The notes under the pieces are model-generated. The model did not search any database, was not told the DNA's origin, and saw only the letters and a program-made list of their open reading frames with translations. From positions 422,212 to 486,211 of the forward strand of contig QPGO01000047.1 of assembly GCA_008632985.1 (NCBI GenBank): 64,000 bases of DNA, in the 5' to 3' direction. Below, piece by piece: positions 1-64,000 of the stretch. Position 1 is the stretch's first letter, and every line of letters begins with the position of its first letter. This stretch comes from Psammoneis japonica. Lineage: Eukaryota. The position numbers were made by a program, and so were the translations under genes.

Positions 1-1526
1 GCACATGGGCTTTCAAACTCAAACGACTCCCGGATGGTGCGCCCTTGAAGTGCAAGGCACGACATTGCGTTCGCGGCGATTTGCAGAAACACGGGATCGA
101 TTTTTTCGAGACCTGCGCGCTGGCAGTGCAATGGTCGTCCATGCGCCTTCTCCTCACCACGGCACTCAAGGAAGGTTGGACTGCACGTCAAGTGGACTGT
201 GCCACAGCCTTCTGCCAAGCTGACATCAAGGAGAAGGTCCATGTAGAGCCTCCCAAGGGTTTCCAGCCAAAATCGGGCGCCGATCTGGTGCCAAAATTGT
301 TGAAAGGCCCACACGGCCTACGCCAGTCTCCCAAGTGCTTCTGTGAAAAGCTGAGGGACGGATTGCTCGAAAGAGGATGGATTCAATCCGCCATTGACCC
401 TTGTCTTTATTTCAAAAAGGGCATGTCATGTGTGGCACATGTTGATGACACCGTGTTCGCCGGCGCATCGGCCCAAGCCTTGGAAGCAGAGATTGCCAAG
501 TTGGGCATCTCTGACGATGAGCAACGCCATGTCTTTGATCTACGCGATGAAGGCGAAGTCGGCAACTTTCTAGGTGTCAAGATTCAAAAGCTCGAAGACG
601 GCCGATTCCTCCTGACCCAACCCGGCCCAATTGAGAAAGTTCTCCGCACCGCACAGATGACTGAGTGCAACGGCGCACCCACTCCTGCCTTGCCTGCTCC
701 TGCTGGCAGCGATGCCGACGGGCCACCGTTCGAAGAGCCTCATGACTGCCATTCCGTGGTCGGCATGCTGATGCATCTAGCGTCCAACAGCCGCCCGGAC
801 ATCGCTTGCGCGACCCATCAAGTCGCACGGTTCTCCTGCACACCCAAGGCCTCCCACGCTGCAGCTGTCAAGCGCACTCTTCGTCACCTGAAGGATGCGG
901 CCGATAAAGGACTTGTCCTAACTCCAACCGCCGATCAACGACTCGACTGCTATGTTGATGCTGATTTCGCGGGACTCTTCAGTGTTGAAGATGGACAAGA
1001 TCCCACGTCTGTCAAGTCACGTGCGGGACATGTCATTTATTGTGCTGGATGTCCGATTGTCTGGGTGTCCAAGTCACAGACCCTCGTCGCACTCTCTACC
1101 ATGGAAGCCGAGTATGTCGCCCTCTCCCAAGCGATGCGTGATCTCATCCCCCTTCGCGAGATCGTGAAGGAAATCAACGCGCTCGTTTTCGGACAGCCGG
1201 ACAGACAGACCGATATTTCGACACATTCGAAGGCTTTCCGACACGCCAACGACGGAACTGAGGATTCTCCCATTGACTCCACTAACCTCCCAGCATCCGT
1301 TGTGTGCGAAGACAATGCTGCCTGCCTCCAATTCGCCCGTGTGCCAAAATTGTCCCCACGAACCAAGCACATCGGCATTCCCTGCCATTGGTTTTGCACT
1401 AAAGTTGAGGCTTTGGAGATCAAAATTGAGCCTGTGAGCTCAGCTGCACAGCTTGCTGACCAGTTCACTAAAGGATTGACTGTTGATCTATTCCGCACTG
1501 GTCGTAAAGCCCTCATGGGCTGGTGA
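1..1526 (+). mobile_element. Ty1/copia retrotransposon pol, RT and RNase H part, TpA-hypermutated; continues beyond the window start
   Basis: ORF 45..1526 has copia motifs QVDCATAFCQA, KVHVEPPKGF, GPHGLRQSP (cf. LYGLKQSP), CVAHVDD (cf. YVDD), SRPDIACA, CYVDADFAG, STMEAEYVALS, EDNAAC, RTKHI and QLADQFTKGL. Conserved Tyr is mostly replaced by His or Cys. Confidence 0.95.
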
Positions 1527-1552
1527 CTGACAGTTCTCCTTCTCTTTTCGGT

Positions 1553-1871
1553 TGAGAGGGAGAGTCACGAGTCAACAACCGAGTCTGATTCACGGATGAC
1601 GCTTCCGGTCATGGATCTCTTCTTCCGGAAGAAATGTCCATTGAGTCTTCTAGCGACAGCAATCGGAGTGACACACACGACCGTCAGGTCACAATGTCAT
1701 CTCCAATCCCTCGTGAGATCTTCTCACAATTCGCATCTTTGGCACATCTTGTTGTCCCAAAACTGCTTCTTGTCATCCTCTGTTGCATTGTACAACCTCA
1801 AGAGAGTCCTGAACTCTCCATCCTACACAGTGCATTGTTGCATCCCAAGTGTTCGTCCACGTGTTCGAACA
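1553..1871 (+). repeat. Polypurine tract and probable 3' LTR of the copia element
   Basis: GAGAGGGAGAG lies just after the pol stop. About 300 bp of non-coding sequence follows, ending ...GTTCGAACA where the DUF6824-like gene remnant begins. No second LTR is in the window to confirm the boundaries. Confidence 0.45.
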
Positions 1872-2226
1872 ATGAAGAGACAGTCCCGCTCAAACACTGA
1901 GACTTTTTAATCATAAGAAATCGCCCCCCTCGTCGAGAAATTTCGTCCATAATTTGTTTTGCAATCTTGCGCTTTTCTTCTTTTGTTGGTGCAGCAGAGT
2001 GTTCATCCTTTCTCTGTTCTACCAGCCGACGAAGGTGCCGATTTCCAATGTGATTATTTGCACCAGACCCTCGGCCAAGCAGCACATCATTAGAATTCAT
2101 TTCAGCAATGAGGCCACTTGAAGCGTCTCGTTTCGTATCTTCTGCAGGGCGAGCAGATTCTGCGGCGACACCTTCTTGTCGCACACCCGCAGGTTTCTCT
2201 TCAGAAATGGGATCAGCATTCAGCAT
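1872..2226 (-). pseudogene. DUF6824-like diatom gene, truncated and TpA-mutated
   Basis: NDVLLGRGSGANNHIGNRHLRRLVEQRKDEHSAA...KRKIAKQIMDEISRRGGRFL matches the family pattern as I recall it. The expected Tyr reads His (DEHS), and the frame runs into the putative LTR. Confidence 0.75.
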
Positions 2227-5200
2227 TGTCTCTTCCGAATTGTGCGCTGCCTTTGCAGGGAAACAGTGGAGTCACACTCGCCTTTTTGTCGACACCTTGC
2301 ATTGTTGCCATTGGTGCGGGGAGTGTGTTGATGGAACAAACGTCAATGCAGGTGGGCCCTGCGGTGCAATGGCGACATGGCGACGCACTGCGCTTTCGAC
2401 GGCACATCGTTGGCAACGAACAGACAAAACTGAAAACGTCGTGCGCTGCGCAGACAAATTGCGAGTGGCGTTTGCGTCCGTCCGTTTGTCGGAACAAGAG
2501 GCTGTGGAGCCGAGGATGTGATTCGAACAGTGCTGCACACATTCATTCCGCAGATGTTGGTGGCACGGATCCTCCACTTACAGAGGTTGGAGCACCAGAC
2601 CCCTTTCACCATGGTGAAAGCAACAGTTGAGCTCCAGTTCATCATTGACAAGAAGTGCTGCTTTGGCAGCATCAAATGGTGCAAACAGCAGCAAAGTTGG
2701 AGCACACTTGTCTGGTCTCTTGTTGACTGCTGTGTGTCCTCAAAACTGAGTGCTGGACCACTCATCCACACAATGACTTGGAGCACAGACACCACATGAT
2801 TGTAAAATTCACACACTGATGATGCATCACATCACAAAGAGACATGCGCTGTTGTTGATTGCACCAAGTGCAAGCTCCTCAAAGAGCCCAGTCAAAAGGC
2901 TGTCCACAAAAAACAACAAAGAGAAAAAAGCCCAAAATTCAAACCACACCATCACATGGAGTGCAGGCAGCCTGGTTGACCTGCCCTTGCATTCCTGCCT
3001 TCTTTGTCATGACGGCTGTTGGTGGTGTGTGTGGCTGGGCAATTTCACGGTGGTGAGAGATCACCATTTTTTGTGTGTGAGATTTGCAGTTTGAGACATG
3101 AAAAATGAGTCTTTGTGCTGGAGTTTGATTGTGCCACATGGATGTGGCACCAAGCGCACATCATGTGACACGCGAAACTTGCAGACAAGAACGACCTTGT
3201 GATTTGTCCCCAAGTGACCCACCTCTGGAATGAAAACACATCAGACCAAGAGCCTCTCTCAACATCTCTTCTTCCCCCATGCTGCAGAGGCGGCACACTT
3301 CAAAACTTCAAACAGCACAGCTGGCTCCACTCCACAGATGCTTGGCAGCTGAGGTCTGTTTTGTTTTTCCCGTTGTCGCTCATGTCATGCCGCCGTGCAA
3401 CCCTTGTGACTCATGTGGCACACAAAAGCTGGAGGGGGGGAGGCATGGTTGTCAGAGCATGTCAAGACCACAGCATGGGCTCTCCAATGCCTTTTGCACC
3501 ACCTCACAGACAGCAGTCAGAACTCATTTGATGCCACCACACCACAGGGGACCTCAACCTCTTGTTGTTTTGAAACCTGCTGGTGCAGCTTGGTGTGGGT
3601 GCCACATCATCATCCATGCTTCAACTTGGGGCACAAGTCTTGGTGCACTGCTCAGTGTTGCTTGCAGCTTGCGCACTTCTTGCTCTTTGAGCCTTTGAGA
3701 AAATGCAATGATCAACATGAACAAGCTTCTGATGACAATGTTGTCCCTTTTGGCACTGGCAAATCAAGCCACAGGACGGCAAATGAGGCTGAGCTTGCTG
3801 GTGTCCTTGACAGTGATGACACCATGTTCTCACACACTGGCTCTGAAGGAACATGAAATCTTTGTCTGTTTGACTTCAACGCTGAAGAGCAATGTGAGGG
3901 CCAAGCATTTGGTTTGGCTTTGGCAATCCAGCTGGTTTTTTGCTGACATTGGTCCGCGACTCTGATGACACAGGTGGAGACTGAACCTTTTGGAATGCTT
4001 TGAGATCAATGACAAGCACTTGGTGGCAATGCTCACCCCAAATGGAAGAAAATGGGCCTTCAAGAACATTGGTTTGGCGCCACTCCATTGGAGCTGTCTT
4101 CAACACAATGCAAGTCCATGAGGGCAATGATCAGCTGACAATCAAAGGAAAGTGTCACAAAGCTGTTGATGAGCTGACACATGCTTTTTTGTGTTTGCTT
4201 CTGTTTTCTGCTCATTTTGACAGCACTGGTGGGGGAATCAGCTGTGGTGGCTCATGCTCTGCACCCAACTCAATGTTTGTTGGTTTGCACAAGCAAGGGG
4301 AGTCGGCTTTTGCCCCCAACCTCAATCTGATGAATTGTTTGTTTCAGAACATTGCTCTTGGCATTGGCGGAGGGGGGGTGGCCATCCTCTTTGGGCAACA
4401 GTCTCTCCCAGTGTGCAGCTGCGAGTCACAAATTGCGCAGTGCAAAGGCAATTCCAGATTGGCAGCCCAAGCTTTGCGGGTTGGCTCAGTGCCACTGTGA
4501 TGCTCATTGGTCCTTCATTGTTTGTGTCAACAACGCTGCAAGTCAGCAGGCAGCTTTGGTTGTTCTCAGTGGAGGTGTGTCACTTCCAATGGCAATTGCA
4601 ACTCCACTGTTGAGGGACATGTCAATGTTCTAGATGGACCCAAGTGCACTGGAATCGTTGACCTTTCAAGAGGCAGAGTTTGCCAATCATGCTCAACTGG
4701 CAAGCCATCTCTTTCTCTGTCAGTTGCACGCTCATCCTCTGGCGCTCCATCTGCTCAGCACTCTTTGGCAGGGACTGCATCTCCTTCTCTAGCTCTGCCA
4801 GCTGTTCTCCCATCTTCCTTGGCTCCATCCATTCAACTCCTTAAGATGGCCACTGATCTGACCTCTGTTTCACCGATGGCCACTGTCATGACTCTGAACC
4901 CAGCTCAAGGTGACACCAAAGCACCATCAAGCATGCCTTCAATGGGGGCATCCATCTCCATGGGTCCATCTGTGCCCTTTTCTTCCCCTGTCTTCTTGGT
5001 CTCCATGTGGCCTGCTGTTTTTGCTGCTGCTGTTGGTGCAGTTGTTGCAGTGCAGCACATTAAAACATGGCTCTGTTTGCACCTGTGGTGACTGTTGCTC
5101 TCGTGCCTGACAGAATGTGCGTTGTAAAGAATTTTTGTTCATGAATCTCTGCCACAGAAGCAAGCAGTGCAATTTGTTTGGCACATCACAAAGTCATTCC

Positions 5201-6899
5201 ATCAAACCCCGTTGTCATTGAACACGTTCAAATGGTGCAACGCAGAAGTCAAGCACACAAGAGGCGGCACATGACAGTGCAGCAACCAGACTCAAAATGG
5301 TCCAAGCCCATCAATTCAGCGCATGGCAGCTGACGCTGACGAGGAGCATCGGCTGGACAACATGATCAACCACACAAAGAAAGCTCTCATCTCTGCACTT
5401 CTTCAAATGGGGGTGTGGAAAAGTCAATCCAAAGTTGTGTCCTCTTGCATTGCAAAAGCCACCCAAGTTCCATGTCGCAGCAGCGACCTCTTGGAATTGG
5501 CCTTGCAAGTGCACCCGTGTTGCTTTGTTGGCAATGTTGCCAACAGTGTGCTTCCCCTTGGAACAACCATTCTGATGGGACAAGAACTGACAACGAGGTT
5601 TTTGTTTTTCTTTTGGCTTCTTGCAACCCAGGTGGGGATCATGCTGCAGTTTGAGTGTCGCAACCTGTCCCAAAGTCTCCCGTGCTGAAAGTTCTGACAT
5701 GAGCTTGACATCCGGCAGTGAAACTCTGCAGCATCAAGAAAATGCACCAATCCTTCCTTCTCCTTGGCATGCAGAGTGGGCAAGAGCCAATCGACAACTT
5801 CATTTGGCAGATGTGTTCAAGGTGACAGCCTCGTTGTCCCCCAAACCTTGTGGCAAATCAATGAGTTCACATTGCCAACCACTGACCAATGGGTGTCATG
5901 CAGCAACTGCACATTTTGCTGGTTGCAGACATTGGTGCAGAAAAACGTTGTTCTGAAGTGACAACCCTCCTGCCTTTGAAAGGGAATTGGAAAAGAGCAA
6001 GAAGAATGTGCAAAATGCAAGACCACTTGTGGTTCGGTGACACCGCTTTGTTGCAAGAGGTGAGCAACGATTTTGCGACTCATGCCAGCTGTTTCCACAA
6101 GGCTCCTGCCACAGTCTCCTTCATGGTCTCCTTGTTCTGGTTCTGCCTGCCTGGCAATTGCTCTGTCATGCAACGCCAATCCAAGCTGTTGGTTTCTGCT
6201 GAGCGAACGACTCGTCAAAGCACGGCAAGGCGTTTGGTGTTGTTGGTTCATTTTGGTGGCTTTGGCATCCTGTTTGGCTGGAGTCAGTGCTTCCAAACAT
6301 CATGATGCACTGCTTGTTGCATCTCATCAACATGTGCTTTTGCACGACTGCTTCAATCTCTGTGCTGAGGAAAGGGCGACTCTGAAAATGACTCCATTTC
6401 ATTGCACTTGCACAGAGCTTGAAGTTGTCATGCATCCAACTGCAGCAAACACTTGTCAAGCGGGAGCTCTTGAGACGTGCTCCCTCCATTGCCCATGCAC
6501 CGGCACACCATTTCTTTGTCCATGACATTGGCCCTTCTGGCAGTCGGAGCAATGCTCTGGCTTTTTGTCCAATCAGGTGGTGCATCATGTGAGTTGCACG
6601 CAAGCACAAAATGTTGCCGCACAGAAGACCCCAACAAAGGGCAGCGCATTTTGGTTTGCTCCATCATGTGGGAACTCATCGGCACAAGCGGCATTGGCTT
6701 CACAATGGATGGCATTCTTGAAGATTTTTGCATTTGAAGAGGGGTTAAATTTGGACCCAATGAAAGGCACTGCATGTGAGCTGCAGACTGTTGGCTCAAC
6801 TGAACTGTTTGAGCATTCTTGCATCATCATTTTTTCCAAACGCAGCAGCTCGACCGGAGATCAATGCACCAAGATCTAAAAGTTTTCAGGCCCAAGAGC

Positions 6900-8080
6900 G
6901 GGATCCTCTCAGAACACCCTGCAGCTTGGCCATCAAGCATCGTCCACCAGCGCAGTCACTCTCTGCTCCTGGTGCACCCTTGTCACCATCTCCACAAACA
7001 GTTGATGAACCGCACCACTTGCTGCTTGGGTTGTTGCCCGATGTCGGGCTGGCAAGGGCCATCGATTCACCATCTTCATTCGGAAAGGTGGGCCCGTCAT
7101 CCCAGTTGACACGGTCAACCTCAATGGAGTCGCCGTCCAAAAGGATCAGTTCATCAAAATCATTGTTCAAGTGAAGACAGGTTGCATCACACTCATGATC
7201 CAAGTCAACTCCCCCCGCTGGTGGCAGCATCAGCATTGTTTCTGAGAACGAGGCAGTCACCCAACAAGATTGCAAGTGGACCTCCATTGTCAACAACATG
7301 GCAGTTGGTTCCATCATCCTGAACCGTCCAGCCACTGATGTCAATGTCGCTTCTGGTTGGGTTGAAAAGCTCGAACCACTCTCCATCATGCTCTGATTCC
7401 ACACTGGCTGGGTTGCACACAATCACGTTGATCACCGCCCTGGACACACAGTCATTTGGTGCTCCCGGCATCCCCATGAACCACTCTCCATCATGCTCTG
7501 ATTCCACACTGGCTGGGTTGCACACAATCACGTTGATCACCGCCCTGGACACACAGTCATTTGGTGCTCCCGGCGTCCCCATGTTGCCAGCTCTGTGGAC
7601 GGCAGTTGCATTGCACCAGTGGTTTGGACAGGTGGCACCTTCATCCCAGTTGACACGGTCCACCTCGATGGAGTCACCGTCCAAAAGTGCAAGCTCGTCA
7701 ATGCCTTGTTCAAGTGAACGCAAGCAGTGTCGCACTCATGATCCAAGTCCACTCCCCCATTGGTGGCAGCATCAGCATTGTTGCCAAGCACTGGACATCC
7801 ATTGGGGCCAGTCAAAAGAGGATCGCTGTTGTCAATGACATGGCTGTTTGAACCATCATCCTTGATCGTCCAATCATTGACATCTGCTTGACTGGAAGAA
7901 GGATTGCATGGCTCAAACCACTTGCCGGACACCCACGATGCCACCACCGCTGGGTTGCACATGATCTCATCAATCACTGGCTGCCCTGAAGCCGCGCCAA
8001 GAGCAAGGCTTGCCATCAAGAGAGACACCTTGAAAACCACACTGTAGAAAGTGTTTGTTGGTTTGAGTGTAAAAATGCAC
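6900..8080 (-). pseudogene. Secreted protein with tandem lamin-tail-like (LTD) domains, frameshifted and TpA-mutated
   Basis: A signal-like segment (VSLLMASLALGAASG) precedes two LTD-like repeats: VIDEIMCNP..GKWFE..DVNDWTIKDD and VINVIVCNP..GEWFELFNPTRSDIDISGWTVQDD..EVDRVNWD..GAPGAESDC. Expected YNP reads CNP and probable DYEYD reads DHECD. Confidence 0.75.
7373..7582. repeat. 105-bp tandem duplication, 2 copies, in frame
   Basis: 7373-7477 and 7478-7582 are nearly identical (GAACCACTCTCCATCATGCTC...CCCCAT). Confidence 0.95.
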
Positions 8081-11000
8081 TTGATGAAATTGTGAGAGCA
8101 ATCAAGAGACTTTTTCTGTGGTCTGATGCACTGCCCTCTGGACAAAAGTTGAGATCTGTCATTCATGTCATGACCAATGTCTGTTCCTGTCAATCAAACT
8201 GATCAACAGAAAATCAGTCATGCGCTGTCAAGTGAGTTTTAGAACCATGAATGTGCCCAATGACACAGGGCACACGTTTGCATGAACATGCCTGTAAAAT
8301 GACACGACTCATCCAGATGAATCGAGCCAAGTTCATGGCACTTCCATCACTCAGATGCAGTCTGTTGGTGGCGGTTAGCCAAGAAAGCGGCAAAACTGCT
8401 GCAATCAGACAAAGCAATCCCTGCACATTGGCTGCCAGTGCATTGGAACAGATGAAATCCAACCATGCCATTTCATCTGGAGTTTTCTGCCCAATTCCCA
8501 ACATGGAGTGTCTTGTTGATGTCGTCATTCAACAGCATGACAGAGTTGGCCATTCATGTGCCAGCACAGAGACTCAACTTTTCCTTGTCAAGCACACCTT
8601 CAAAAGCTGTGGACGAGAGACCAACTTGGCATCAAGACCACCATGAGAGGGGTGAGAGAGCACTGGCATGATGATTCTAACCGCGCGTGGATGAGCACTT
8701 GTGATTGTGTCAGGCACATTTGTTTTCAAAGCTCGGCTGAAACAATTGCAAGGTGATCAGAATCATCAATCTCTTGCACCTTTTCCAGTCGAGCCGTGGG
8801 TGTCCCCTTGGTTGCTTGGGCATGCTGGCCTGCGGCTTTTGGCCCAACTTGTCAAAGCTGACGACTTGTCCCTCCACAGTGGCTTGGGGTTCTTCTTCCA
8901 GGCAGTCCAGAGGGTGGAACACATTGTCCAAGTTATCCGCAAGGACATTTTTCAACAGCTGGTCTTCCAATTGGATTGTGCATGAAAGAAAAGGCCCGCC
9001 ATGGCTTCTGACAGGATGTTGGTGCCAGTGGATGAACAACAGCTTCTCCATTGACTGCTGAAACTCGGAACGACTCAACTGCTCCCTGCACCATGGCTGG
9101 AGAGGTTGCGATCGAAACGAATGAGTTTGTCTTCCCTCTTTTGAATCTTTCTTTCTCAGTTCATTTTCTGGCTGAGCCTGTTGCGTTTCTACATTCTTGT
9201 CATCAGAACAGAAAACAAGGCACACTCTCGTGGAGACGTGTTCCAGTCCCAGGTGACGCACAAAACGACAATCGGATTTTTTGAGTGCAGTTTGTGTGTG
9301 TTTTAGTGTGCAAAGCATTTTAATGAAAATGCTTGGACGGATTGACTTTCACAGGCTTCTAGAGCATGAACACTTAAATGGTTTTTTGAGGGGCATTCAA
9401 ATCCTCATGGGACATGTGTCACAAACTTCCTCAGCAGACTCAATGCTGATTGTGCGTCAGCAGATTCATGCTGAGATTTTTTTGCAGGTGCAGAAAACCC
9501 ACCAAGTGGCATCGTAGAAAGACACATTTAGGTGACATCCAAATGACGGCAACATTTTCGCCGAAAATCATCCGTTGTGTTACAGGGTCAAAACTTGGGG
9601 TGCCTGGATCGTCAACGGTGGGAGGAACAACGGATGAAAGAGAGTCTGCTGGTTCCACGGAGCAGGACGACAAAAGCAGGCGGCAGATCGGCATGAGCAA
9701 TGGCAGAAAGTCGGCGCTTGGGATCAAGTGACTCGTCCAGTCCATAAAAGTCGTGACAGCAGCTTGGAGAATGGAGGCAGCGCCATGGCAGGACGGCATG
9801 GACCGGGGCAGAAGCAGCGCGCCATGACTTGTTCCAGACTCAGGTGCCCTCACGCGCGAAAAAATGACCCTTTTCGCATGAAACGCGCGGTCCACACTTG
9901 CGGCACCATTTTCGACAGTAAAAACATGACAATTTTCAAATGTGTTGTCATGGGCACATGCAGAAAGGTCTTGTGCGTGTGCCCATGCATTCGAAACTGT
10001 CGATGGACTCAGTTGTCAGTCTCTAAATTGTGCCGCAAGTTGAGAGCTCTGTTTTCCGAGGAGCGATTTACAGATGTCTAAATGTGTGTGGAAACGCATG
10101 AAATGTTGCTCTTGTGCATAAATTAACCCTCTAACACAACACAATTAATCTTTGGTTACAATGCGCGAGTGCAACTTTGATTCAACGGATCGAACAAAAC
10201 ATGCGTTGATTCAAAAGTTTCGGACGACGTGAGAAGAAGGGTGGCTCAGCCCACGCAATGGCGTCGACTTCAGACCATTTTTCACTGTTTGAGAGGCACA
10301 AACAATTGAGACACTTGAATCCGTCGAACACATTGAGGAAGCATGCATGGCAATGGCAAAGAAATGGTCCTCAGAGGCAAATTGTGAGTGAGTTGAGGCT
10401 CAGTTGTTGTTGCTGACAGATTTGGCATCATTGTGCCGCGCTGCAACCTGCAACAAGCATTTTCACTGTTGTCATTGATGCCACAGACTACATCAAATAC
10501 GGAGGTCCTCGTCATGACATTGAATTTTCCACAAGGCTGAAAAAAGTGGGCCGTCATGGTCGCTGAAAGCCATGGCCGGTTTGGCTGTTTGTTTGTTCGA
10601 GTTCATTCTGTTCATTTTGCTTGTGAGCAATTAACATGATCAATGTGATGAAATATGTGCGATGTTGCACAAAGCATAAAAAATTTTTTTTCTGCGAAAA
10701 GGGGCATGTGCGCGCCACCCAAGTCTGGAACAAGTCCCGCGGTGGAACGGCGACGGAGCCAAAAATGGTGGCGGCGACGGCGCAGACCCGTGGACTTAGA
10801 CATCCCCACATTCGAGTCCCACACATCAAGACATGGGACAAGGAGGTTCAAGGTGAGCGCCATTGCGAACGAGAACGGGGAAAAAGATGCGCAACTCTGC
10901 GAGAATCAGAGCTCACCACACCCCGAGTCATTCTGACCCATTCCAGAGCCAGGGCTCACTCACATGGCACGACCCAATGGAGCACAACACTGTCAAGCAG

Positions 11001-12759
11001 GGTAGGGGTCGGGAGGCGGTGTCGCACCGGTCAAATCGGCCAAAAGCGCCATTGTCGGAGGGAGCGGTGGTTGTCGATCGGCCGCTCGGAAAAATTATGA
11101 GCCATCAACCCGACCGCGCACCGTTCGGAGTCGCACAGAATTTCTCGGTACAAAATGTACACAAATGTACGTCAGTATAAAAATCGTGTAGGAGGGGTGT
11201 AAGTAGTAACTTATTGTCTCTCTGTAGACTACGAGGATTCTGCCGTTAAACTATACCAGTATCTATAATTCTACGTGGTGGATTTGAATCAATCCCACCA
11301 AACGTTTTTGAATATCGATCGTAATAACGGCTTTAGGTGCTGAGATGAATATAATATATAAGTTTGAATTAAATATCATATGCAATATTAATAATTTTGA
11401 ATGATTGCGCGACTGCCAGTCGGCACGAAAAACCGTCGCCAATAAGTAAACCTGCAGTACAAAAGTACTCTTTTGCAATACTTTGGTACTTCAGTCTTGC
11501 ACATGAAAGCGCTCCCAGAGTAGTTAACGGTCAAATTGTATATATAAAATCCTCACAGCGGAAGACCCTATATACGCTCCCGTGTGCACTCAACGCGCCT
11601 CGGTTACGACCTTCTCGTTGGGTTGCACAATTGCGAGAACGACCCACAGCTAGCTTGTCGTTTGTCGTGTGGCCTTCTCGTCGGGCTTAATATAAAATGT
11701 ACTTCTAATTCATACCCAAAATTGCAGATAATATCATTCTCTTCCCGCCTCGAGAACAAAACAAAAAGGATCGGATGGCACCTGGCACCCAGCAGTTTCA
11801 GCCTTCCTTCCAACGCTTCATCCTCTAACTCAAGACCCACGTAGAAGCTACGAAATCGTCTGGTACAACAAATATTCCATTCAACCGGTTGAGTAGAATA
11901 TTCAGATTCCATTATTCCTCCTCCCCACGTAGGACAGGCGGAAATTTGATTTTCCCACTATCCCTCTTGTTTTCGCCATTTTTTGAGTATTTTAGAATTT
12001 GTTTTGCAAAATTAACAAGATTTATTGAAAAGATCACAAACGGCTTGTCCGCGAGTTCTGCGCATCATCGTGCAAACAACGCCGACAATGGCCGAAATGC
12101 CGTTCATTCTCGAAAACTGAACGTGGGGGCTGGAAAATTTCGTCGTAAGTTTATCGATTTTGATATGAACAATGAACTTAGGCCTTATGATGAAATTTGC
12201 CAGCCTCGATGTTCAATTTTCGAGAATGAACGGCATTTCGGCCATTGTCGTGTTGTTTCAAGATTTTTCCAGAATCGCCGCATAAATACAGAAATCAAAT
12301 CATGCTTTATTTTTACACTTTTTGCAATCATATGCTGAAAAAGAATCCAGAAAAGGCAAAAACAAAGGGGTCAGTCGTCGCGATCTCACCAAGATCTCAC
12401 CGCTCTCCATAAAATCAGAAATCAGCATCTGTGATCACGACCTTATTACTTCTATTCACTTCTCGTCGACCTTATTCACTTCTCGTCGCCATGGTGAATC
12501 CAAGTTTGGGATACCGAAGTGATTATGATCGAGTTGTCAATGTCAACCAGCTGCTTAGCTCTGCCTCCATTCAAGCGGTGTTGAGTTCGGTGGGTGTCGA
12601 CCCACGGATGTTTCAGGCCATGGTCATTATCAACTCAAAAGATGAGTTGTCATTTAACCAAAAAGACATGCTCTACAGGAAGCTAAGGCGCCTTCCATCC
12701 AACCAACATTGGGCGTACAAAACCTTTAAAGGATATGTAGCGTCTCATTGTGTTCATTG

Positions 12760-13211
12760 ATTCGTGTCGGAGCGGATGAATTGACTTAACCGTTGCATAT
12801 CATTTTGCGATACAATGTCAAACGTGACTTGGTGCAACGCAAGGGAAGGAACAAATAATGCAGCCTCTCTTGAGTATTGACGTACCGAGTGACGCCAAGG
12901 GATGGTTGCAGGACGTACATTGGTCCATATTGGCGTACGGCTACTTTCCCACTTATTTGCTCGGAGCTGCGGCGGCTGCCCAGGTGGCGCATTGTTGTAA
13001 AGAGCAAATCCCCAACTACCACCAAAATTGAATTTGTATCGGCTGGCGACTTGAAGAGATCAAGGCGTGGATGACGGACAAGGTCCACCGGCACGGAAGC
13101 CGCTACAAGACTTTGGACAAGCTTTTGGAGGCCGAGTTGAGCGAAAAGCTCAACCCAACGTACTTTGTTGATTACTTGACCAGCAAGCACGCTGATCTCT
13201 ATCAACATTGA
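12760..13211 (+). pseudogene. M32 (carboxypeptidase Taq-like) metallopeptidase C-terminal fragment
   Basis: Hand translation across stops and frameshifts gives IRVGADELT*PLHIILRY, LQDVHWSILAYGYFPTYLLGAAAAAQ and EIKAWMTDKVHRHGSRYKTLDKLLEAELSEKLNPTYFVDYLTSKH. Confidence 0.85.
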
Positions 13212-13594
13212 GAGAAAATCTAAACTTGCGCATGAACTGGTCACAAGAGCAAGGAAAGTTCGGATGGATGCTCTGTTTTTGGCCATTCTGCTTCCCGGGC
13301 CATCAAAAACAAGAAGAATCGAGCGCTTGTATACATTTGTTCATGTTATAGTGAAGTGCTATCTCCTTTCGATCAGACTCGTGGCCCAGGCACTGAACAA
13401 AAACCCAATAGCGCTGGCCGGAAGAGAAAAAAAAATGTTGAAGCGCGGCGATTCTGAACCCGGCTATCATGCTCTGCAGTGGCTCAATGCGAGGTCTGGT
13501 TTGTTTTCTGGAAAGTATTGTTGACGATCATCTTTGCCACCACCACAGCGGTCATCGTCCAGCATGAAGGACACGGGTCATCTTCATTGCTCGT

Positions 13595-14178
13595 CCTGCG
13601 AAGGCACCAGTGAATCTTGTTCCTCATAACACCATCACTGCTGTAGCTCGATGAGCTTCAATCTAGATTCGTCTGGCAAAGCAACAAACGAGGAAGTATG
13701 GAAGCCCTGAAAAAGGCATTCGAATCTAATAATTATATACTCTCATCACGCATTTCCTTTCCAAGAGCTAGTGTGTACGTTACTCATCCTGTGAAGGCAC
13801 CAGTGAGTCTCGTTCCTCATTACGCCATCACTGCTGTAGCTCGATGAGCTTCAATCTAGATGCGTTTGGCAAAGCAGCGAACGAGGAAGTATGGAAGCCC
13901 CGAAAAAGGCATTCGAATCTTATAATTATCTACTCTCATCACGTATGTCCTTTCCAAGAGCTAGTGTGTACGTTACTCATCCTGTGAAGGCACCAGTGAG
14001 TCGTCTCGTTCCTCGTAACACCATCACTGCTATAGAGTGATGAGCTTTAAGTCTAGAGTCGTTCGGCAAAGCAAGGAACAAGGAAGTATGAAAGCCCACA
14101 AAAGAGGCAGTCTAATCTTAAAAATATCTACTCTCATCACCTATATCCTTGCCAAGAGCTAGAGTATGTACGTTACTA
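13595..14178. repeat. Tandem repeat, 3 copies of ~193 bp
   Basis: Units start CCTG(C/T)GAAGGCACCAGTGA at 13595, 13788 and 13981 and end CCAAGAGCTAG..GTACGTTACT. Confidence 0.95.
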
Positions 14179-14293
14179 GCTAAGGAAGAAGGTAACAACT
14201 AGCAGGAGGTTACTACTAAGTTGAAAGTCTGTTCATCCTACCTATTATATTTTCATCTACTACTTGTACCATCAAATACCCGATTTGCTATTC

Positions 14294-15378
14294 TTACCAT
14301 CCAAGGCGTTCCTTCCAGCGGTTGAAGCGTTTGCGACGACGAGTCTTTCCTTCTTCGTGAAGTTTCTTGAGACCATCAAATCCCGCCTTGGCAAAGCTCT
14401 GCACCATTTCAATATACGGACCAAAGTCAAACTCGGGATCGAGTTCCATGACTTCCTGCACACCATCAGCCAAGAATGCATATGGCAAATCCATGATGCT
14501 TCCCGAATGACAGCAATCGTATATGCACGTCAACACCACCCCTTTCTTCATGGGTGCCACCAATGTTTCAAACACATCGTCATCACGAATCAAACCGGAT
14601 TCCTTGTAGTCCACGGGACACAACGCCTCGTCCATACCATCCTCTTCCTCCCGTTCGTCGTCACGAATCGAGCAGCCATGGCCCGAATAATGGCAAAAGA
14701 CGGCATCTCCGGGCTCAGATTCCTGCACAACCTTTTTGTATGCGGCCATGATGTTTTTCGAGGTGGGCTCCGTATGCTCGCCATCGTCCATGAGAATAGT
14801 GATATTATCATCGGTAAAGCCATGGCAGTCCTTGATATACTCAATCATGTTCAGAACATCGTTATGGCATCCGTTGAGCTCTCCAGGATTGTGTCCTTCA
14901 TAGTTAATCCCAATCATCACGGCGCGGCGAGTTCCGTCATTGCATTCCGGAGGCACAATATCAAAGTGATCGTCCAAGTTTGTGGGACGGGAGCTGGATA
15001 GCTGAGGGATCTGCTCAAATCCTTGCTCCTTGAGCTTATCACGAACGGCAAAGAGCATTTCCTTGAAGCTCAAATCCTTGCCCGTGTCGTGGTGATCGGG
15101 ATATGCCACCGATAGCAAGCACGAGGTGAGGGCGCCTCCGGCTCGGCCCGCGGGATCGGGAAGCTTAAACGAAGAAACATTAGAGACTGTGCCATGCGAT
15201 TAGAGAATACCACACAGTATAGAAGTATTGTGAGAAAACGAGGATCGCAACGCGATACGCAATCCCAATAATATGCACGGCCCATAAACATACCGTCGGC
15301 GCTGGTCTGAGAATCTTCACATCCTGAAATCATTCGCACAACGGCGGGGATGGCTTTTTCCGCTTCTTCAAGAGACAT
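14294..15378 (-). CDS. Type III metacaspase (p10 before p20), 2 exons: 15378-15294 and 15186-14294, ~325 aa
   Basis: Exon 1 ends VRMISGCEDSQTSAD. A GTATGT...CAG intron at 15293-15187 restores the frame to VSNVSSFKLPDPAGRAGGALT..QIPQLSSS. The p20 part follows with RRAVMIGINY, LNGCHND, HYSGHG and DCCHSG (His/Cys dyad). Confidence 0.95.
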
Positions 15379-17169
15379 GGTGCATCAACGCTTTAGACAA
15401 TAACCGTTTCTATTCGTAATTGTGTCTATATTCTCCATTCACCTCTCGTTTCCGCCAATATCTTTGACGAGATTCGCACGAATCCAAAAACCCAGAATAC
15501 AGTCCCTAGGAAGATCGCCAAAACGCCGCCAAAGACAACACGGACATTGACGAAATGTTGAAATGTCCTACTGTTTAAGGGGGGTCATCCCCGCGTTTGT
15601 CCTAGAATTACCGTGGCATTTGAATAAGGATATTTATAGTGTTTATTTTTGAATACAAAATTATTTACATTCACCCCCGATCGGCATGAACGAGAACATC
15701 ATGCACCGCGATCGAAGCACGACGATGACGGTAATATCGATATTTCTCACAAACGTAGTTTGCCGTCTACCAACTTTTCATGTATGTACAATCTTTGATA
15801 CATAACAAACATAAAATTAATGAGAGTTGGTAGACGGACACCTCAGTCACAGACTTATGCTTGTTGTTTCACCACGGTGAAGCACGGTGAAATTCAGGAA
15901 AAATCATGCAAAACACGAGCTATTCGGCCGAATTCGAGCTAAAAATAGTAGCAACCGACCACCCTTAAGGTGGAAATAATGTGACTATGTCGCCAATTTT
16001 CTTCTTCCGTACCACTTACAGACCTCCCAGTTGGGAGTGGCCAATTCTGTCTTCAGCTGTTGATTCGTTGCATGACGTTCCTCTCTCCTCTCGCCTCACA
16101 AAATCCATCGCCAAAAGGCGTGTGTATCACAAAAACAGTGACAAGCACATGTTATGACAAGCGAGAGTCCACGTGTGCATAAATTTTACATCATTCTTTC
16201 ACTTGCACTAGTGCGATTGGCATTTTTTAAATGTGGAGGCGTTGAGAAGCATGTCGGTAACAAGAACAATGATTGAGCACGTCTTCGAAATCCCCGTTTG
16301 CTCACCATTTCAAGAACAGCCACTCCGTACTCGAGGCGCACCATTGACGATTGTCACGGCATCAGCTTGAATACGATTTGGCGCCAGGCGTGCGAACAAA
16401 AGGTTGAGGACTTGAACACGTGATCTCCAACGCTGCTGACTTGGTTTGGTTGACTGAAGAAAAGAAAACTCGTTTGCGAACAATTTCAAAAGCAGCAGCA
16501 CAGGCGATCTGTCGAAACCACAGGAAATCTCGGATAAGATCAGCAAGATGTTGCAATGACATAAATTGCCGGAGTCGATGTTCCGACAAAGAGTTTCTGG
16601 CGCGTTGTCCTTTCGAATCGTTCTTGTGGTGTTTCAGATTATTCATGGTTGATATGGCGAGGAGTTTGTCGAAAGAATACTATACTCAAGAATCAAAAGT
16701 AACCATACAGATATGGTGAAAACCTTGTTGCATTTCATTACTCCAAGTTCTCTATGAAAATCATGGGAGCTCGGCTGGTTTCTGTCATGTGCGGATGGAA
16801 AACCGAAAAGCTATCCATCCTTCCGTTTTTGGCTTACGTGTCTCATTCGGCTGGACTGATCAGAAATTCAAGAGTCCTGTCCCATCGATTTTTGATACTA
16901 GTGCGAGCTTGGATCTTGAAGATTGCCACTCTCCCGACAAAATGCTGCTTCGGCGTTGCATACTCTAGAGAGGAAGAAATGGGAAAGATGATACCGGCAT
17001 TTTTGGAGGGTCGTGCAAAGCTTTAGTAGCCCTATTGACCGCGCACACAAAGTCATTCTTTCCTTTTCTTTCGTGCGAACGACCTCATTAATGGGTTGAA
17101 TGCCAAGAGTGCAATGTGCATTCGAAACAATTCGTAAAGGCTATTTCGCTGAAATGGTACGTGGAGAAG

Positions 17170-18890
17170 TTGAACACTCTCATTTTCAGAGCAGAACAGT
17201 GTTTGCGAGCAAAGTCTTGCTCGGAGTCGTACGCAAAAGAGACCTCTGAGGGGCTGATGAGGCTTTGCGGATGGATGGCTGTCAAAGGCGAACTTCAAAC
17301 AACGTGGTCATGTGCTATGTCGCGTTGGAATGCCGTCTGCACACAAGACGCATGCCGAGGAGTATATACACTTGTCGGAAATGATTTGGAAAAAACTGAT
17401 CTAAGCGCGCCTCATTTTATGCAGCCTATTCTGGTAAGTGCAAAGAAGATCGGTGTCGGGGAAAAACTACGGACATCTGTTTAGATCTCGACGCTCCTCT
17501 AAAATGGTTTCCTATGCGTCTGGATCGTGCTGTCCTTGAGAGAACTGCCCGGTTACCACTTGCAAAGTTTAAAGAGGTGACGAAATCATCTTCTTGAGGC
17601 TACCCTTCTGCTAAGGGATACCTAGCTAGAGGATGCTCCTGCAGCCGGGTCGTTGTCTAGAGAGGACGAGCACTGTGCAAATGCATCGCATATCATAATG
17701 GTTTTTCGATGAAACGGGACGTGGACAAATTGGTGCACTCTCATTTTCGGAGCATAGAGAGTTTGCGAGCAAAATCTTACGCGGAATCGCACGTACACAA
17801 TAGAGAGGTCTGAATGGTTGATGATGCTTTTCGGATGGCAGCCAAAGACGAACTTCAACAACGTGGTCATGTTCTATATCTTGGGATACCGTCTTCGCAC
17901 AAGACGCATGTCGAGGAGTACACTAGTGGGAAATGATTAGGAAAAACCCATTCAAAACACGCCCCAACATATCGTCTTATTTCCGTAATCAAGTCACCCT
18001 CTAGAGAGACAGAGAGAGCAAAGAAGATCGGTGTCGGATAAAACTACGGACGTGTGTGCTGTGATTTCGACACGCTTCTGCTGACATCCTATCTGTGCAT
18101 CACGGCTGGATCGTGCTGTCCTTGACAGAATCGCACGCTGATACCGTTTGTGAAGTTCAGACAGGTGACGAAATCTAGGGTACCCTTCTGCTTATGGAAA
18201 CCTCTCGATAGGATGCTCTTGCAACCGGGTCACTGTCTGGAGAGGACGACCGCTGTGCAAATTGATGGCACATAAAATGAGGCGTTGATAAACGATACAA
18301 TTCGTAAGAGTTCTTTCGCTGAATTGAGAGCACTCTCATTTTCGAAGCAGACCAGTGGTCTTGAGCACAGTCATGTGAGGAGTTGTACAGAAAAGAGAGC
18401 TCTGAATGGTTGATGATGCTATCTGATGGCTGGCAATGGTGAACGTCAACATCGTGGTCATGTGCTGTATCGCGTGGGATGACCTCTGCACGCAAGACGA
18501 ATGTCGAGGAGGACAACAGGTGGAAATGATTTGGCAAAGCCGTTCAAAACACACCCTGATATATCGTGTTATTTCCAGAATTAAGTCCGCCTGTATGTAT
18601 TCATTGTGTGCAGTTCATGCTCTAGAGACTAGAGAGTGGACAGAAGATCGGTGTCGGATAAAACTGCGGATAGGTGTGTGGTGATTTCGATACGCCTTTT
18701 CTAGTTTACTATCTGTGCATCACGGATGGATCGTGCTGTCCTTGACAGAACCGCACGCTTACGGTTTGTAAAAATTAGACAGGTGACGAAACCATCCACT
18801 CTAGGCTACCGCTCTGCTCATGGGTACCTAGAGGATGCTCTTGCAACTGGGTCGTTGTCTATAGAGAGGACGATCGCAGTGCAAATGGAT
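17170..18890. repeat. Diverged tandem repeat, 3 copies of ~560-620 bp
   Basis: Anchors recur in order: CACTCTCATTTTC (~17176, 17736, 18331), GAAGATCGGTGTCGG (~17445, 18023, 18643) and TGGATCGTGCTGTCCTTGA (~17521, 18107, 18727). Confidence 0.9.
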
Positions 18891-21837
18891 CGCGTGTAAA
18901 GCAAGGCGTTGGCAGTCGATTCTTTTCAACAGAGCAACATGTTTGCACAAGTTTGTTGAACGAATGTATCGGATTTGTCAGGCATACTGGTAATTGCAGC
19001 GACTCGTGACTCTCACCTACACAGCTCGCCCTTGAGAAGCTCAATTGAAATACTCCACCCCTTGCTGCTATGCTTTGCGTCCTCGGCATATCTTGCGAAT
19101 ACAACTTACGTATCCTCTACTAATTGGGCAATCTATCGCGCGGGGTTCGCATATTCGCAATTGGGATGATCCAGCAACAAAGGGTTCGTCCCAGTTTGAA
19201 GTTGGGAGGTTGCCTCGATCTTGTTCCTTCTCCAGTTGGGGTGCTCCAGTCACCTCGGCACCAACCAATGCTCCCAGGCCTCACCCTTACGTTCGCTCGG
19301 ATGCCTCACTCCACTGCATCGCTCCGACACCTTGCCAAATGAACCAAGCTTTCACGCCTGGTACAAGGAACATTAGGCCTATTTTTCGTTTTTATATGTC
19401 GCTAGCTAGTCGCTACGGGTACTATCACTCATCAGTCAAGCAACTCAAGATGCCCAGATACCGGTACATTTCCACCGTTCGTGCGTGCGTGCGTGCGTGC
19501 GGCGGCATGACGCTGATGCTGCAGCATGACGCTGATGCTGCACCACCATTCAAAAATATTAATTACTTAATAATGTTATAATCCCAACGGAAACAATACC
19601 AATCAATTATTTTGCGATCGAGTCAAACCAACAACGCAAAACCCCACACAATACACTGCGTGTATGGTAACAAGAAGTAGTAACAACAACAAGATGAAGA
19701 CTCAAATCATCTTTGAGCCGCAGAAGCAGAAAGCTCTTTTCAAGAAGGGTGTGCTGTATTGTTTCGTCTCCAGAGAAATCGAAGTGGGGGAAAGAAGAGC
19801 TCGATTTGTTGTATGTCGAGAAAACGGCACCTTTGTACATACCTTCTGCACAGTGCCGAACTGAAGCAAGTAACTGAACGGCCGAGTCTCTCTGATTTTC
19901 ATGCTAGTATAGATTTCGCCACGCCCTTGACGATACTGAGCTCGTTAGACTTGGTGCTGGTCCTTGTTGCGAAACAAAACAACAGCATAGAAACAACGAC
20001 ACGTACAAGACGGTTTCTGCTCAAGCCATTGTCTCAACACACGGCTGGGCTCTCCGATTGTTTAGAGGATCATTCTGGTGTTGACAAGAGAAATCAGTCA
20101 ACTTACGACGCATCGACCTTCAGAAAAAAATATCAGCAACTCTTCCAACAAACTCAAGCGCATACGAGCAAGTAAAAAAGGCGAAACCAGTCACTGAGAG
20201 CAACGCAGAAGCAATCCCCGTCTCAAAGGAATGATTGAGACTTAACTCAGATCAGAATGGAGATACCAATAGTGTCGATGCTGTTAATGAGCATGGGTTG
20301 GAGGACATTATTACCGTGGATGAATTCAAGAAACGTCGCGATGCCAGTATCGATACGAACGACCCATCTCCGCCGCACGTGGCTACCGCGTGGTTGAAAC
20401 GCTGTACGGATACCCTCAACAAGGATAGTACCACCCAAATTGTCCATAACTTACTTGCAAGTCCCTCGGATCTCAAGAACGAAATGGAAAGTACGCTGCC
20501 AAGAGGAAAAATGGACAAGACATATTCAACTTAAAGTCATGATTCGAATGCAGCTCCACACCATGATTGCAGACAAGTACGGTAATGACAATAACGATAT
20601 GCTAGAGAGTTGCTACTCGTTCAACCTGCGGCGACCAACTCAAATGAGAAGAAAAAAGTCGAAAAACAAACGGAAACGAGAAACGACGGAACCTCCGTGT
20701 CTTGCGCACGACGTGATTACCTTTTTGGAAATGGTTTCGTTTCTTCTGGGACCAGAACATTGCTCATTTTCTTATCGAATGTTTTCCGCGTACTTCAAAC
20801 ACATCCGTTCCCAATGCAACCATGGAGATCGTTCAGCAAGTCTTTGAGTATTCTGAAGTGGAAGTTCCGCCGACGAATTTATAGGAAGCTGTGAAGGAAA
20901 ACAGCAAACCGAAGCCAGCGACTCCTCCAGTTGTGGTACTTTCCCAAAAGAAGAGATCGTCACTGCCTGTTACACTGCTGACAACGTATTTGCTGACCTC
21001 GTTCAAGTGATGACCGATCCAGGTAGTAGCCATGACAAATCGCCCGATCCCAAACCCTTGGCGGATACCAAGCCAGCGAAGAAGATTAACGTCTTGATTG
21101 ACATGCCCTTTTCGCTCACATCACGGTCGAAAAACGCTCTCCTCGAGGATGGTGGAAAGGGTCGATTCGTTGGAAGACACTTCAATTCGAGTCAAACCAA
21201 CATGCCGAGTATCTTTTGACAAGTGAAGCAGGTGACGCCGAAACCACGAAGCGTCCAACAATAAATGCCAAAGCCGTCGATTGTTCCAAAGCGCCTAAAC
21301 CATCCAACCGTATCCTCGACAATGTTTCTCGCATGATGCCACCACTAAGGAGAATATAGCAGAAATACCGATGAAATGCAGCTTGCCGCCTGGTCGTTTT
21401 GTTTCCGAAACGCTCATGTCTTTCAAATAGAAAAAAACAAGACCCAGTCCCATTCATCTCGGAGGAGGTCACCGATCGAAGAAGAAGAAGCCGAGAAAGA
21501 TATTCAATATCTCTTGGCTCTACGAGTACGTCTAATCAAACCAAGGAGCCGCCTCAGCAAAGGAGCCATCTTGTCGTGCAAGCAACTCTTGCAGCAAGCA
21601 GGATGAAGCGACAGAGGCATCAGAGAACTAGTGTTCTGTTATTTCGGGTATCAGGATCAATGGCTCTCTGTTAAGGTAAACAGGCTCATTGGAAACGTAA
21701 ATTCTGTTTTCGGGGTGCTTTCAATCATACGACAGTTCTCCTTCCGTGCTGTTTGTATTGCCACTTGTTGGAGACCCACACAATGCAGTAAATATCAAAT
21801 AAAACAACCACGACACACAAGTTGAAAATCTTCAAGG

Positions 21838-22220
21838 CTCGAAAAAGTTCTTTTGTCCAGTGCACGTGCCCATCCACACACAGTGATGATCATACCCGCC
21901 GGCGACGCAAACCTTTTACAGTCTGGACAATGGGCTCCATCGGGGGTGGCTGATGCACATTACACCAGCCACATGCACCATCTCCAATCGTCCATATTCA
22001 GAGAGTAATGGGGTTTTGCATCACGGAAAATGCCAGGATCGCCACATGATACTACGCCCACGAGACTCACAACAGTCAGAGTTGTATAAAGGCAACACAG
22101 GTTGCTAGTAGTGCGATTGGACCAATCTTGGTTGCGAGCTTGATAAAGTGATGTAATCCCCAGAGTATTATAAGTCCAAGCGTACATACAGAGCGGTCCG
22201 AACCAGTGTGGTCCAATCAA
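21838..22220 (-). pseudogene. DHHC palmitoyltransferase pseudogene fragment
   Basis: IGPHWFG...GDPGI...WRWC is followed across frameshifts by DGAHCPDCK and VCVAGGYDHHCVWMGTCTGQKNF. Confidence 0.85.
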
Positions 22221-22599
22221 AGCTACTCCTCGCTACCCTAGCAACTACTCGATTAGAGAGTAAAGCCCTACTCTACTCCCTACTGTAGATTAGAGCCCTA
22301 CCGTACTATCAACCTCATCCTCGAGTCTACTCTAGCTAGTTTGGGTTATAAAAAAAAACAGAGGGTAGGAAACGAGAGAGGAAATCGATCGTATCATACG
22401 AAGAAATGGACAAGAAGCATATCACTTCAAGTTATAGCTTGTTCCTAGCCACTCTCTGGTCTGGAGCGAGCGTCCATGCGATTTATGAGAATGAAAACTT
22501 TCGTGCTATAGCATGTTATTACACTGCAAGCCTTTTCAATTCAACATGATTGTTCAATGACTATTTCGAGTCTTACCGTTTCTCTCTTTTTCTCTCATT

Positions 22600-23571
22600 T
22601 TACTCATATAATCGCCGCTGTTGCCACACATCACGTCGTCGTCGTTGCATGACTTGTTGAAATCTCGATTGTGCTTCTCGACATCCCGTTTCCAATACAA
22701 GCCACAATAGAACAAACCAAGGCAAAATGGCAAGAGGCGAATATTGTGTGGAGGATGACGAATGAACTGGCTTTTTCTTTTTGAGAACAAACACGGGAGC
22801 GGCTTGGTTCGAAACATGTGCATGAGCTACAACGGGACGACGTAGCCGCTTCTTGTTGACTCTTGTGTCGGTTAAATCACGAGACTTCTCTTGTATCAAT
22901 AATGTGCCTTGATTCATTTCCTTTGCTTTATTAGTAGGCGGAAATGCCATTTCTCGCCCGTGTTGTGGAGAAAAGAGTGCCAAATTATTATCGTGCAACG
23001 ACGAGTTAGGAGTACGAAATGACGGTGTTGGCTGTGACACAAGTCCCAAGTACACAATCACCACGAGTCCAATTCGTAACGATTGCATGCGACGACTACG
23101 AGACGATGGTCCACCGTGCCGTCGTCTTCTTCGTCGTGGATGCTGTGATGGAACATTGACTTCCATGATGGAATCCTCCGATGTTGTTGTTTCATCAAGT
23201 GATGAGACCGATTCTTCTTCGCTGTTATCACTAAAGGGTGGATAGGCCATTTGAGCAATGTCTTGACCGACATGCATGGTAGAAGCTTCGTATCGAGGAC
23301 TGCTACTCCAGGTTCGAGATCGTCGACGTGTATTATTCAAAGTTCCATTATGGTGATGATTTGCCGGTACCGCCATGCTGCTTGTTCCTCCTAAAAAACT
23401 CGCACCGGTGTTCGGCATGCGCGAAGCCTCACGTGCATCTTGCGCTTCTTCATCGGATGGTACGTTGTCGTCATGGCCATGGCGTTGATTGTGTGGAAAT
23501 GATTGACCCATAGTATCAACAACCATACCAGACGCCTCTCGATGTTGTAACAGTGGCATCATTTTCTCCAT
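22600..23571 (-). CDS. Hypothetical protein with two hydrophobic segments
   Basis: 323-aa ATG-initiated ORF in a domain with normal stop density. It has low-complexity segments and TM-like stretches IGLVVIVYLGLV and LAILPWFVLLWLVL. Confidence 0.65.
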   Translation of the reverse strand: MEKMMPLLQHREASGMVVDTMGQSFPHNQRHGHDDNVPSDEEAQDAREASRMPNTGASFLGGTSSMAVPANHHHNGTLNNTRRRSRTWSSSPRYEASTMHVGQDIAQMAYPPFSDNSEEESVSSLDETTTSEDSIMEVNVPSQHPRRRRRRHGGPSSRSRRMQSLRIGLVVIVYLGLVSQPTPSFRTPNSSLHDNNLALFSPQHGREMAFPPTNKAKEMNQGTLLIQEKSRDLTDTRVNKKRLRRPVVAHAHVSNQAAPVFVLKKKKPVHSSSSTQYSPLAILPWFVLLWLVLETGCREAQSRFQQVMQRRRRDVWQQRRLYE

Positions 23572-23848
23572 GGCTATAGTATCGCCTCTCTGTTTTAGCT
23601 TGACGACGACGCCAACGTTGACTCAACACGTGACATGACACGGAATCTGTGAAGTTTTTTTGTCTTGCACCGCGCAAGCGCCTCGCGCGCAGTCCCGGGT
23701 GCACTAAGAATCTGGAATCCGGAACTTTCCCGTGCCTTTTTCAGTAAGTTTCCTGTGTTTTGACGGGATTTACGCACGAAGGACATACGATAAAATTGAC
23801 CACGCACTTCCTCGTGTAAGAACGCGCCGCCGGCATCAACACAACATA

Positions 23849-24166
23849 CTACAAATTGCAAAACAATTGCGCGATACACGTGCCCGAAGGTCGAATATCG
23901 TTGCCCGAAGCAACATTCTTCCTTCGCGCAGATGTCCATTCTACATATTATATGGTATTGAAAATCTCATTGTAGTCGCATGAGTCGTTGAAGTAATTTC
24001 ATCAATGACCTCTGTGGTACTGTGCTACGTGATCTACACAAATCGGACATTCTCGAATGCTGGTATATTTTCTACGGTCTCTACGTGCGCGAAGCTCGAA
24101 TTTCGTGCCCGAAGCAACAATCACCCTTCGGGCACGTGTATCGCGCAATTGTTCAGCAATTCGTAG
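23849..24166. mobile_element. MITE-like element with ~42-bp TIRs, flanked by TA (Tc1/mariner-type target duplication)
   Basis: TA|CTACAAATTGCAAAACAATTGCGCGATACACGTGCCCGAAGG (23847-23890) is the inverse of CCTTCGGGCACGTGTATCGCGCAATTGTTCAGCAATTCGTAG|TA (24125-24168), with few mismatches. Confidence 0.75.
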
Positions 24167-24250
24167 TACTGTACTCACATCATGCACACATCATCGCATT
24201 GAATAACACATCATGCTGTTGATTGTTATGCGTTGTTCACCGACAGCAAG

Positions 24251-25207
24251 ATGTTTCAGAGGCCTTTTCAATTGACATGCTTGCTTCTTCTTCTTCTTTC
24301 ACAATATTATGTTGATGCAAAAGCAAGTAGTAGCGGTAGTAGAGGCTGGCTCCCGCCATTGTCCCAAACGAAAAATACCATCAAGCTCGGCTCATCATCA
24401 TCATCACAATTATTATTGAGCGCACGACGTTCCGACAATAAGGACGACTTTGTCGCACACCTCGAGGACGCAGAACGATACCACCCAGAAGAACCTACAG
24501 CATCATCATCATGGCGACATACTACTCATACTAAAAGTAACAATCGAGGTCGACGTGAGCAGAATAAGGACCTTGTGAATTACGAATTACAACAGGCACT
24601 GAAATTCACTCCAGAACGATTCGGAGGTATTTCGTTGACGGCATTGGTACTAGCCAAAATAATGAGTGCCATGAAATGGTTAGTCATTCAGGAACGAGTC
24701 AATGAAAAGCCACAACGCTGGTGGTGGCAACGACATGGCTTATTTTGGTGGCAAACGAAAAAGGAAGAACCCAAAACGCGCATTCAAAAAGTGAGAGACT
24801 GGTGGGCGTCCGTCACGACGGCCGAGCATCACTTGTCGGCTACAACGACACTTGCACCAGAATTTCAATGTGCGACGGGTGCCTTTTTGGGAATGACCAT
24901 GTCACCCTTGGCCCTGTCGGTAGGACCCGTTGCCTTGTTTGAGGGAGGCGTAGCGTACGTGATGGCTGGACTGGATGAAATTCAACAGTTTTTGGAATAT
25001 CTCAAAACAAGAGCAGTCGACGGAGAAGACGTTATCAAGACGAGCAGTATAGTGGTGAGTCTCTTGGCAGTGGCAGAAGCATTCCTTACAAGGATCCAGC
25101 AGCGTTTTCGGAGTGATATTCGTCTTATTGCACCCAATGTGCAACGTGGCTTTGTTGCCGGAGTCGTCACGGGTGTATTGGTGCAACTTGTGCGTAAAAA
25201 GAAATAA
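24251..25207 (+). CDS. Hypothetical protein with signal peptide and hydrophobic C-terminal segments
   Basis: Long ORF from the ATG at 24251: MFQRPFQLTCLLLLLLSQYYVDA... ending GFVAGVVTGVLVQLVRKKK. Confidence 0.65.
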   Translation: MFQRPFQLTCLLLLLLSQYYVDAKASSSGSRGWLPPLSQTKNTIKLGSSSSSQLLLSARRSDNKDDFVAHLEDAERYHPEEPTASSSWRHTTHTKSNNRGRREQNKDLVNYELQQALKFTPERFGGISLTALVLAKIMSAMKWLVIQERVNEKPQRWWWQRHGLFWWQTKKEEPKTRIQKVRDWWASVTTAEHHLSATTTLAPEFQCATGAFLGMTMSPLALSVGPVALFEGGVAYVMAGLDEIQQFLEYLKTRAVDGEDVIKTSSIVVSLLAVAEAFLTRIQQRFRSDIRLIAPNVQRGFVAGVVTGVLVQLVRKKK

Positions 25208-25639
25208 TAAAGGCAGTAGTTGGGTGGCTGAGTGGGGGGGCTGGTATATATTCCGGTAATGCTGGTTAATGCAAGAAACAAACGACGCTATTATTCTAAG
25301 TATTCTTTGTTCGTTCAGTATATTGGACAAACAATGCCATTGCTTCGCTATTCTGTCACTCGCTAGTTTTACCTGAGTCTGAACTCTCAAATATACATCA
25401 TTATCATTTTGTGATGCTAACTATTAGTTCGAAACTCGCAAACAAGCAAACAGAGAAGTGTTGTGCCCGGCTCATTTTTCGATGCACTTTCTGGCTGGTT
25501 CTAAGAGTTTTTACATGCTCTCTCTCTCTAGAGACATGAAGAGGGTGCAGAGCATCTCCATACAAAGTCTCTACAAGAATGATGATGTTGGTTGATTTAC
25601 AATCTCTGATGCATTGCACAATTCCTTTTGCCGCTGACA

Positions 25640-26800
25640 ACAGCACAGTGTTTGTTCTGGCAATGCCTGTGCAGTTTGGAATTGGACGGAGATGCTGTCT
25701 AGCTGCCTTCAAGGCATGGCCGACAGTGGGGATGGACACCTTGGTGGTGACGGGCACATGACTGCACCCCACATGTGTTGCAGCACACTGTGCCCTCTGC
25801 TCTTCTCCAGCAATGTGTGTCAAAGCTCAAGCTGATGTTTGAGAGTGGTGCCATGCTTGTTGTGTTTGTCAACTTTGGCAAGTTTCTCGGCATTGCAGAC
25901 ACTCATGGAGCTGCAACCTGCATTTGCCTCACAAGTCATTTTGAAGAATCCTTCCCAGTTGCACAAGCAGGATGTCAACATTTCTTCCTTGGAGACAGAA
26001 ATGTGCCAATGGACCAGGTCAAAGTTGGAGAACACCTGGTTGTGATGCCCAGTGCTCATGTTCCCACCAACAGTGTTTTGTTGGTGTCTGCATCCCAGAA
26101 CAACAACTCACATGCATGCCCTCACAAATCTGCCTTTTCTGGTGAGCCCTTTTTCACAGCTGAGAGTCTTGCCAATGATTTGAATGTCTGCAACAGGTGG
26201 TGGCACCACACTGGCAAACATTGCAAAGCTTGAAGCTCAAGTGGATGCAACCATGTGCATCTTTGCTCTGATTGTCCTGGTGTTGACTGATGTCACCCTC
26301 TGTGCATGGATGGCATTTGTCAAGGAAAGCTTGGAGGAGCGCTTCTTCATGGGCATTGACTTCTGCCATTGGTGTGATTGTGTCTGCAGCAGTGATGGTG
26401 GGAACAAGTTTGTGCCAAAACAATGCTGCAAGCCATTTTCTTTTCATGAGAACCTCTGCAATCAAAAAAGGCATTGGAGGGACAAATGGACTGCTCATCA
26501 AGGGTGGTGGAGTGTTTTGGAAAGTGCTCACAGCATCAACACAATTGTTTTGAATGAGACAGGAACCATCACAAGTGGGCACACTGTCGCGTGTGACACT
26601 GCATTGATTTTGATGACACTTTGAGCACAACAGACCCACTTCTACATGGCTGGTGCCAACAAAGACAATGCAGAGAGGACTGCGTTGCCATCTGGTTGGC
26701 TGCATGTGCAGAACAGCAGAGTCAGCACCCACTTGCCAAGGCCATTGTGAGTGCTGCAAGCACAACATGGGGCAGAGATGCAACTTGCTGTGAGGAAGGA
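25640..26800 (+). pseudogene. Heavy-metal (Cu-type P1B) P-type ATPase pseudogene, TpA- and CpG-eroded
   Basis: Fragments occur in the expected order: LAMPVQFGIG, GMDTLVVTGT, FESGAMLVVFVNFGKFL, VKVGEHLVVMP, SAFSGEP, TTLANIAKL, AVMVGT, NGLLIKGGG, IVLNETGTITSG (cf. DKTGTLT), AEQQSQHPLAKAIV. Confidence 0.85.
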
Positions 26801-28317
26801 GTTTCAGTGACAGAGCAATGGATTTTGTTGTTTTGCCAGGTGTTTGGGTGTTGAGTGCGTGGTTCAAACCTGGGATGTGTCATGTGTCAGGGGCAGCAAC
26901 AGTCACTTTGTCAGTGGGCTGACATCATCTGGCACTGAGCAAAAATGAATCAAAGGGTGGTCAAGCAGCATGATGTGTCAGAGATGAGGAAGCAACAGAT
27001 CTTTGCCGACAAAGTCAATTTGGAGTTCCTTGTGATTCAAAAATCTTGATGAATTTCCAGCGCCAATGCCACCACAATGTGCGATGGGGACGTGCCCTGC
27101 TCACCACAATTCTGAGAAGAAAACACAAGCAGATCCTTTTTTGTGCCGTGGTCAATGTGCAGTGGCAGTGGTGCAGTGTTTTTGGCTCCATGTCAGAAAC
27201 AATGATGCACAGTGTTTCAAACTTGGGGTGAGCGCAACTTGCAGCAGATGACAAGCACAAGATGGCATGCAAAAATGTCAGCAGAAACTGAGCCAAGCCT
27301 TCTTCTGCTTCTTCCAATGGCAACAAATTGGTGGGGTTGGCTGCCAGAATGCCAGAGAAGCAGTTTTGGCAGACGTGGCATTGCCCCTGCTCTGCTCAGT
27401 CATGGCACAATGTGTGCAGTGTTGTTTTGCAGTTGACATTGAATGTCCAGAACGACAACACAGCACTTTGTGGCAGCATTGACTGCAGCAATGACAACAA
27501 CAACAGCACTGCTGCAGGCTTCATCAATCAAACAAACCAAGAGCAAAATGACAAAAACCCTCATTCACACTGACAAAAATGAGTGAGCGGTTCCCAAGAT
27601 TTGCTCCAGCCACTGTTTGCATGCACTTCAAAAAGTGGTGCGCTGTTCTGTGTGCTGTTTCTAGTTTCTTCAATGACAACACAGAAGATGACGGCCTTTT
27701 CATCATTGCACATTTCTTTGCTGCCATGGGAGGCAGTGCGTGCCCTGTTGCAACCCTCTCTGGCCAGACGACAACAAATCACAGCAGTGAAAATGTCCTG
27801 TGGGCATTTGACATTTTATCTCAAAATGACTTGCTCAATGAGCATGACCATGACAATGGAGTGGAGATGTGTTTTGGGGTGTCTTTCTCTTCCCCCCCCC
27901 CCCCCCCCGTGCCAGATGCAGCCCCCCCAAGCTGGGAGTTGGGACACACCACACACAACACACATCATGGCAGTGCTGAAAGTGTCAAGCTGCCGTTGGG
28001 GAGTGGACCCTTGCATTGCTTGCTGCAGAGCTGCAGATCAAAAAAGCAGTGATGGCATTCCAGGCATTGGGAGCATGGCCATGTCTGACAATGGTGAAGA
28101 AACAAATTTTGATTTGTGCTTCTTCAACACAAGCAAAGACAGCAAGGTTCCACAGGTGCACCAAGCACACATGATCAATCAAAATCAAATGAAGAGCTCC
28201 TTTGAGTGTTGAAATGCCCAGAGATGTCTGTGCCCAAGAAAGTCAGACAAGGCATGGCAAAACAGAAGAAGAGACAAAAACAAAACAAGCAAACAAATGC
28301 CACTTGGCACCATGTCA

Positions 28318-28420
28318 GATGTGTTCCAGCCGCACGTGACCCAAACCATGTGCAAAAACAACATTTGCGCAATTTTTGCACGGTCTCTCACTTGTGAACG
28401 AGCTTTCACCACCAAAAGCA
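28318..28420 (+). repeat. Dispersed repeat with an inverted homologue at ~47895-48002
   Basis: TGTGTTCCAGC..CACGTGA.CCAAA...ATTTTTGC..GTCTCT.ACTTG.GAAC.AGCTTT matches the reverse complement of ~47895-48002. Confidence 0.65.
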
Positions 28421-31293
28421 CAAATTTGTCCAAAATTGAATGTTTTGCAACACTGACAAGACTTGCATCAGTGTTGCAATGTCATCATTTTTGTGCCATC
28501 CATGTTTTTCATTGTGACAAACGCAGCACAAAACAGATGATTTCTGGCAAAATGATTGCCATCATTGAGTGTCAAATTGAATGCTTTTTCTGCAAGACCT
28601 TCTGCTGGTGCCCAAGGCCAGGCTGCTGCAAATGCCTCTTGATGAGTGATGCAGAAAATTGCTTGTTTGTTGCTGTTTCCTGATGTCCAGCACTTTTGCA
28701 CATCAAACCCCAGCCCCAGGTGTGTGCAATCATGCACTGCAGCTTTTCCAACCAGGGCATGCAAAGCCAGGGAAGTCACATTTGGCTCAGGGTGCTGTGT
28801 GGAGACTTGACTTTGACCCCACACAGCTGCAATTGTTTTGGATCACCAATTGACGCACCAACTCTTGTTGTTGCAGGCCCTTCTCACAGTTCAGTCCGTG
28901 AACTTTTGGTGCTGAGAGTTGTTGGCCACACAACTTGCAATTTTCTTGACTGTGGTGCCACTGTGCCATTTCCATTCCTTGTGTGTGCTGCAAACAAAGT
29001 TTTGCTGAGGAGGCTTCATTTGAGTCCAAATGTTGGAAACTGTAAAATGTTGAGCTGCATTGGTTCTTGAGGAACATGGTGATCAGCATGAGACAACTGC
29101 AGCCAATGCCAAAATTGCAGAGTGTGTTGTTGGAAAAGAAAACCCCACCAATTGAGACACACTGGCCTGCCAGGTGCCTTTGATGGAGTCATTGCAAAAG
29201 ATTGCTTTTGAAATTTCTGCAATGCCAGCAAGTTTTGTTGACAATTGTTGGCATGGGTTGTGTCAGTTTTGCACACACACAATGCTTCCATCCAACATCA
29301 TTTTTCTTGTCTTTCAGGTTCTCTCATGTTGGCACTTGCAGAGTGCTTTCAAGTGAGCGGGTGATGTTTGTCATGCACCCCCTTGGCACCAGCTTTGTTG
29401 TGAGGTTGCAGCACACAGAAGATGCTGTCACTTTTCCAAATCTCTTGCCCAAAGCAATGAATTTGTGAGGCTTGCAAGCAGCCAATCATTTGGAGCTTTA
29501 GACTTTGCCAAAAAGGCTAAATTTCTGGATGAGAATGAAAGGACAAAGGTGGTGCACATCATTGTGTGGTTGGACCCCATTCTTGCAACATCTGTTTGTG
29601 GGATCCACCACCCATGCTGCAAGATTGCTCACATGCTTCACAGGCACAACAGCCAATGCTCTTTCTTCCCCACTCACAGTTTGAGTCTCCAATCAACTGG
29701 TTTTTTTTGCCTTTTTTGTGTCTGCACAATGTCGCTGCATCATGGAGGCATGGTCTGTGCCCTTGTTTGAGTCTGAGTCTCCACAAGGGACAGAAGGGAC
29801 AGTTTGTTGTTCTTGTGTCATGATCTTGACAATTGCCACCAACAACTTTGAGGATGGCAGGAACAAAGATGCAGACCAGTGATGACATTTGCAGATGAGA
29901 TTGGCTGCAAATGCTGTGTCAGCTTCTTTGAGTGTGCTTCAGTCCTGAGAGTGATGCTGTCACTCAATGCACTTTGTGAGGCATCCACAGAGTTCATTGC
30001 AGTTGCTGCAATGACAATGCTGCAATGACAATGCTGGAATTGCGTTTTGAGCACATTGCAGTGTGGCCACTGTTTCCAAATTGTGTTTCTGCAAGTTGCT
30101 TTTCAGAACAAAGGATGCAGGTGCTGCTGTGTGGCGCAAACCTTGCACACGCTCAGAACAATGCGGTGAGATGGAAGGTTGTTGAGTTGATTGGGGTCTT
30201 GCTTTTGCTCCAGGGTTTTGGTGGAGAGTTGTTTTTTCCTTGTTTTGTGGGCTTGAGCCAGGGCTGTGCCCAAGGAGGGGGACACCACACTTCTGAGCTG
30301 ACCTTTTGCACCACCTGCGAGACGAAATTCCCCCCCAACTCATAGAGTTGGGTCCCGCTCGTGACTTGCTTTCATCGAAGTCTGTCGACACATCATCGAC
30401 ACAAAATGGCGGTGCTGGGAGCTGAAAGCTACCGGTACAAGTTGTTCAGTGTGAAAGATCAGAGCACGCTAAAACGGAACCAATATTCGTGGGACATAAC
30501 TCACTGTGTGAATGTGTTGTTGGGATACGTTTAATGAAAAAGAATTGCTACCCGCTATCCACAAGCCCACAAACCATGTCGGAAGCTACGAAACCACCAA
30601 CTCCACACCAAGCGTCGTCCCTGCAAAACCAAAAGAAAAAAGGCAAACGTCCCCACCCTAATATCAACCACTCTCTCGTGGTCGTCCTCAGAAGAACCAA
30701 ATTTAGTCGAAGTGCAGTGTCTTGCTCCCTGCTGTAGTGTTGCGTGTTGTCGAGCTCACAAGGAGAAACTTTACAACTAGCCAGAAGAATCAAACGACGA
30801 AAACCAAAGTCCGTCACGAGCAAATATTATGTACCATCAAATGTTGATGTTTCGGGTCACGACGCCCATGGTGATCGAGTCTGCCATGATTGAATGAAAA
30901 CATGCCACGCAAACGATTGACACGTTGCTAGTTTTGATTGGCCGCCAGAGCATTCATCCACCTTCCTCGTTGCGCCTGTTGCGACATGTTAACGGCAGGC
31001 AGTGTGAAACTTGTCTTGACGCCAAAGCGAAAACCTTTCGGTCACATCTGGGGTCTTTTTCTGATGGGACTGCGTGGCACAAGGGCTCACGGATGTTCGA
31101 AACTCATGGCCCACCTACAATGACAGCAAGTCAGAAGCCTTCAAAAAGTCCTTCAACACGAGCTCGTCACTGTAAGCACGTGGAAAGGTGCTCGTAGTAT
31201 TGTGGGGTGATAAGAAAAGGGATGAAGCAGGAGAATTCATTGGACCGCTAGTTACTTACCATGACATACCTCGAATGATAGGTCAAGGAGTCG

Positions 31294-33448
31294 ATGAGTA
31301 TACGCGCTCCTTCTGCAGGTGACTATCAAGATTTCAGTAGGGACTATGACGATACAAAAGGTTATGCTAAGGCGGGTTTGGAACAGAAGGCGCTTGCTGC
31401 GACAAGCAGGGATGAAGCCCGACAGCAGAAGCTGGGGTCCATGATCAAAAGCCTGGGGTCTCTTCTTGATGAAAAATTCCGGACCTCTGTTGCAGAGTCG
31501 ATCTACCGCGCTCAGAGGGCATTTGTGGTTTCGTAGATTAATTGTGGGGACGTTCCAGTCAAGTACCAGTAGATCGTAGAAAAAACCTCTTATCGGGAAC
31601 GACCTACTACACCTGCAATTCAAAGACGAAAGCGTACGAGCCGTTCTTCGCCAAGAAGAACTACACCCTAACAACAAAAGGAGTGGACCAGGTTGTCGAG
31701 GACCGAGATTGTCAAGGTTCCTACACAATCAATTGTCATCATTGATGGTGGACCAACTGGTCTGACTTCTACCATTCACTGTACCGAGAATGCTTGATCA
31801 GCGAAGGAACGATGAAATTGTACGAATCTCGAGCTGCATTTGTCAAGGGCGGCTCTACGTTTGAGAGAGCTCAAATTGTTCGATCAGACCCCAGGTGGAG
31901 TGCCATGCTCCGCTATCATTTGTGCACTGGCCTTGAAGACCTATACTTCTGCAGGAGGTGAGACGGACTCTCATCTCTGAAATACTTTGTAAGTTTATTG
32001 AGTTACCTGCGCGTCGTTTCATATCTTTGTAGGGCTACTGCTTCAGAATGCTAACGATGATTATTATGCCCTATCGTCGAAATGTAGACCGACGCAGGGA
32101 TTCGTGGCGATCACGATCAAAGATCTTGAGAATATGCTCCATGTGGAAGTGAGCAACATGTGGTGGAAGGGTTTTGTACAGGTTCACACCCAGGCTGGAG
32201 CTCGGTATGATCGCGAAGACAACACTCTCACAAAAGATGGGAGTGCCCTAAAGATCGATGATCTAATTATTAATGGTTGAGTAAATATCAATGGCGCCAG
32301 GTGCAAGAACTACTACCGGTACCCATGAAGGGTGGCGGACATTGAATACAGCCAGGGACTTAGTCCGGACCAGCTGAGAACTGGTACTGAGTACGGGATC
32401 TACATTCGTGCCAAGAATGAGGTCGCCCCTTCGTGCTTATATATGGGCATTGATTTACATTGAGGCGTATACCTCTCTTCAAGTCCCTCTACCCTTCCAA
32501 ACTCGTCAAAGAAATCTTCCGGAGCCGGCATTTCCAACGAGACAAAAGGACTCGCATAGCAGGCTCGTGAGGTTTCTAAACTCCAAAAGGGCCAGATTCT
32601 CCGCCGTGAAATCCGCGACTTGGATGCTCTGTACTACGCCACTCGGGAGAGTGACATTGCGGTACGGACATTGCGGTACGCAGTTTAATTTTCATGCCGG
32701 TCTTTCACCTGTTGGGCCAACTTGTTGGCGACGTGTGCCAATTCTAACAAATCAACACGGATAGTAGAGCCCATCAAAACTTTGAAACCATCACAAGTGT
32801 GGCACTCTTTGCCACCACTTGGGGTGCCTTTTTGGCTGCGTTCTACTTGGTACGCAACCTGTTCTTGCTCTTAGGCCCTATCGTTGTCATTGGCAAATAG
32901 GTGCAGAGTGTTGTTTCGACGGATTCTCGTGATCGCATCAAGAAGGTGCGGTGGGTCACCTTGACGCAAATTCTGTAAACTATTTTGCGTTTGGGAGCGG
33001 CTCTTGCGGCGGCTCTGGCCTTGCCTTGGGTGTTTGCCGAGAACTTTCCCGATCAAATCAATACGGATCCAGAGCTTCCTGGTTGGACTTTGCCGTGGGA
33101 GCTGTTGGACCTTCCGTGCTGTCCACCATTTTGTTCTTCATTGTCGAGTACGGGATTCGTTACAACTTGACGCCCAAGTTAGATGAATTCGTGCGTGAAG
33201 CCTTTCGTGATGAGATTCAAGACATATACAATACTCTCGAGGTGCCCATCAACGTACAGGAGCTCGAAACGTGGGAGTCTGTGACGCGCGAGTTTCTTCA
33301 CAGGGACCGCATGGACACTGCCTTAGCTGCAGACCAGTACTTGCAGAGTGCGTGGAACAGATCCGCGATAAGTACTACACCGCAATGCTTAGCTTTAGTT
33401 GCTATTCGGGGAATAGCACCGACATTGCATCTCGAGAAAACAAAGTAG
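31294..33448 (+). pseudogene. Degraded FAD-dependent oxidoreductase/monooxygenase-like gene
   Basis: Rossmann-like IVIIDGGPTGL (~31730), then KLYESR..FERAQIVR..RW and ITIKDLENML. There are several stops and frameshifts. The last piece is ORF 32951..33448. Confidence 0.5.
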
Positions 33449-33606
33449 CAGCAAGTAAAATATTAGAGGATTGACCTGGTTGTTCCCTAAAACATGTAAC
33501 ACATTTTATAGCGCGTTTGAAAAAGCATCTAGAAGTGGATATCGCACAGATAGCACGTTCATATCTATGATGTTATCGTAGTCAAAGTCCGCTCTCAATT
33601 AATGCT

Positions 33607-34320
33607 CTATATGATCTCCTCCATCGTCACAAATGAATAACTCTTTTCTCTCCAGTCGTCGTATTCTTGCTCAACCGAAAGAACCTTAAACTTCGTCCCC
33701 GGTCGGAAAATGACCTCGCCTTCATTGCCATGCCTGGACAAGCCACGGACGTCAACCCCAGTTTTGCTTTTTATGCGAAATAGAGTCAAGTTACCGTCAT
33801 CATCATCCTTCCTGCTACTCATGAATGTGCCTTGACTTGTCCGGCGATTGATGGATGTACTGAGAAACGCTGGATCTGAATAAATGCAACCCGGCTCAAC
33901 TGTCACAAAAGAAGGCACGCATGTCCCGCGAAACACAGTTCCGGTAAATATGTTCACACCCGTGCGAACCCTTTTGTTGAGACCTTCCCACATCCAGTTG
34001 ACATAGCTCCGAATCCTATTCTCGCAAATATTGTCGGTGTTGAGCTCTCCGGTTCGAAGAAAACAGTTCATTTCCTTGTACCTGGTGCTTGTGTACTCGT
34101 ATATTGCCTCCTCGTTGTACTCGTCGAGTTCCGCTCGGAACTTCAGATACCAGAACAACTCTCGCCCGAACCATTCTCGCAACTCCTCTTCTTGCAGCCC
34201 CTCTACTTGCCTCTTTGTATGAACATAGTACCGCACCTCCTCGCACACGTCAATCATTTTGATCCTGGCCTCGTATACCGCAACGAGCCAAAGGCCAAAG
34301 GCCCGTATTCTCGCAAGCAT
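33607..34320 (-). CDS. Toxin-like ADP-ribosyltransferase (R-S-E clade, VIP2/C3-like fold), copy 1; start uncertain
   Basis: AIYEYTSTRYKEMNCFLR, TVFRGT, YSDPAFLSTS, LFRIKSKTGVDV and NEGEVIFRPGTKFKV. The start is placed at MLARIR, which is conserved in copy 2. The frame is open upstream to 34566. Confidence 0.88.
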   Translation of the reverse strand: MLARIRAFGLWLVAVYEARIKMIDVCEEVRYYVHTKRQVEGLQEEELREWFGRELFWYLKFRAELDEYNEEAIYEYTSTRYKEMNCFLRTGELNTDNICENRIRSYVNWMWEGLNKRVRTGVNIFTGTVFRGTCVPSFVTVEPGCIYSDPAFLSTSINRRTSQGTFMSSRKDDDDGNLTLFRIKSKTGVDVRGLSRHGNEGEVIFRPGTKFKVLSVEQEYDDWREKSYSFVTMEEII

Positions 34321-34354
34321 CGCCACAAGCCCAGCTTCACCACCATTGTAAGGA

Positions 34355-35000
34355 ACAATCTGTTGAGAGAGGCAAGGAGAAAACGAGTTTGTGAGCTTCT
34401 TTTGGGTAGACGACAAGACAAAACGAACGAAAAACATAAAGAACGGATAGGTCGAGACGTCCATCTCTAACGGTCCAAACACAAAGGTTTGGTAAGGCGT
34501 CCGCTGAGCCGCAAAAGTTTGAGGGGTGGAAGCAGTAAGTCCTTTTTCAACCCAGTCCTGACTCAAGGATTCTGGATCAATTCTCGATTGACGTACGAGA
34601 AGAACGTGATATTTGTGTAGGTGGGCCGCACCCGACGAGCATCATGAGTGAATACCCCTCGTCCTAATCCAACACTTTCTTTTTAGTAAGCACCAGCGTT
34701 TAACCGCCGGCCCGCCGTATCAGTATTGAACGTTCGCACCGCCATTGTCTTTCCGTGTTATCACAGACGAAAGAACAACCGGTCAGCACTGACTTCCCTT
34801 CACAAAGCGCCTGTTTGACGAGAAGTGAGAACAAGAATCGTGTTGCTTTTCTGTGTTGATTGGGGCGAGAGAAAAAGCGCGATCATTGTGTAGGATGCGT
34901 TTTCCGTTGAAATATCCAGTATTACATTTGCGTACAATGGACATCACGCTTTAGTCGTACGCTCGCCAATTCTTTCCACACGAATGACGTCACACACGAT
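34355..35000 (-). repeat. Upstream block shared by both ART genes (second copy 36611-37265)
   Basis: 34531-34818 and 36783-37067 differ at only about three positions by eye. The flanking parts are more diverged. Confidence 0.93.
34932..34992. promoter_or_regulatory. Motifs conserved upstream of both ART genes: GTACAATGGACATCACG and the palindrome TGACGTCA
   Basis: Present at 34932-34948 and 34985-34992, and at 37203-37219 and 37254-37261, within otherwise diverged sequence. Confidence 0.45.
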
Positions 35001-35922
35001 TTGAGTTGATTAATTGGACTTGAATCATTTGTCTGGCCTTGATGTCCCCGTGCTGAGTGAGTTTTCATTTACTCTTTTTAAAGCAAATTATCGACTGGAA
35101 ACAGGAAAGTTTTTGTGGATATCTGTATCATGTGTGCTGACTACAGAGGTATCTTTTGATAGCATAGGGTACTTCGTTCGTGAGAAGCGATGGGACCGGA
35201 GTGGTGCAGGCAGTGCGCCTTATTGTTGCATTCATAGTGCACAGGACCACGCTTGCAACAGGGGGGCTCAGATAAGCAAGACAACCTAGCGAAGGACTGG
35301 TCCTTATTTTGATCCTGCGCTCAACCTTCGACGCCGACCTGAGGCCTCGCATTAGAGACGTTGCTCATCCATTTCTCTGGAGCTTCCCCTAGCGTGAGAT
35401 ACAGGTTGAAAACCAGGAGATGCTCTGCTACGGTCTGTTGGTTCTGATTTTTGATGACTTCGAGCTCTTACGAACTCTTCTTAGAAGACAAAATCGGTAT
35501 CTTCCATGTTGGGAGAACCCGTGTTCGAGAAGTAGGCGGGCAAGTATACTCCACTAGCAAAAAACGCCAAGTATATGTAGAAGAGTCCCACCATCAAATA
35601 TGTTGCCACCCCCGCCCGAAACACTAGAAGTTGCATTACAAGACGAGATGTAAGATCCAAAGGTAGTAGGGAGGGCGTGAAGCAATGGGATACAAAAAGG
35701 AGGATGTGCGCAAAAACAACTAATGGTAGCACTAAAAAAAAAGTACTCGATTTTGAGAAAGTAACGAATGCACTTTTCTAGCTACTCTAGAGTGAACAAT
35801 ACTCTCTACGATAGGAATAATCACGCCAAGGCCTCACCTCCGGATGGAGCGGGAAGTTTTCTATGGTTGCCTTTTATCTTATGATTCAGCAGCTCCATGT
35901 CTTTGATACTCGTCACGAAAAC

Positions 35923-36570
35923 TTAATGAAGCTCACACATTGAAACAAACTTCCACTTTCCGTACTCGGGATCGTAGTGCTCTTCGACCGCGGTGATCAT
36001 AAACAAAGTCCCGGGACGAAAAAGAACTTCGGATTCAGCCTTGTTTTTGGATTCCTTCGTAACCTCCACACCCGATCGACTTTCAATCTTGAAGAGTGCA
36101 TTTTTCTTGCTTCCGCGAAAACCGCAAGCAACAGTCACTTTCCAAGAGGCACTCAAAAAAGCAGGGTCCGAGAATGTGGCTCCAGGACGCAACGAATTGA
36201 AACGAGCTCCACGAATGTTAGTGCCCCGGTGGACTGTACCTTGAAACACTGGACAATTTGATGATTTGCCCATCGCCTTTATGATGGCATCTACACGGGC
36301 TTTCATATCTTGACTCAGCTTTCCAGAGCGCAGGGCAGGATTTATCTCCTTGTAGCCACCACCGGTGTAGTCTCGCATGGCCTTTTTATCCGTCCTACGG
36401 TCAAACTTCAGTCGTTTCTTGATAGCAGCCGCAAAAAGTACCAGAGCTTGCTTTCGGGTCGACTTCACTGCCTCCCGTTCCTCCAAACGCTCCTTCAATT
36501 CCTCCACGAGATTGATTCGTGCGAATGCGAGCTTGATCCAGAAGCATAATTCCCGAATTCTGGAAAGCAT
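35923..36570 (-). CDS. Toxin-like ADP-ribosyltransferase, copy 2; start uncertain
   Basis: AMRDYTGGGYKEINPALR, TVHRGT, FSDPAFLSAS, LFKIESRSGVEV and AESEVLFRPGT. The start is placed at MLSRIR. The frame is open upstream to 36819. Confidence 0.88.
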   Translation of the reverse strand: MLSRIRELCFWIKLAFARINLVEELKERLEEREAVKSTRKQALVLFAAAIKKRLKFDRRTDKKAMRDYTGGGYKEINPALRSGKLSQDMKARVDAIIKAMGKSSNCPVFQGTVHRGTNIRGARFNSLRPGATFSDPAFLSASWKVTVACGFRGSKKNALFKIESRSGVEVTKESKNKAESEVLFRPGTLFMITAVEEHYDPEYGKWKFVSMCELH

Positions 36571-37448
36571 CTCCGACTGACGAGCTTCTTCTTCAATACC
36601 ATGATAGTTGACAATCTGTTGAGAGAGATGAAGAGAAGACGAGTTTGTGAGTTTCTTTTGGGTTGACATTAAGGCACAACGAACAAAGAACATGAAGGTC
36701 GAGAAGTCCATCTCTAACGGTCCAAACACAAAGGTCTGGTGAGGCGTCCGCTGAGCCGCAAAAGTTTTGGTAGAAATACAAGTAGCAGTAAGTCCTTTTT
36801 CAACCCAGTCCTGACTCAAGGATTCTGGATCAATTCTCGATTGACGTACGAGAAGAACGTGATATTTGTGTAGGTGGGCCGCACCCGACGAGCATCATGA
36901 GTGAATACCCCTCGTCCTAATCCAACACTTTCTTTTTAGTAAGCACCAGCGTTTAACCGCCGGCCCGCCGTATCAGCATTGAACGTTCGCACCGCCATTG
37001 TCTTTCCGTGTAATCACAGACGAAAGAACAACCGGTCAGCACTGACTTCCCTTCACAAGCGCCTGTTGAACGGAAAGTGAGAAGAAAAGTCGTGTTGCTT
37101 TCCGCGTGTTGATTGGTGGCGGGCGAGGAAAAGCGCGAGCTTGGGGCTGTTTAGTTTAGTTAATAGACATATTTGCCAGTAACAGATCCGTAGGATAAGC
37201 CTGTACAATGGACATCACGATTCAATACGCTCGCCCGCCACTTTCAACACGAATGACGTCACCAAAGATTCATCCGTCTGGCCTCGTCGGGTTCAATGGT
37301 GGGGCATCATACAATGAGCCGCCACAAAATGCAACAGAGCCCCTCTAGAGTGTCACAGCAACGACCGTAGTCATGGGGGTCAGCTCTCTGGTCCTCTAGG
37401 ATGGGTTTATCATCATTCGATGAGCCAACATACCGAGCAAGAGGACGG

Positions 37449-37640
37449 TGACAGAGTGCCGAAGGCATTGGGTGACGATGGTCCAAAGACTCCCCAAAGC
37501 ACCAGAACTGTGACAACACGAGTGCTGGTAAGAAAAGAGTGAGAAGCAGATCTCAGAGAGATCTGCTCGTCTATCTAAATGGTCTAGCCATCATCCGCAT
37601 CCAGTCTGTCCATCATACGACAGGTGCAGACAGGCTGACA
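37449..37640 (-). repeat. 3' LTR (192 bp) with adjacent PPT AGGGGAGGG at 37641-37649
   Basis: Homologous to 44612-44803. CCCTCCCCT follows immediately on the + strand. Confidence 0.93.
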
Positions 37641-37649
37641 CCCTCCCCT

Positions 37650-40600
37650 GATCTGCAACATCTCAACATGGAGCAGTGCAGATCAAACCAAAGAACAGGG
37701 ATGATGTGAGGAAAAAACAGAGAGACTGGACACAGGACACGATAAGTGTCCATGCCCAACATGCAATCAAACAAAGGGGCAATGCGCAGCAGGGAGGCCA
37801 CCGCGGAAAAAAATGTCAACAGCAGTGTCCCATCATGCGTCGAGCGTGGCGAGCGTGTGGCACCCAGCCAAGAGCCTTGGCAAGGTCATCGCCAGGGTTG
37901 ACAATGCCAGGGATGTGTCTTGTGACAATCTTGCCCGTGTCCTTCCATTCTTGGATCGCAAAAAACTGGATCTCAATGTGACGGGAGCGCTCGGTCGGGA
38001 TCGAATGGTTGATGATCTTGATCGCCGATTCGTCGTCAATGTGTGACGGGGTTGGCATCGTCTGAGGGAAGCCCAGGTCTTGCAGGACATGACAAAGGTA
38101 AAGGACATGCTTGGCAGCAGTGCCAGCTGCACAGAATTCAGCTTCTGTGGAACTCGCAGCTGTCACCGATTGGGTCTTACATCGAAAAGACACAGCAGCA
38201 CCAGCCAATGTGCAAGCACAGCCAGTCGTAGAGCGACGGTTGCGGAGGTCATTGCCACACGCAGCATCCAAGAAAGCAACAAGTTGATGATCACATTCAG
38301 GACAAGGGAACGGTGGTAAGGTTGGGTCCGGAGTGAGACATTCAAAGGGGCAGGCGGGTGGTTTCGGGTCTCGGGCAGGCTTCTTGCAGTTCAATTCCCA
38401 ATGTTTGGTGCGGCGAAGGCACTTGCATGTTCCCTTGAGCGCGTCACAGTGAACCACAGCGGGGCAAGTAGAGAACTTGGATAGAGCAGTGACACCATGC
38501 CCAACATCCAATTGACAGACAACGCGTGCATGCAACAATTCACCAAGTGGAGTGCGGCACCCGAATCCAGCAGCTTGTTGCAACTCCGCATGCTCTGGGG
38601 TTCCTTCAGCTGGACCAATGGCAGTGCACAGTTCGCGAACAGAGTCGACCGGGAGAGGTGCAGCCTTGCAGTCATCAGCAAGTTCCTCGTCCGTTGGTGT
38701 GACCAACCATGCGAGGCACAAACCCGATCTGTGTGGCTGTGAACAGCAATGCCAATGGAGTCATCATGTTGATGAACATCCACACCATTGAACTCTTCAA
38801 TCATGCCAAGATGCTTGAAGGGCGGAGAAGATTCCGATTCCAATTGGAGGGCCTTGCCAATCTTGTCGTAGATCTTGATCGCAACAGATTCTTCAGGACA
38901 AGCGAGGGAGAAATCGTCAACCTGACGAAGGAGCAACACCTTGTGTCCTTCAAAGGCAGCAGAACAAATGCATTTGTCATGAGCAGTGTTGCGAAAGAGC
39001 AGGGTCACATCGGATAAAATGCCGTTGATGTGTGTCTCCCAGAGCACGCCGGCTTCTGGGTGTCCTTGAAGTGCATGTTGCATCGGAAGCACCATGCTCC
39101 TGTCCAAATCAACACCAAAACGAGCCTTGCACCATGCAGCACAGGCTTATCTGCAGCAATGTAGACAGGGTGTGACGGCCGTGGAGAATGTGCACAGGCG
39201 TCACGAGCATCACCACCAAACACAGGATAGCTCATGGTTGCAGCAAGAGCAAAAAACATCCGTTGGACGGTTGTTTGACACAGGAGGAGCAGGTCGAGTG
39301 CAGGCGATGTAGAATCGACACAGCACGGGGAGATCCATCACAACATTGTCGGGAGCGCCGTGCACCATCATGCTTGAGGTCACATTGCCAATGTGGACGA
39401 AGTGCGACAGCATCCTTGGGTCTTTAATCGGTGCACCAAACATCCCCAACTCATGAAACTGGTCGAGTTGCTTGAATTCACCTGCATGCCATTCGGGCCA
39501 CGCATCCAACTTCTTGAGACGATGGCGAGTGAAAGCACCCAAGGCTTGTTCCTCCGGAGCAATGGCGTGAGATGAGACAGCACAGATGTTTGCTGTGCCA
39601 TTGTCACAATCGACACAGAATGGCGGAGGGACATCATTGTCGTCCGCATCGGAGAAATCAATGTCAAGGTGACGGATGGCTGCAATGGCACGTGTGTGGT
39701 GTTGGTGATTTCCGGGACGTGCTCATCATCAGGATCAGGAGTCGGAGTGTGTGTGTTGTGTTCCATCAGAGCACGTTGCAGAGCTTGAGAGTCCAATCGA
39801 CGTTCCGGCGCAAATTCGATTTCAAAATGAGTCTTGCCGGAATCACATGCCTGTTGAAACCGTTTGACAGCCTCCTCTGCCGTGAAGACAGGATGATGAT
39901 CGATCGATGCCACGCACGCACCCTTGATCTTGTTGCAAGTTGCCTTCAAAGAAGAGAAAAGACGCGCAGCAGGAGAACCACATTTGACATCAGATGCAAA
40001 AACTCGTTGACAGAGTTCATCCGTAGCCAAAGAAAGTCCAAACGTCAGATCAGGAAACGGTCCCTTCATCGTGCGCGCAATGGTCTTGGCAAAAGGATTC
40101 CCATGAAAGTGGAACTCATCAATTGTGGATTCTTCATTCTTGGCAGGCAGAGGTTTGCCATCCTGAGTGCGCTCCAAGTGAACCACATTCGGAGGAACAG
40201 AATCACGGGATGGGTCGTTCATGCCCTCATCGAAGCGAATGTGCTTGGCAAGCTTGACACGGGAAGTCTCAGTGTCACACCAGAGCATGTTCTTGGCAGT
40301 GTCCGGGAGATGGCCCAAGAAAATGCCTTTGCGAGATGCCGATCGAAATTTGGCAGGGCGATGATTCAAAGCACGCACCCAAACTCGACAACCAAACATT
40401 CGGAAGTTCTTGAAATCATCCTTTCGACCAGTGGCAAGAGCAATCGGAGCAGCAGTTTGTCCACGGGATGGCAAGGCGTTGTTGATCCAAATGAAGTGAT
40501 GGAAAGCACACGGCCAGAATTTCATGGGCAAATCGGCACCAATGAGCATCGCCCGAATGGCATCAGCAACAGTCAAGTGACTGCGTTCCACTGGGCCACT

Positions 40601-43600
40601 CTGATTTGACGCATCTTTTCCCGCAGGACGAATTGCACAGTGAAAGTCATCCTTGAAAAGTCACCGAACCTCTGGATTTTGATGCAATTCACCTCCTTGA
40701 TCCACAAACACATGTTTGTTGGGACATTTTGGCGAGTGCTCTTCCAGAAAGTGGCAAAGCCAATTCAAAGGGGTTGCCTTGGAGACACGAGTCGCACCAT
40801 GGAGACGCTTCGTTTTATGATCGTAAACAGTGATCCAACAAGTCTCGCCATTCAGTCCTGCAAAGTCTTTGGCACGTTCCAAGTTCTTGGAGCGCAGGCC
40901 AGAAAAAGAGAAATCAATCGCAAGGCCTTGGTGGGGTTGGGTGGCAGCAAGAGTGGTGTTCGGACCGGCAGGTTCCTTCGTCTGCTTTGCTCGTATGCAT
41001 GCAGGACAAGTGTCAAGGGGAGAGGTTCCGTGAGCAAACTTGGGGACACCGTCCACACACTTGTGGGCATTGTAAAGGCATTGATCACTCGGGTGACCAA
41101 GTGCTGATGCCATAAAAGACGTTCCGTGTCGGCCTTGAGAGACTGGACTGGGACATTCTTCTCAGCACACTTCTCGAAAGGAACATCTTGATGTGCTCGG
41201 GGGATCAACTTGCATTCATCACGAAGAGCTTCATGTTGATGGGTGCGACAAGTCTCAATCACACACGCAGAGACCGCTTCACACTCATTGGCAAAAGAAG
41301 GGTCACTGGTCTTGAGGCGCTTGACAGATGCATCCAATTCGTCGTTAGTTTCCGGGAGGATGAGGGGGTGAGCAAAACATTTTCCTTTGATCAACTTCCC
41401 ATGAATGATGATGTCCTGACTCTTGCGCAGTTGGTGGCATGCAACGAACTTGCAGGTGCCAAGATCATGGAACTTGAGGATACAGTCAACATTGCAATCC
41501 GCACGACGAGCACCATTTTGACGAAGGAGGAGTCGTTCATCGACCAATGTAGATTGAATCTGCGGGTGGTGGCATGTGCGAACGTCAACATGCCCAACAG
41601 AGTTCTCTGCAGGAATCCGCAGGTGTCCGAATCCAACTGGGACAGCTTGATGGCCAAGTGCGAGATTGACAGCAAGGGGACAGGGATTGGACGGGGTGAA
41701 TTCTTGGTGTCGATGAAGAAGGTCACGGTCGCCTGTGCATGCAATGTCAGCACCAGTGTCCAACTGAGCACATCGCTCATTGGGAGCAAAATTGACTCCA
41801 TTGATGGAGCAAGTAGAGTGCAGCAGTTCCGGCTCAAAAGACTGGGTGGCTTGGCATGGGTCGATCGGAGCAACACAAACAGAGTTGACGGCAGCAAATC
41901 CATCCTCAACAGCCATGTCATCGTAGGCAAGGTCAATGCATTCTTCAAAATCCGGCATTTCTGAGTCTTCCCTCCCCTGTTCCGAAGAATCCGGAGCAGG
42001 AGCAGCATCAACGGTGTCGTCTTGAGGAGCAGGGTCATCGTCGGGCAATTTGCTGGTGTCGAATGACACCCTCTTGGCAGCGGCAGGGGTGGCATTCATG
42101 TCAATCTGCAAAGAAAGAGGCATTTCAGCGGTGGATGACGAGACGGTTAGTCCCTCTTTCAAAGTCATCCCGCTGACATTAGTGGTGTTTTGGTGAGGAG
42201 AAAACGGGCAGCGTTGGAGGTCCAGAAACTAGCTGCGATGGCCCAATTGAAAATCCGAGGGCGCAGCACCAGATTTGTTTGAATTTTCAGGGTTTTCATG
42301 ATGAGGGGGAAGCAGTCCTTGGGGTCCTTGGAACTCAGAAGCACGCATGGCCGCTTCCCTCTTCAAGAATTGACAAAAGCGGATGTGGAATCCTTTGATG
42401 TACGGGTTGTTCTTCAAGACTGGGCAGTCGTCAAACAAGTGTTCACCGGAGCAGACGAGACATGGTTTCTTGGAGGCTTCGTTCAGAGCAACCTTCAGTT
42501 TGTAGACTGAAGCCAAATGGACATGATGGAGAAGGCGGTCTTCGTCTGTGGAAGGCAACTCGATTTCATGCAACTCGTCGCAAAAAGCATCAAAGGTCTC
42601 CAAAGGTGTGGATTCCGACCAGCATCTTCAGCGGCAGAGTCATCAATGGGTTCAAGTGATGGGATCTCAGGGATCTGGAGAGCATTGACATCAACAGCTG
42701 TGTGTCGCGCATCCTCATTTGCTTGGTTCCATTTACGGCAGGGATTGGATGGCGTTGTGCAAGTGGCAAGGGATGGGCTGTCCGATTGGCGGAGGAAATC
42801 AGAGAGAGTCTCAACAATCTGTGCATCAGTGTGCTTCTTCTGCAAAGTTGGAGACTTCCGTTCATCTCTGGCAGCACAAGATAAGAACTTGGAACACTTG
42901 GTGTTCTTGACAAAGATGGTCATCTCTCGTGGATCACTCAATGTAGAGTCTGCATTGAACATGCAGGCACGCAGCTGCAGGAAATCATTGAAGATCATGT
43001 GGCAGTCCGTCAATGATCGATTGCCTTGGGTGGGACAGGAATCAACCAGTCCTGGAGCATCGTGGTCAAAAGCAGGGTGGTTCTCACAGATGATCTGTTT
43101 GAGAGCCTTGCATCCATTGCCGCAGCATGATGCAACAATCCGATGATGCTTGCTGTTCTTGGGGAACATGTCCGGCTTGGACAGAATCTTGTGGAGAGAG
43201 CTTTGGGCTTCCTTGCAGTGGACGGGTGAGTTGTCATCCTTGCCGTTTCCGATCTCGAAACCTTTCTCACCACCGTGGTCCTTGGAAAAACACCACAATG
43301 GATGCATGTGGCATCCAGAATCAAAGGCATGGCGTTGGAAATTTTGGCACCATGCGCGCATCCCAGGAGGAGAGTCATCATGGCATGCAGGAGGTTCCCT
43401 GAACAACATTTTCTGATCAGGGGTCGAGCTCATGATGAAAAGGGCACCATCATTGAGGATGATGCAATCGGATGCATCAACACAGTGACGGAATCCGTGA
43501 TCGCAGGGGACGAGAGAGCCTTGAGGGTGACTTTGCCTTCTTCTTTGCGGTCACGGCATTCACGAACATCTGCAGGCAATGTGTTTGGATTGAAGAGGCA

Positions 43601-46600
43601 TTTTGACGCAACGGAGGATGCAGTGCTTCCAGGGGATTTGGCAGAAACTGCAGAGGGCGGAGCGTGGCTCGACGCATGTGTGTTGAGTTTGTTGACCAAG
43701 TCGTTCACACTCACTGTGGCAGATCCTGTGGGTTTCTGAGCAGGAGACGGAGGCTGCGGTTTCTGCTGGCAGGGTGTGAGAGAGAATTCGTTCCAGTTGC
43801 GATAATTCCACACCATGTCCAGATCAACACGCACATGTTGGGCAGATGTGGCAATGAACAAACATTGTTCACCGTTCTGAAGGTTTGTCTTGATCGTCTT
43901 TGACAAGGTTGGAGTCGTCAAGCGGACTGGACGAGGCCTTTGAGGGTCAACAAGTTGGAACGGGGCTTGATCCACAATCGTCTTGATTGATTCTGTGTCT
44001 GTGGGATCAGGTGTGTGAGGTGGGAACGCTTCGTAGATGAAGCAATCGCGAAGCATGTCCGCAAAATCTTTCTTGGGTTGCATGTGCTCTGGATCGTCAA
44101 AAAATCGATTGAGATCGGTTGTGGAGTCCGCACAAACCGCACTCAGGCAGTTGTGGAGATGTAATGTCGTTGCACGTGCCTCAAATTCACAGCAGATCTC
44201 TGCAATTGACGGAAGAGCGGGCTTTGTGGGGTCGGAAGACGCCATGGTTTTAGTTGGTTGAGCCATTTTTGGTCATGCGCGCGCAGAAATCTGGTGTGTT
44301 TCTACGGTCGTGAAAAATGCCGGGAAAGCGAGACAAAAAGTTGTCGGATCAGACGATGAGGCTCGCTCGATCGGCTCACAAAACAGTGGGTCGAAATGGA
44401 AGCTTGGCGCAGAGGTCTGTGGCACAGCGCAAGGCCACAACCTGACAGAGTGCCGAAGGCATGAGGTGACGATGGTCTGAAGACTCCCCAAAGCACCAGG
44501 ACTGTGATGACACGAGTGCCAGCAAGAAAAGAGTGAGAAGCAGATCTCAGAGAGATCTGCTCGTCTGTCCAAATGGTCTGTCCATCATCCGCATCCAGTC
44601 TGTCCATCACCTGACAGAGTGCCGAAGGTGTGAGGTGACGATGGTCTAAAGACTCCCTGAAGCACCAGGACTGTGATGACACGAGTGCCAGCAAGAAAAG
44701 AGTGAGAAGCAGATCTCAGAGAGATCTGCTCGTCCATCTAAATGGTCCAGCCGTCATCCGCACCCAGTCTGTCCATCATGCGACAGGTGTGGACAGGCTG
44801 ACAGACGGAGGCGACAGCTTGTTGGATGCGGCAGCTCAACTGACGCGTTGCGAAGAGAGGTTGTTGTGGAGAGGAATGTCTCCTGTCTCGATGACAACGT
44901 GGTTTCATGGGGACCACGAAAAGACTGTCACAGTTCTCAGAGAGAGAGTCCAAGACATTGCAAAGCAAGTCCTTGGCTTGCAGGACGCATCGTCAAGCGA
45001 AAAGGAAAAGTGCACCTGATCCATTCTGCGGAAGTGAAAATTGAATTGGCCATGCCTTCTGCACTCTGCACAATGCATCAATGGGAATTAATGGGGTGCC
45101 GATGCTGGTGGCAATGCGCATCGAAACAACCATCATGCAACAAGAAGAGGCTTTGGGCAGAAGGGAGTTCAAGTTCAATGCATTGGCTGGGCTCATCTTT
45201 GCCATCTTATGAGGTGTCATCACAACCAAGTTTTTGCTCCTCAAATTCAAAGTCACTGCATCTTCTTGGACAAAAGCGCGATGAAGCAAATCAAAGATTC
45301 AGCCGTGAGGGGCACCTCTCTCCCTTTTGTGTTGACCAACAACGTTCTCACCAGTTGCTTTTTCCAGAACTCAGATTGCCAGCATGGTCCAATGGCAATC
45401 AATTTCAGGAATTGTCTCAAAGGACATGAAGACATCCATGCAGGCAACTGCGAGAGTGTCCTCTGCATTTCCGTGTGCCACAGGACACAACAACCCCTGC
45501 ACTCATTCAAAGATCTCTGTCAAGCTTGAAGCGAGTCGCAACAAAGTCCGAACCACCTTGTAGCATGGAAATGTTTGCAGCAAACATCTCCTTGATTTCC
45601 AACTGGGCCTCTTTTGTGGATGCCAGAAATGTCCATCTTGTTCCTGGCTGTGTGGAGGAGTTGCATCTTCCATTGTTTGACGTTGGTTCTTTGCTGCTGT
45701 CTACTCTGGCGCTCTGTGTCATCTTCCAAACCAGATCAATTCAGCTGGGTGTCCTTCTGACGGGGACTTCTGCGCATGAATGTCAAAACTCTTGGATGCA
45801 CCCTTTCTAGTGGGTCCTTTGTCATTGCAGAGGAAGAATGAACAACTTGTTTCACAATGTCGGCACGTTGAAATGGCATGTGAAGTCCAATCGCATGCTC
45901 GTTGCGACCACACAAATGAACAACAGCAACAACGCCAACATTGTGGGGCTGCCTGCTCAAGCACCTCCGCGAATTCCATCAAGACACCAAAACAAAACCA
46001 GAAATCTGTTTTACCGCTGCCTTGCTGCCGCCCACACCAACACCGACCACAGCAGACCCACGTTCCCCAGTGCCCACAAAGGGCGGCAGGGACAATTGAA
46101 GCACTGTCAAACATTGTCAGAAAGACAATGCCATTGACACATTGTCCAAAGGCAATGCCGTCAATGCATCATCAGAAAGAGGCTGTTTGTTTTAAGTCAG
46201 AACAGTGACTGACCGGATGCTTGTTACACGGCAACCACAGTTGCTGTGCCTCGAAGAATGGACAAGCCCAGCCACACCACTTGGGAGACACCAAAACAAA
46301 CACTGCAGAAAACTAAACACGTGTCTGTCTCCGAAGACAGTGTGCTTGAAGCGAATGTGAGAGAAATTCCTGGGATGAAAAACACCAAAGAAAGTCCAAC
46401 ACAGACCCCGATGAAGGAAAGGAAATGATGATCGGAGTTGTTGGATGAAATTTCTGTCATGCGCAGAATTGCACAGAAATTGTGCACTGAAGCTGCAATG
46501 TCGAAGAGCAAGAGGAGCAACATCGAGACTTGGAAATGCCAACCACCTGGAAGACTTGTGGCGACCCACTTTGGAATGCCGTAGAATGTCCATCATGAAT

Positions 46601-49527
46601 TGCAGTGCATTGGAAAGAAAACTCAAAGGAAGCACGTTGGTGAGAAGAACAAGAGGATGAACCTGACACGGTCGTTGACTCAAAATTCTGGCCAAATGCG
46701 TGGAATTGTACATGGAATTTGTGCTGAAAGAACTGACTTGGAAAATTGCTGAATCACGCAGGATTTAACGTGGAAAACATGCTGACATCAGGAAAGAAAA
46801 TGCAAAGAGATGCAACACCATGGCGGCACCGCTCCCCCAAATGTAGACACAACAGAGCATCCCCTCCAACACCGTTTGGTTTCTCTGTCATTGGCGCAAC
46901 TGCCTGACGTCCCAAAGTGCCCAAGGAGGTTGGCATGCCACCACACTCTCACACGGGACAATCCCACTGGCGCTTGCGCAGAATTGTCCATCAAGACACC
47001 AAGCTGCGCCAATTGACAACAAGCAGTGGCATTTCCTCCCTTCTCTCTGATTGAAGGTCGCAAACAGTGTTCTCATCGTGTTCATGCGCATGGCTTTCGT
47101 CAAACTCTGTTGCTCTCACCTCTTGCCCTTGAGTTTTGCCCACCACTCATCATTCTGATTCCATTTCGACTGCTCGTCTTGCATTGCTGATCGGTGTGTT
47201 TCGGACCATCATGAGTCAACCAATCGCAGAAGCGATTGCTTGCGCTTCCTGCGAGCAAAAAATGAAAGCCATTGCACAGTCTCACCAGTTCATGAGACAG
47301 CATGGCATGCAGCCAATGTCCCTTTCCTCATGAACACACCCTCTCTTGACATCTGCCATGCAGTCGCATCAGTCAACGGGATTCCAGACTGTGCACTCTA
47401 GCTCCAGAGCAGAGTGGGAGCTCCAATGTCTTTCAACTGCTTGAAGCACAGTTTTGCCTCCCAGCATCAAACAGAAACAAAGTTGCAACAAAATCCAGAA
47501 ATCAATTGGCACACTCTTCCACAATCAAGCTTTCTGCAGCAATCAAGGTTTTGCAAGTGTGGCGCTGTTCTGATTTGTCCTCTCGATGCAGCATCGTCAA
47601 TCCAAAGTGCTTCTAGAGAGACGGATCTGCACACCAGCTCTCACTCCAAGCAAGAGCAAGATTTCAGGAGTCTGCATGTGGAAAACAAAAAAAATTCTCC
47701 TCCTTGTCATTCATCAAGCAAAGATTGGAGCACCCAAAAGAGCACTTGCGGCAAAGATTCCTCCGGCAAACAGAGACATGCCTCCACAAACATTGGTCAA
47801 GAAAAACATGATTCTAACTGCCTTTGGTTTGCTGCACTGCAACCGTGTCTGCACACCAATCACACCTTGTTCAAAGTGCCATGCCATGTGCCATGTTTTG
47901 ATGGCAAAAGCTTGTTCGCAAGTCAGAGACAACGCAAAAATCACACGGGCATCATTTCATTTGTGCGCGCATTTTGGTTCACGTGCAGCGCTGGAACACA
48001 ATGTCAGCTCTCAGAAGAAGCGTCTCCTGTTCAGAGCTTCAAAATGAAGGCGGCATTGTGTTGCAGCCACTCACATTTTGCAGTTCATCAAGAGTTGGTT
48101 GCAAGTTGCAAGACTTGAAGAAAACTGGCTCTTTTTTTTGAGCGGTGCTGTGGATCACAATGCTTGGCTCTCATCAGACTCTTGTTGGTCTTGTCTTGGT
48201 GGGCAGAAAATGGGCTGCATCAGAGATCCAAAACTGGCTGCAATGGCCCAATTGAAAATCCAGAGATGGAGCTCCTGATTTAGACGGATTGTCAGGGTGT
48301 TCCTGATGGGGCGGCAATGAACCTTGGGGTCCTTGGAATTCAGAAGCATGCAGCACAGCTGCTTCCCCCTTCAAGAATTGACAAAAACGTGTGTGAAAAC
48401 CCTTGATGCATGGACTGTTGTTCAAGACAGGACACTCATGATGAAATGATGAGTGACCATCAGAGCAGACAATGCAAGGTTTCTTGGAGGCTCAGTTCCA
48501 AGCAACTTTCAGTTTGCACACCGAAGCCGAGTGTGCATGATGGAGAAGGCGGTCTTCATCCGCAGAAGGTGCCTCAAGTTCATCCAATTCAGCACAAGAG
48601 GACCAAAGGCATCTGGGGATGGAGCATCTGCACCAGCATCTTCAGGTGTCTTGTTGTCATCCTCTTCAATGGGAGGGATGCCTGGGACAGTCCAAGGCAT
48701 TGACATCAACAGTCGTGTGACACGTGTCCTCAGCTGGTCGACCCCATTTACGGTGTGGATTGTGAGGGTCAGCACAAGTTGCAACTGATGGACCATCCAG
48801 TTGACAAAGGAAGTCAGAAAGGGTCTCAACAATCTGAGCATCCGTGTGCCTCTTGAGCACAGCTGGAGATTTCCGCTCATCTCTGGTGGCACGGGATGAG
48901 AACTTGGAGCATTTGGTGTTCTTGACAAAGATGGTCCTCTCTCCAGCGGATCATCTCTGACGTAGAGTCTGCATCAAAGACATGAGCACGTAGCTGCAGA
49001 AAGTCATTGAAGATCATGTGGCAGTCCGTCAATGACTGATGGCCTTGTGTGGGACAGGAACCAACTGGTCCAGCAGCCTCGTGGTCAAGTGCTGGATGAT
49101 TCTTGCAGATGATCTGCTTGAGAGCCTTGCATCCGTTGCTGCAGCATGAGGCAACAATTTGATGACATTTGCTGTTCTTGGGGAACACGTCCAACTTGGA
49201 TGGGATCTTGTGAAGAGAACTCTGAGCTTCCTTGCAATGGACATGCATTCATTGAGGCAAGTCACATCTTTGGCATTGCCAATCTCGAAGCCCTTCTCAT
49301 CACCACCGTGATCCTCAGTGAAACACCACAAGGGATGTGTGCAGCATTCTGAATCAAAAGCGTGACGTTGAAAGTTTTGGTGCCAAGCCTGCATCCCAGC
49401 AGGAGAATCATCATGACAGACAGGAGGTTCCCTCAACAACATTTTCTGGTCGGGAGTCAAGCTCATGACAAAAAGAGTGCCATCACTGAGAATGATGCAA
49501 TCAGATGCATCAATGCAATGACGGAAT
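37650..49527. other. TpA-depleted domain 3
   Basis: Roughly 40 TA remain in the ~7.1-kb copia body (hand count). Depletion continues past the 5' LTR and stops abruptly at ...GACGGAATC|TAGGG. Confidence 0.92.
44443..44803 (-). repeat. 5' LTR (44612-44803) plus a tandem partial LTR copy (44443-44610); PBS-like GGTTGTGGCC at 44442-44433
   Basis: TGACAGAGTGCCGAAGG starts at both 44443 and 44612 (period 169 bp). The PBS resembles the copia GGTTATGG tRNA-iMet-type site with TA->TG. Confidence 0.9.
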
Positions 49528-49528
49528 C
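48215..49528 (-). mobile_element. Second, more decayed gag-region fragment of the same copia family
   Basis: Colinear with ~42215-43495 (TPDQKMLLREPP, QNFQRHAFDS, LTDCHMIFNDFLQLRA, DFQLGH), with more frameshifts and fewer CG. Confidence 0.92.
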
Positions 49529-50121
49529 TAGGGCCCTCTACCGGCATCTGCTCTCTACTCTAGAGCTAGCTAGGTACGAGTAGGGAGTCGATGGAAAGTC
49601 TGTGAGCACCACATAATCCTTGGTCGATCAGCACGATGATGTTGTGAGGAGTTGATCGTATGGTGGCGGGAAGGGACTGAAGTATATAAGATACATAGAT
49701 AATACATGCTCTAATCCATAATGTTTTCGCTGCCTGACACACATTTTTTTTGCTCACGAAGAAAAATCGCAGTCGGAGTCAACGAGGTCGATAGGAAGAG
49801 GATCACGAGACGACGGGAAAACAAGCGATTCCATTTGTCGATTCATAGCACATACAAAGTTGGAGTCATGGCGAAGCTTCTCCAACTTCTTCTCCTACAA
49901 TAAAGCGCACACTAGCCGTTTTGATTATCGTTGCTTTGCTCATTATTTGGCATTGTACAAAAACAAGTCATGGGTTTAACAAACAACACCAACAAGGCCG
50001 AACCAGCGTCGGCTACAATAGACACAAGAGAGATCATTTTAGAGGAAGAGACCATGCTTATTCACGAGATTCCGTTCGATGAGTTGTCGGAAATGGGTGA
50101 AGTCAAGAAAGTAAAGGCGAG

Positions 50122-50778
50122 ATGAGAAACAAAACCGAACACATTCTTATTTCCTCCACGATCCATCATTATCCGTTCACACCACGTCGACGACGAAGCG
50201 ACGAGTCCCAACATCCTACTATGGCACCATTTGCACAGCTTTGTTACGACAAAAGCCAACGAGAGGTTGTTACTACCATTGCATATTCTTGCAACGAAGA
50301 CACAAGTCGAAAAGCGGCCGACAGAAAGAAGACGTCTGGTAGCGTCTCTACCGCTAACACAGTTCCAGTTGCTGTTCCGTCTCTCATGACAACATCATCA
50401 TCTTCGTCAAGTGAAAGCATGGATTCACTAAGCACACTGACAGAATGTTTCATTGACAAACATTTCAAGGGTTGGAAGCCTCCGGATCCGAATGCCCTGC
50501 CTTTTATCCTAGGCATGTCACCAATTGACGCAAGCAATTTGCCCGGGGAAACAGATTTATATCTCTTGACTGATTCGGGGGAAGCTCCCTCTCCGTCCTG
50601 TGCTTTTTCTACTCGGCACTATGAATGTGGCAGAGCTATCAGAAAACTTGTTGGTGGCAGCGCGAAATCGAATGGCGGTGTCGTCAAACGATCTTCACTT
50701 CGTCGACACATAAGCACGTCACGGCTGCTTCGTATAATTACGTCCATGGAAGGTGGATATCAGCGCATCGATGAGTGA
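50122..50778 (+). CDS. Hypothetical protein
   Basis: 218-aa Ser-rich ORF in a normal-composition domain, with no recognisable motif. Confidence 0.4.
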   Translation: MRNKTEHILISSTIHHYPFTPRRRRSDESQHPTMAPFAQLCYDKSQREVVTTIAYSCNEDTSRKAADRKKTSGSVSTANTVPVAVPSLMTTSSSSSSESMDSLSTLTECFIDKHFKGWKPPDPNALPFILGMSPIDASNLPGETDLYLLTDSGEAPSPSCAFSTRHYECGRAIRKLVGGSAKSNGGVVKRSSLRRHISTSRLLRIITSMEGGYQRIDE

Positions 50779-52837
50779 ACTGGACTTACCTTACATGCAC
50801 GGTACAGTATCGCCACACGGGCAGTATTACCATGCCATTTCTTCCTGATGAGTGCGTGAATCAATCGCAATGGCGCATATATTCTTGTGATTGCCATTCT
50901 AAATCTCTAGAGCTAGACACAACAAATAGCTAGATTGACCGCTAAATGTTAGTTTTGACTTGAGTTTCCGTCTCGGCGTCTGACGTTTTCCTGGTCGTAA
51001 TCTTCTCGCATCCAATCTCACAGGTTGGCAATTCCGGTCGCCAATTCCCAACTCCCTTTCCCGATTTGGTCTTAGACTGAGGACAGATCAACGTGGTCAA
51101 CGACCTTCTTCCACGTCGAACAACCGTAGACCTTTTCTTCCATCATTCGCCCTCTAGTAGCTACGGCAGCCTCGTGGACTGACCGACCTTTCTCGGTGGC
51201 TACACTATTCGTACTCTGCGGGAGCTTCAAATACATGGTCTGAAACTTTATCATTACCACATCAACACTCGTCCAGGTATATATAGGAACTTTTTGTCTC
51301 AACGAACACGGCGCACTTGGTAATGAAGTGTGGCATTCACCTTGTTAGACTTATCAAATTTTGCTTAAATGGTTGTCTACCATTGGTGGTCCATAAGGTG
51401 CTGGATACGTACAAAGAGCGGATCTGCTACTTGACGAGAAAGGCCCAAGCTATTGGAAAAATGTCATCCACAGCAGAGGAAATCAAATGCTCCAACTGCG
51501 ATTACTGTGACAGAGACTCAAAAAAGGCAAGTCTGTGTGCTACCGTAGGTGTAAATCGGCCGTGATTTGAAATGGGACTTTTCATCTGAAGACAAGAAAC
51601 GGCACAAACCAGTCTGTGAGCGATACGGAGAGGAGGCAGAGTCTTGATGTCGTTGTTTGCCAGGTTTTAGAGGCGGGGCCATGGGTTTCCGGCTTTAACG
51701 CCACTTCCAATCCTTTGAGAGACTTATTGTACGATGATTCCCGTTAACCTGAATGCCTTGCTCCTTGGCCATGTCATTGTGATAGATATCGAGGAAAGAA
51801 GCTTAATTTTCAGTCTCAGTACCTACTCTTCCCTGGAAGTTTGGATTACTTTGACACTTCTTTAGATGACGGTCTTTCTCAGCAATTTCTCAGTATGAAA
51901 CTGTCTTGTGACGAGACGCAGAGAAGTCATCCTTCATCGGAAACACAGAAGAAAAGGTATTCGGCGTTACCTGAAGGAACGTTTCTGCCGAGGCTCAAAT
52001 AAGTTTCGGTTCTGAAATCTTGCCAATCTTCTCCGAGTAGAAGTACTCTCCCAGTCGTCCCAGCGTGGTTTAATGATCGAACACGCCATCCTAAATTCGT
52101 CGTTGTTCGTCTCGGTTGTCTCATGGCTAGTTCAATATGACGTGCATTTGATGGCCTCCTGTTATAGTCGAATGGTGATCCAATTCTTTATCTGGCGGGT
52201 ACAGCCAAGCCCGTCATGACTGTAGGAGTCGTCAAACCACTGGTTGCTGAGAATTGTACTTCTTGTGTCAAACTGATCTTCTTGTTCGGGTCCGCAATCA
52301 CTTGTTCCGAGCCCCATCAGATGCTGGTGGGCTAATCAAACGCCTCGACTTTGTCGCGCCTTCACAACAACTGTTCTTCCCGATCTTCCAGAGACTAGGA
52401 AACAGCTTGATTCGGATTCAAGAAGTAAGGTACTTCTATTATGAGCATCAGCATTCAACGGCGGCAGCAAACGCCATGACGACTGCCATGCGATGCGATG
52501 TGCGGTCAGATTCAAGATGCGGTGTGCGTGAGAGGGGGTCGGTCCTCGAACTCTCCATCGTTTTGCTTTGAATTTTTTTGGACACCTGTGGACAAAATGG
52601 ACACGGCGTAGAACAGGGTGTAATTGAGTACTTGGTGCTCCGTGGACAAGCGTAACAAGGTGTAAAAAGGCGTAACAAGTGCATCACGAACGTTGGGGAG
52701 TTATAGTCGCGCGAAAATCCGCGCACAACAGGGTCTGAGCCGAATTCGAACCGCAGCGCCCGCTTATTCAGAGATGATGTTGCATCGTTGAGCCATGCGA
52801 TATGCGATATGCGATGGCACACAACAATGATAGCCTC

Positions 52838-53110
52838 AACAAAATGCAACAAAGTAGTGTCACAGCAGCGACCGTAGTCATAGGGGGCAGTTCTCTGGTG
52901 CTAGGAAGGACTTATCATCGTTCGATGAGCCACCATACCGCGCGAGAGGACGGAGGCGACAGCTCGTTGGATACGCGGTGCAGTAGCTCGAATGACGACT
53001 TATTTTAAGCAGTGAGGTTGTTGCGGAGAGGAATGTCTCCTGTCTCGACGATAACGTGGTTTCACGGGGATCACGAAAAGGAAGTGTACCTGTTCTACTC
53101 TGTGGAAGTC
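52838..53110 (+). repeat. Paralogous empty site of the copia insertion
   Basis: Matches the left flank 37326-37448 joined to the right flank 44809-~45035, with a single GACGG at 52949-52953. Confidence 0.9.
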
Positions 53111-55987
53111 AGAACTCAATCAATCGATGCTTTGTTTAGCCATATTGCACCCATTGAATCGATTAATAGAAAAAACGCCTTGAAAAGGTTCAGGACGTGC
53201 TGGGCAGTGATCCACTCTATGACGACAATGAAAGCAGTGCCGAATTTGCCAAACAACCGACACAGCACTCCAGTCTTTTTCTCGCCCAAATTGAATCAAG
53301 AGGGACCATCCTTTCGAAAGGAAGTATGGCTCGAGTATACACCCAAACCACCACCATCCTCCACGCGTTCGAGCCGTGAGTCCATGAGCAGCTCATGGCA
53401 TCTACCTACGGTACATCGCAAGCCTACTTGTACTAGCTAGCTTTCTTGTGGTGCAAAACACTCCTTCTCTCCAAGTGGAAAGCATCGAACAAGCTGTTCG
53501 AATTCGAGATGTGTTATAAACGCCCATCCCGGCACCAAAACTCATACGGCTTCGTCAAGCGAGTGCGAGTGAAGAATCTATTTATCAGGGAATCACCCGT
53601 GGAGATTGTACGTTGGCATTAACGGCAGTCGGTAGCTGAGAAGGATACAGGAGAAACAGCGAAGTGAACGGGGAATGCCGACTCTCTTGGGTTGGCAGAG
53701 TGTTTCGATTCATCCAGAGTGTTTCGATTCATCCAAGCTGGTCTTGCAACCTTTTCTGACTATGGAACTCTCTGTACCTCTCTCATTCTTGCATCTTCTC
53801 AAAATGCATGAAGAAAGGTTTTGTTTGCACTGAGTATAAGAAAGCTATCAAAGGCACTGCGGATATCAACTGCGACACGACGGCTAGTGGTACCGACGGT
53901 TCCGGAGGGAGCGACTCAAACACAAGGCTATCCCTCACGGACATTGGAGGCTTGTTCATTTTCTTTTATGGTTTAACAGATTTTACCGTCTGCAGTCTGC
54001 ATGGTCCTGTTTCAGAAATGGAATCATAAACGAAAGCTTAAACAAAACATCGATCAGCAACACCACAAGACTGGCATGGTGGTAGTGAGTCTGCCGACGA
54101 GCCTTTAAATTCCGCAAGAGCGCAACCGAAAGAGATTCGCTGGCAACTTTATGACCAAATAATGGCGACAAATAGAAGGATGGAACAGCAAATGAGCGAT
54201 ATGCTCCTTATGCTTGATAGCGGCGGATATGAAACGGAAGCATCCCCGGACTACTGTACCATTGAGCATAAATACACGGCAAAAGAAGACCTCGTCATCT
54301 ACAACACGACACGAAGTAAAACTACCGACTGCCATGTTCAAGGGTATCGAAGGGCCATGTTATGTTCTCTTTGGGAATCCATCAACCAGTGCAGGGCATG
54401 CGCGGGACTCGTACCTTCTGCGATTGCTGAGATGCTGCGTTGCCCCCTTTGTTCGTGGCCTACAGCATTATTGTCCACACGGGTGGACCCAGTGTCGGAG
54501 GTGATGGACGGAGTCTCCTCGGTTGACGCCATTCTATGAAATACTTTTAGGCACAGAATTTACATTGGTTCTAAAACTATTTGGAATTATGCAGAGACTC
54601 TCAAGGTGAAAGCGGCGCCACCGAGTCTTTTGATGTACAAAAGAGAGTAATAGACGATTGGAATACACCTTTTCTGTTCCATTTCTGGCTTGTGCCTTGT
54701 GCCGTGTTCTGCTTATTGTCTGAAGAGCTTTTGAGTCTTTTTGAGAGACAGTGACGCTTTCGCCTAGACAGTTTCAGCCCGTCTTTGCTTCGGTCATATA
54801 GTGGCCGCATCCGTTCTTCGCATATGAAGAGGCAATGTAGAGTAGTAAGCTCAAGTAAAATTGTCGTCGTTCCAGTGAGTTTCCGAGTCAAAAAGGTTCA
54901 TTCCTTTATTGAGATACCTTTTTCATATTGTATCCAACAGTTGCTGGTTATGCTCCTTCAGTAGTCGCTCATTGGAAGTTATGTTTGAACGTCAGGTACT
55001 GCGTCCTTCCGTGATTTATATCCAAACCTTCAAACGACAAAGCAAATCTATGATTGAGTGCTTTACAGGAAGAGGGGTGGGGTTGGGAAGATTCGAGGTT
55101 TGGGGGCAACGTAAAATGCTTTTTCTCTTCCTGTATGTCTTCAAGCTCGTTTGCAATGACCGACGTCATGTAGACCAAATCTTGCCAGAGCAATAAATGA
55201 AGTATTTGCAATTCATCCTCTGTTGAAAACAACTTTGCAGCAATCGCCTTGCTTGCCAAGCCATCATCTTTAAGAAGGGTGCAAGCATCAAATGTTTGTT
55301 GATGCGTCCAAGGTTGTTGGTATACTGTCGAAGAGAAAATCGTGCATCGAATTCTACTGCCGCTCCATATGTCAGGAGATCTTGTTCAAATCGCCGCGTA
55401 CTTAGAAAGGCACTCCGTCTTTGCTCGTCACGCTATCGTTGGACCATCAAGAGAACAGGCATGATGATCAGAAAGCGTGGGTTGGTCCGTGAAACGTTCC
55501 GTTGACACATCGGTCAAAGAGCCAAAGGAAGAAACTCGAGGAAGTATGCAACCCTCTGATCTCGTCTTTCATAACTGTGCTTCGTATATTCTGGTGATTC
55601 TACCATGCAAATAAAGGGAAAGGCTAATTCTTGGCGCTCCAATGAAATGAGCAACAAAATCAGCCTGGCATGCATGTCTTGCTCTTACTCATCGATAGAG
55701 AAAGCCGCTTTTTCCACCGGCGACAGTGGTTTTGTGGCCAGAGCGAATCATTTCAAGACACAATGTCTGCTTTGCGTTTTGCGTCATCGCGACATTGCCC
55801 CCAACGCTTTCGGGGTGCAACCACCATCATGACTACAACGTTTTGGTCGAGATGCAAAAGAACAAAAATCATGCGATATCTCGGATTTTCATTGCGTTCA
55901 CAACACATTGGCGCGCAAATCTTCGAACTTCAATGGACAGATGGGCGAACCTCATTTTTTCGGAAGGAAGCGGCGCCGCGGAAGCAG

Positions 55988-56490
55988 CCAACTTTCGCAA
56001 CTCGGGACTGAGAGAGATGCGATCGAATCGTGCGAAACTTGGTCCGTCCATTGATGCGTGAAGAAAATGAGCACTGGTGCTGCGCAAAATGAGCACTGGT
56101 GCTGCGCGCAAAATGAGCACTGGTGCTGCGCGCAGCACCACTGCCTCATCCAACTTTCGCAACTCGGGACTGCGAGAGATGCGAATCGTTCGAAACTTGG
56201 TCCGTCCATTGATGCGTGAAGAAACTGAGCACTGGTGACTGCGCAAAATGAGCACTGGTGCTGCGCGCAAAATGAGCACTGGTGCTGCGCTCGCGCTGCG
56301 CAGCACGCAGTGCTCATGCCCAACTTTCGCAACTCGGGACTGCGAGAGATGCGAATCGTGCGAAACTTGGTCCGTCCATTGATGCGTGAAGAAAATGAGC
56401 ACTGGTGCTGCGCAAAATGAGCACTGGTGCTGTGCAAAATGAGCACTGGTGCTGTGCGCAAAATGAGCGCTGGTGCTGCGCTGCGCAGCA
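55988..56490. repeat. Nested tandem array: 3 units of ~160-170 bp, each containing 20-22-bp AAAATGAGCACTGGTGCTGCGC subrepeats
   Basis: Units begin CCAACTTTCGCAACTCGGGACTG at ~55988, 56150 and 56320. Confidence 0.93.
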
Positions 56491-56722
56491 CCAGGGAGTC
56501 GCCTCAAATCTGTTGAAACTCGAACAATGAACATCACACCAGTGAATGAACAAACGCACCAATGACAACATGCATCACATGCGTGTTCAAAATGTGCATG
56601 GACGCCAATTGGGCTGATGCTCAACATGCGTGCACAAATGACATGTGGAGATTCTGTTTGTGTGTCTGCACACGCAATCTTGATTGTTGATTAAAAAGAG
56701 TCATTTTCACTGAAAATTGGCG

Positions 56723-57079
56723 GACGCATTCCAGGTCTAGGTGGGACCTCGCACCACTGAACTGTGACATCGACAGTTTTTTGAGTCTCGTCGTATGTCG
56801 CACACACAGATTTCTGCGTGATTTTTTCGACATTTTGTGTCATTTTACGGTGCACTTGTTGAGCGATCCGTCCAACAACTTTTGACATTTTTTGTCACAG
56901 CGCGATTCTACAATGTCTTAAGAATTGCGTGAGAGGCACAATTGTGCCACAAACTTGGCCGTTTGTTTGATGTTGAAGACAAATGTGTCCATCAATTAAA
57001 TTCTCGCACTGCGGAGCTCGCACGTGGAATTCAATGGGCCCAATGTCACACGGAGTCCCACCTGGGGCTGGAACGCATC
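56723..57079. mobile_element. MITE-like element X (TIR GACGCATTCCAG...CTGGAACGCATC), 4-bp TSD GGCG, partly TpA-mutated
   Basis: GGCG at 56719-56722 and 57080-57083. Inverted homologue of 57923-58318. Confidence 0.8.
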
Positions 57080-57922
57080 GGCGATGGTTTAAACAAAACC
57101 AAGTTTCAACAAAAAAAAACTGTTGAAACTTGTTCAGACAAATGGCAAAAGCCATGCTCTGAAGCATGTGGCTGCGTCAATGTGAGAATGAGCATTGCCA
57201 TGGTCCGGGCAACCCACCGTTGCCTCAGGGGATCCCGCGTTCCCGCCTCTCAAATCAGCTCCAGACAACCTCAGTGGGAAAACGGTGCTGGTCTGTCCCC
57301 ACACAGGCACTGAAGGACCCCATCCAACTGACCCACACCCATCCAGACAGCACACCAACTGACCATCCACCTGCAACATTGACATCGTGCCTGGAAGTTG
57401 ACAAAAACCCACCACCACACCAAAAAACTGTGCCACAATTAATTCAAGTGTCGCGTGCACAGCCTGCAATCTTGTGCGCAACAACTGCCCCTCACTTGCA
57501 CGACTGCATTGACCATGCAATGCCCAACAAAAAGTTGTTGAAACTTTGAGTTTCAACAGTCGTTGTTGAAACCATCTGACGTCACCAGTTGCCACGATGT
57601 CATCCCCACAATGTCTGAATTCAGATGAATTGACAGGAGGCAGAAAATGCCAAAGACGCTGTTGCAATGGGTGCCACAAGGACTGCCAAAGCTTGGCATG
57701 TCAGGACCAGCAGCAGAAGCCAAGAGCCGGGCTCAGTCTCTTTAAGAGGCTTTAAATGCCCACATCAAGAACTTTGCTTGTCTCTCAGGGACGTTTTGCC
57801 ATGGCGTCACTGCCATTGCTTCAAGGCGGTTTGTGTCATCGTGCAGTGTTGAGTGTCAGCTTGAATTTGGCTTGCCGCGCGCTGCAGCAGTTTTTGATGC
57901 AGCTGCTGGTGCATGACGTCAT

Positions 57923-58318
57923 GACGCATTCCAGACGTAGGTGGGAATCCGTGTGACATTGGGCCCGTAGACTTCTACGTGCGAGCTCCGTAGTAAAATT
58001 ATATGGTAATTAAAATGTCAATGATCGCCAACAGAAAATGAGGCAATTTTGCGAACGCACAAACTCGCCCATGATTGAAGTGCATCATTTTTTACTTAGC
58101 CAGTTACATTCTTCAGACATTGAAGAATGTAACTGGCGCATCGTTGTTTCTATAAATTCGTTATATAAAACGTCTGGGGCTTCGCAAAACAGCGAGTCTG
58201 GACAATTTTTTTTAAATGTCACACGTAGAAATCTACGTGCGAAACATACGATGGATGATAAAAATTATTTGTGTCACACGTCAGCACTACGAGCTCCCAC
58301 CTAGGGCTGGAACGCGTC
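57923..58318. mobile_element. MITE-like element Y of the same family, 4-bp TSD TCAT, TA-rich
   Basis: GACGCATTCCAG...CTGGAACGCGTC with TCAT at 57919-57922 and 58319-58322. The interior keeps many TA. Confidence 0.82.
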
Positions 58319-58337
58319 TCATGCAATGTAGAGTCCG

Positions 58338-58492
58338 AAAGTTTCAAGTTTCAACAGTTTGTGTGAATTTTTGTTGAAAGCATTTTTGTTGAAACTTGGA
58401 AGTTTCAACAAAAAACTGTTGAAACTTTGAAGTTTCAACAACTTGAAAAAAGTTTCAACAGTTTTTTGGTTGAAACTTCCAAGTTTCAACAG
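58338..58492. repeat. Cluster of inverted GTTGAAACTT/AAGTTTCAAC motifs
   Basis: About ten copies in alternating orientation, with further copies at ~56510, 57100-57131 and 57536-57571. Confidence 0.85.
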
Positions 58493-58830
58493 ATTTTTGA
58501 CTTCCGTTGAGTTTCTTTCATCTTGCACATTTGTGCCTGCATAGATGCAAAACACAAAAGGCAATGAGCAATTTCACAATGGATCGACAACGGACACCAC
58601 ACGATTAGAAATGTCTCTCCTGCTTGGCCATTTTGTGCAAGATCTAGCACCGCATGCGAGCGTGCGAGCGACTTCCGCCGACGCACTTTCAACAGATTTG
58701 AGGCAACTCCCAGTGCTCAGTCAGCACACATCACACATCATTAAAGTCACGATCACATCATCACTGTTCAACACGGCTCGGAGCCACCAAGACACAGTGT
58801 GGCACTGCTGAGTGAGGTGCAAAACACTGA

Positions 58831-59799
58831 GTGTGGCCAGCATTGCTGTCACCAATCCATGCGCCAAGAAAAAGTCTTCTGCGTCCACCGGCAAGTGCCG
58901 CAAGCACTGCAGCGGACATTCTTGCAAGGGCCGATGGAACACAGCTTTCCCAATGGTCGGCGATCAAACTTTTTGAGTGGCATGAAAAAGAAAATGATGA
59001 GTCTTTCTTTGATGAATTGGATGCTCTGGATGACAAGGAAGCAAAAGGCAAGGCCATCATGAAGAGCTTGATCGGCCTGTCTCAGTGGATGAAAAATGCG
59101 CCCATTCTGCAACAAAATGATGCTGGGAAAGTCATGGGTGAGCGATCCACAAAACAACATTTTTCAAGCATCAAAGAGACAATGAAGAACAAAACTCCAA
59201 CACTGGAAATGTGGGACAACCACGAGGAAAATTGGTGCACCAACCTGCGAGACAGCCTGGGTCAACAAAATTTGGATTCGGCAGCCACAAGCAAAGGGAT
59301 TGCCATGAAGGAGCTCATTGTTCAACCAGTTGACAAAAACAAGCTGTTTGCTGGGCGCAAGCTGTGTGATGCCATGCCTGATTCAGCGCCTCGGAAAGAC
59401 ATGCATTTCTGTTGGGGGGCCATGGAGCTTGTGGAATCTGTTCTCACTGATGAGCAAAGACTGTTGCACAAGATAAAGCGCTCTGAACGGCAGGCAATTG
59501 AAGATTTTGACAGCATCCTGGCCGCAGTTGCGCACAAAATGGAGCACGCAGCATTTGCCAAAATGGGTGAACTCAACAAAAAGACAATCTCCAGCCTGCG
59601 GAAGACAATGACTGGTGTCAGTGGCAGGTGCAACAAGCATGGTGAAGCCAACGGGTGCATCCGCCACAAAGGCAGGAAGAGGAGTCCTGCGGAGATGTCA
59701 ACAGAGGGAGGAACAGGTGTCTTGACTTCGTTCTTCTCAAGAATGAAGAACGCAGCATCACCAGCGCGAGCAAAGAAACACCGCACAAGTGCTGAATGA
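58831..59799 (+). pseudogene. TpA-mutated remnant of a real coding sequence, probably transposon-derived (possibly Crypton-like)
   Basis: Protein-like, Lys/Glu-rich 322-aa frame with no Tyr (STKQHFSSIK, WDNHEENWCTNLR). The family assignment is only a resemblance and no catalytic motif is visible. Confidence 0.4.
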
Positions 59800-59878
59800 T
59801 GGTGAATTGTTGTGCATTGAATGGTGCATTGTGCAGATGTGCTTTGGGTGCAGCAGGTTTTGTTCTTTTAATTGTGGG

Positions 59879-60240
59879 AACTCTCGTGCATCCCTCACCA
59901 CCACAACCCTTGAGAGAACAAAGCAACAGAAGAAAAACCGCACAAGCAACAAATGACAAATGCCACACAGTCATTGTTCTGATTGTGTGTCAACTCTTGT
60001 GCATCCCCTCTCATTGCAGTGCTTCCAGTCACTGTCATTTTAATTCTGCTGCTGTGCAAACTCTTGTGTGCCCCCCCCCNNNNNNNCCCCCCCCTCTCCA
60101 CCACAATCCTCATTGAACAAAGAAAGGGAAGAAATGTGACACAAGCACTGAATGACACATCACACAGAGGCACACAACAGCAATTGCTGTTCTTTTGCTG
60201 ATTCTGCACAAACTCTTGTGCACCCCTCTCCACCACAATC
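59879..60240. repeat. Degenerate short repeats (AACTCTTGTGCA(T/C)CCCTCTCCACCACAA) spanning a 7-N assembly gap at 60080-60086
   Basis: Copies at ~59879, 59992, 60059 and 60211. Confidence 0.7.
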
Positions 60241-61099
60241 ATCATCAAACCTGAGCTTCACAACTTGGCAATCATCATCATGCACAAGCTTGTTGAGTGA
60301 ATCAAGTGGAAACTTGCAAAGGTTGTCAATGTCTGCAACTCTAAAAATGTTTCCTCTGCCTTGTTTTGGTGGAGGAAACAAAACAGATGCAGTCACCGAT
60401 GGACTTGCATTGGCACAAAAGCAGGGCAGAGACACTTGGTGGGCAGCACAAAGGTTGCACATGAGTTTGGCAAACTCTGCCTGCAGCTTTTTTGATGGGT
60501 GGCACCTGGTCACATTCCAACCAGACCTGTCACATTGCTGCAAACGCAGCCTGCCACGGATGCAGAAGCTTGCACTGTTCTGGCCAGCCGTGAATGGATC
60601 AGATGCTTCAGAAGAAAAAACTGGTTTCTTTTTTTTCTTCTGCAATGACCACTGCTTTTTCTTCCCAGTGGGTCTTGAAACTGAGGCAATGGCAAGAACC
60701 AAAGGATCATTGCTGCTTTCAGCCACAATGACACTTGATGACAATGATGGCAATGAACACAAATCAACCACCTCGTCAACTTTCTACAACATGGCACTCA
60801 TCCCACAACATGTCACAGTGATGCGTTTGACCTTGGAGCAACCTTGTCATTGGTCAACACACTGCAGCCACATCTTGCATTGATGAACATGTGCCATCTG
60901 TTTGATGAAGTTGTCAACTTGATGAAGGTGTCAGCATTGGTGAGGCATTGCTGCTCACCACTCATTTTTGTGAAAAGTTCATGGTCAAGTTGAAGATTCC
61001 TTTGGATGCAAGGCCAAACTCTTGCAAGTTTCTTAGATTCAAACTTGAATGTGAGAGCATGTTGCTGCCGCTGGAGGCATCAGGAATCTGGGAAGGTGC

Positions 61100-62400
61100 A
61101 GCATGAGGCATTGTGGTGCTGGGTGCTGCTGGCGCCACTTCTTGCAAACAAAAATGGAGTCTCTTCATTCTCTTGGCTGTTTCATCCCTTTTGATGAGCT
61201 CCAGGATGCAGAGTTGCATCATCCCAGCCATCAGAATTGTGCGGTTGATCTGCATCTCCAGGAGACATTGCTTGGAGCAATCTGAACTTGTTCTTTGTAA
61301 AATGTCAAGGCCTCTTTTTCTTCTTGATGAAGTCTGTGAGAAGAGTGCCAGGATTCACTCACCTTCTTTGAACTGCAAAGCAATCCATGTCTTGCAATCT
61401 TGCCAAAAGTTGGCAGCATTGTCTTTTGTGCCATGCTTTTCTGAGTTGGACATCTGCAGTGAATTCTTCATGAGCAATTCTTCCACAACTGTGAGCCCAA
61501 TCTGCACCATTTCCCATGTCTTCCACAGCCTGTCTGAAAGAACACAAGAGCTCTGGAAGGCACTCATTGGGAATGCAACGGCAATGGATCGTCCATGGTC
61601 CATGGTGCAGAGCAGCAGCATGTTGCTGCTTGCCAACACAATCACAGAAGAATCTGCAGAATTTGGCATTTGACAATGTTGTGTGGGCAACAGACAATCA
61701 TCAAGAGTTGGAGGAGTTGTCTTCTCATGGCTTGTGATGTGGAGCTCCAGCTGATGCAATCTGCAGCCACAACTGCACTCAATGCATCTTGCCCAGGGAG
61801 TGCATGAGAGCTGCACAATTTCTGCGGTCCGATCCATTCTTTGGGCACAATGCAATGCCCTCACATTTCCACAGCAAAGCGTGAACCAATGACTCTGTGA
61901 CCAAGACTCCAGAAGAAAATTTTGCATGGAAATTGACAGGTTCTCCTGTTGTTCCCAAAGACCAGATTGCACTGCAGAAATCATGTGGCTCCAGTGCATG
62001 CACCAGGCACAGTTGCAAAATTTCACCACTGTGCCTGCTGGCATTTTTGCTGTGTTTTCAGGTCATTGTGTCACTTGCTTGAACTCAGCATGTGATTTGA
62101 TGACAATCGCTGTCATTGGTGCAGCGGCATTTGCCTTTGCAAAAGTGTGACATTTTCAACAGAGAAATTTTGCTCAACCAAATTGGTGATTTTTCATCTT
62201 GTCATCATCTGTCTGCACCACCCAAAAACAAAGGAAAACAGACAATGGCTGTTTTGAAGACAAGGGCAATGATGGAGCATGTGCTTTGCAAAGCCCACGT
62301 CATTGTGTGTCCCATTTCTGTCACAAAGAAGTTGCACAGTGGCTCAATGTGAAGTTGAGTCATGTGATCTCAAGGCTTGAGAACAAAGCATTGTCAACAT
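61100..62400 (-). mobile_element. Possible Mutator/MULE-like transposase remnant, heavily decayed
   Basis: Fragments VVQTDD, CNCAW and a SWIM-like CIECSCG occur in a plausible order. The evidence is weak. Confidence 0.3.
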
Positions 62401-64000
62401 GTTGCCTTCAAGCCAAGTCAATGGTGTCCCCACAGTGTGGACTTGATGGTGCAAACCTTTCCTCAAAATGGTTGCATCTGGTTTGAGATGGCAAGGTGGC
62501 AGCAACAGCAGCTGTTGGCAAGTCAAGCAATGAGGTTTGGCCTGGTGTTTGAGTCAATGAATCAAAATGCACAGAGGCACAGCAACATGAGGAGTTTGCA
62601 GAGCAGGTTTTTCAAAATGGAAAAGTGCCGCAGGCGGGAAATCCTGTGATTGAAAATGTCAATGCTGCATTGAGTGACATGTGGAGAAGTTCAGAATTGC
62701 AGTCAGGAGGAAGGAGGAGCAACACACAAAATGGAGGGGCTTTTTGCAGCACAACTCCAACTTGCACACACTCTCAGGCCACCCCCTTCAAAAGGGTTCA
62801 GCATCAATTCTGCATCATCAAGTTTGACACCTCCTCCCTGTGAAGAGTCCCTGGATTCCTGCAAAGTCAACCAAGAGCTGCGCTTTTGGATGCAATCAAA
62901 CCAACAAATGCACCGTGGGACGTTTGCGCCACAACATCAGTCCAGCAGATGCCAGAGGCCATTTTCTTCTCATTGCGATGCTCAACAATCCCAAGAACAA
63001 TCAAGGTCAATGATTGGCCCAAAACAATTGTCATGATTTGGTTCATCTTGTTTTCACTGTCACCCCCATTGATTTTTTGTTGATTTCCTTTAAGCAGTGC
63101 AGGGGCAGGTGCAAGTCAGAGCTGCGCTCACTGCCACGCATGGCTGTCTCCTCCAACTCCACTTCTGTCAACAGAGACAGACGTCAATGGCTGGAACTGT
63201 TGTGCTGTTTCCAAGGTGCTTTTGTGTCAAAGTGTCCTCTGCCAATGAGCCACTCAATCTCAATCCTTTTCTGGAAAGAGCTCAAAAACAATTCTGGATG
63301 CCGTTGGACATGTTCCACACAATGTTGGCCTGTCCAAGCACCCCACAGGAGTCCTGTCATTGCAGGTGGCTCCAATGCACAAACTGTGGGTTCCAGCAAA
63401 ATGATGGGAGTCTTTTGTGTGCAGACTTTGGACAAAACACAGAAACTTGGTGCTGCCGAAAATGGCGCAAGAGCACTGTGAGATGTGCCACACAAGTTGT
63501 GGGGTGCCTTCTGGAACAAAATCAAGATTCAGATGCTGAAGAAGCACCAAAAGTTTTTGGTGTGTGTGATTCTAGTGTGTTGCACCACCCAGGCAGCACT
63601 TGTCTTTGAGCAACGTGAAAAGAGCAAGAAACCCGTGAGTTCTGCAAAACTTTGGAGTCTCAGGCACCGCAACAGAGTGGTGTTGTCTCAAGTGCATGGC
63701 ATTTGAAGCTGATGGAACACCAAGGCACTTTGGCAAGACTCTGCTCTTGCTTTTCACTCCACAAGTGCTGGCTTTTTATGATCAGTTTTCCTCATCTTGA
63801 TTGATTTGCACCATGTCCAAGACATCGACTGCCACACTTGAATTAAATGAACAGACAGGTCTCTCCAGGAAATGCTTGCTGTTCAACTCAAAACCCATTG
63901 AGGCTGCAAGATTTGCTGGGCTGCCGCCATGGTCAATCCACACAAGAATGGAAGAGGGCAGTGTCTTGGCCATTTGAAAGGACACTCAGTGGACTCAGCC

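Follow-up and report, generated by a model that had tools for sequence, protein, structure and literature searches.

The window, a 64,000-nucleotide (nt) stretch of a contig from the diatom Psammoneis japonica, contains four multi-kilobase domains from which the dinucleotide TA has almost vanished, separated by gene-bearing domains of normal composition. Their limits, set from TA positions, are 1–11,003 (domain 1), 25,700–30,343 (domain 2), 37,743–49,529 (domain 3) and 55,877–64,000 (domain 4, which extends past the window end), close to those of the original prediction, which had also recognized that AA, AT and TT are kept. Domain 1 comprises the 3′ part of a Copia retrotransposon (Copia #1), then degraded sequence and open reading frames (ORFs) with lamin-tail-domain (LTD) repeats. 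Domain 2 is the most decayed of the four and has no Pfam or PHROG match and no terminal repeats. Domain 3 holds nearly all of a second element, Copia #2 (37,449–44,803, minus strand), followed by older degraded sequence (44,804–49,529) that includes a 1.3-kb repeat of 42,186–43,495 (75.6% identity). Domain 4 carries a 170-nt tandem array, a RusA-like ORF (60,163–60,783, minus strand; E = 2e-07 in Pfam, 3e-08 in PHROG) and a 7-N gap (60,080–60,086). The term ‘transposon-bearing’ is demonstrated for domains 1 and 3 only; Pfam and PHROG searches revealed no recognizable transposon protein in domain 2, the rest of domain 3 or most of domain 4.

TA density is 5.2 per kb across the depleted domains and 44.7 per kb between them, corresponding to pooled observed/expected ratios (o/e) of 0.08 (186 TA in 35,538 positions) and 0.63 (1,272 in 28,447). 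In 1-kb windows, TA o/e is 0.00–0.24 inside the depleted domains, boundary windows and an island at 58 kb excepted, and 0.40–0.93 between them. Domain 1 retains 68 TA in 11 kb (6.2 per kb; 0.00–0.24 per kilobase window) and has TA-free gaps of 1,828 nt (2,803–4,631) and 1,621 nt, the former being, together with 1,793 nt in domain 4 (61,298–63,091), the longest observed. Domain 2 retains 6 TA in 4.6 kb (1.3 per kb), with CG at 8.4 per kb. Domain 4 has 53 TA in 8.1 kb, 30 of them within an unconverted island of about 400 nt (57,930–58,330) where TA and CpG are both normal, meaning that either conversion does not run unbroken through a domain or the island is of recent date. AA, AT and TT remain at o/e 1.20, 0.91 and 1.22 in the depleted domains. 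CpG is also lowered there, patchily, to a pooled o/e of 0.51 versus 1.01 and a minimum of 0.04 in one 1-kb window; this parallel decay, absent from the original prediction, probably marks the depleted domains as methylated.

The missing dinucleotides can be accounted for. Relative to normal DNA, the depleted domains have lost 39.5 TA and 23.7 CG per kb, a deficit of 63.2 per kb, and gained 65.4 TG plus CA per kb, while the four pyrimidine–purine (Y-R) dinucleotides sum to 236–251 per kb in all seven segments, indicating that the lost TA, with some lost CG, reappears as TG or CA. G+C is about 3 points higher after TA loss, TAA and TAG stops are removed, and tyrosine falls to 0.18% of ORF residues, versus 2.76% in normal domains. 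Among Y-R tetranucleotide sites, 108 of 7,647 are TA in strongly depleted cores versus 1,270 of 6,902 in normal DNA. Survival depends on the flanking bases: with ancestral TA frequencies taken from the normal domains, and hence approximate, conversion is most complete at R-TA-Y (98.6–100%) and least at Y-TA-R, with survival of 0% for ATAT (0/378), 1.4% for GTAC and ATAC and 32% for TTAA.

The Copia #1 ORF (3–1,523, plus strand; RVT_2, E = 2.2e-30) encodes the last 507 residues of a roughly 2,000-residue Copia polyprotein, comprising the reverse transcriptase and the part downstream, and shares about 60% identity with the C termini of polyproteins 2,084–2,299 residues long. It reads GPHGL (PHGL at nt 309), HVDD (nt 438) and IACA (nt 801) at alignment positions that are LYGL, YVDD and IAYA in 91 homologues, which bears out the tyrosine replacements read from the DNA alone. 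Nine of 11 conserved tyrosines, including that of YVDD, have been replaced, every one by histidine or cysteine, and 12 of 15 tyrosine columns are altered, compared with at most two in any of the 91 homologues. The 41 changes at 262 conserved columns comprise 9 TA>TG, 9 TA>CA, 2 CG>TG, 2 other AT>GC, 9 transversions and 10 multi-step changes; TA>TG or TA>CA thus accounts for 18 of the 31 single-step changes, and their 9:9 division on the sense strand shows that both strands were affected. One comparison counts against the mechanism proposed below: relative to foreign relatives, which are 51–58% identical and come from other hosts, the TA deficit of Copia #1 is balanced more by high CG than by TG plus CA.

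Copia #2 is a complete long terminal repeat (LTR) retrotransposon with RVT_2 and SH3_retrovirus matches, an LTR pair detected by self-BLAST, TG..CA ends and a 5-bp target-site duplication, GACGG. Its LTRs, both on the minus strand, lie at 37,449–37,640, adjoining normal DNA and less converted (5 TA left), and at 44,612–44,803 (2 TA left), with an extra tandem LTR copy at 44,440–44,617. The pair differs at 20 of 192 positions, by 19 transitions and 1 transversion: 10 positions form 5 TG/CA doublets, 5 are TA versus CA or TG, and 1 is a CpG. Five or more such doublets arose in 0 of 2,000 simulations, although the doublets could in part derive from CpG rather than TpA. A second LTR comparison gave 2 transversions in 16 differences, and the 1.3-kb repeat pair of domain 3 shows 29 TG/CA doublets versus 6.4 expected. 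Because LTRs are identical at integration and these differ by independent conversions, the change postdates insertion. The LTRs and the 9:9 division therefore agree with the claim that TG and CA are products of one A:T>G:C event on either strand of inserted DNA, and the LTR pair, the Copia #1 columns and the doublet simulations all show enrichment at TpA. An empty-site paralogue in normal DNA (52,824–53,080, plus strand), in which TA is kept, aligns unbroken with 37,311–37,448 joined to 44,804–44,923. Of the paralogue's TA sites, the two that can be aligned with the 120-nt flank within the depleted domain are both CA there, whereas the flank outside retains 4 of 5, and conversion fades in the outermost LTR.

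Conversion extends to sequence of other kinds. The LTD-repeat ORFs (6,889–8,193, minus strand; Pfam LTD, E = 2e-09 and 1.2e-4) are broken across frames and do not encode a transposon-type protein, yet are hypermutated, with no TA in 7,001–8,000. Against 2,055 library matches, four tyrosine-dominant columns read C, C, H and C. The proposed change of YNP to CNP was found at EPCNP, a column with tyrosine in 70 of 148 homologues, and not at IMCNP, where the column is mostly glutamine. Targeting of repeats as such stays conjectural. The normal domains contain two tandemly duplicated host sequences that are undepleted, namely the ART pair (82% identity across about 700 nt) and a repeat at 13.6–14.2 kb (88% identical); a stretch at 47.1–48.4 kb with about twice the single-copy depth is depleted.

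Judging from these sequence comparisons, we think it reasonably probable that the post-insertion, TpA-specific, both-strand A:T>G:C process seen here is that of the chlorarachniophyte Bigelowiella natans, driven by an enzyme and aimed at silenced DNA. Transposons insert, and the DNA of the transposon-bearing domain then takes A:T>G:C transitions almost solely at 5′-TpA-3′, equally on both strands, until hardly any TA remains, far outpacing the ordinary decay of CpG to TpG or CpA in the same domains. Tyrosine codons become histidine or cysteine codons, including that of the reverse-transcriptase YVDD motif, and Copia #1 and the LTD ORFs lose conserved residues. Most likely, a candidate deaminase preferring a 5′ T would deaminate adenine in the DNA to hypoxanthine; the TadA/ADAT2 family naturally edits A after U33 in tRNA. 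The process may be guided by the machinery that also methylates the CpGs of silenced DNA, and not by sequence duplication as such. It may be the same as that measured directly in mutation-accumulation lines of B. natans, where, of the 231 de novo mutations recorded across two viral inserts, 230 were A>G or T>C changes, every one of these at TpA, and the rate was about 1,000 times background (Mettrop et al., bioRxiv 10.64898/2026.01.13.699255).

The same targeted process could instead act on thymine, which we hold to be a good deal less probable. A TET/JBP-type dioxygenase would oxidize T at TpA within silenced DNA to 5-hydroxymethyl- or 5-formyluracil, and mispairing with G or mis-repair would give T>C, with A>G on the other strand. 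As TA is self-complementary, T>C and A>G are indistinguishable from sequence, and the 9:9 division suits both chemistries. Dinoflagellates substitute 5-hydroxymethyluracil for T, with a preference for TpA and TpC, and A:T>G:C transitions are promoted by 5-formyluracil. However, 5-hydroxymethyluracil itself pairs faithfully with A, and near-complete conversion, in which 19 of 20 LTR differences are transitions, would need a very efficient and clean miscoding lesion.

Error-prone repair synthesis in heterochromatin, included in the original prediction, would invoke a Y-family polymerase brought in as methylated or damaged transposon DNA is repaired again and again. Polymerase eta acts at WA motifs in antibody hypermutation, and its errors favour A after T or A, often as A>G. 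Here, AA is not depleted (o/e 1.20 versus 1.13), which makes TA, rather than WA, the motif; both LTR comparisons contain few transversions, and conversion at RTAY is too complete to resemble stochastic polymerase error, making this explanation improbable.

An artefact, in which modified transposon bases were misread as G or C or polishing rewrote the sequence, is more improbable still. Some long-read base-callers do err at modified bases. Contigs that we assembled anew by k-mers from a public read set (run X1), at a word depth of about 50–60, match the unique flanks with 0 differences, and they carry the TA-poor sequence, covering 37,107–37,557 and 48,385–48,922 and bridging the boundary at 49,439–49,852 with at most one other letter. 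These contigs exclude assembler and polishing errors, but not misreading at the level of the chemistry, as the platform of X1 is unrecorded and X1 may be the assembly's own data. Strand-specific misreading of palindromic TA would, however, generate a mixture of calls with CG among them, but CG is depleted here; the conversions also vary from one LTR to the other and from copy to copy. The same pattern also occurs on an unrelated metagenome contig (L065; 5 TA in 1,789 nt, o/e 0.04), which reads TCVDD, LMHL and KCH.

Two further explanations are already contradicted and have very little probability left. As two domains hold retrotransposons and ADARs favour a U on the 5′ side (Mettrop et al., bioRxiv 10.64898/2026.01.13.699255), copies could have arrived already mutated if their RNA underwent ADAR-like editing (A>I after U) prior to reverse transcription. 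Such editing would leave A>G changes solely on the sense strand, in conflict with the equal TA>TG and TA>CA counts, the independent conversions of the Copia #2 LTRs, the fading in the outermost LTR, and the conversion of flanking non-element DNA and LTD coding sequence. An intrinsic composition without a mutator, whether from selection against TA or from a TA-poor donor, could appeal to the mild under-representation of TA in most genomes and to an o/e of only 0.63 even in the normal domains, but the scarcity is not intrinsic to the element because 80 related metagenome elements have a median TA o/e of 0.62 (at least 0.36 in 79 of 80), homologues keep tyrosine, catalytic YVDD included, where the window copy has histidine or cysteine, TG/CA doublets separate the LTRs, and TA is still present in the normal-DNA paralogue at sites that read CA in the within-domain copy.

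The favoured TpA process shares features with several known systems. Like the RIP (repeat-induced point mutation) of ascomycete fungi, it is a burst of transitions in DNA, specific to a dinucleotide, through which transposons are inactivated where they stand and their copies drift apart. RIP, however, changes C to T, mostly turning CpA into TpA, and gives rise to TA and to stop codons; both chemistry and direction are reversed here, with TA destroyed and TAA and TAG stops vanishing, and the duplication dependence of RIP is not seen in the ART pair or the 13.6–14.2 kb repeat. Methyl-CpG deamination in silenced transposons yields the same products, TpG and CpA, in the same domains, but cannot remove TA and is slower here (Copia #2 over 37,744–44,611, TA o/e 0.09 versus CG 0.72; 1 CpG versus 15 TA-type positions in the LTRs); elsewhere, CpG decay also occurs without TA loss, as at locus L023 with CG o/e 0.03 and TA o/e 0.47. 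Restriction of retroelements by APOBEC3 or ADAR likewise hypermutates mobile elements with a fixed 5′ neighbour, base deamination being a proposal here. APOBEC3 (on single-stranded cDNA) and ADAR (on double-stranded RNA) do their work ahead of integration, and the resulting signature (G>A or A>G) is confined to one strand, whereas the changes here follow integration, fall equally on the two strands and reach into flanking DNA.

The original interpretation is partly supported. It stands for post-insertion conversion of TA to TG or CA confined to transposon-bearing domains, and none of the refuting outcomes that it named was observed; its repeat targeting, its defence system and the candidate enzymes stay conjectural. 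The phenomenon is not wholly unknown, as this signature was first described in 2026, in the unrelated alga B. natans. According to the available text of that preprint, changes there are likewise TpA>TpG or TpA>CpA, almost exclusively transitions, and discrete regions of non-host origin become TpA-depleted clusters enriched in CpA plus TpG; the TpA-poor coding sequences of the genome are enriched in reverse-transcriptase and DDE domains, an active NCLDV region has a rho of 0.45, and TpA is not depleted in a virophage region (10.64898/2026.01.13.699255). In contrast to this rhizarian, the present host is a stramenopile, and the demonstrated targets are LTR retrotransposons and neighbouring sequence rather than giant-virus and virophage inserts. 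Our evidence is historical, drawn from LTRs and homologues, whereas de novo mutations were measured in B. natans, and depletion is near saturation (TA o/e 0.08; ATAT 0/378) against the rho of 0.45 there. The preference for RTAY over YTAR and the co-located CpG decay belong to this diatom window, with no counterpart found in the preprint's available text. What appears to be new is a diatom in which LTR retrotransposons bear the TpA signature, close to saturation and with RTAY preferred.

Four domains of the window have lost nearly all of their TA dinucleotides. In 1-kb windows, the TA observed/expected ratio (o/e) is 0.00–0.24 at 1–11, 26–30, 38–49 and 56–64 kb, save for an island at 58 kb, and 0.40–0.93 in the rest of the window. 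The TA positions themselves place the limits of domains 1 to 4 at 11,003, at 25,700 and 30,343, at 37,743 and 49,529, and at 55,877, with boundaries sharp to within approximately 200 nt and a longest TA-free gap of 1,828 nt. Taken together, the depleted domains have 186 TA in 35,538 positions (5.2 per kb, o/e 0.08) and the normal, gene-bearing domains between them 1,272 in 28,447 (44.7 per kb, o/e 0.63), while AA, AT and TT are unaltered under depletion (o/e 1.20, 0.91 and 1.22); loss of TA with persistence of these three is the pattern described in the original prediction. As a share of pyrimidine–purine (Y-R) sites, TA makes up 108 of 7,647 in the depleted cores (2137–9300, 25701–30342, 37744–49528, 55878–57900 and 58350–64000) and 1,270 of 6,902 in normal DNA.

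The missing dinucleotides can be accounted for. Deficits of TA (39.5 per kb) and CG (23.7 per kb) amount to 63.2 per kb, and TG plus CA are in excess by 65.4 per kb. The sum of TA, CG, TG and CA is 236–251 per kb in every one of seven segments, so that pyrimidine–purine steps are kept in number and merely redistributed, as predicted for transitions within the step (TA to TG or CA, CG to TG or CA). Several further shifts from normal to depleted domains accord with these transitions: G+C rises from 0.466 to 0.493, TAA falls from 9.4 to 1.9 and TAG from 9.5 to 1.5 per kb per strand, Tyr falls from 2.76% to 0.18% of stop-free frames of at least 120 amino acids, and such frames increase from 0.9 to 2.5 per kb, enough to mislead gene finders.

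The host is a diatom, to judge by the homologues of a putative metacaspase (Peptidase_C14) ORF in a normal domain (14297–15199, minus strand). Its best named relatives are from Nitzschia, Fistulifera, Seminavis and Phaeodactylum at 54–62% identity; the top match in the database comparison is 74% identical, and no identical protein was on record there. Copia elements were identified in domains 1 and 3. At the start of domain 1 lie the final 507 codons of a giant polyprotein of the Copia type (Copia #1; 3–1523, plus strand; RVT_2, E = 2.2e-30), approximately 60% identical to the C-termini of polyproteins of 2,084–2,299 amino acids; these related polyproteins had no other match in the window bar one weak hit in the second element. 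The latter (Copia #2; 37,449–44,803, minus strand, domain 3) is complete and distinct from the first, with 192-nt long terminal repeats (LTRs), TG..CA ends and a 5-bp duplication, GACGG; its uninterrupted target has a paralogue in normal DNA at 52,824–53,080. At only 25–30% identity to the relatives fetched, Copia #2 is too distant from them for a test of conserved Tyr.

Other contents of the depleted domains are sparse in recognizable families. Lamin-tail-domain (LTD) repeat ORFs, split over three frames, lie in domain 1 (6889–8193, minus strand); they are related to very large proteins with multiple LTDs, as long as 6,922 amino acids, and they hold a 105-nt tandem duplication (7373–7582) that is 99% identical and hence younger than the hypermutation. 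Domain 4 has a 170-nt tandem array at its left edge (55988–56454; 2.8 copies, 91% matches, internal 22–24-nt repeat) and contains a fragment of a predicted RusA-like Holliday-junction resolvase (60163–60783, minus strand; Pfam E = 2e-07, PHROG E = 3e-08), which may hint at a viral or other foreign origin of this domain. A word-based homologue search returned no relatives of the fragment, which sits beside a 7-N assembly gap (60080–60086). Across 307 ORF scans (119 ORFs of 120 or more amino acids and 141 of 70–119 against Pfam, 47 against PHROGs), domain 2, the stretch at 44.8–49.5 kb and most of domains 1 and 4 gave no family match; a single, sub-threshold CFEM match was set aside. No terminal repeats were found bounding domain 2, and an Rfam scan gave no matches.

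Alignment of Copia #1 with 91 homologues yielded 262 columns with a conservation of at least 80%, and the window copy departs from consensus at 41 of these. Of 11 conserved Tyr, nine have been replaced, five by His and four by Cys, and the reverse transcriptase motifs carry the substitutions noted in the original prediction, with the catalytic YVDD reading HVDD and LYGL reading PHGL; conserved Asp, Gly, Cys and Met are all intact. At Tyr-majority columns the window has His or Cys at 12 of 15, and any one of the 91 homologues at no more than two. Single TA>TG and single TA>CA changes number nine each, together 18 of the 31 single-step changes under a classifier that favoured a TA ancestor wherever several were possible; among them are three CTA>CCA (Leu to Pro) and five in the first base of a codon preceded by one ending in T (Thr to Ala three times, Ile to Val twice). 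The other 23 comprise two CG>TG, two other A:T>G:C, nine transversions and ten that need at least two steps. The LTD ORF reads Cys, Cys, His and Cys at four columns where Tyr is commonest among 148 homologues, so coding sequence not of transposon type has been converted too.

The two LTRs of an element are identical at integration and thus record what happened afterwards. Those of Copia #2 (outer, 37449–37640, bordering normal DNA; inner, 44612–44803) differ at 20 of 192 positions, 19 of them by transitions. Fifteen are TA-type sites: ten positions form five doublets with TG in one copy and CA in the other, and five have TA against CA or TG; the remainder are one CpG, one transversion and three other transitions. 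When the same substitutions were placed at random in 2,000 trials, the mean was 0.32 doublets and no trial reached five. A TG/CA doublet records separate conversions of the same ancestral TA (or CG) in the two LTRs, on opposite strands. A tandem third LTR copy (44440–44617), adjoining the inner LTR, forms four doublets with it (0 of 2,000 trials), and a 1.3-kb repeat pair in domain 3 has 29 where 6.4 are expected (0 of 2,000 trials); two paralogue pairs in normal DNA have two and none.

The conversion also has a spatial gradient. Five TA are left in the outer LTR, two in the inner LTR and two in the first 460 nt of the interior, while the flank outside the domain retains four of the five TA of the empty-site paralogue and the flank inside reads CA at each of the two TA sites that can be aligned. 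Retention of TA in the outer LTR and outer flank argues that conversion takes place in situ and weakens at the domain edge. With approximately 16 inferred ancestral TA sites per LTR, about 11 and 14 have been converted (approximately 70–90%), which, set against a background divergence of approximately 1% per LTR, gives as a rough inference a TA rate some 100-fold or more over background. These comparisons show that the change is a post-insertion, DNA-level, strand-symmetric and TpA-specific A:T>G:C conversion; the originally predicted action on either strand is borne out both by the LTR doublets and by the equal numbers of TA>TG and TA>CA in Copia #1.

CpG is lost from the same domains, a loss missing from the original prediction (o/e 0.51 in depleted and 1.01 in normal domains), and its depletion is uneven (8.4 per kb in domain 2, 39.0 per kb in domain 3). 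TA and CG o/e are, respectively, 0.23 and 0.90 in Copia #1, which retains 11.8 TA per kb and would count among the youngest elements, 0.09 and 0.72 in Copia #2, and 0.00–0.04 and 0.04–0.25 per 1-kb window of domain 2; in the Copia #2 LTR pair, the 15 TA-type positions stand against a single CpG difference, with 6–7 CpG remaining. There are thus two processes, with TA loss ahead of CpG loss. CpG methylation of diatom transposons is established, and we attribute the CpG loss to ordinary methyl-CpG decay, which would mark these domains as silenced. In the depleted cores the CpG loss is itself flank-dependent, with a ratio of 0.98 for GCGC and 0.36–0.40 of the normal share for TCGA and ACGA/TCGT.

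Survival of TA varies strongly with its neighbours. Relative survival, the TA share of Y-R sites in depleted cores against that in normal DNA for each flank class, with normal DNA as a proxy for the ancestral sequence, is 0 for ATAT (0 of 378 sites), 0.014 for GTAC and also for ATAC/GTAT, 0.021 for ATAG/CTAT, 0.066 for ATAA/TTAT, 0.097 for CTAC/GTAG, 0.114 for GTAA/TTAC, 0.144 for CTAG, 0.151 for CTAA/TTAG and 0.321 for TTAA; a separate computation repeated the ranking. With the ancestral state approximated in this way, R-TA-Y is the preferred site. Tetranucleotide excesses are unbalanced against the normal-DNA baseline, so that the edited strand cannot be inferred for each flank, and comparison of dinucleotide content with foreign relatives, likewise on a borrowed baseline, gave no information.

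The original prediction held the process to be repeat-targeted. A stretch at approximately 2–3 times single-copy depth, 47.1–48.4 kb, is depleted, and duplicated host DNA at 82–88% identity in normal domains is unaffected. Two tandem ADP-ribosyltransferase (ART) ORFs (33610–34641 and 35926–36894, minus strand; Pfam ART E = 5e-12 and 6e-11), 82% identical over approximately 700 nt, lie in a normal-TA domain beside Copia #2 and are not depleted; this pair is an internal control of unconverted duplicated host DNA. Repeats at 13.6–14.2 kb (88% identical) and the empty-site paralogue, both in normal domains, are not depleted either. By itself, duplication seems not to set the process off. Domain 4 includes an unconverted island of approximately 400 nt (57930–58330; 30 TA, normal CpG), which may be a recent small insertion, or the process may be episodic or sequence-guided. 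Conversion occurs in transposon-bearing domains only, favours RTAY and has disabled those coding sequences that were examined.

Contigs assembled independently from the reads of a public set (X1), which contains 53% of sampled words from 36.5–46.4 kb, agree with the window; among the public runs listed as containing the sequence there is no RNA set. On unique flanks they show no differences at a word depth of 49–60; individual contigs cover 37,107–37,557 with no differences and 48,385–48,922 with one, and the right boundary of domain 3 is bridged (49,439–49,852) with one. Over Copia #2 the summed depth is 1,400–2,700 from 3,282 contigs, and the Copia contigs differ from the window at 407 transition and 112 transversion places; nine alternative letters listed for domain 3 in the X1 layout are mostly CpG or unrelated and reveal no ancestral TA. 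This agreement excludes assembler or polishing errors, and chemistry-level misreading could apply if X1 comprises the data of the assembly itself.

Related elements are not TA-poor, as the original prediction expected of intact relatives: 80 from metagenomes have a TA o/e of 0.36–0.85 (median 0.62) with one exception, a proportion that is not a frequency because the scan patterns contained Tyr and were biased against hypermutated copies. The exception (L065; 1,789 nt, five TA, TA o/e 0.04, CG o/e 0.20) has TCVDD, LMHL and KCH where its relatives carry Tyr, so the process has marked at least one other sample. Another metagenome Copia relative (L023, 1–5315) has a CpG o/e of 0.03 and an ordinary TA o/e of 0.47.

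These features could arise from the deamination of adenine by an enzyme with a preference for a 5′ T, guided by the silencing machinery, a tentative reading to which we give close to an even chance. In tRNA, enzymes of the TadA/ADAT2 family naturally act on the A that follows U33, and in the bacterial substrate the next base is C; such a target would suit T-A-Y. A route through thymine modification instead is improbable in our estimation, although sequence alone cannot separate it from adenine deamination. Error-prone repair of the polymerase-eta (WA) type, a candidate in the original prediction, would target AA as well as TA and produce frequent A:T transversions, and is rejected because AA is untouched (o/e 1.20 in depleted and 1.13 in normal domains) and only one of the 20 LTR differences is a transversion. 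Editing of the ADAR/APOBEC type before integration would affect one strand, leave the same changes in both LTRs and stay within the element; it is rejected by the nine TA>TG against nine TA>CA, the independently converted LTRs and the converted flank. Decay of methylated CpG alone is limited to CpG, whereas TA is lost here as well and in greater amount than CG. Fungal RIP, a response to sequence duplication that turns C into T at CpA and so produces TpA and DNA rich in A+T, is of the opposite chemistry, as the window loses TA and gains G+C.

To our knowledge, A:T>G:C mutation aimed at the TpA sites of invading DNA was first reported for a eukaryote in a 2026 preprint. Its evidence comes from one rhizarian alga, Bigelowiella natans: of the 302 nuclear mutations in mutation-accumulation lines, 231 lay in two viral regions integrated in the genome. 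All but one of these, 230, were A>G or T>C, and each of the 230 hit a TpA, at approximately 6e-7 per site per generation (approximately 1000 times background) and in some lines only (Mettrop et al., bioRxiv 10.64898/2026.01.13.699255). The preprint also describes 124 TpA-poor, CpA- and TpG-rich clusters in the genome, with reverse transcriptase and DDE domains enriched among TpA-poor coding sequences, proposes an ADAT2-like adenine deaminase and nowhere mentions diatoms (bioRxiv 10.64898/2026.01.13.699255). Shared with the window are near-exclusive A>G/T>C transitions (19 of 20 in the LTRs), changes at TpA giving TpG or CpA, and discrete regions of non-host origin (Copia in domains 1 and 3) beside normal gene-bearing domains (TA o/e 0.63), although the LTD ORF of the window is converted as well. 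The window differs in its supergroup lineage, in its LTR retrotransposons and in saturation. A full-text literature search, with coverage outside subscription journals, found no diatom report of TpA hypermutation, and the available portion of a Phaeodactylum mutation-accumulation paper reports no TpA effect (PMC6604790). As far as these sources go, this kind of process has been known since 2026, and the window adds a new lineage with new detail.

Finding the signature at saturation in diatom retrotransposon domains shows that the process is not peculiar to one species or to viral inserts, and supplies a picture of its endpoint: no TA, no Tyr codons, no TAA or TAG stops and a dead reverse transcriptase, in domains that conceal their transposons from protein-family searches. 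The RTAY flank preference is a constraint that any candidate enzyme must explain, and a natural TpA-specific DNA editor would be of interest to genome engineers. More speculatively, and with less confidence than we place in deamination itself, diatoms and chlorarachniophytes may share an old, enzyme-driven defence in which the R-TA-Y sites of silenced, double-stranded mobile DNA are edited until no TA is left, a counterpart of RIP by base editing that would be widespread in SAR. The enzyme behind it would be either a thymine modifier or an adenine deaminase naturally specific for TpA in DNA, and comparative genomics across the many sequenced diatoms, following the presence and absence of the signature, offers a route to it.

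Follow-up and report, generated by a model that had tools for sequence, protein, structure and literature searches.

The window analysed here is a stretch of 64,000 nucleotides whose host, from protein homology only, appears to be a diatom (a stramenopile). Positions 37449-44803 are occupied by a single degenerate LTR retrotransposon of the Ty1/copia type; it is read on the minus strand and lies in one of several blocks where the dinucleotide TpA is depleted. The features of the window are as follows.

1..10900, no strand: TpA-depleted block, including a second copia reverse transcriptase (RT) open reading frame (3-1523, plus strand) with TpA lost and CpG kept
25500..30400, no strand: TpA- and CpG-depleted block without recognisable domain, from the composition map
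37444..37448, no strand: left copy of the target-site duplication GACGG, read directly, with the same pentamer beyond the other LTR
37449..37640, minus strand: 3' LTR (copy A), TG...CA ends, 5 TpA left, from repeat comparison
37449..49528, no strand: TpA-depleted block made up of the element, a fragment and the stretch between them (44809-48191), from the 500-bp map
37641..37650, minus strand: polypurine tract, minus-strand reading CAGGGGAGGG, adjoining the 3' LTR, read from the sequence
37768..43597, minus strand: degenerate gag-protease-integrase-RT-RNase H region, from tblastn with 57 copia polyproteins and from Pfam
44443..44610, minus strand: third LTR copy (copy C), partial, in tandem, 0 TpA left, from repeat comparison
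44612..44803, minus strand: 5' LTR (copy B), 2 TpA left, from repeat comparison
44804..44808, no strand: right copy of the target-site duplication GACGG, read directly
48192..49528, minus strand: truncated fragment derived from a related element, with 75.6% identity to 42186-43495, from sequence alignment
55900..64000, no strand: TpA-depleted block, broken at 58001-58500, with a RusA-like open reading frame inside (60163-60783, minus strand)

Membership in Ty1/copia is indicated by direct LTRs with TG...CA ends, a 5-bp duplication and an RVT_2-type RT with the integrase upstream. Pfam matches in the coding region are SH3_retrovirus (7e-12), an integrase domain, and downstream of it on the minus strand RVT_2 (1.9e-6), the latter at 28.1 bits and thus under the Pfam cut-off of 31.6; in tblastn the region is collinear with copia polyproteins of 1,400 amino acids (E = 0). 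At least three frame changes are needed to follow the relative P0121 and a stop codon stands at a conserved Asp: this copy is dead, with no intact open reading frame. A related element, in L039, has GGGGAGGG at the position equivalent to the polypurine tract. Over its whole length the element of this window has TpA reduced to 0.10 of expectation.

The LTRs of one insertion are identical at integration. Since GACGG flanks both sides, the element represents a single insertion, and because the duplication matches, LTRs A and B were identical when it took place; they nonetheless differ at 20 of 192 columns, 5 of the differences being adjacent swaps between CA and TG. Among the three copies 26 columns are variable, of which 24 are transitions and 21 fall within 12 YpR sites that read TA, CA or TG according to the copy, with one exception (CA/CG/CA). 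This is the variation that an earlier note on this DNA had described, and every site string quoted there is present in the sequence. A further variable site, at column 18 (CA/TG/CA), had been missed. Six of the 12 sites include the TA state, while 5 have CA and TG alone and would be fitted equally by a CG ancestor; the variable columns outside YpR sites are 21, 22, 58, 139 and 152. In 20,000 simulations, each placing 20 random transitions on LTR B, the mean number of CA-TG swaps was 0.39 and the maximum 4, so that the observed 5 were reached in none, and 16 A-B differences lie within shared YpR sites against 9.6 +/- 2.1 expected (P = 0.002).

The mutations thus arose after integration, as the earlier note had held. 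Its view that both strands were affected, and each copy independently, also agrees with the outcomes, which include CA and TG in every copy (5 CA and 1 TG in copy A, 5 TG and 4 CA in copy B, 5 CA and 4 TG in copy C). Its warning about LTR dating was likewise justified: the 20/192 raw differences fall to 5/172 once the TA/CA/TG-variable columns are dropped, and the LTR-divergence age is inflated about 3.5-fold here. The L039 element, with a target-site duplication of its own (CCCTC), repeats the pattern, since 11 of its about 15 LTR differences are at TA/CA/TG sites, with both polarities in both LTRs. Its 5' LTR starts and ends with TA, as against the canonical TG...CA of its partner, and for this reason at least two of the changes in L039 probably ran towards TA. 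The LTR differences within these duplication-flanked insertions, here and in L039, suggest an origin de novo in chromosomal DNA.

The polarity of change was tested on the coding part of the element, and changes were polarised with 57 intact copia relatives. A Tyr codon was taken as conserved when, among 15 or more intact relatives, at least 70% had Tyr (TAY) there (n = 29). At these codons the element has TGY 13 times, CAY 10, CGC once, TTT 3 times and TAC twice, against a baseline of 0-3 His/Cys across 31 conserved Tyr columns in the 57 relatives, whose Tyr content is normal and whose TpA stands at 0.6-0.8 of expectation. Other conserved residues are retained at 61-100% in the element (His 26/27, Cys 10/11, Phe 37/41, Trp 14/14 and Gln 17/17 among them). 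The earlier note had named CG in intact family members as the sign of ordinary CpG decay; in the coding part of this same element the relatives have TAY. Parsimony together with this coding result suggests that TA was ancestral at the LTR sites as well.

Where the ancestor had A at codon position 2, the element has G in 13 of 29 cases within TpA, compared with 1/38 within ApA, 1/64 within GpA and 0/44 within CpA; at codon position 1 the same change occurred in 18/23 cases after T, 2/51 after C, 0/9 after A and 2/33 after G. On the other side of the dinucleotide, an ancestral T at codon position 1 became C in 10/29 cases within TpA, 0/41 within TpT and 0/25 within TpG, and at codon position 2 in 7/13 cases before A, 0/60 before C, 0/36 before G and 2/58 before T. 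A-to-G and T-to-C changes are therefore found almost only in TpA context, and ApT, ApA and TpT are not depleted in the element. A runs test detected no strand-coordinated clustering among the 48 polarised changes (19 runs versus 23 expected, P = 0.14), and hence nothing to indicate processive events on a single strand. CpG decay does contribute, as a minor component: among 48 conserved Arg codons 33 are still CGN and 8 now encode H, Q, C or W, and the element and the fragment 48192..49528 are set apart by 41 sites with CG in one and CA or TG in the other. The loss per site in the element is about 20% for CpG versus about 92% for TpA; CpG decay is about tenfold slower.

The loss is confined to mobile DNA, with sharp edges. 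In all transposon blocks of the window TpA is reduced to 0.00-0.2 of expectation, with CpA/TpG raised to 1.4-2.1. The 500-bp windows from 37501 to 49001 contain 0-6 TpA, while the flanking windows at 37001 and 49501 contain 17 and 29, and genic DNA (11001-25500, 30501-37500, 49501-56000) has 11-42 per 500 bp. On the left, the last TpA of the flank lies 18 bp outside LTR A; on the right, the loss ends exactly with the fragment, the next TpA being at 49529, the first base beyond. Duplication as such does not bring the loss about: the duplicated genic DNA 34335-34805 / 36591-37058 and others keep TpA, a 2.25-kb tandem duplication in genic DNA is untouched, and mismatches between genic repeats fall at TA/CA/TG sites in 7/35, 2/16 and 9/117 cases versus 15/20 for the LTRs.

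The same signature recurs beyond this element. In the second copia family of the window, 6 conserved Tyr have become 4 His, 1 Cys and 1 Tyr, while 10/10 Arg are still CGN. Among 76 non-duplicate relatives from metagenomes, the fraction of Tyr turned into His or Cys climbs as TpA drops (Spearman -0.70), reaching at least 20% at 25 loci and being zero at 23; Tyr-to-Cys changes outnumber Tyr-to-His changes there (159 vs 107, P = 0.0017), a sense-strand bias.

The reading that we favour, with a probability of roughly 80%, is that a dead Ty1/copia element in a diatom chromosome, like the other transposon blocks, had its TpA turned into TpG or CpA after integration by a context-specific process. A:T-to-G:C transitions struck TpA on either strand, each LTR copy was hit independently, and the conversion halts at element borders, with a per-site rate roughly ten times that of CpG decay. 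The comparisons above show the pattern itself, its direction away from TA, its restriction to TpA and to mobile DNA, its action on both strands and its timing. The chemistry would most likely be adenine deamination in DNA, yielding hypoxanthine, through a putative TadA/ADAT2-like deaminase. The natural substrate of TadA/ADAT2, A34, comes after U33 in tRNA. As for how the process might be aimed, chromatin state or small RNA can only be guessed at.

The alternative that survives best concerns the target base. The phenomenon would be the same, with thymine at TpA, oxidised or modified, mispairing with G, or with error-prone repair at some mark directed to TpA. Because the dinucleotide is palindromic, T>C looks the same as A>G in sequence data, and modified thymines occur in other protist groups. 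No result of this analysis speaks directly against a thymine target. The natural U33-A34 context of ADAT2/TadA nevertheless favours adenine deamination, and we regard a thymine target as unlikely, though the most credible of the alternatives.

Considerably less probable is editing before integration, whether A-to-I on the element's RNA or deamination of cDNA in reverse transcription, inherited by daughter copies. Under the established scheme of retroviral replication, RNA editing would yield matching LTRs and one polarity, whereas the LTRs of this one insertion differ at 20/192 columns with both polarities in each, L039 behaves alike, and the blocks without recognisable retroelement, one of them with the RusA-like gene, are equally TpA-poor. 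The arrest of TpA loss exactly at element borders, as if mutations had travelled with the element, and the sense-strand bias of the metagenome relatives would suit such editing. ADAR and APOBEC resemble the present process in that retroelement copies come to carry clusters of a single transition class, as deaminases produce, with a preferred neighbouring base (5' U for ADAR), but they act on RNA or cDNA ahead of integration and so leave one polarity and matching LTRs. A recent preprint reports that ADAR-type editing favours 5' U; the process described there, in Bigelowiella natans, strikes integrated DNA viruses in growing cultures (10.64898/2026.01.13.699255).

Decay of methylated CpG, in which the variable sites were once CG and passed to TG or CA, with TA by double hits, has very little left in its favour as the main cause. 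It shares with the process favoured here a palindromic YpR dinucleotide changed to CA or TG on either strand, and single transitions yield CA and TG from CG just as from TA. The 5 LTR sites with CA and TG alone, the CpG level of 0.04-0.5 of expectation in older blocks, the 41 sites between element and fragment and the CpG-type outcomes at 8/48 conserved Arg codons all fit it. However, it starts at CG through cytosine deamination, and where the element now has TGY or CAY the intact relatives have TAY, not CGN. CpG-specific deamination gives no TA from CG in one step, yet TA stands at 6 of the 12 sites. The LTR CpGs are unchanged (5 columns invariant in three copies, a sixth in both copies covering it), yet 11 TA-type sites vary. 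TpA is gone where CpG is intact (1-2500, 56001-56500 and the second copia family), and CpG decay would not drive TpA to 0.00-0.1 of expectation. As the main cause it is largely refuted, and the minor second component remains.

Equally hard to credit is an artefact or non-mutational bias (systematic miscalling of modified bases, GC-biased gene conversion or an element that was TA-poor from the start), for although GC is slightly raised in the blocks (0.48-0.53 vs 0.455-0.48), a 451-base contig from a public run spans the junction of flank and LTR A (37107-37557) without a single difference, the signature recurs in independently assembled metagenome contigs, the intact relatives are neither TA-poor to this degree nor short of Tyr, and biased gene conversion would not leave ApT, ApA and TpT undepleted or A/T changes outside TpA rare.

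Hypermutation aimed at mobile DNA is known in the form of C-to-T editing, by RIP in fungi and APOBEC in animals. RIP changes C to T mainly at CpA, creates TpA and is triggered by duplication. The process favoured here is like RIP in making transitions at one dinucleotide in mobile or repeated DNA, on both strands and post-integration, as a putative genome defence that inflates the divergence of copies, but it is opposite in direction, destroying TpA and making CpA/TpG. RIP itself does not fit: instead of TpA enrichment, TpA stands at 0.00-0.2 and CpA/TpG at 1.4-2.1, with the change running away from TA, and duplicated genic DNA (34335-34805 / 36591-37058) keeps its TpA.

We found no literature report of TpA hypermutation in diatoms, and the only description found is the 2026 preprint on B. 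natans. Among 231 new mutations that B. natans lines gained in two regions of integrated viral DNA, 230 were A>G or T>C, every one at TpA; reverse transcriptase and DDE domains were overrepresented among coding sequences poor in TpA, and windows with little TpA and much CpA+TpG clustered; activity was episodic, and an ADAT2-like candidate deaminase was proposed from prediction only (Mettrop et al., bioRxiv 10.64898/2026.01.13.699255). The likeness extends to A:T>G:C transitions only, at TpA only, giving TpG or CpA by strand, and to chromosomal DNA as target, confined to foreign or mobile DNA. The hosts differ, B. natans being a chlorarachniophyte (rhizarian) and the present host a diatom. The target described there is viral regions, whereas here it is an LTR retrotransposon, in which LTR pairs reveal that the changes followed integration. 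TpA is depleted much more strongly here (0.00-0.1 of expectation vs 0.45 in the B. natans viral region), and that process is known from mutation-accumulation lines, while ours is read from sequence comparison alone. By analogy with those lines, the changes in the diatom are probably enzyme-driven, targeted hypermutation of silenced mobile DNA.

On a broader and more tentative reading, to which we would give slightly less than even odds, this would be a diatom defence mirroring fungal RIP, common to Bigelowiella, in which adenine is deaminated at TpA on both strands of silenced mobile DNA until Tyr codons and TAA/TAG vanish. The practical costs are LTR ages about 3.5-fold too high here, transposon proteins that lose Tyr so that domain searches fail, and, because TAA and TAG are erased, long spurious open reading frames in all six frames. 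LTR pairs offer a simple proof of post-integration action from an assembly only, together with a measure of rate against CpG decay, and the search for the enzyme becomes tractable by comparing genomes with the signature and genomes without it. The present findings extend TpA-specific A:T-to-G:C hypermutation to diatoms, major marine primary producers, and suggest that it occurs widely. If the broader reading is true, a defence based on adenine editing in DNA would be ancient and widespread across the SAR supergroup, having been overlooked in the genomes published there.

The data show a TpA-specific transition process (TA to CA or TG) that works on both strands, after integration and in mobile DNA only, and that outpaces CpG decay. 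It was followed in a degenerate Ty1/copia LTR retrotransposon of Psammoneis japonica (hereafter the element; 37449-44803, minus strand), the parts of which, together with a related fragment, are as follows.

37449-37640, minus strand: LTR A, the 3' LTR of the element, 192 bp
37641-37650, minus strand: polypurine tract CAGGGGAGGG (minus-strand reading), directly adjoining LTR A
44443-44610, minus strand: LTR C, a partial third LTR copy in tandem with LTR B
44612-44803, minus strand: LTR B, the 5' LTR of the element, 192 bp
48192-49528: truncated fragment of a related element, 75.6% identical to 42186-43495

The LTRs start with TG and end with CA, and the pentamer GACGG lies at either side of the element, which therefore represents a single insertion; by the established scheme of reverse transcription, the LTR pair of such an insertion is identical at integration. 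The interior corresponds to a degenerate copia-type polyprotein in which Pfam recognizes an integrase SH3-like domain (7e-12) and, under the curated cut-off of 31.6 bits, RVT_2 (1.9e-6, 28.1 bits). In tblastn searches, 57 intact copia polyproteins (about 1,400 residues; P0121-P0177) matched it collinearly with E = 0, at least three frame changes being needed, and the named relatives are diatom proteins. The public DNA run X1 contained 53% of the words sampled from the window, and RNA runs were absent from the matches listed. The family is high-copy, as 3,821 pieces of X1 contigs were placed on 36500-45500 at a likeness of at least 80%; their 1,442 variable places are mostly transitions (A>G 323, G>A 324, C>T 252, T>C 228), with 26-59 in each transversion class.

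Comparison of LTRs A, B and C revealed 26 variable columns, 24 of which are transitions. All the site strings quoted in the earlier note were found in the sequence, and its claim that most LTR differences fall at sites that are TA, CA or TG depending on the copy is borne out, since 21 of the 26 columns lie within 12 pyrimidine-purine sites, 11 of this kind and one CA/CG/CA. LTRs A and B display five adjacent CA/TG swaps, a number never attained when 20 random transitions were simulated 20,000 times (mean 0.39), and 16 of their differences are within shared pyrimidine-purine sites, against 9.6 +/- 2.1 expected (P = 0.002). That the mutations post-date integration, as had been proposed, is upheld by the fact that the two LTRs of this single GACGG-flanked insertion differ at 20 of 192 columns. 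Likewise, both strands were affected in each copy separately, CA as well as TG products being present in LTR A (CA at five sites, TG at one, TA kept at five), LTR B (four, five and two) and LTR C (five, four and none). The six CpG columns of the LTRs are invariant across all copies covering them.

The LTRs alone cannot settle the ancestral state, because CA and TG are each one transition away from both TA and CG. The direction was read instead from the coding part of the element, using 646 codons with at least 15 relatives each and a consensus residue at 70% or more. Most conserved residues are retained (His 26/27, Cys 10/11, Phe 37/41, Trp 14/14, Gln 17/17, Lys 21/22, Gly 51/54), and even the least retained classes other than Tyr keep Ile at 20/33 and Thr at 27/41. 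Only two of the 29 conserved Tyr codons remain Tyr, the others being Cys (TGT/TGC) at 13, His (CAT/CAC) at 10, Arg (CGC) at one and Phe at three. As His or Cys occupies just 0-3 of 31 conserved Tyr columns in each of the 57 intact relatives, the loss of Tyr is not normal protein drift. Polarized in this way against the relatives, the conserved Tyr codons carried TA ancestrally, which turned into TG or CA within one copy. The changes of the element are TpA>TpG and TpA>CpA, with hardly anything besides, and a runs test detected no strand-coordinated clusters of TG-type and CA-type changes (19 runs versus 23 expected, P = 0.14).

Changes at ancestral A and T in the coding part of the element, by neighbouring base
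A at codon position 1, now G: 18/23 after T, 2/51 after C, 0/9 after A, 2/33 after G
A at codon position 2, now G: 13/29 after T (TpA), 1/38 after A, 1/64 after G, 0/44 after C
T at codon position 1, now C: 10/29 before A (TpA), 0/41 before T, 0/25 before G
T at codon position 2, now C: 7/13 before A, 0/60 before C, 0/36 before G, 2/58 before T

TpA stands at 0.34 of expectation in the whole window and at 0.10 in the element, where CpA (1.67) and TpG (1.40) are raised and ApT, ApA and TpT are normal. A map in 500-bp steps delimits four TpA-poor blocks, listed here with the other ORFs and genes of the window.

About 1-10900: first TpA-poor block
3-1523, plus strand: second copia-type RT ORF, 507 aa, cut by the window start (RVT_2, 2e-30)
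1801-2271, minus strand: DUF6824 ORF (3e-17), inside the first block
7208-8193, minus strand: Lamin Tail Domain matches (2e-9) in ORFs crossing the 105-bp tandem repeat 7373-7582, first block
14294-15199, minus strand: uninterrupted metacaspase (Peptidase_C14) gene
25500-30400: second TpA-poor block
33610-34641 and 35926-36894, minus strand: pair of paralogous ORFs in tandem, carrying NAD:arginine ADP-ribosyltransferase (ART / ADPrib_exo_Tox) domains
37449-49528: third TpA-poor block
55900-64000: fourth TpA-poor block
60163-60783, minus strand: degraded RusA-like Holliday-junction resolvase ORF (Pfam RusA 2e-7, PHROG 140 3e-8)

Leaving aside the edges and 58001-58500, the blocks contain 0-8 TpA per 500 bp, compared with 11-42 in genic DNA (11001-25500, 30501-37500 and 49501-56000). 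The borders are sharp: the flank has its final TpA 18 bp before LTR A, and TpA sets in again at 49529, the first base past the truncated fragment. Within the last block, 58001-58500 has near-normal TpA (21 TpA, 0.42 of expectation) and could have been inserted later or consist of host DNA; an assembly gap of 7 N is located at 60080-60086. Genic repeat pairs keep their TpA (the two copies of each pair have 18/18, 11/12 and 22/24), and their mismatches fall at TA/CA/TG sites in 7/35, 2/16 and 9/117 cases, versus 15/20 for LTRs A and B, so that mere duplication does not set the process off. The 2.25-kb tandem duplication of the ADP-ribosyltransferase ORFs, which adjoins the element, has a normal TpA content. 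As for the metacaspase, its top match overall reaches 74% identity, its best named relatives (56-62%) come from Nitzschia, Fistulifera, Seminavis, Grammatophora and Phaeodactylum, and a close homologue in a protein atlas falls in clusters that are mostly Bacillariophyta. Together with the diatom relatives of the polyprotein, this leads us to regard the host as a diatom, absent with its own proteins from the databases and distinct from Bigelowiella natans.

The same signature was sought in other copies. The second copia ORF has TpA at 0.12-0.29 of expectation with CpG retained; since only nine of the relatives of the element aligned with it, 150 relatives of its own were used, giving four His, one Cys and one Tyr at six conserved Tyr sites, while all 10 conserved Arg codons are still CGN. 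Among 80 metagenome loci related to the element, the matched portions have between 0.16 and 0.80 of the expected TpA. Once four duplicates were removed, the remaining 76 loci provided 1,766 conserved Tyr sites (Tyr 1,385, His 107, Cys 159, other 115), and the lower the TpA of a locus, the higher its His/Cys fraction (Spearman -0.70), which reaches at least 20% in 25 loci and is zero in 23. The extremes can be illustrated by L002, with Tyr at 39/39, and L039, in which 35 sites are Tyr 10, His 5 and Cys 20. Cys exceeds His across the 76 loci (P = 0.0017), as it does in L039; this mild A>G bias on the sense strand is a hint that adenines of the sense, non-template strand are the more frequent targets, perhaps through a link with transcription. 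Locus L039 contains an entire element, flanked by a target-site duplication of its own (CCCTC), with LTRs at about 2750-2957 and 10859-11066 of its contig. Eleven of the about 15 differences of this LTR pair are at TA/CA/TG sites, in both polarities and in both LTRs; the 5' LTR carries TA at its start and end versus the canonical TG...CA of the 3' LTR, and at least two changes probably went the opposite way to the main trend, yielding TA. TpA is 0.69-0.77 in these LTRs and 0.28 in the interior. Relatives from Nitzschia inconspicua, Fistulifera solaris and Cylindrotheca fusiformis lack the Tyr-to-His/Cys excess, although these are intact gene models, uninformative on degraded copies.

RNA or cDNA editing prior to integration is a possible additional contributor, with which the exact block borders and the mild sense-strand bias would fit; it predicts, however, matching LTRs and one polarity, and both predictions fail in the element and in L039. 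An assembly artefact is unlikely, given that a contig from the public run spans the junction between the flank and LTR A with zero differences and that independent metagenome assemblies carry the same signature. The strict TpA context and the normal composition of the intact relatives both speak against biased gene conversion and against a natively biased composition.

CpG decay does accompany TpA loss. Of 48 conserved Arg codons in the element, 33 are still CGN and eight have changed in the manner of CpG decay (His 3, Gln 2, Cys 2, Trp 1), so that about 20% of CGN sites have been lost as opposed to about 92% of TAY sites (24/26, Phe left out), a per-site rate ratio of roughly tenfold. Comparison of the element with the older fragment bears the marks of both processes, with 29 CA/TG swaps (the runner-up among adjacent double mismatches has six) and 41 sites that are CG in one and CA or TG in the other. 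TpA loss is independent of CpG loss: in 1-2500 and 56001-56500, TpA is scarce at a CpG level near 1, and both dinucleotides are lost in 26001-30000. Ordinary CpG decay as the main cause of the TA/CA/TG differences is excluded by the Tyr polarization of the element, the invariant CpGs of the LTRs and the loss of TpA where CpG is intact.

Regarding the mechanism, TpA is palindromic, and adenine and thymine targets are consequently indistinguishable from sequence. The natural substrate of ADAT2/TadA, A34, comes after the conserved U33, a context that would fit a TpA preference. In a 2026 preprint on Bigelowiella natans, two integrated viral regions of mutation-accumulation lines had acquired 231 mutations, of which 230 were A>G or T>C changes, every one at TpA; the rate was about 6e-7 per site per generation, and the process was confined to a subset of the lines. 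TpA-poor coding sequences were enriched in reverse transcriptase and DDE domains, and an ADAT2-like DNA adenine deaminase was proposed by its authors (10.64898/2026.01.13.699255). The process in the diatom would be of the same kind as the one arising de novo in those lines, and would thereby belong to a known, very recently described kind of process. From the Bigelowiella natans case (10.64898/2026.01.13.699255), that of the diatom differs in its host lineage, in having an LTR retrotransposon as target, in a much deeper TpA depletion, and in that the LTR pairs provide direct evidence of post-integration timing. Within the openly accessible literature searched, no report of TpA-specific hypermutation in diatoms was found, term searches within PMC2806351 and PMC9998398 did not return one either, and the only description of the phenomenon was that of the Bigelowiella natans preprint (10.64898/2026.01.13.699255).

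The process has consequences for how such elements are dated and annotated. The earlier note had anticipated that LTR dating would overestimate age, and indeed the divergence of LTRs A and B falls from 20/192 (10.4%) to 5/172 (2.9%) without the TA/CA/TG-variable columns, making the age of the element about 3.5-fold too high. TGA exceeds TAA plus TAG about five- to thirteen-fold in the blocks, the two being about equal in genic DNA, and over its six frames the element has 344 TGA versus 51 of the others (24 TAA and 27 TAG). This erasure of TAA and TAG leaves many long ORFs (>100 aa) in most frames of both strands, a hazard for gene callers. Domain searches come up empty across most of the blocks: with Pfam and PHROG, 18 ORFs yielded only RVT_2 (3-1523) and a sub-threshold Lamin Tail Domain (7540-8193), 71 ORFs only DUF6824, Lamin Tail Domain and RusA, and 44 ORFs a single RusA-like match. 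The RusA-like ORF, for which a word-based protein search found no relatives, sits in a block depleted of TpA and CpG alike and may be what is left of a DNA virus or DNA element that had integrated; if so, the TpA process would hit DNA-only invaders too.
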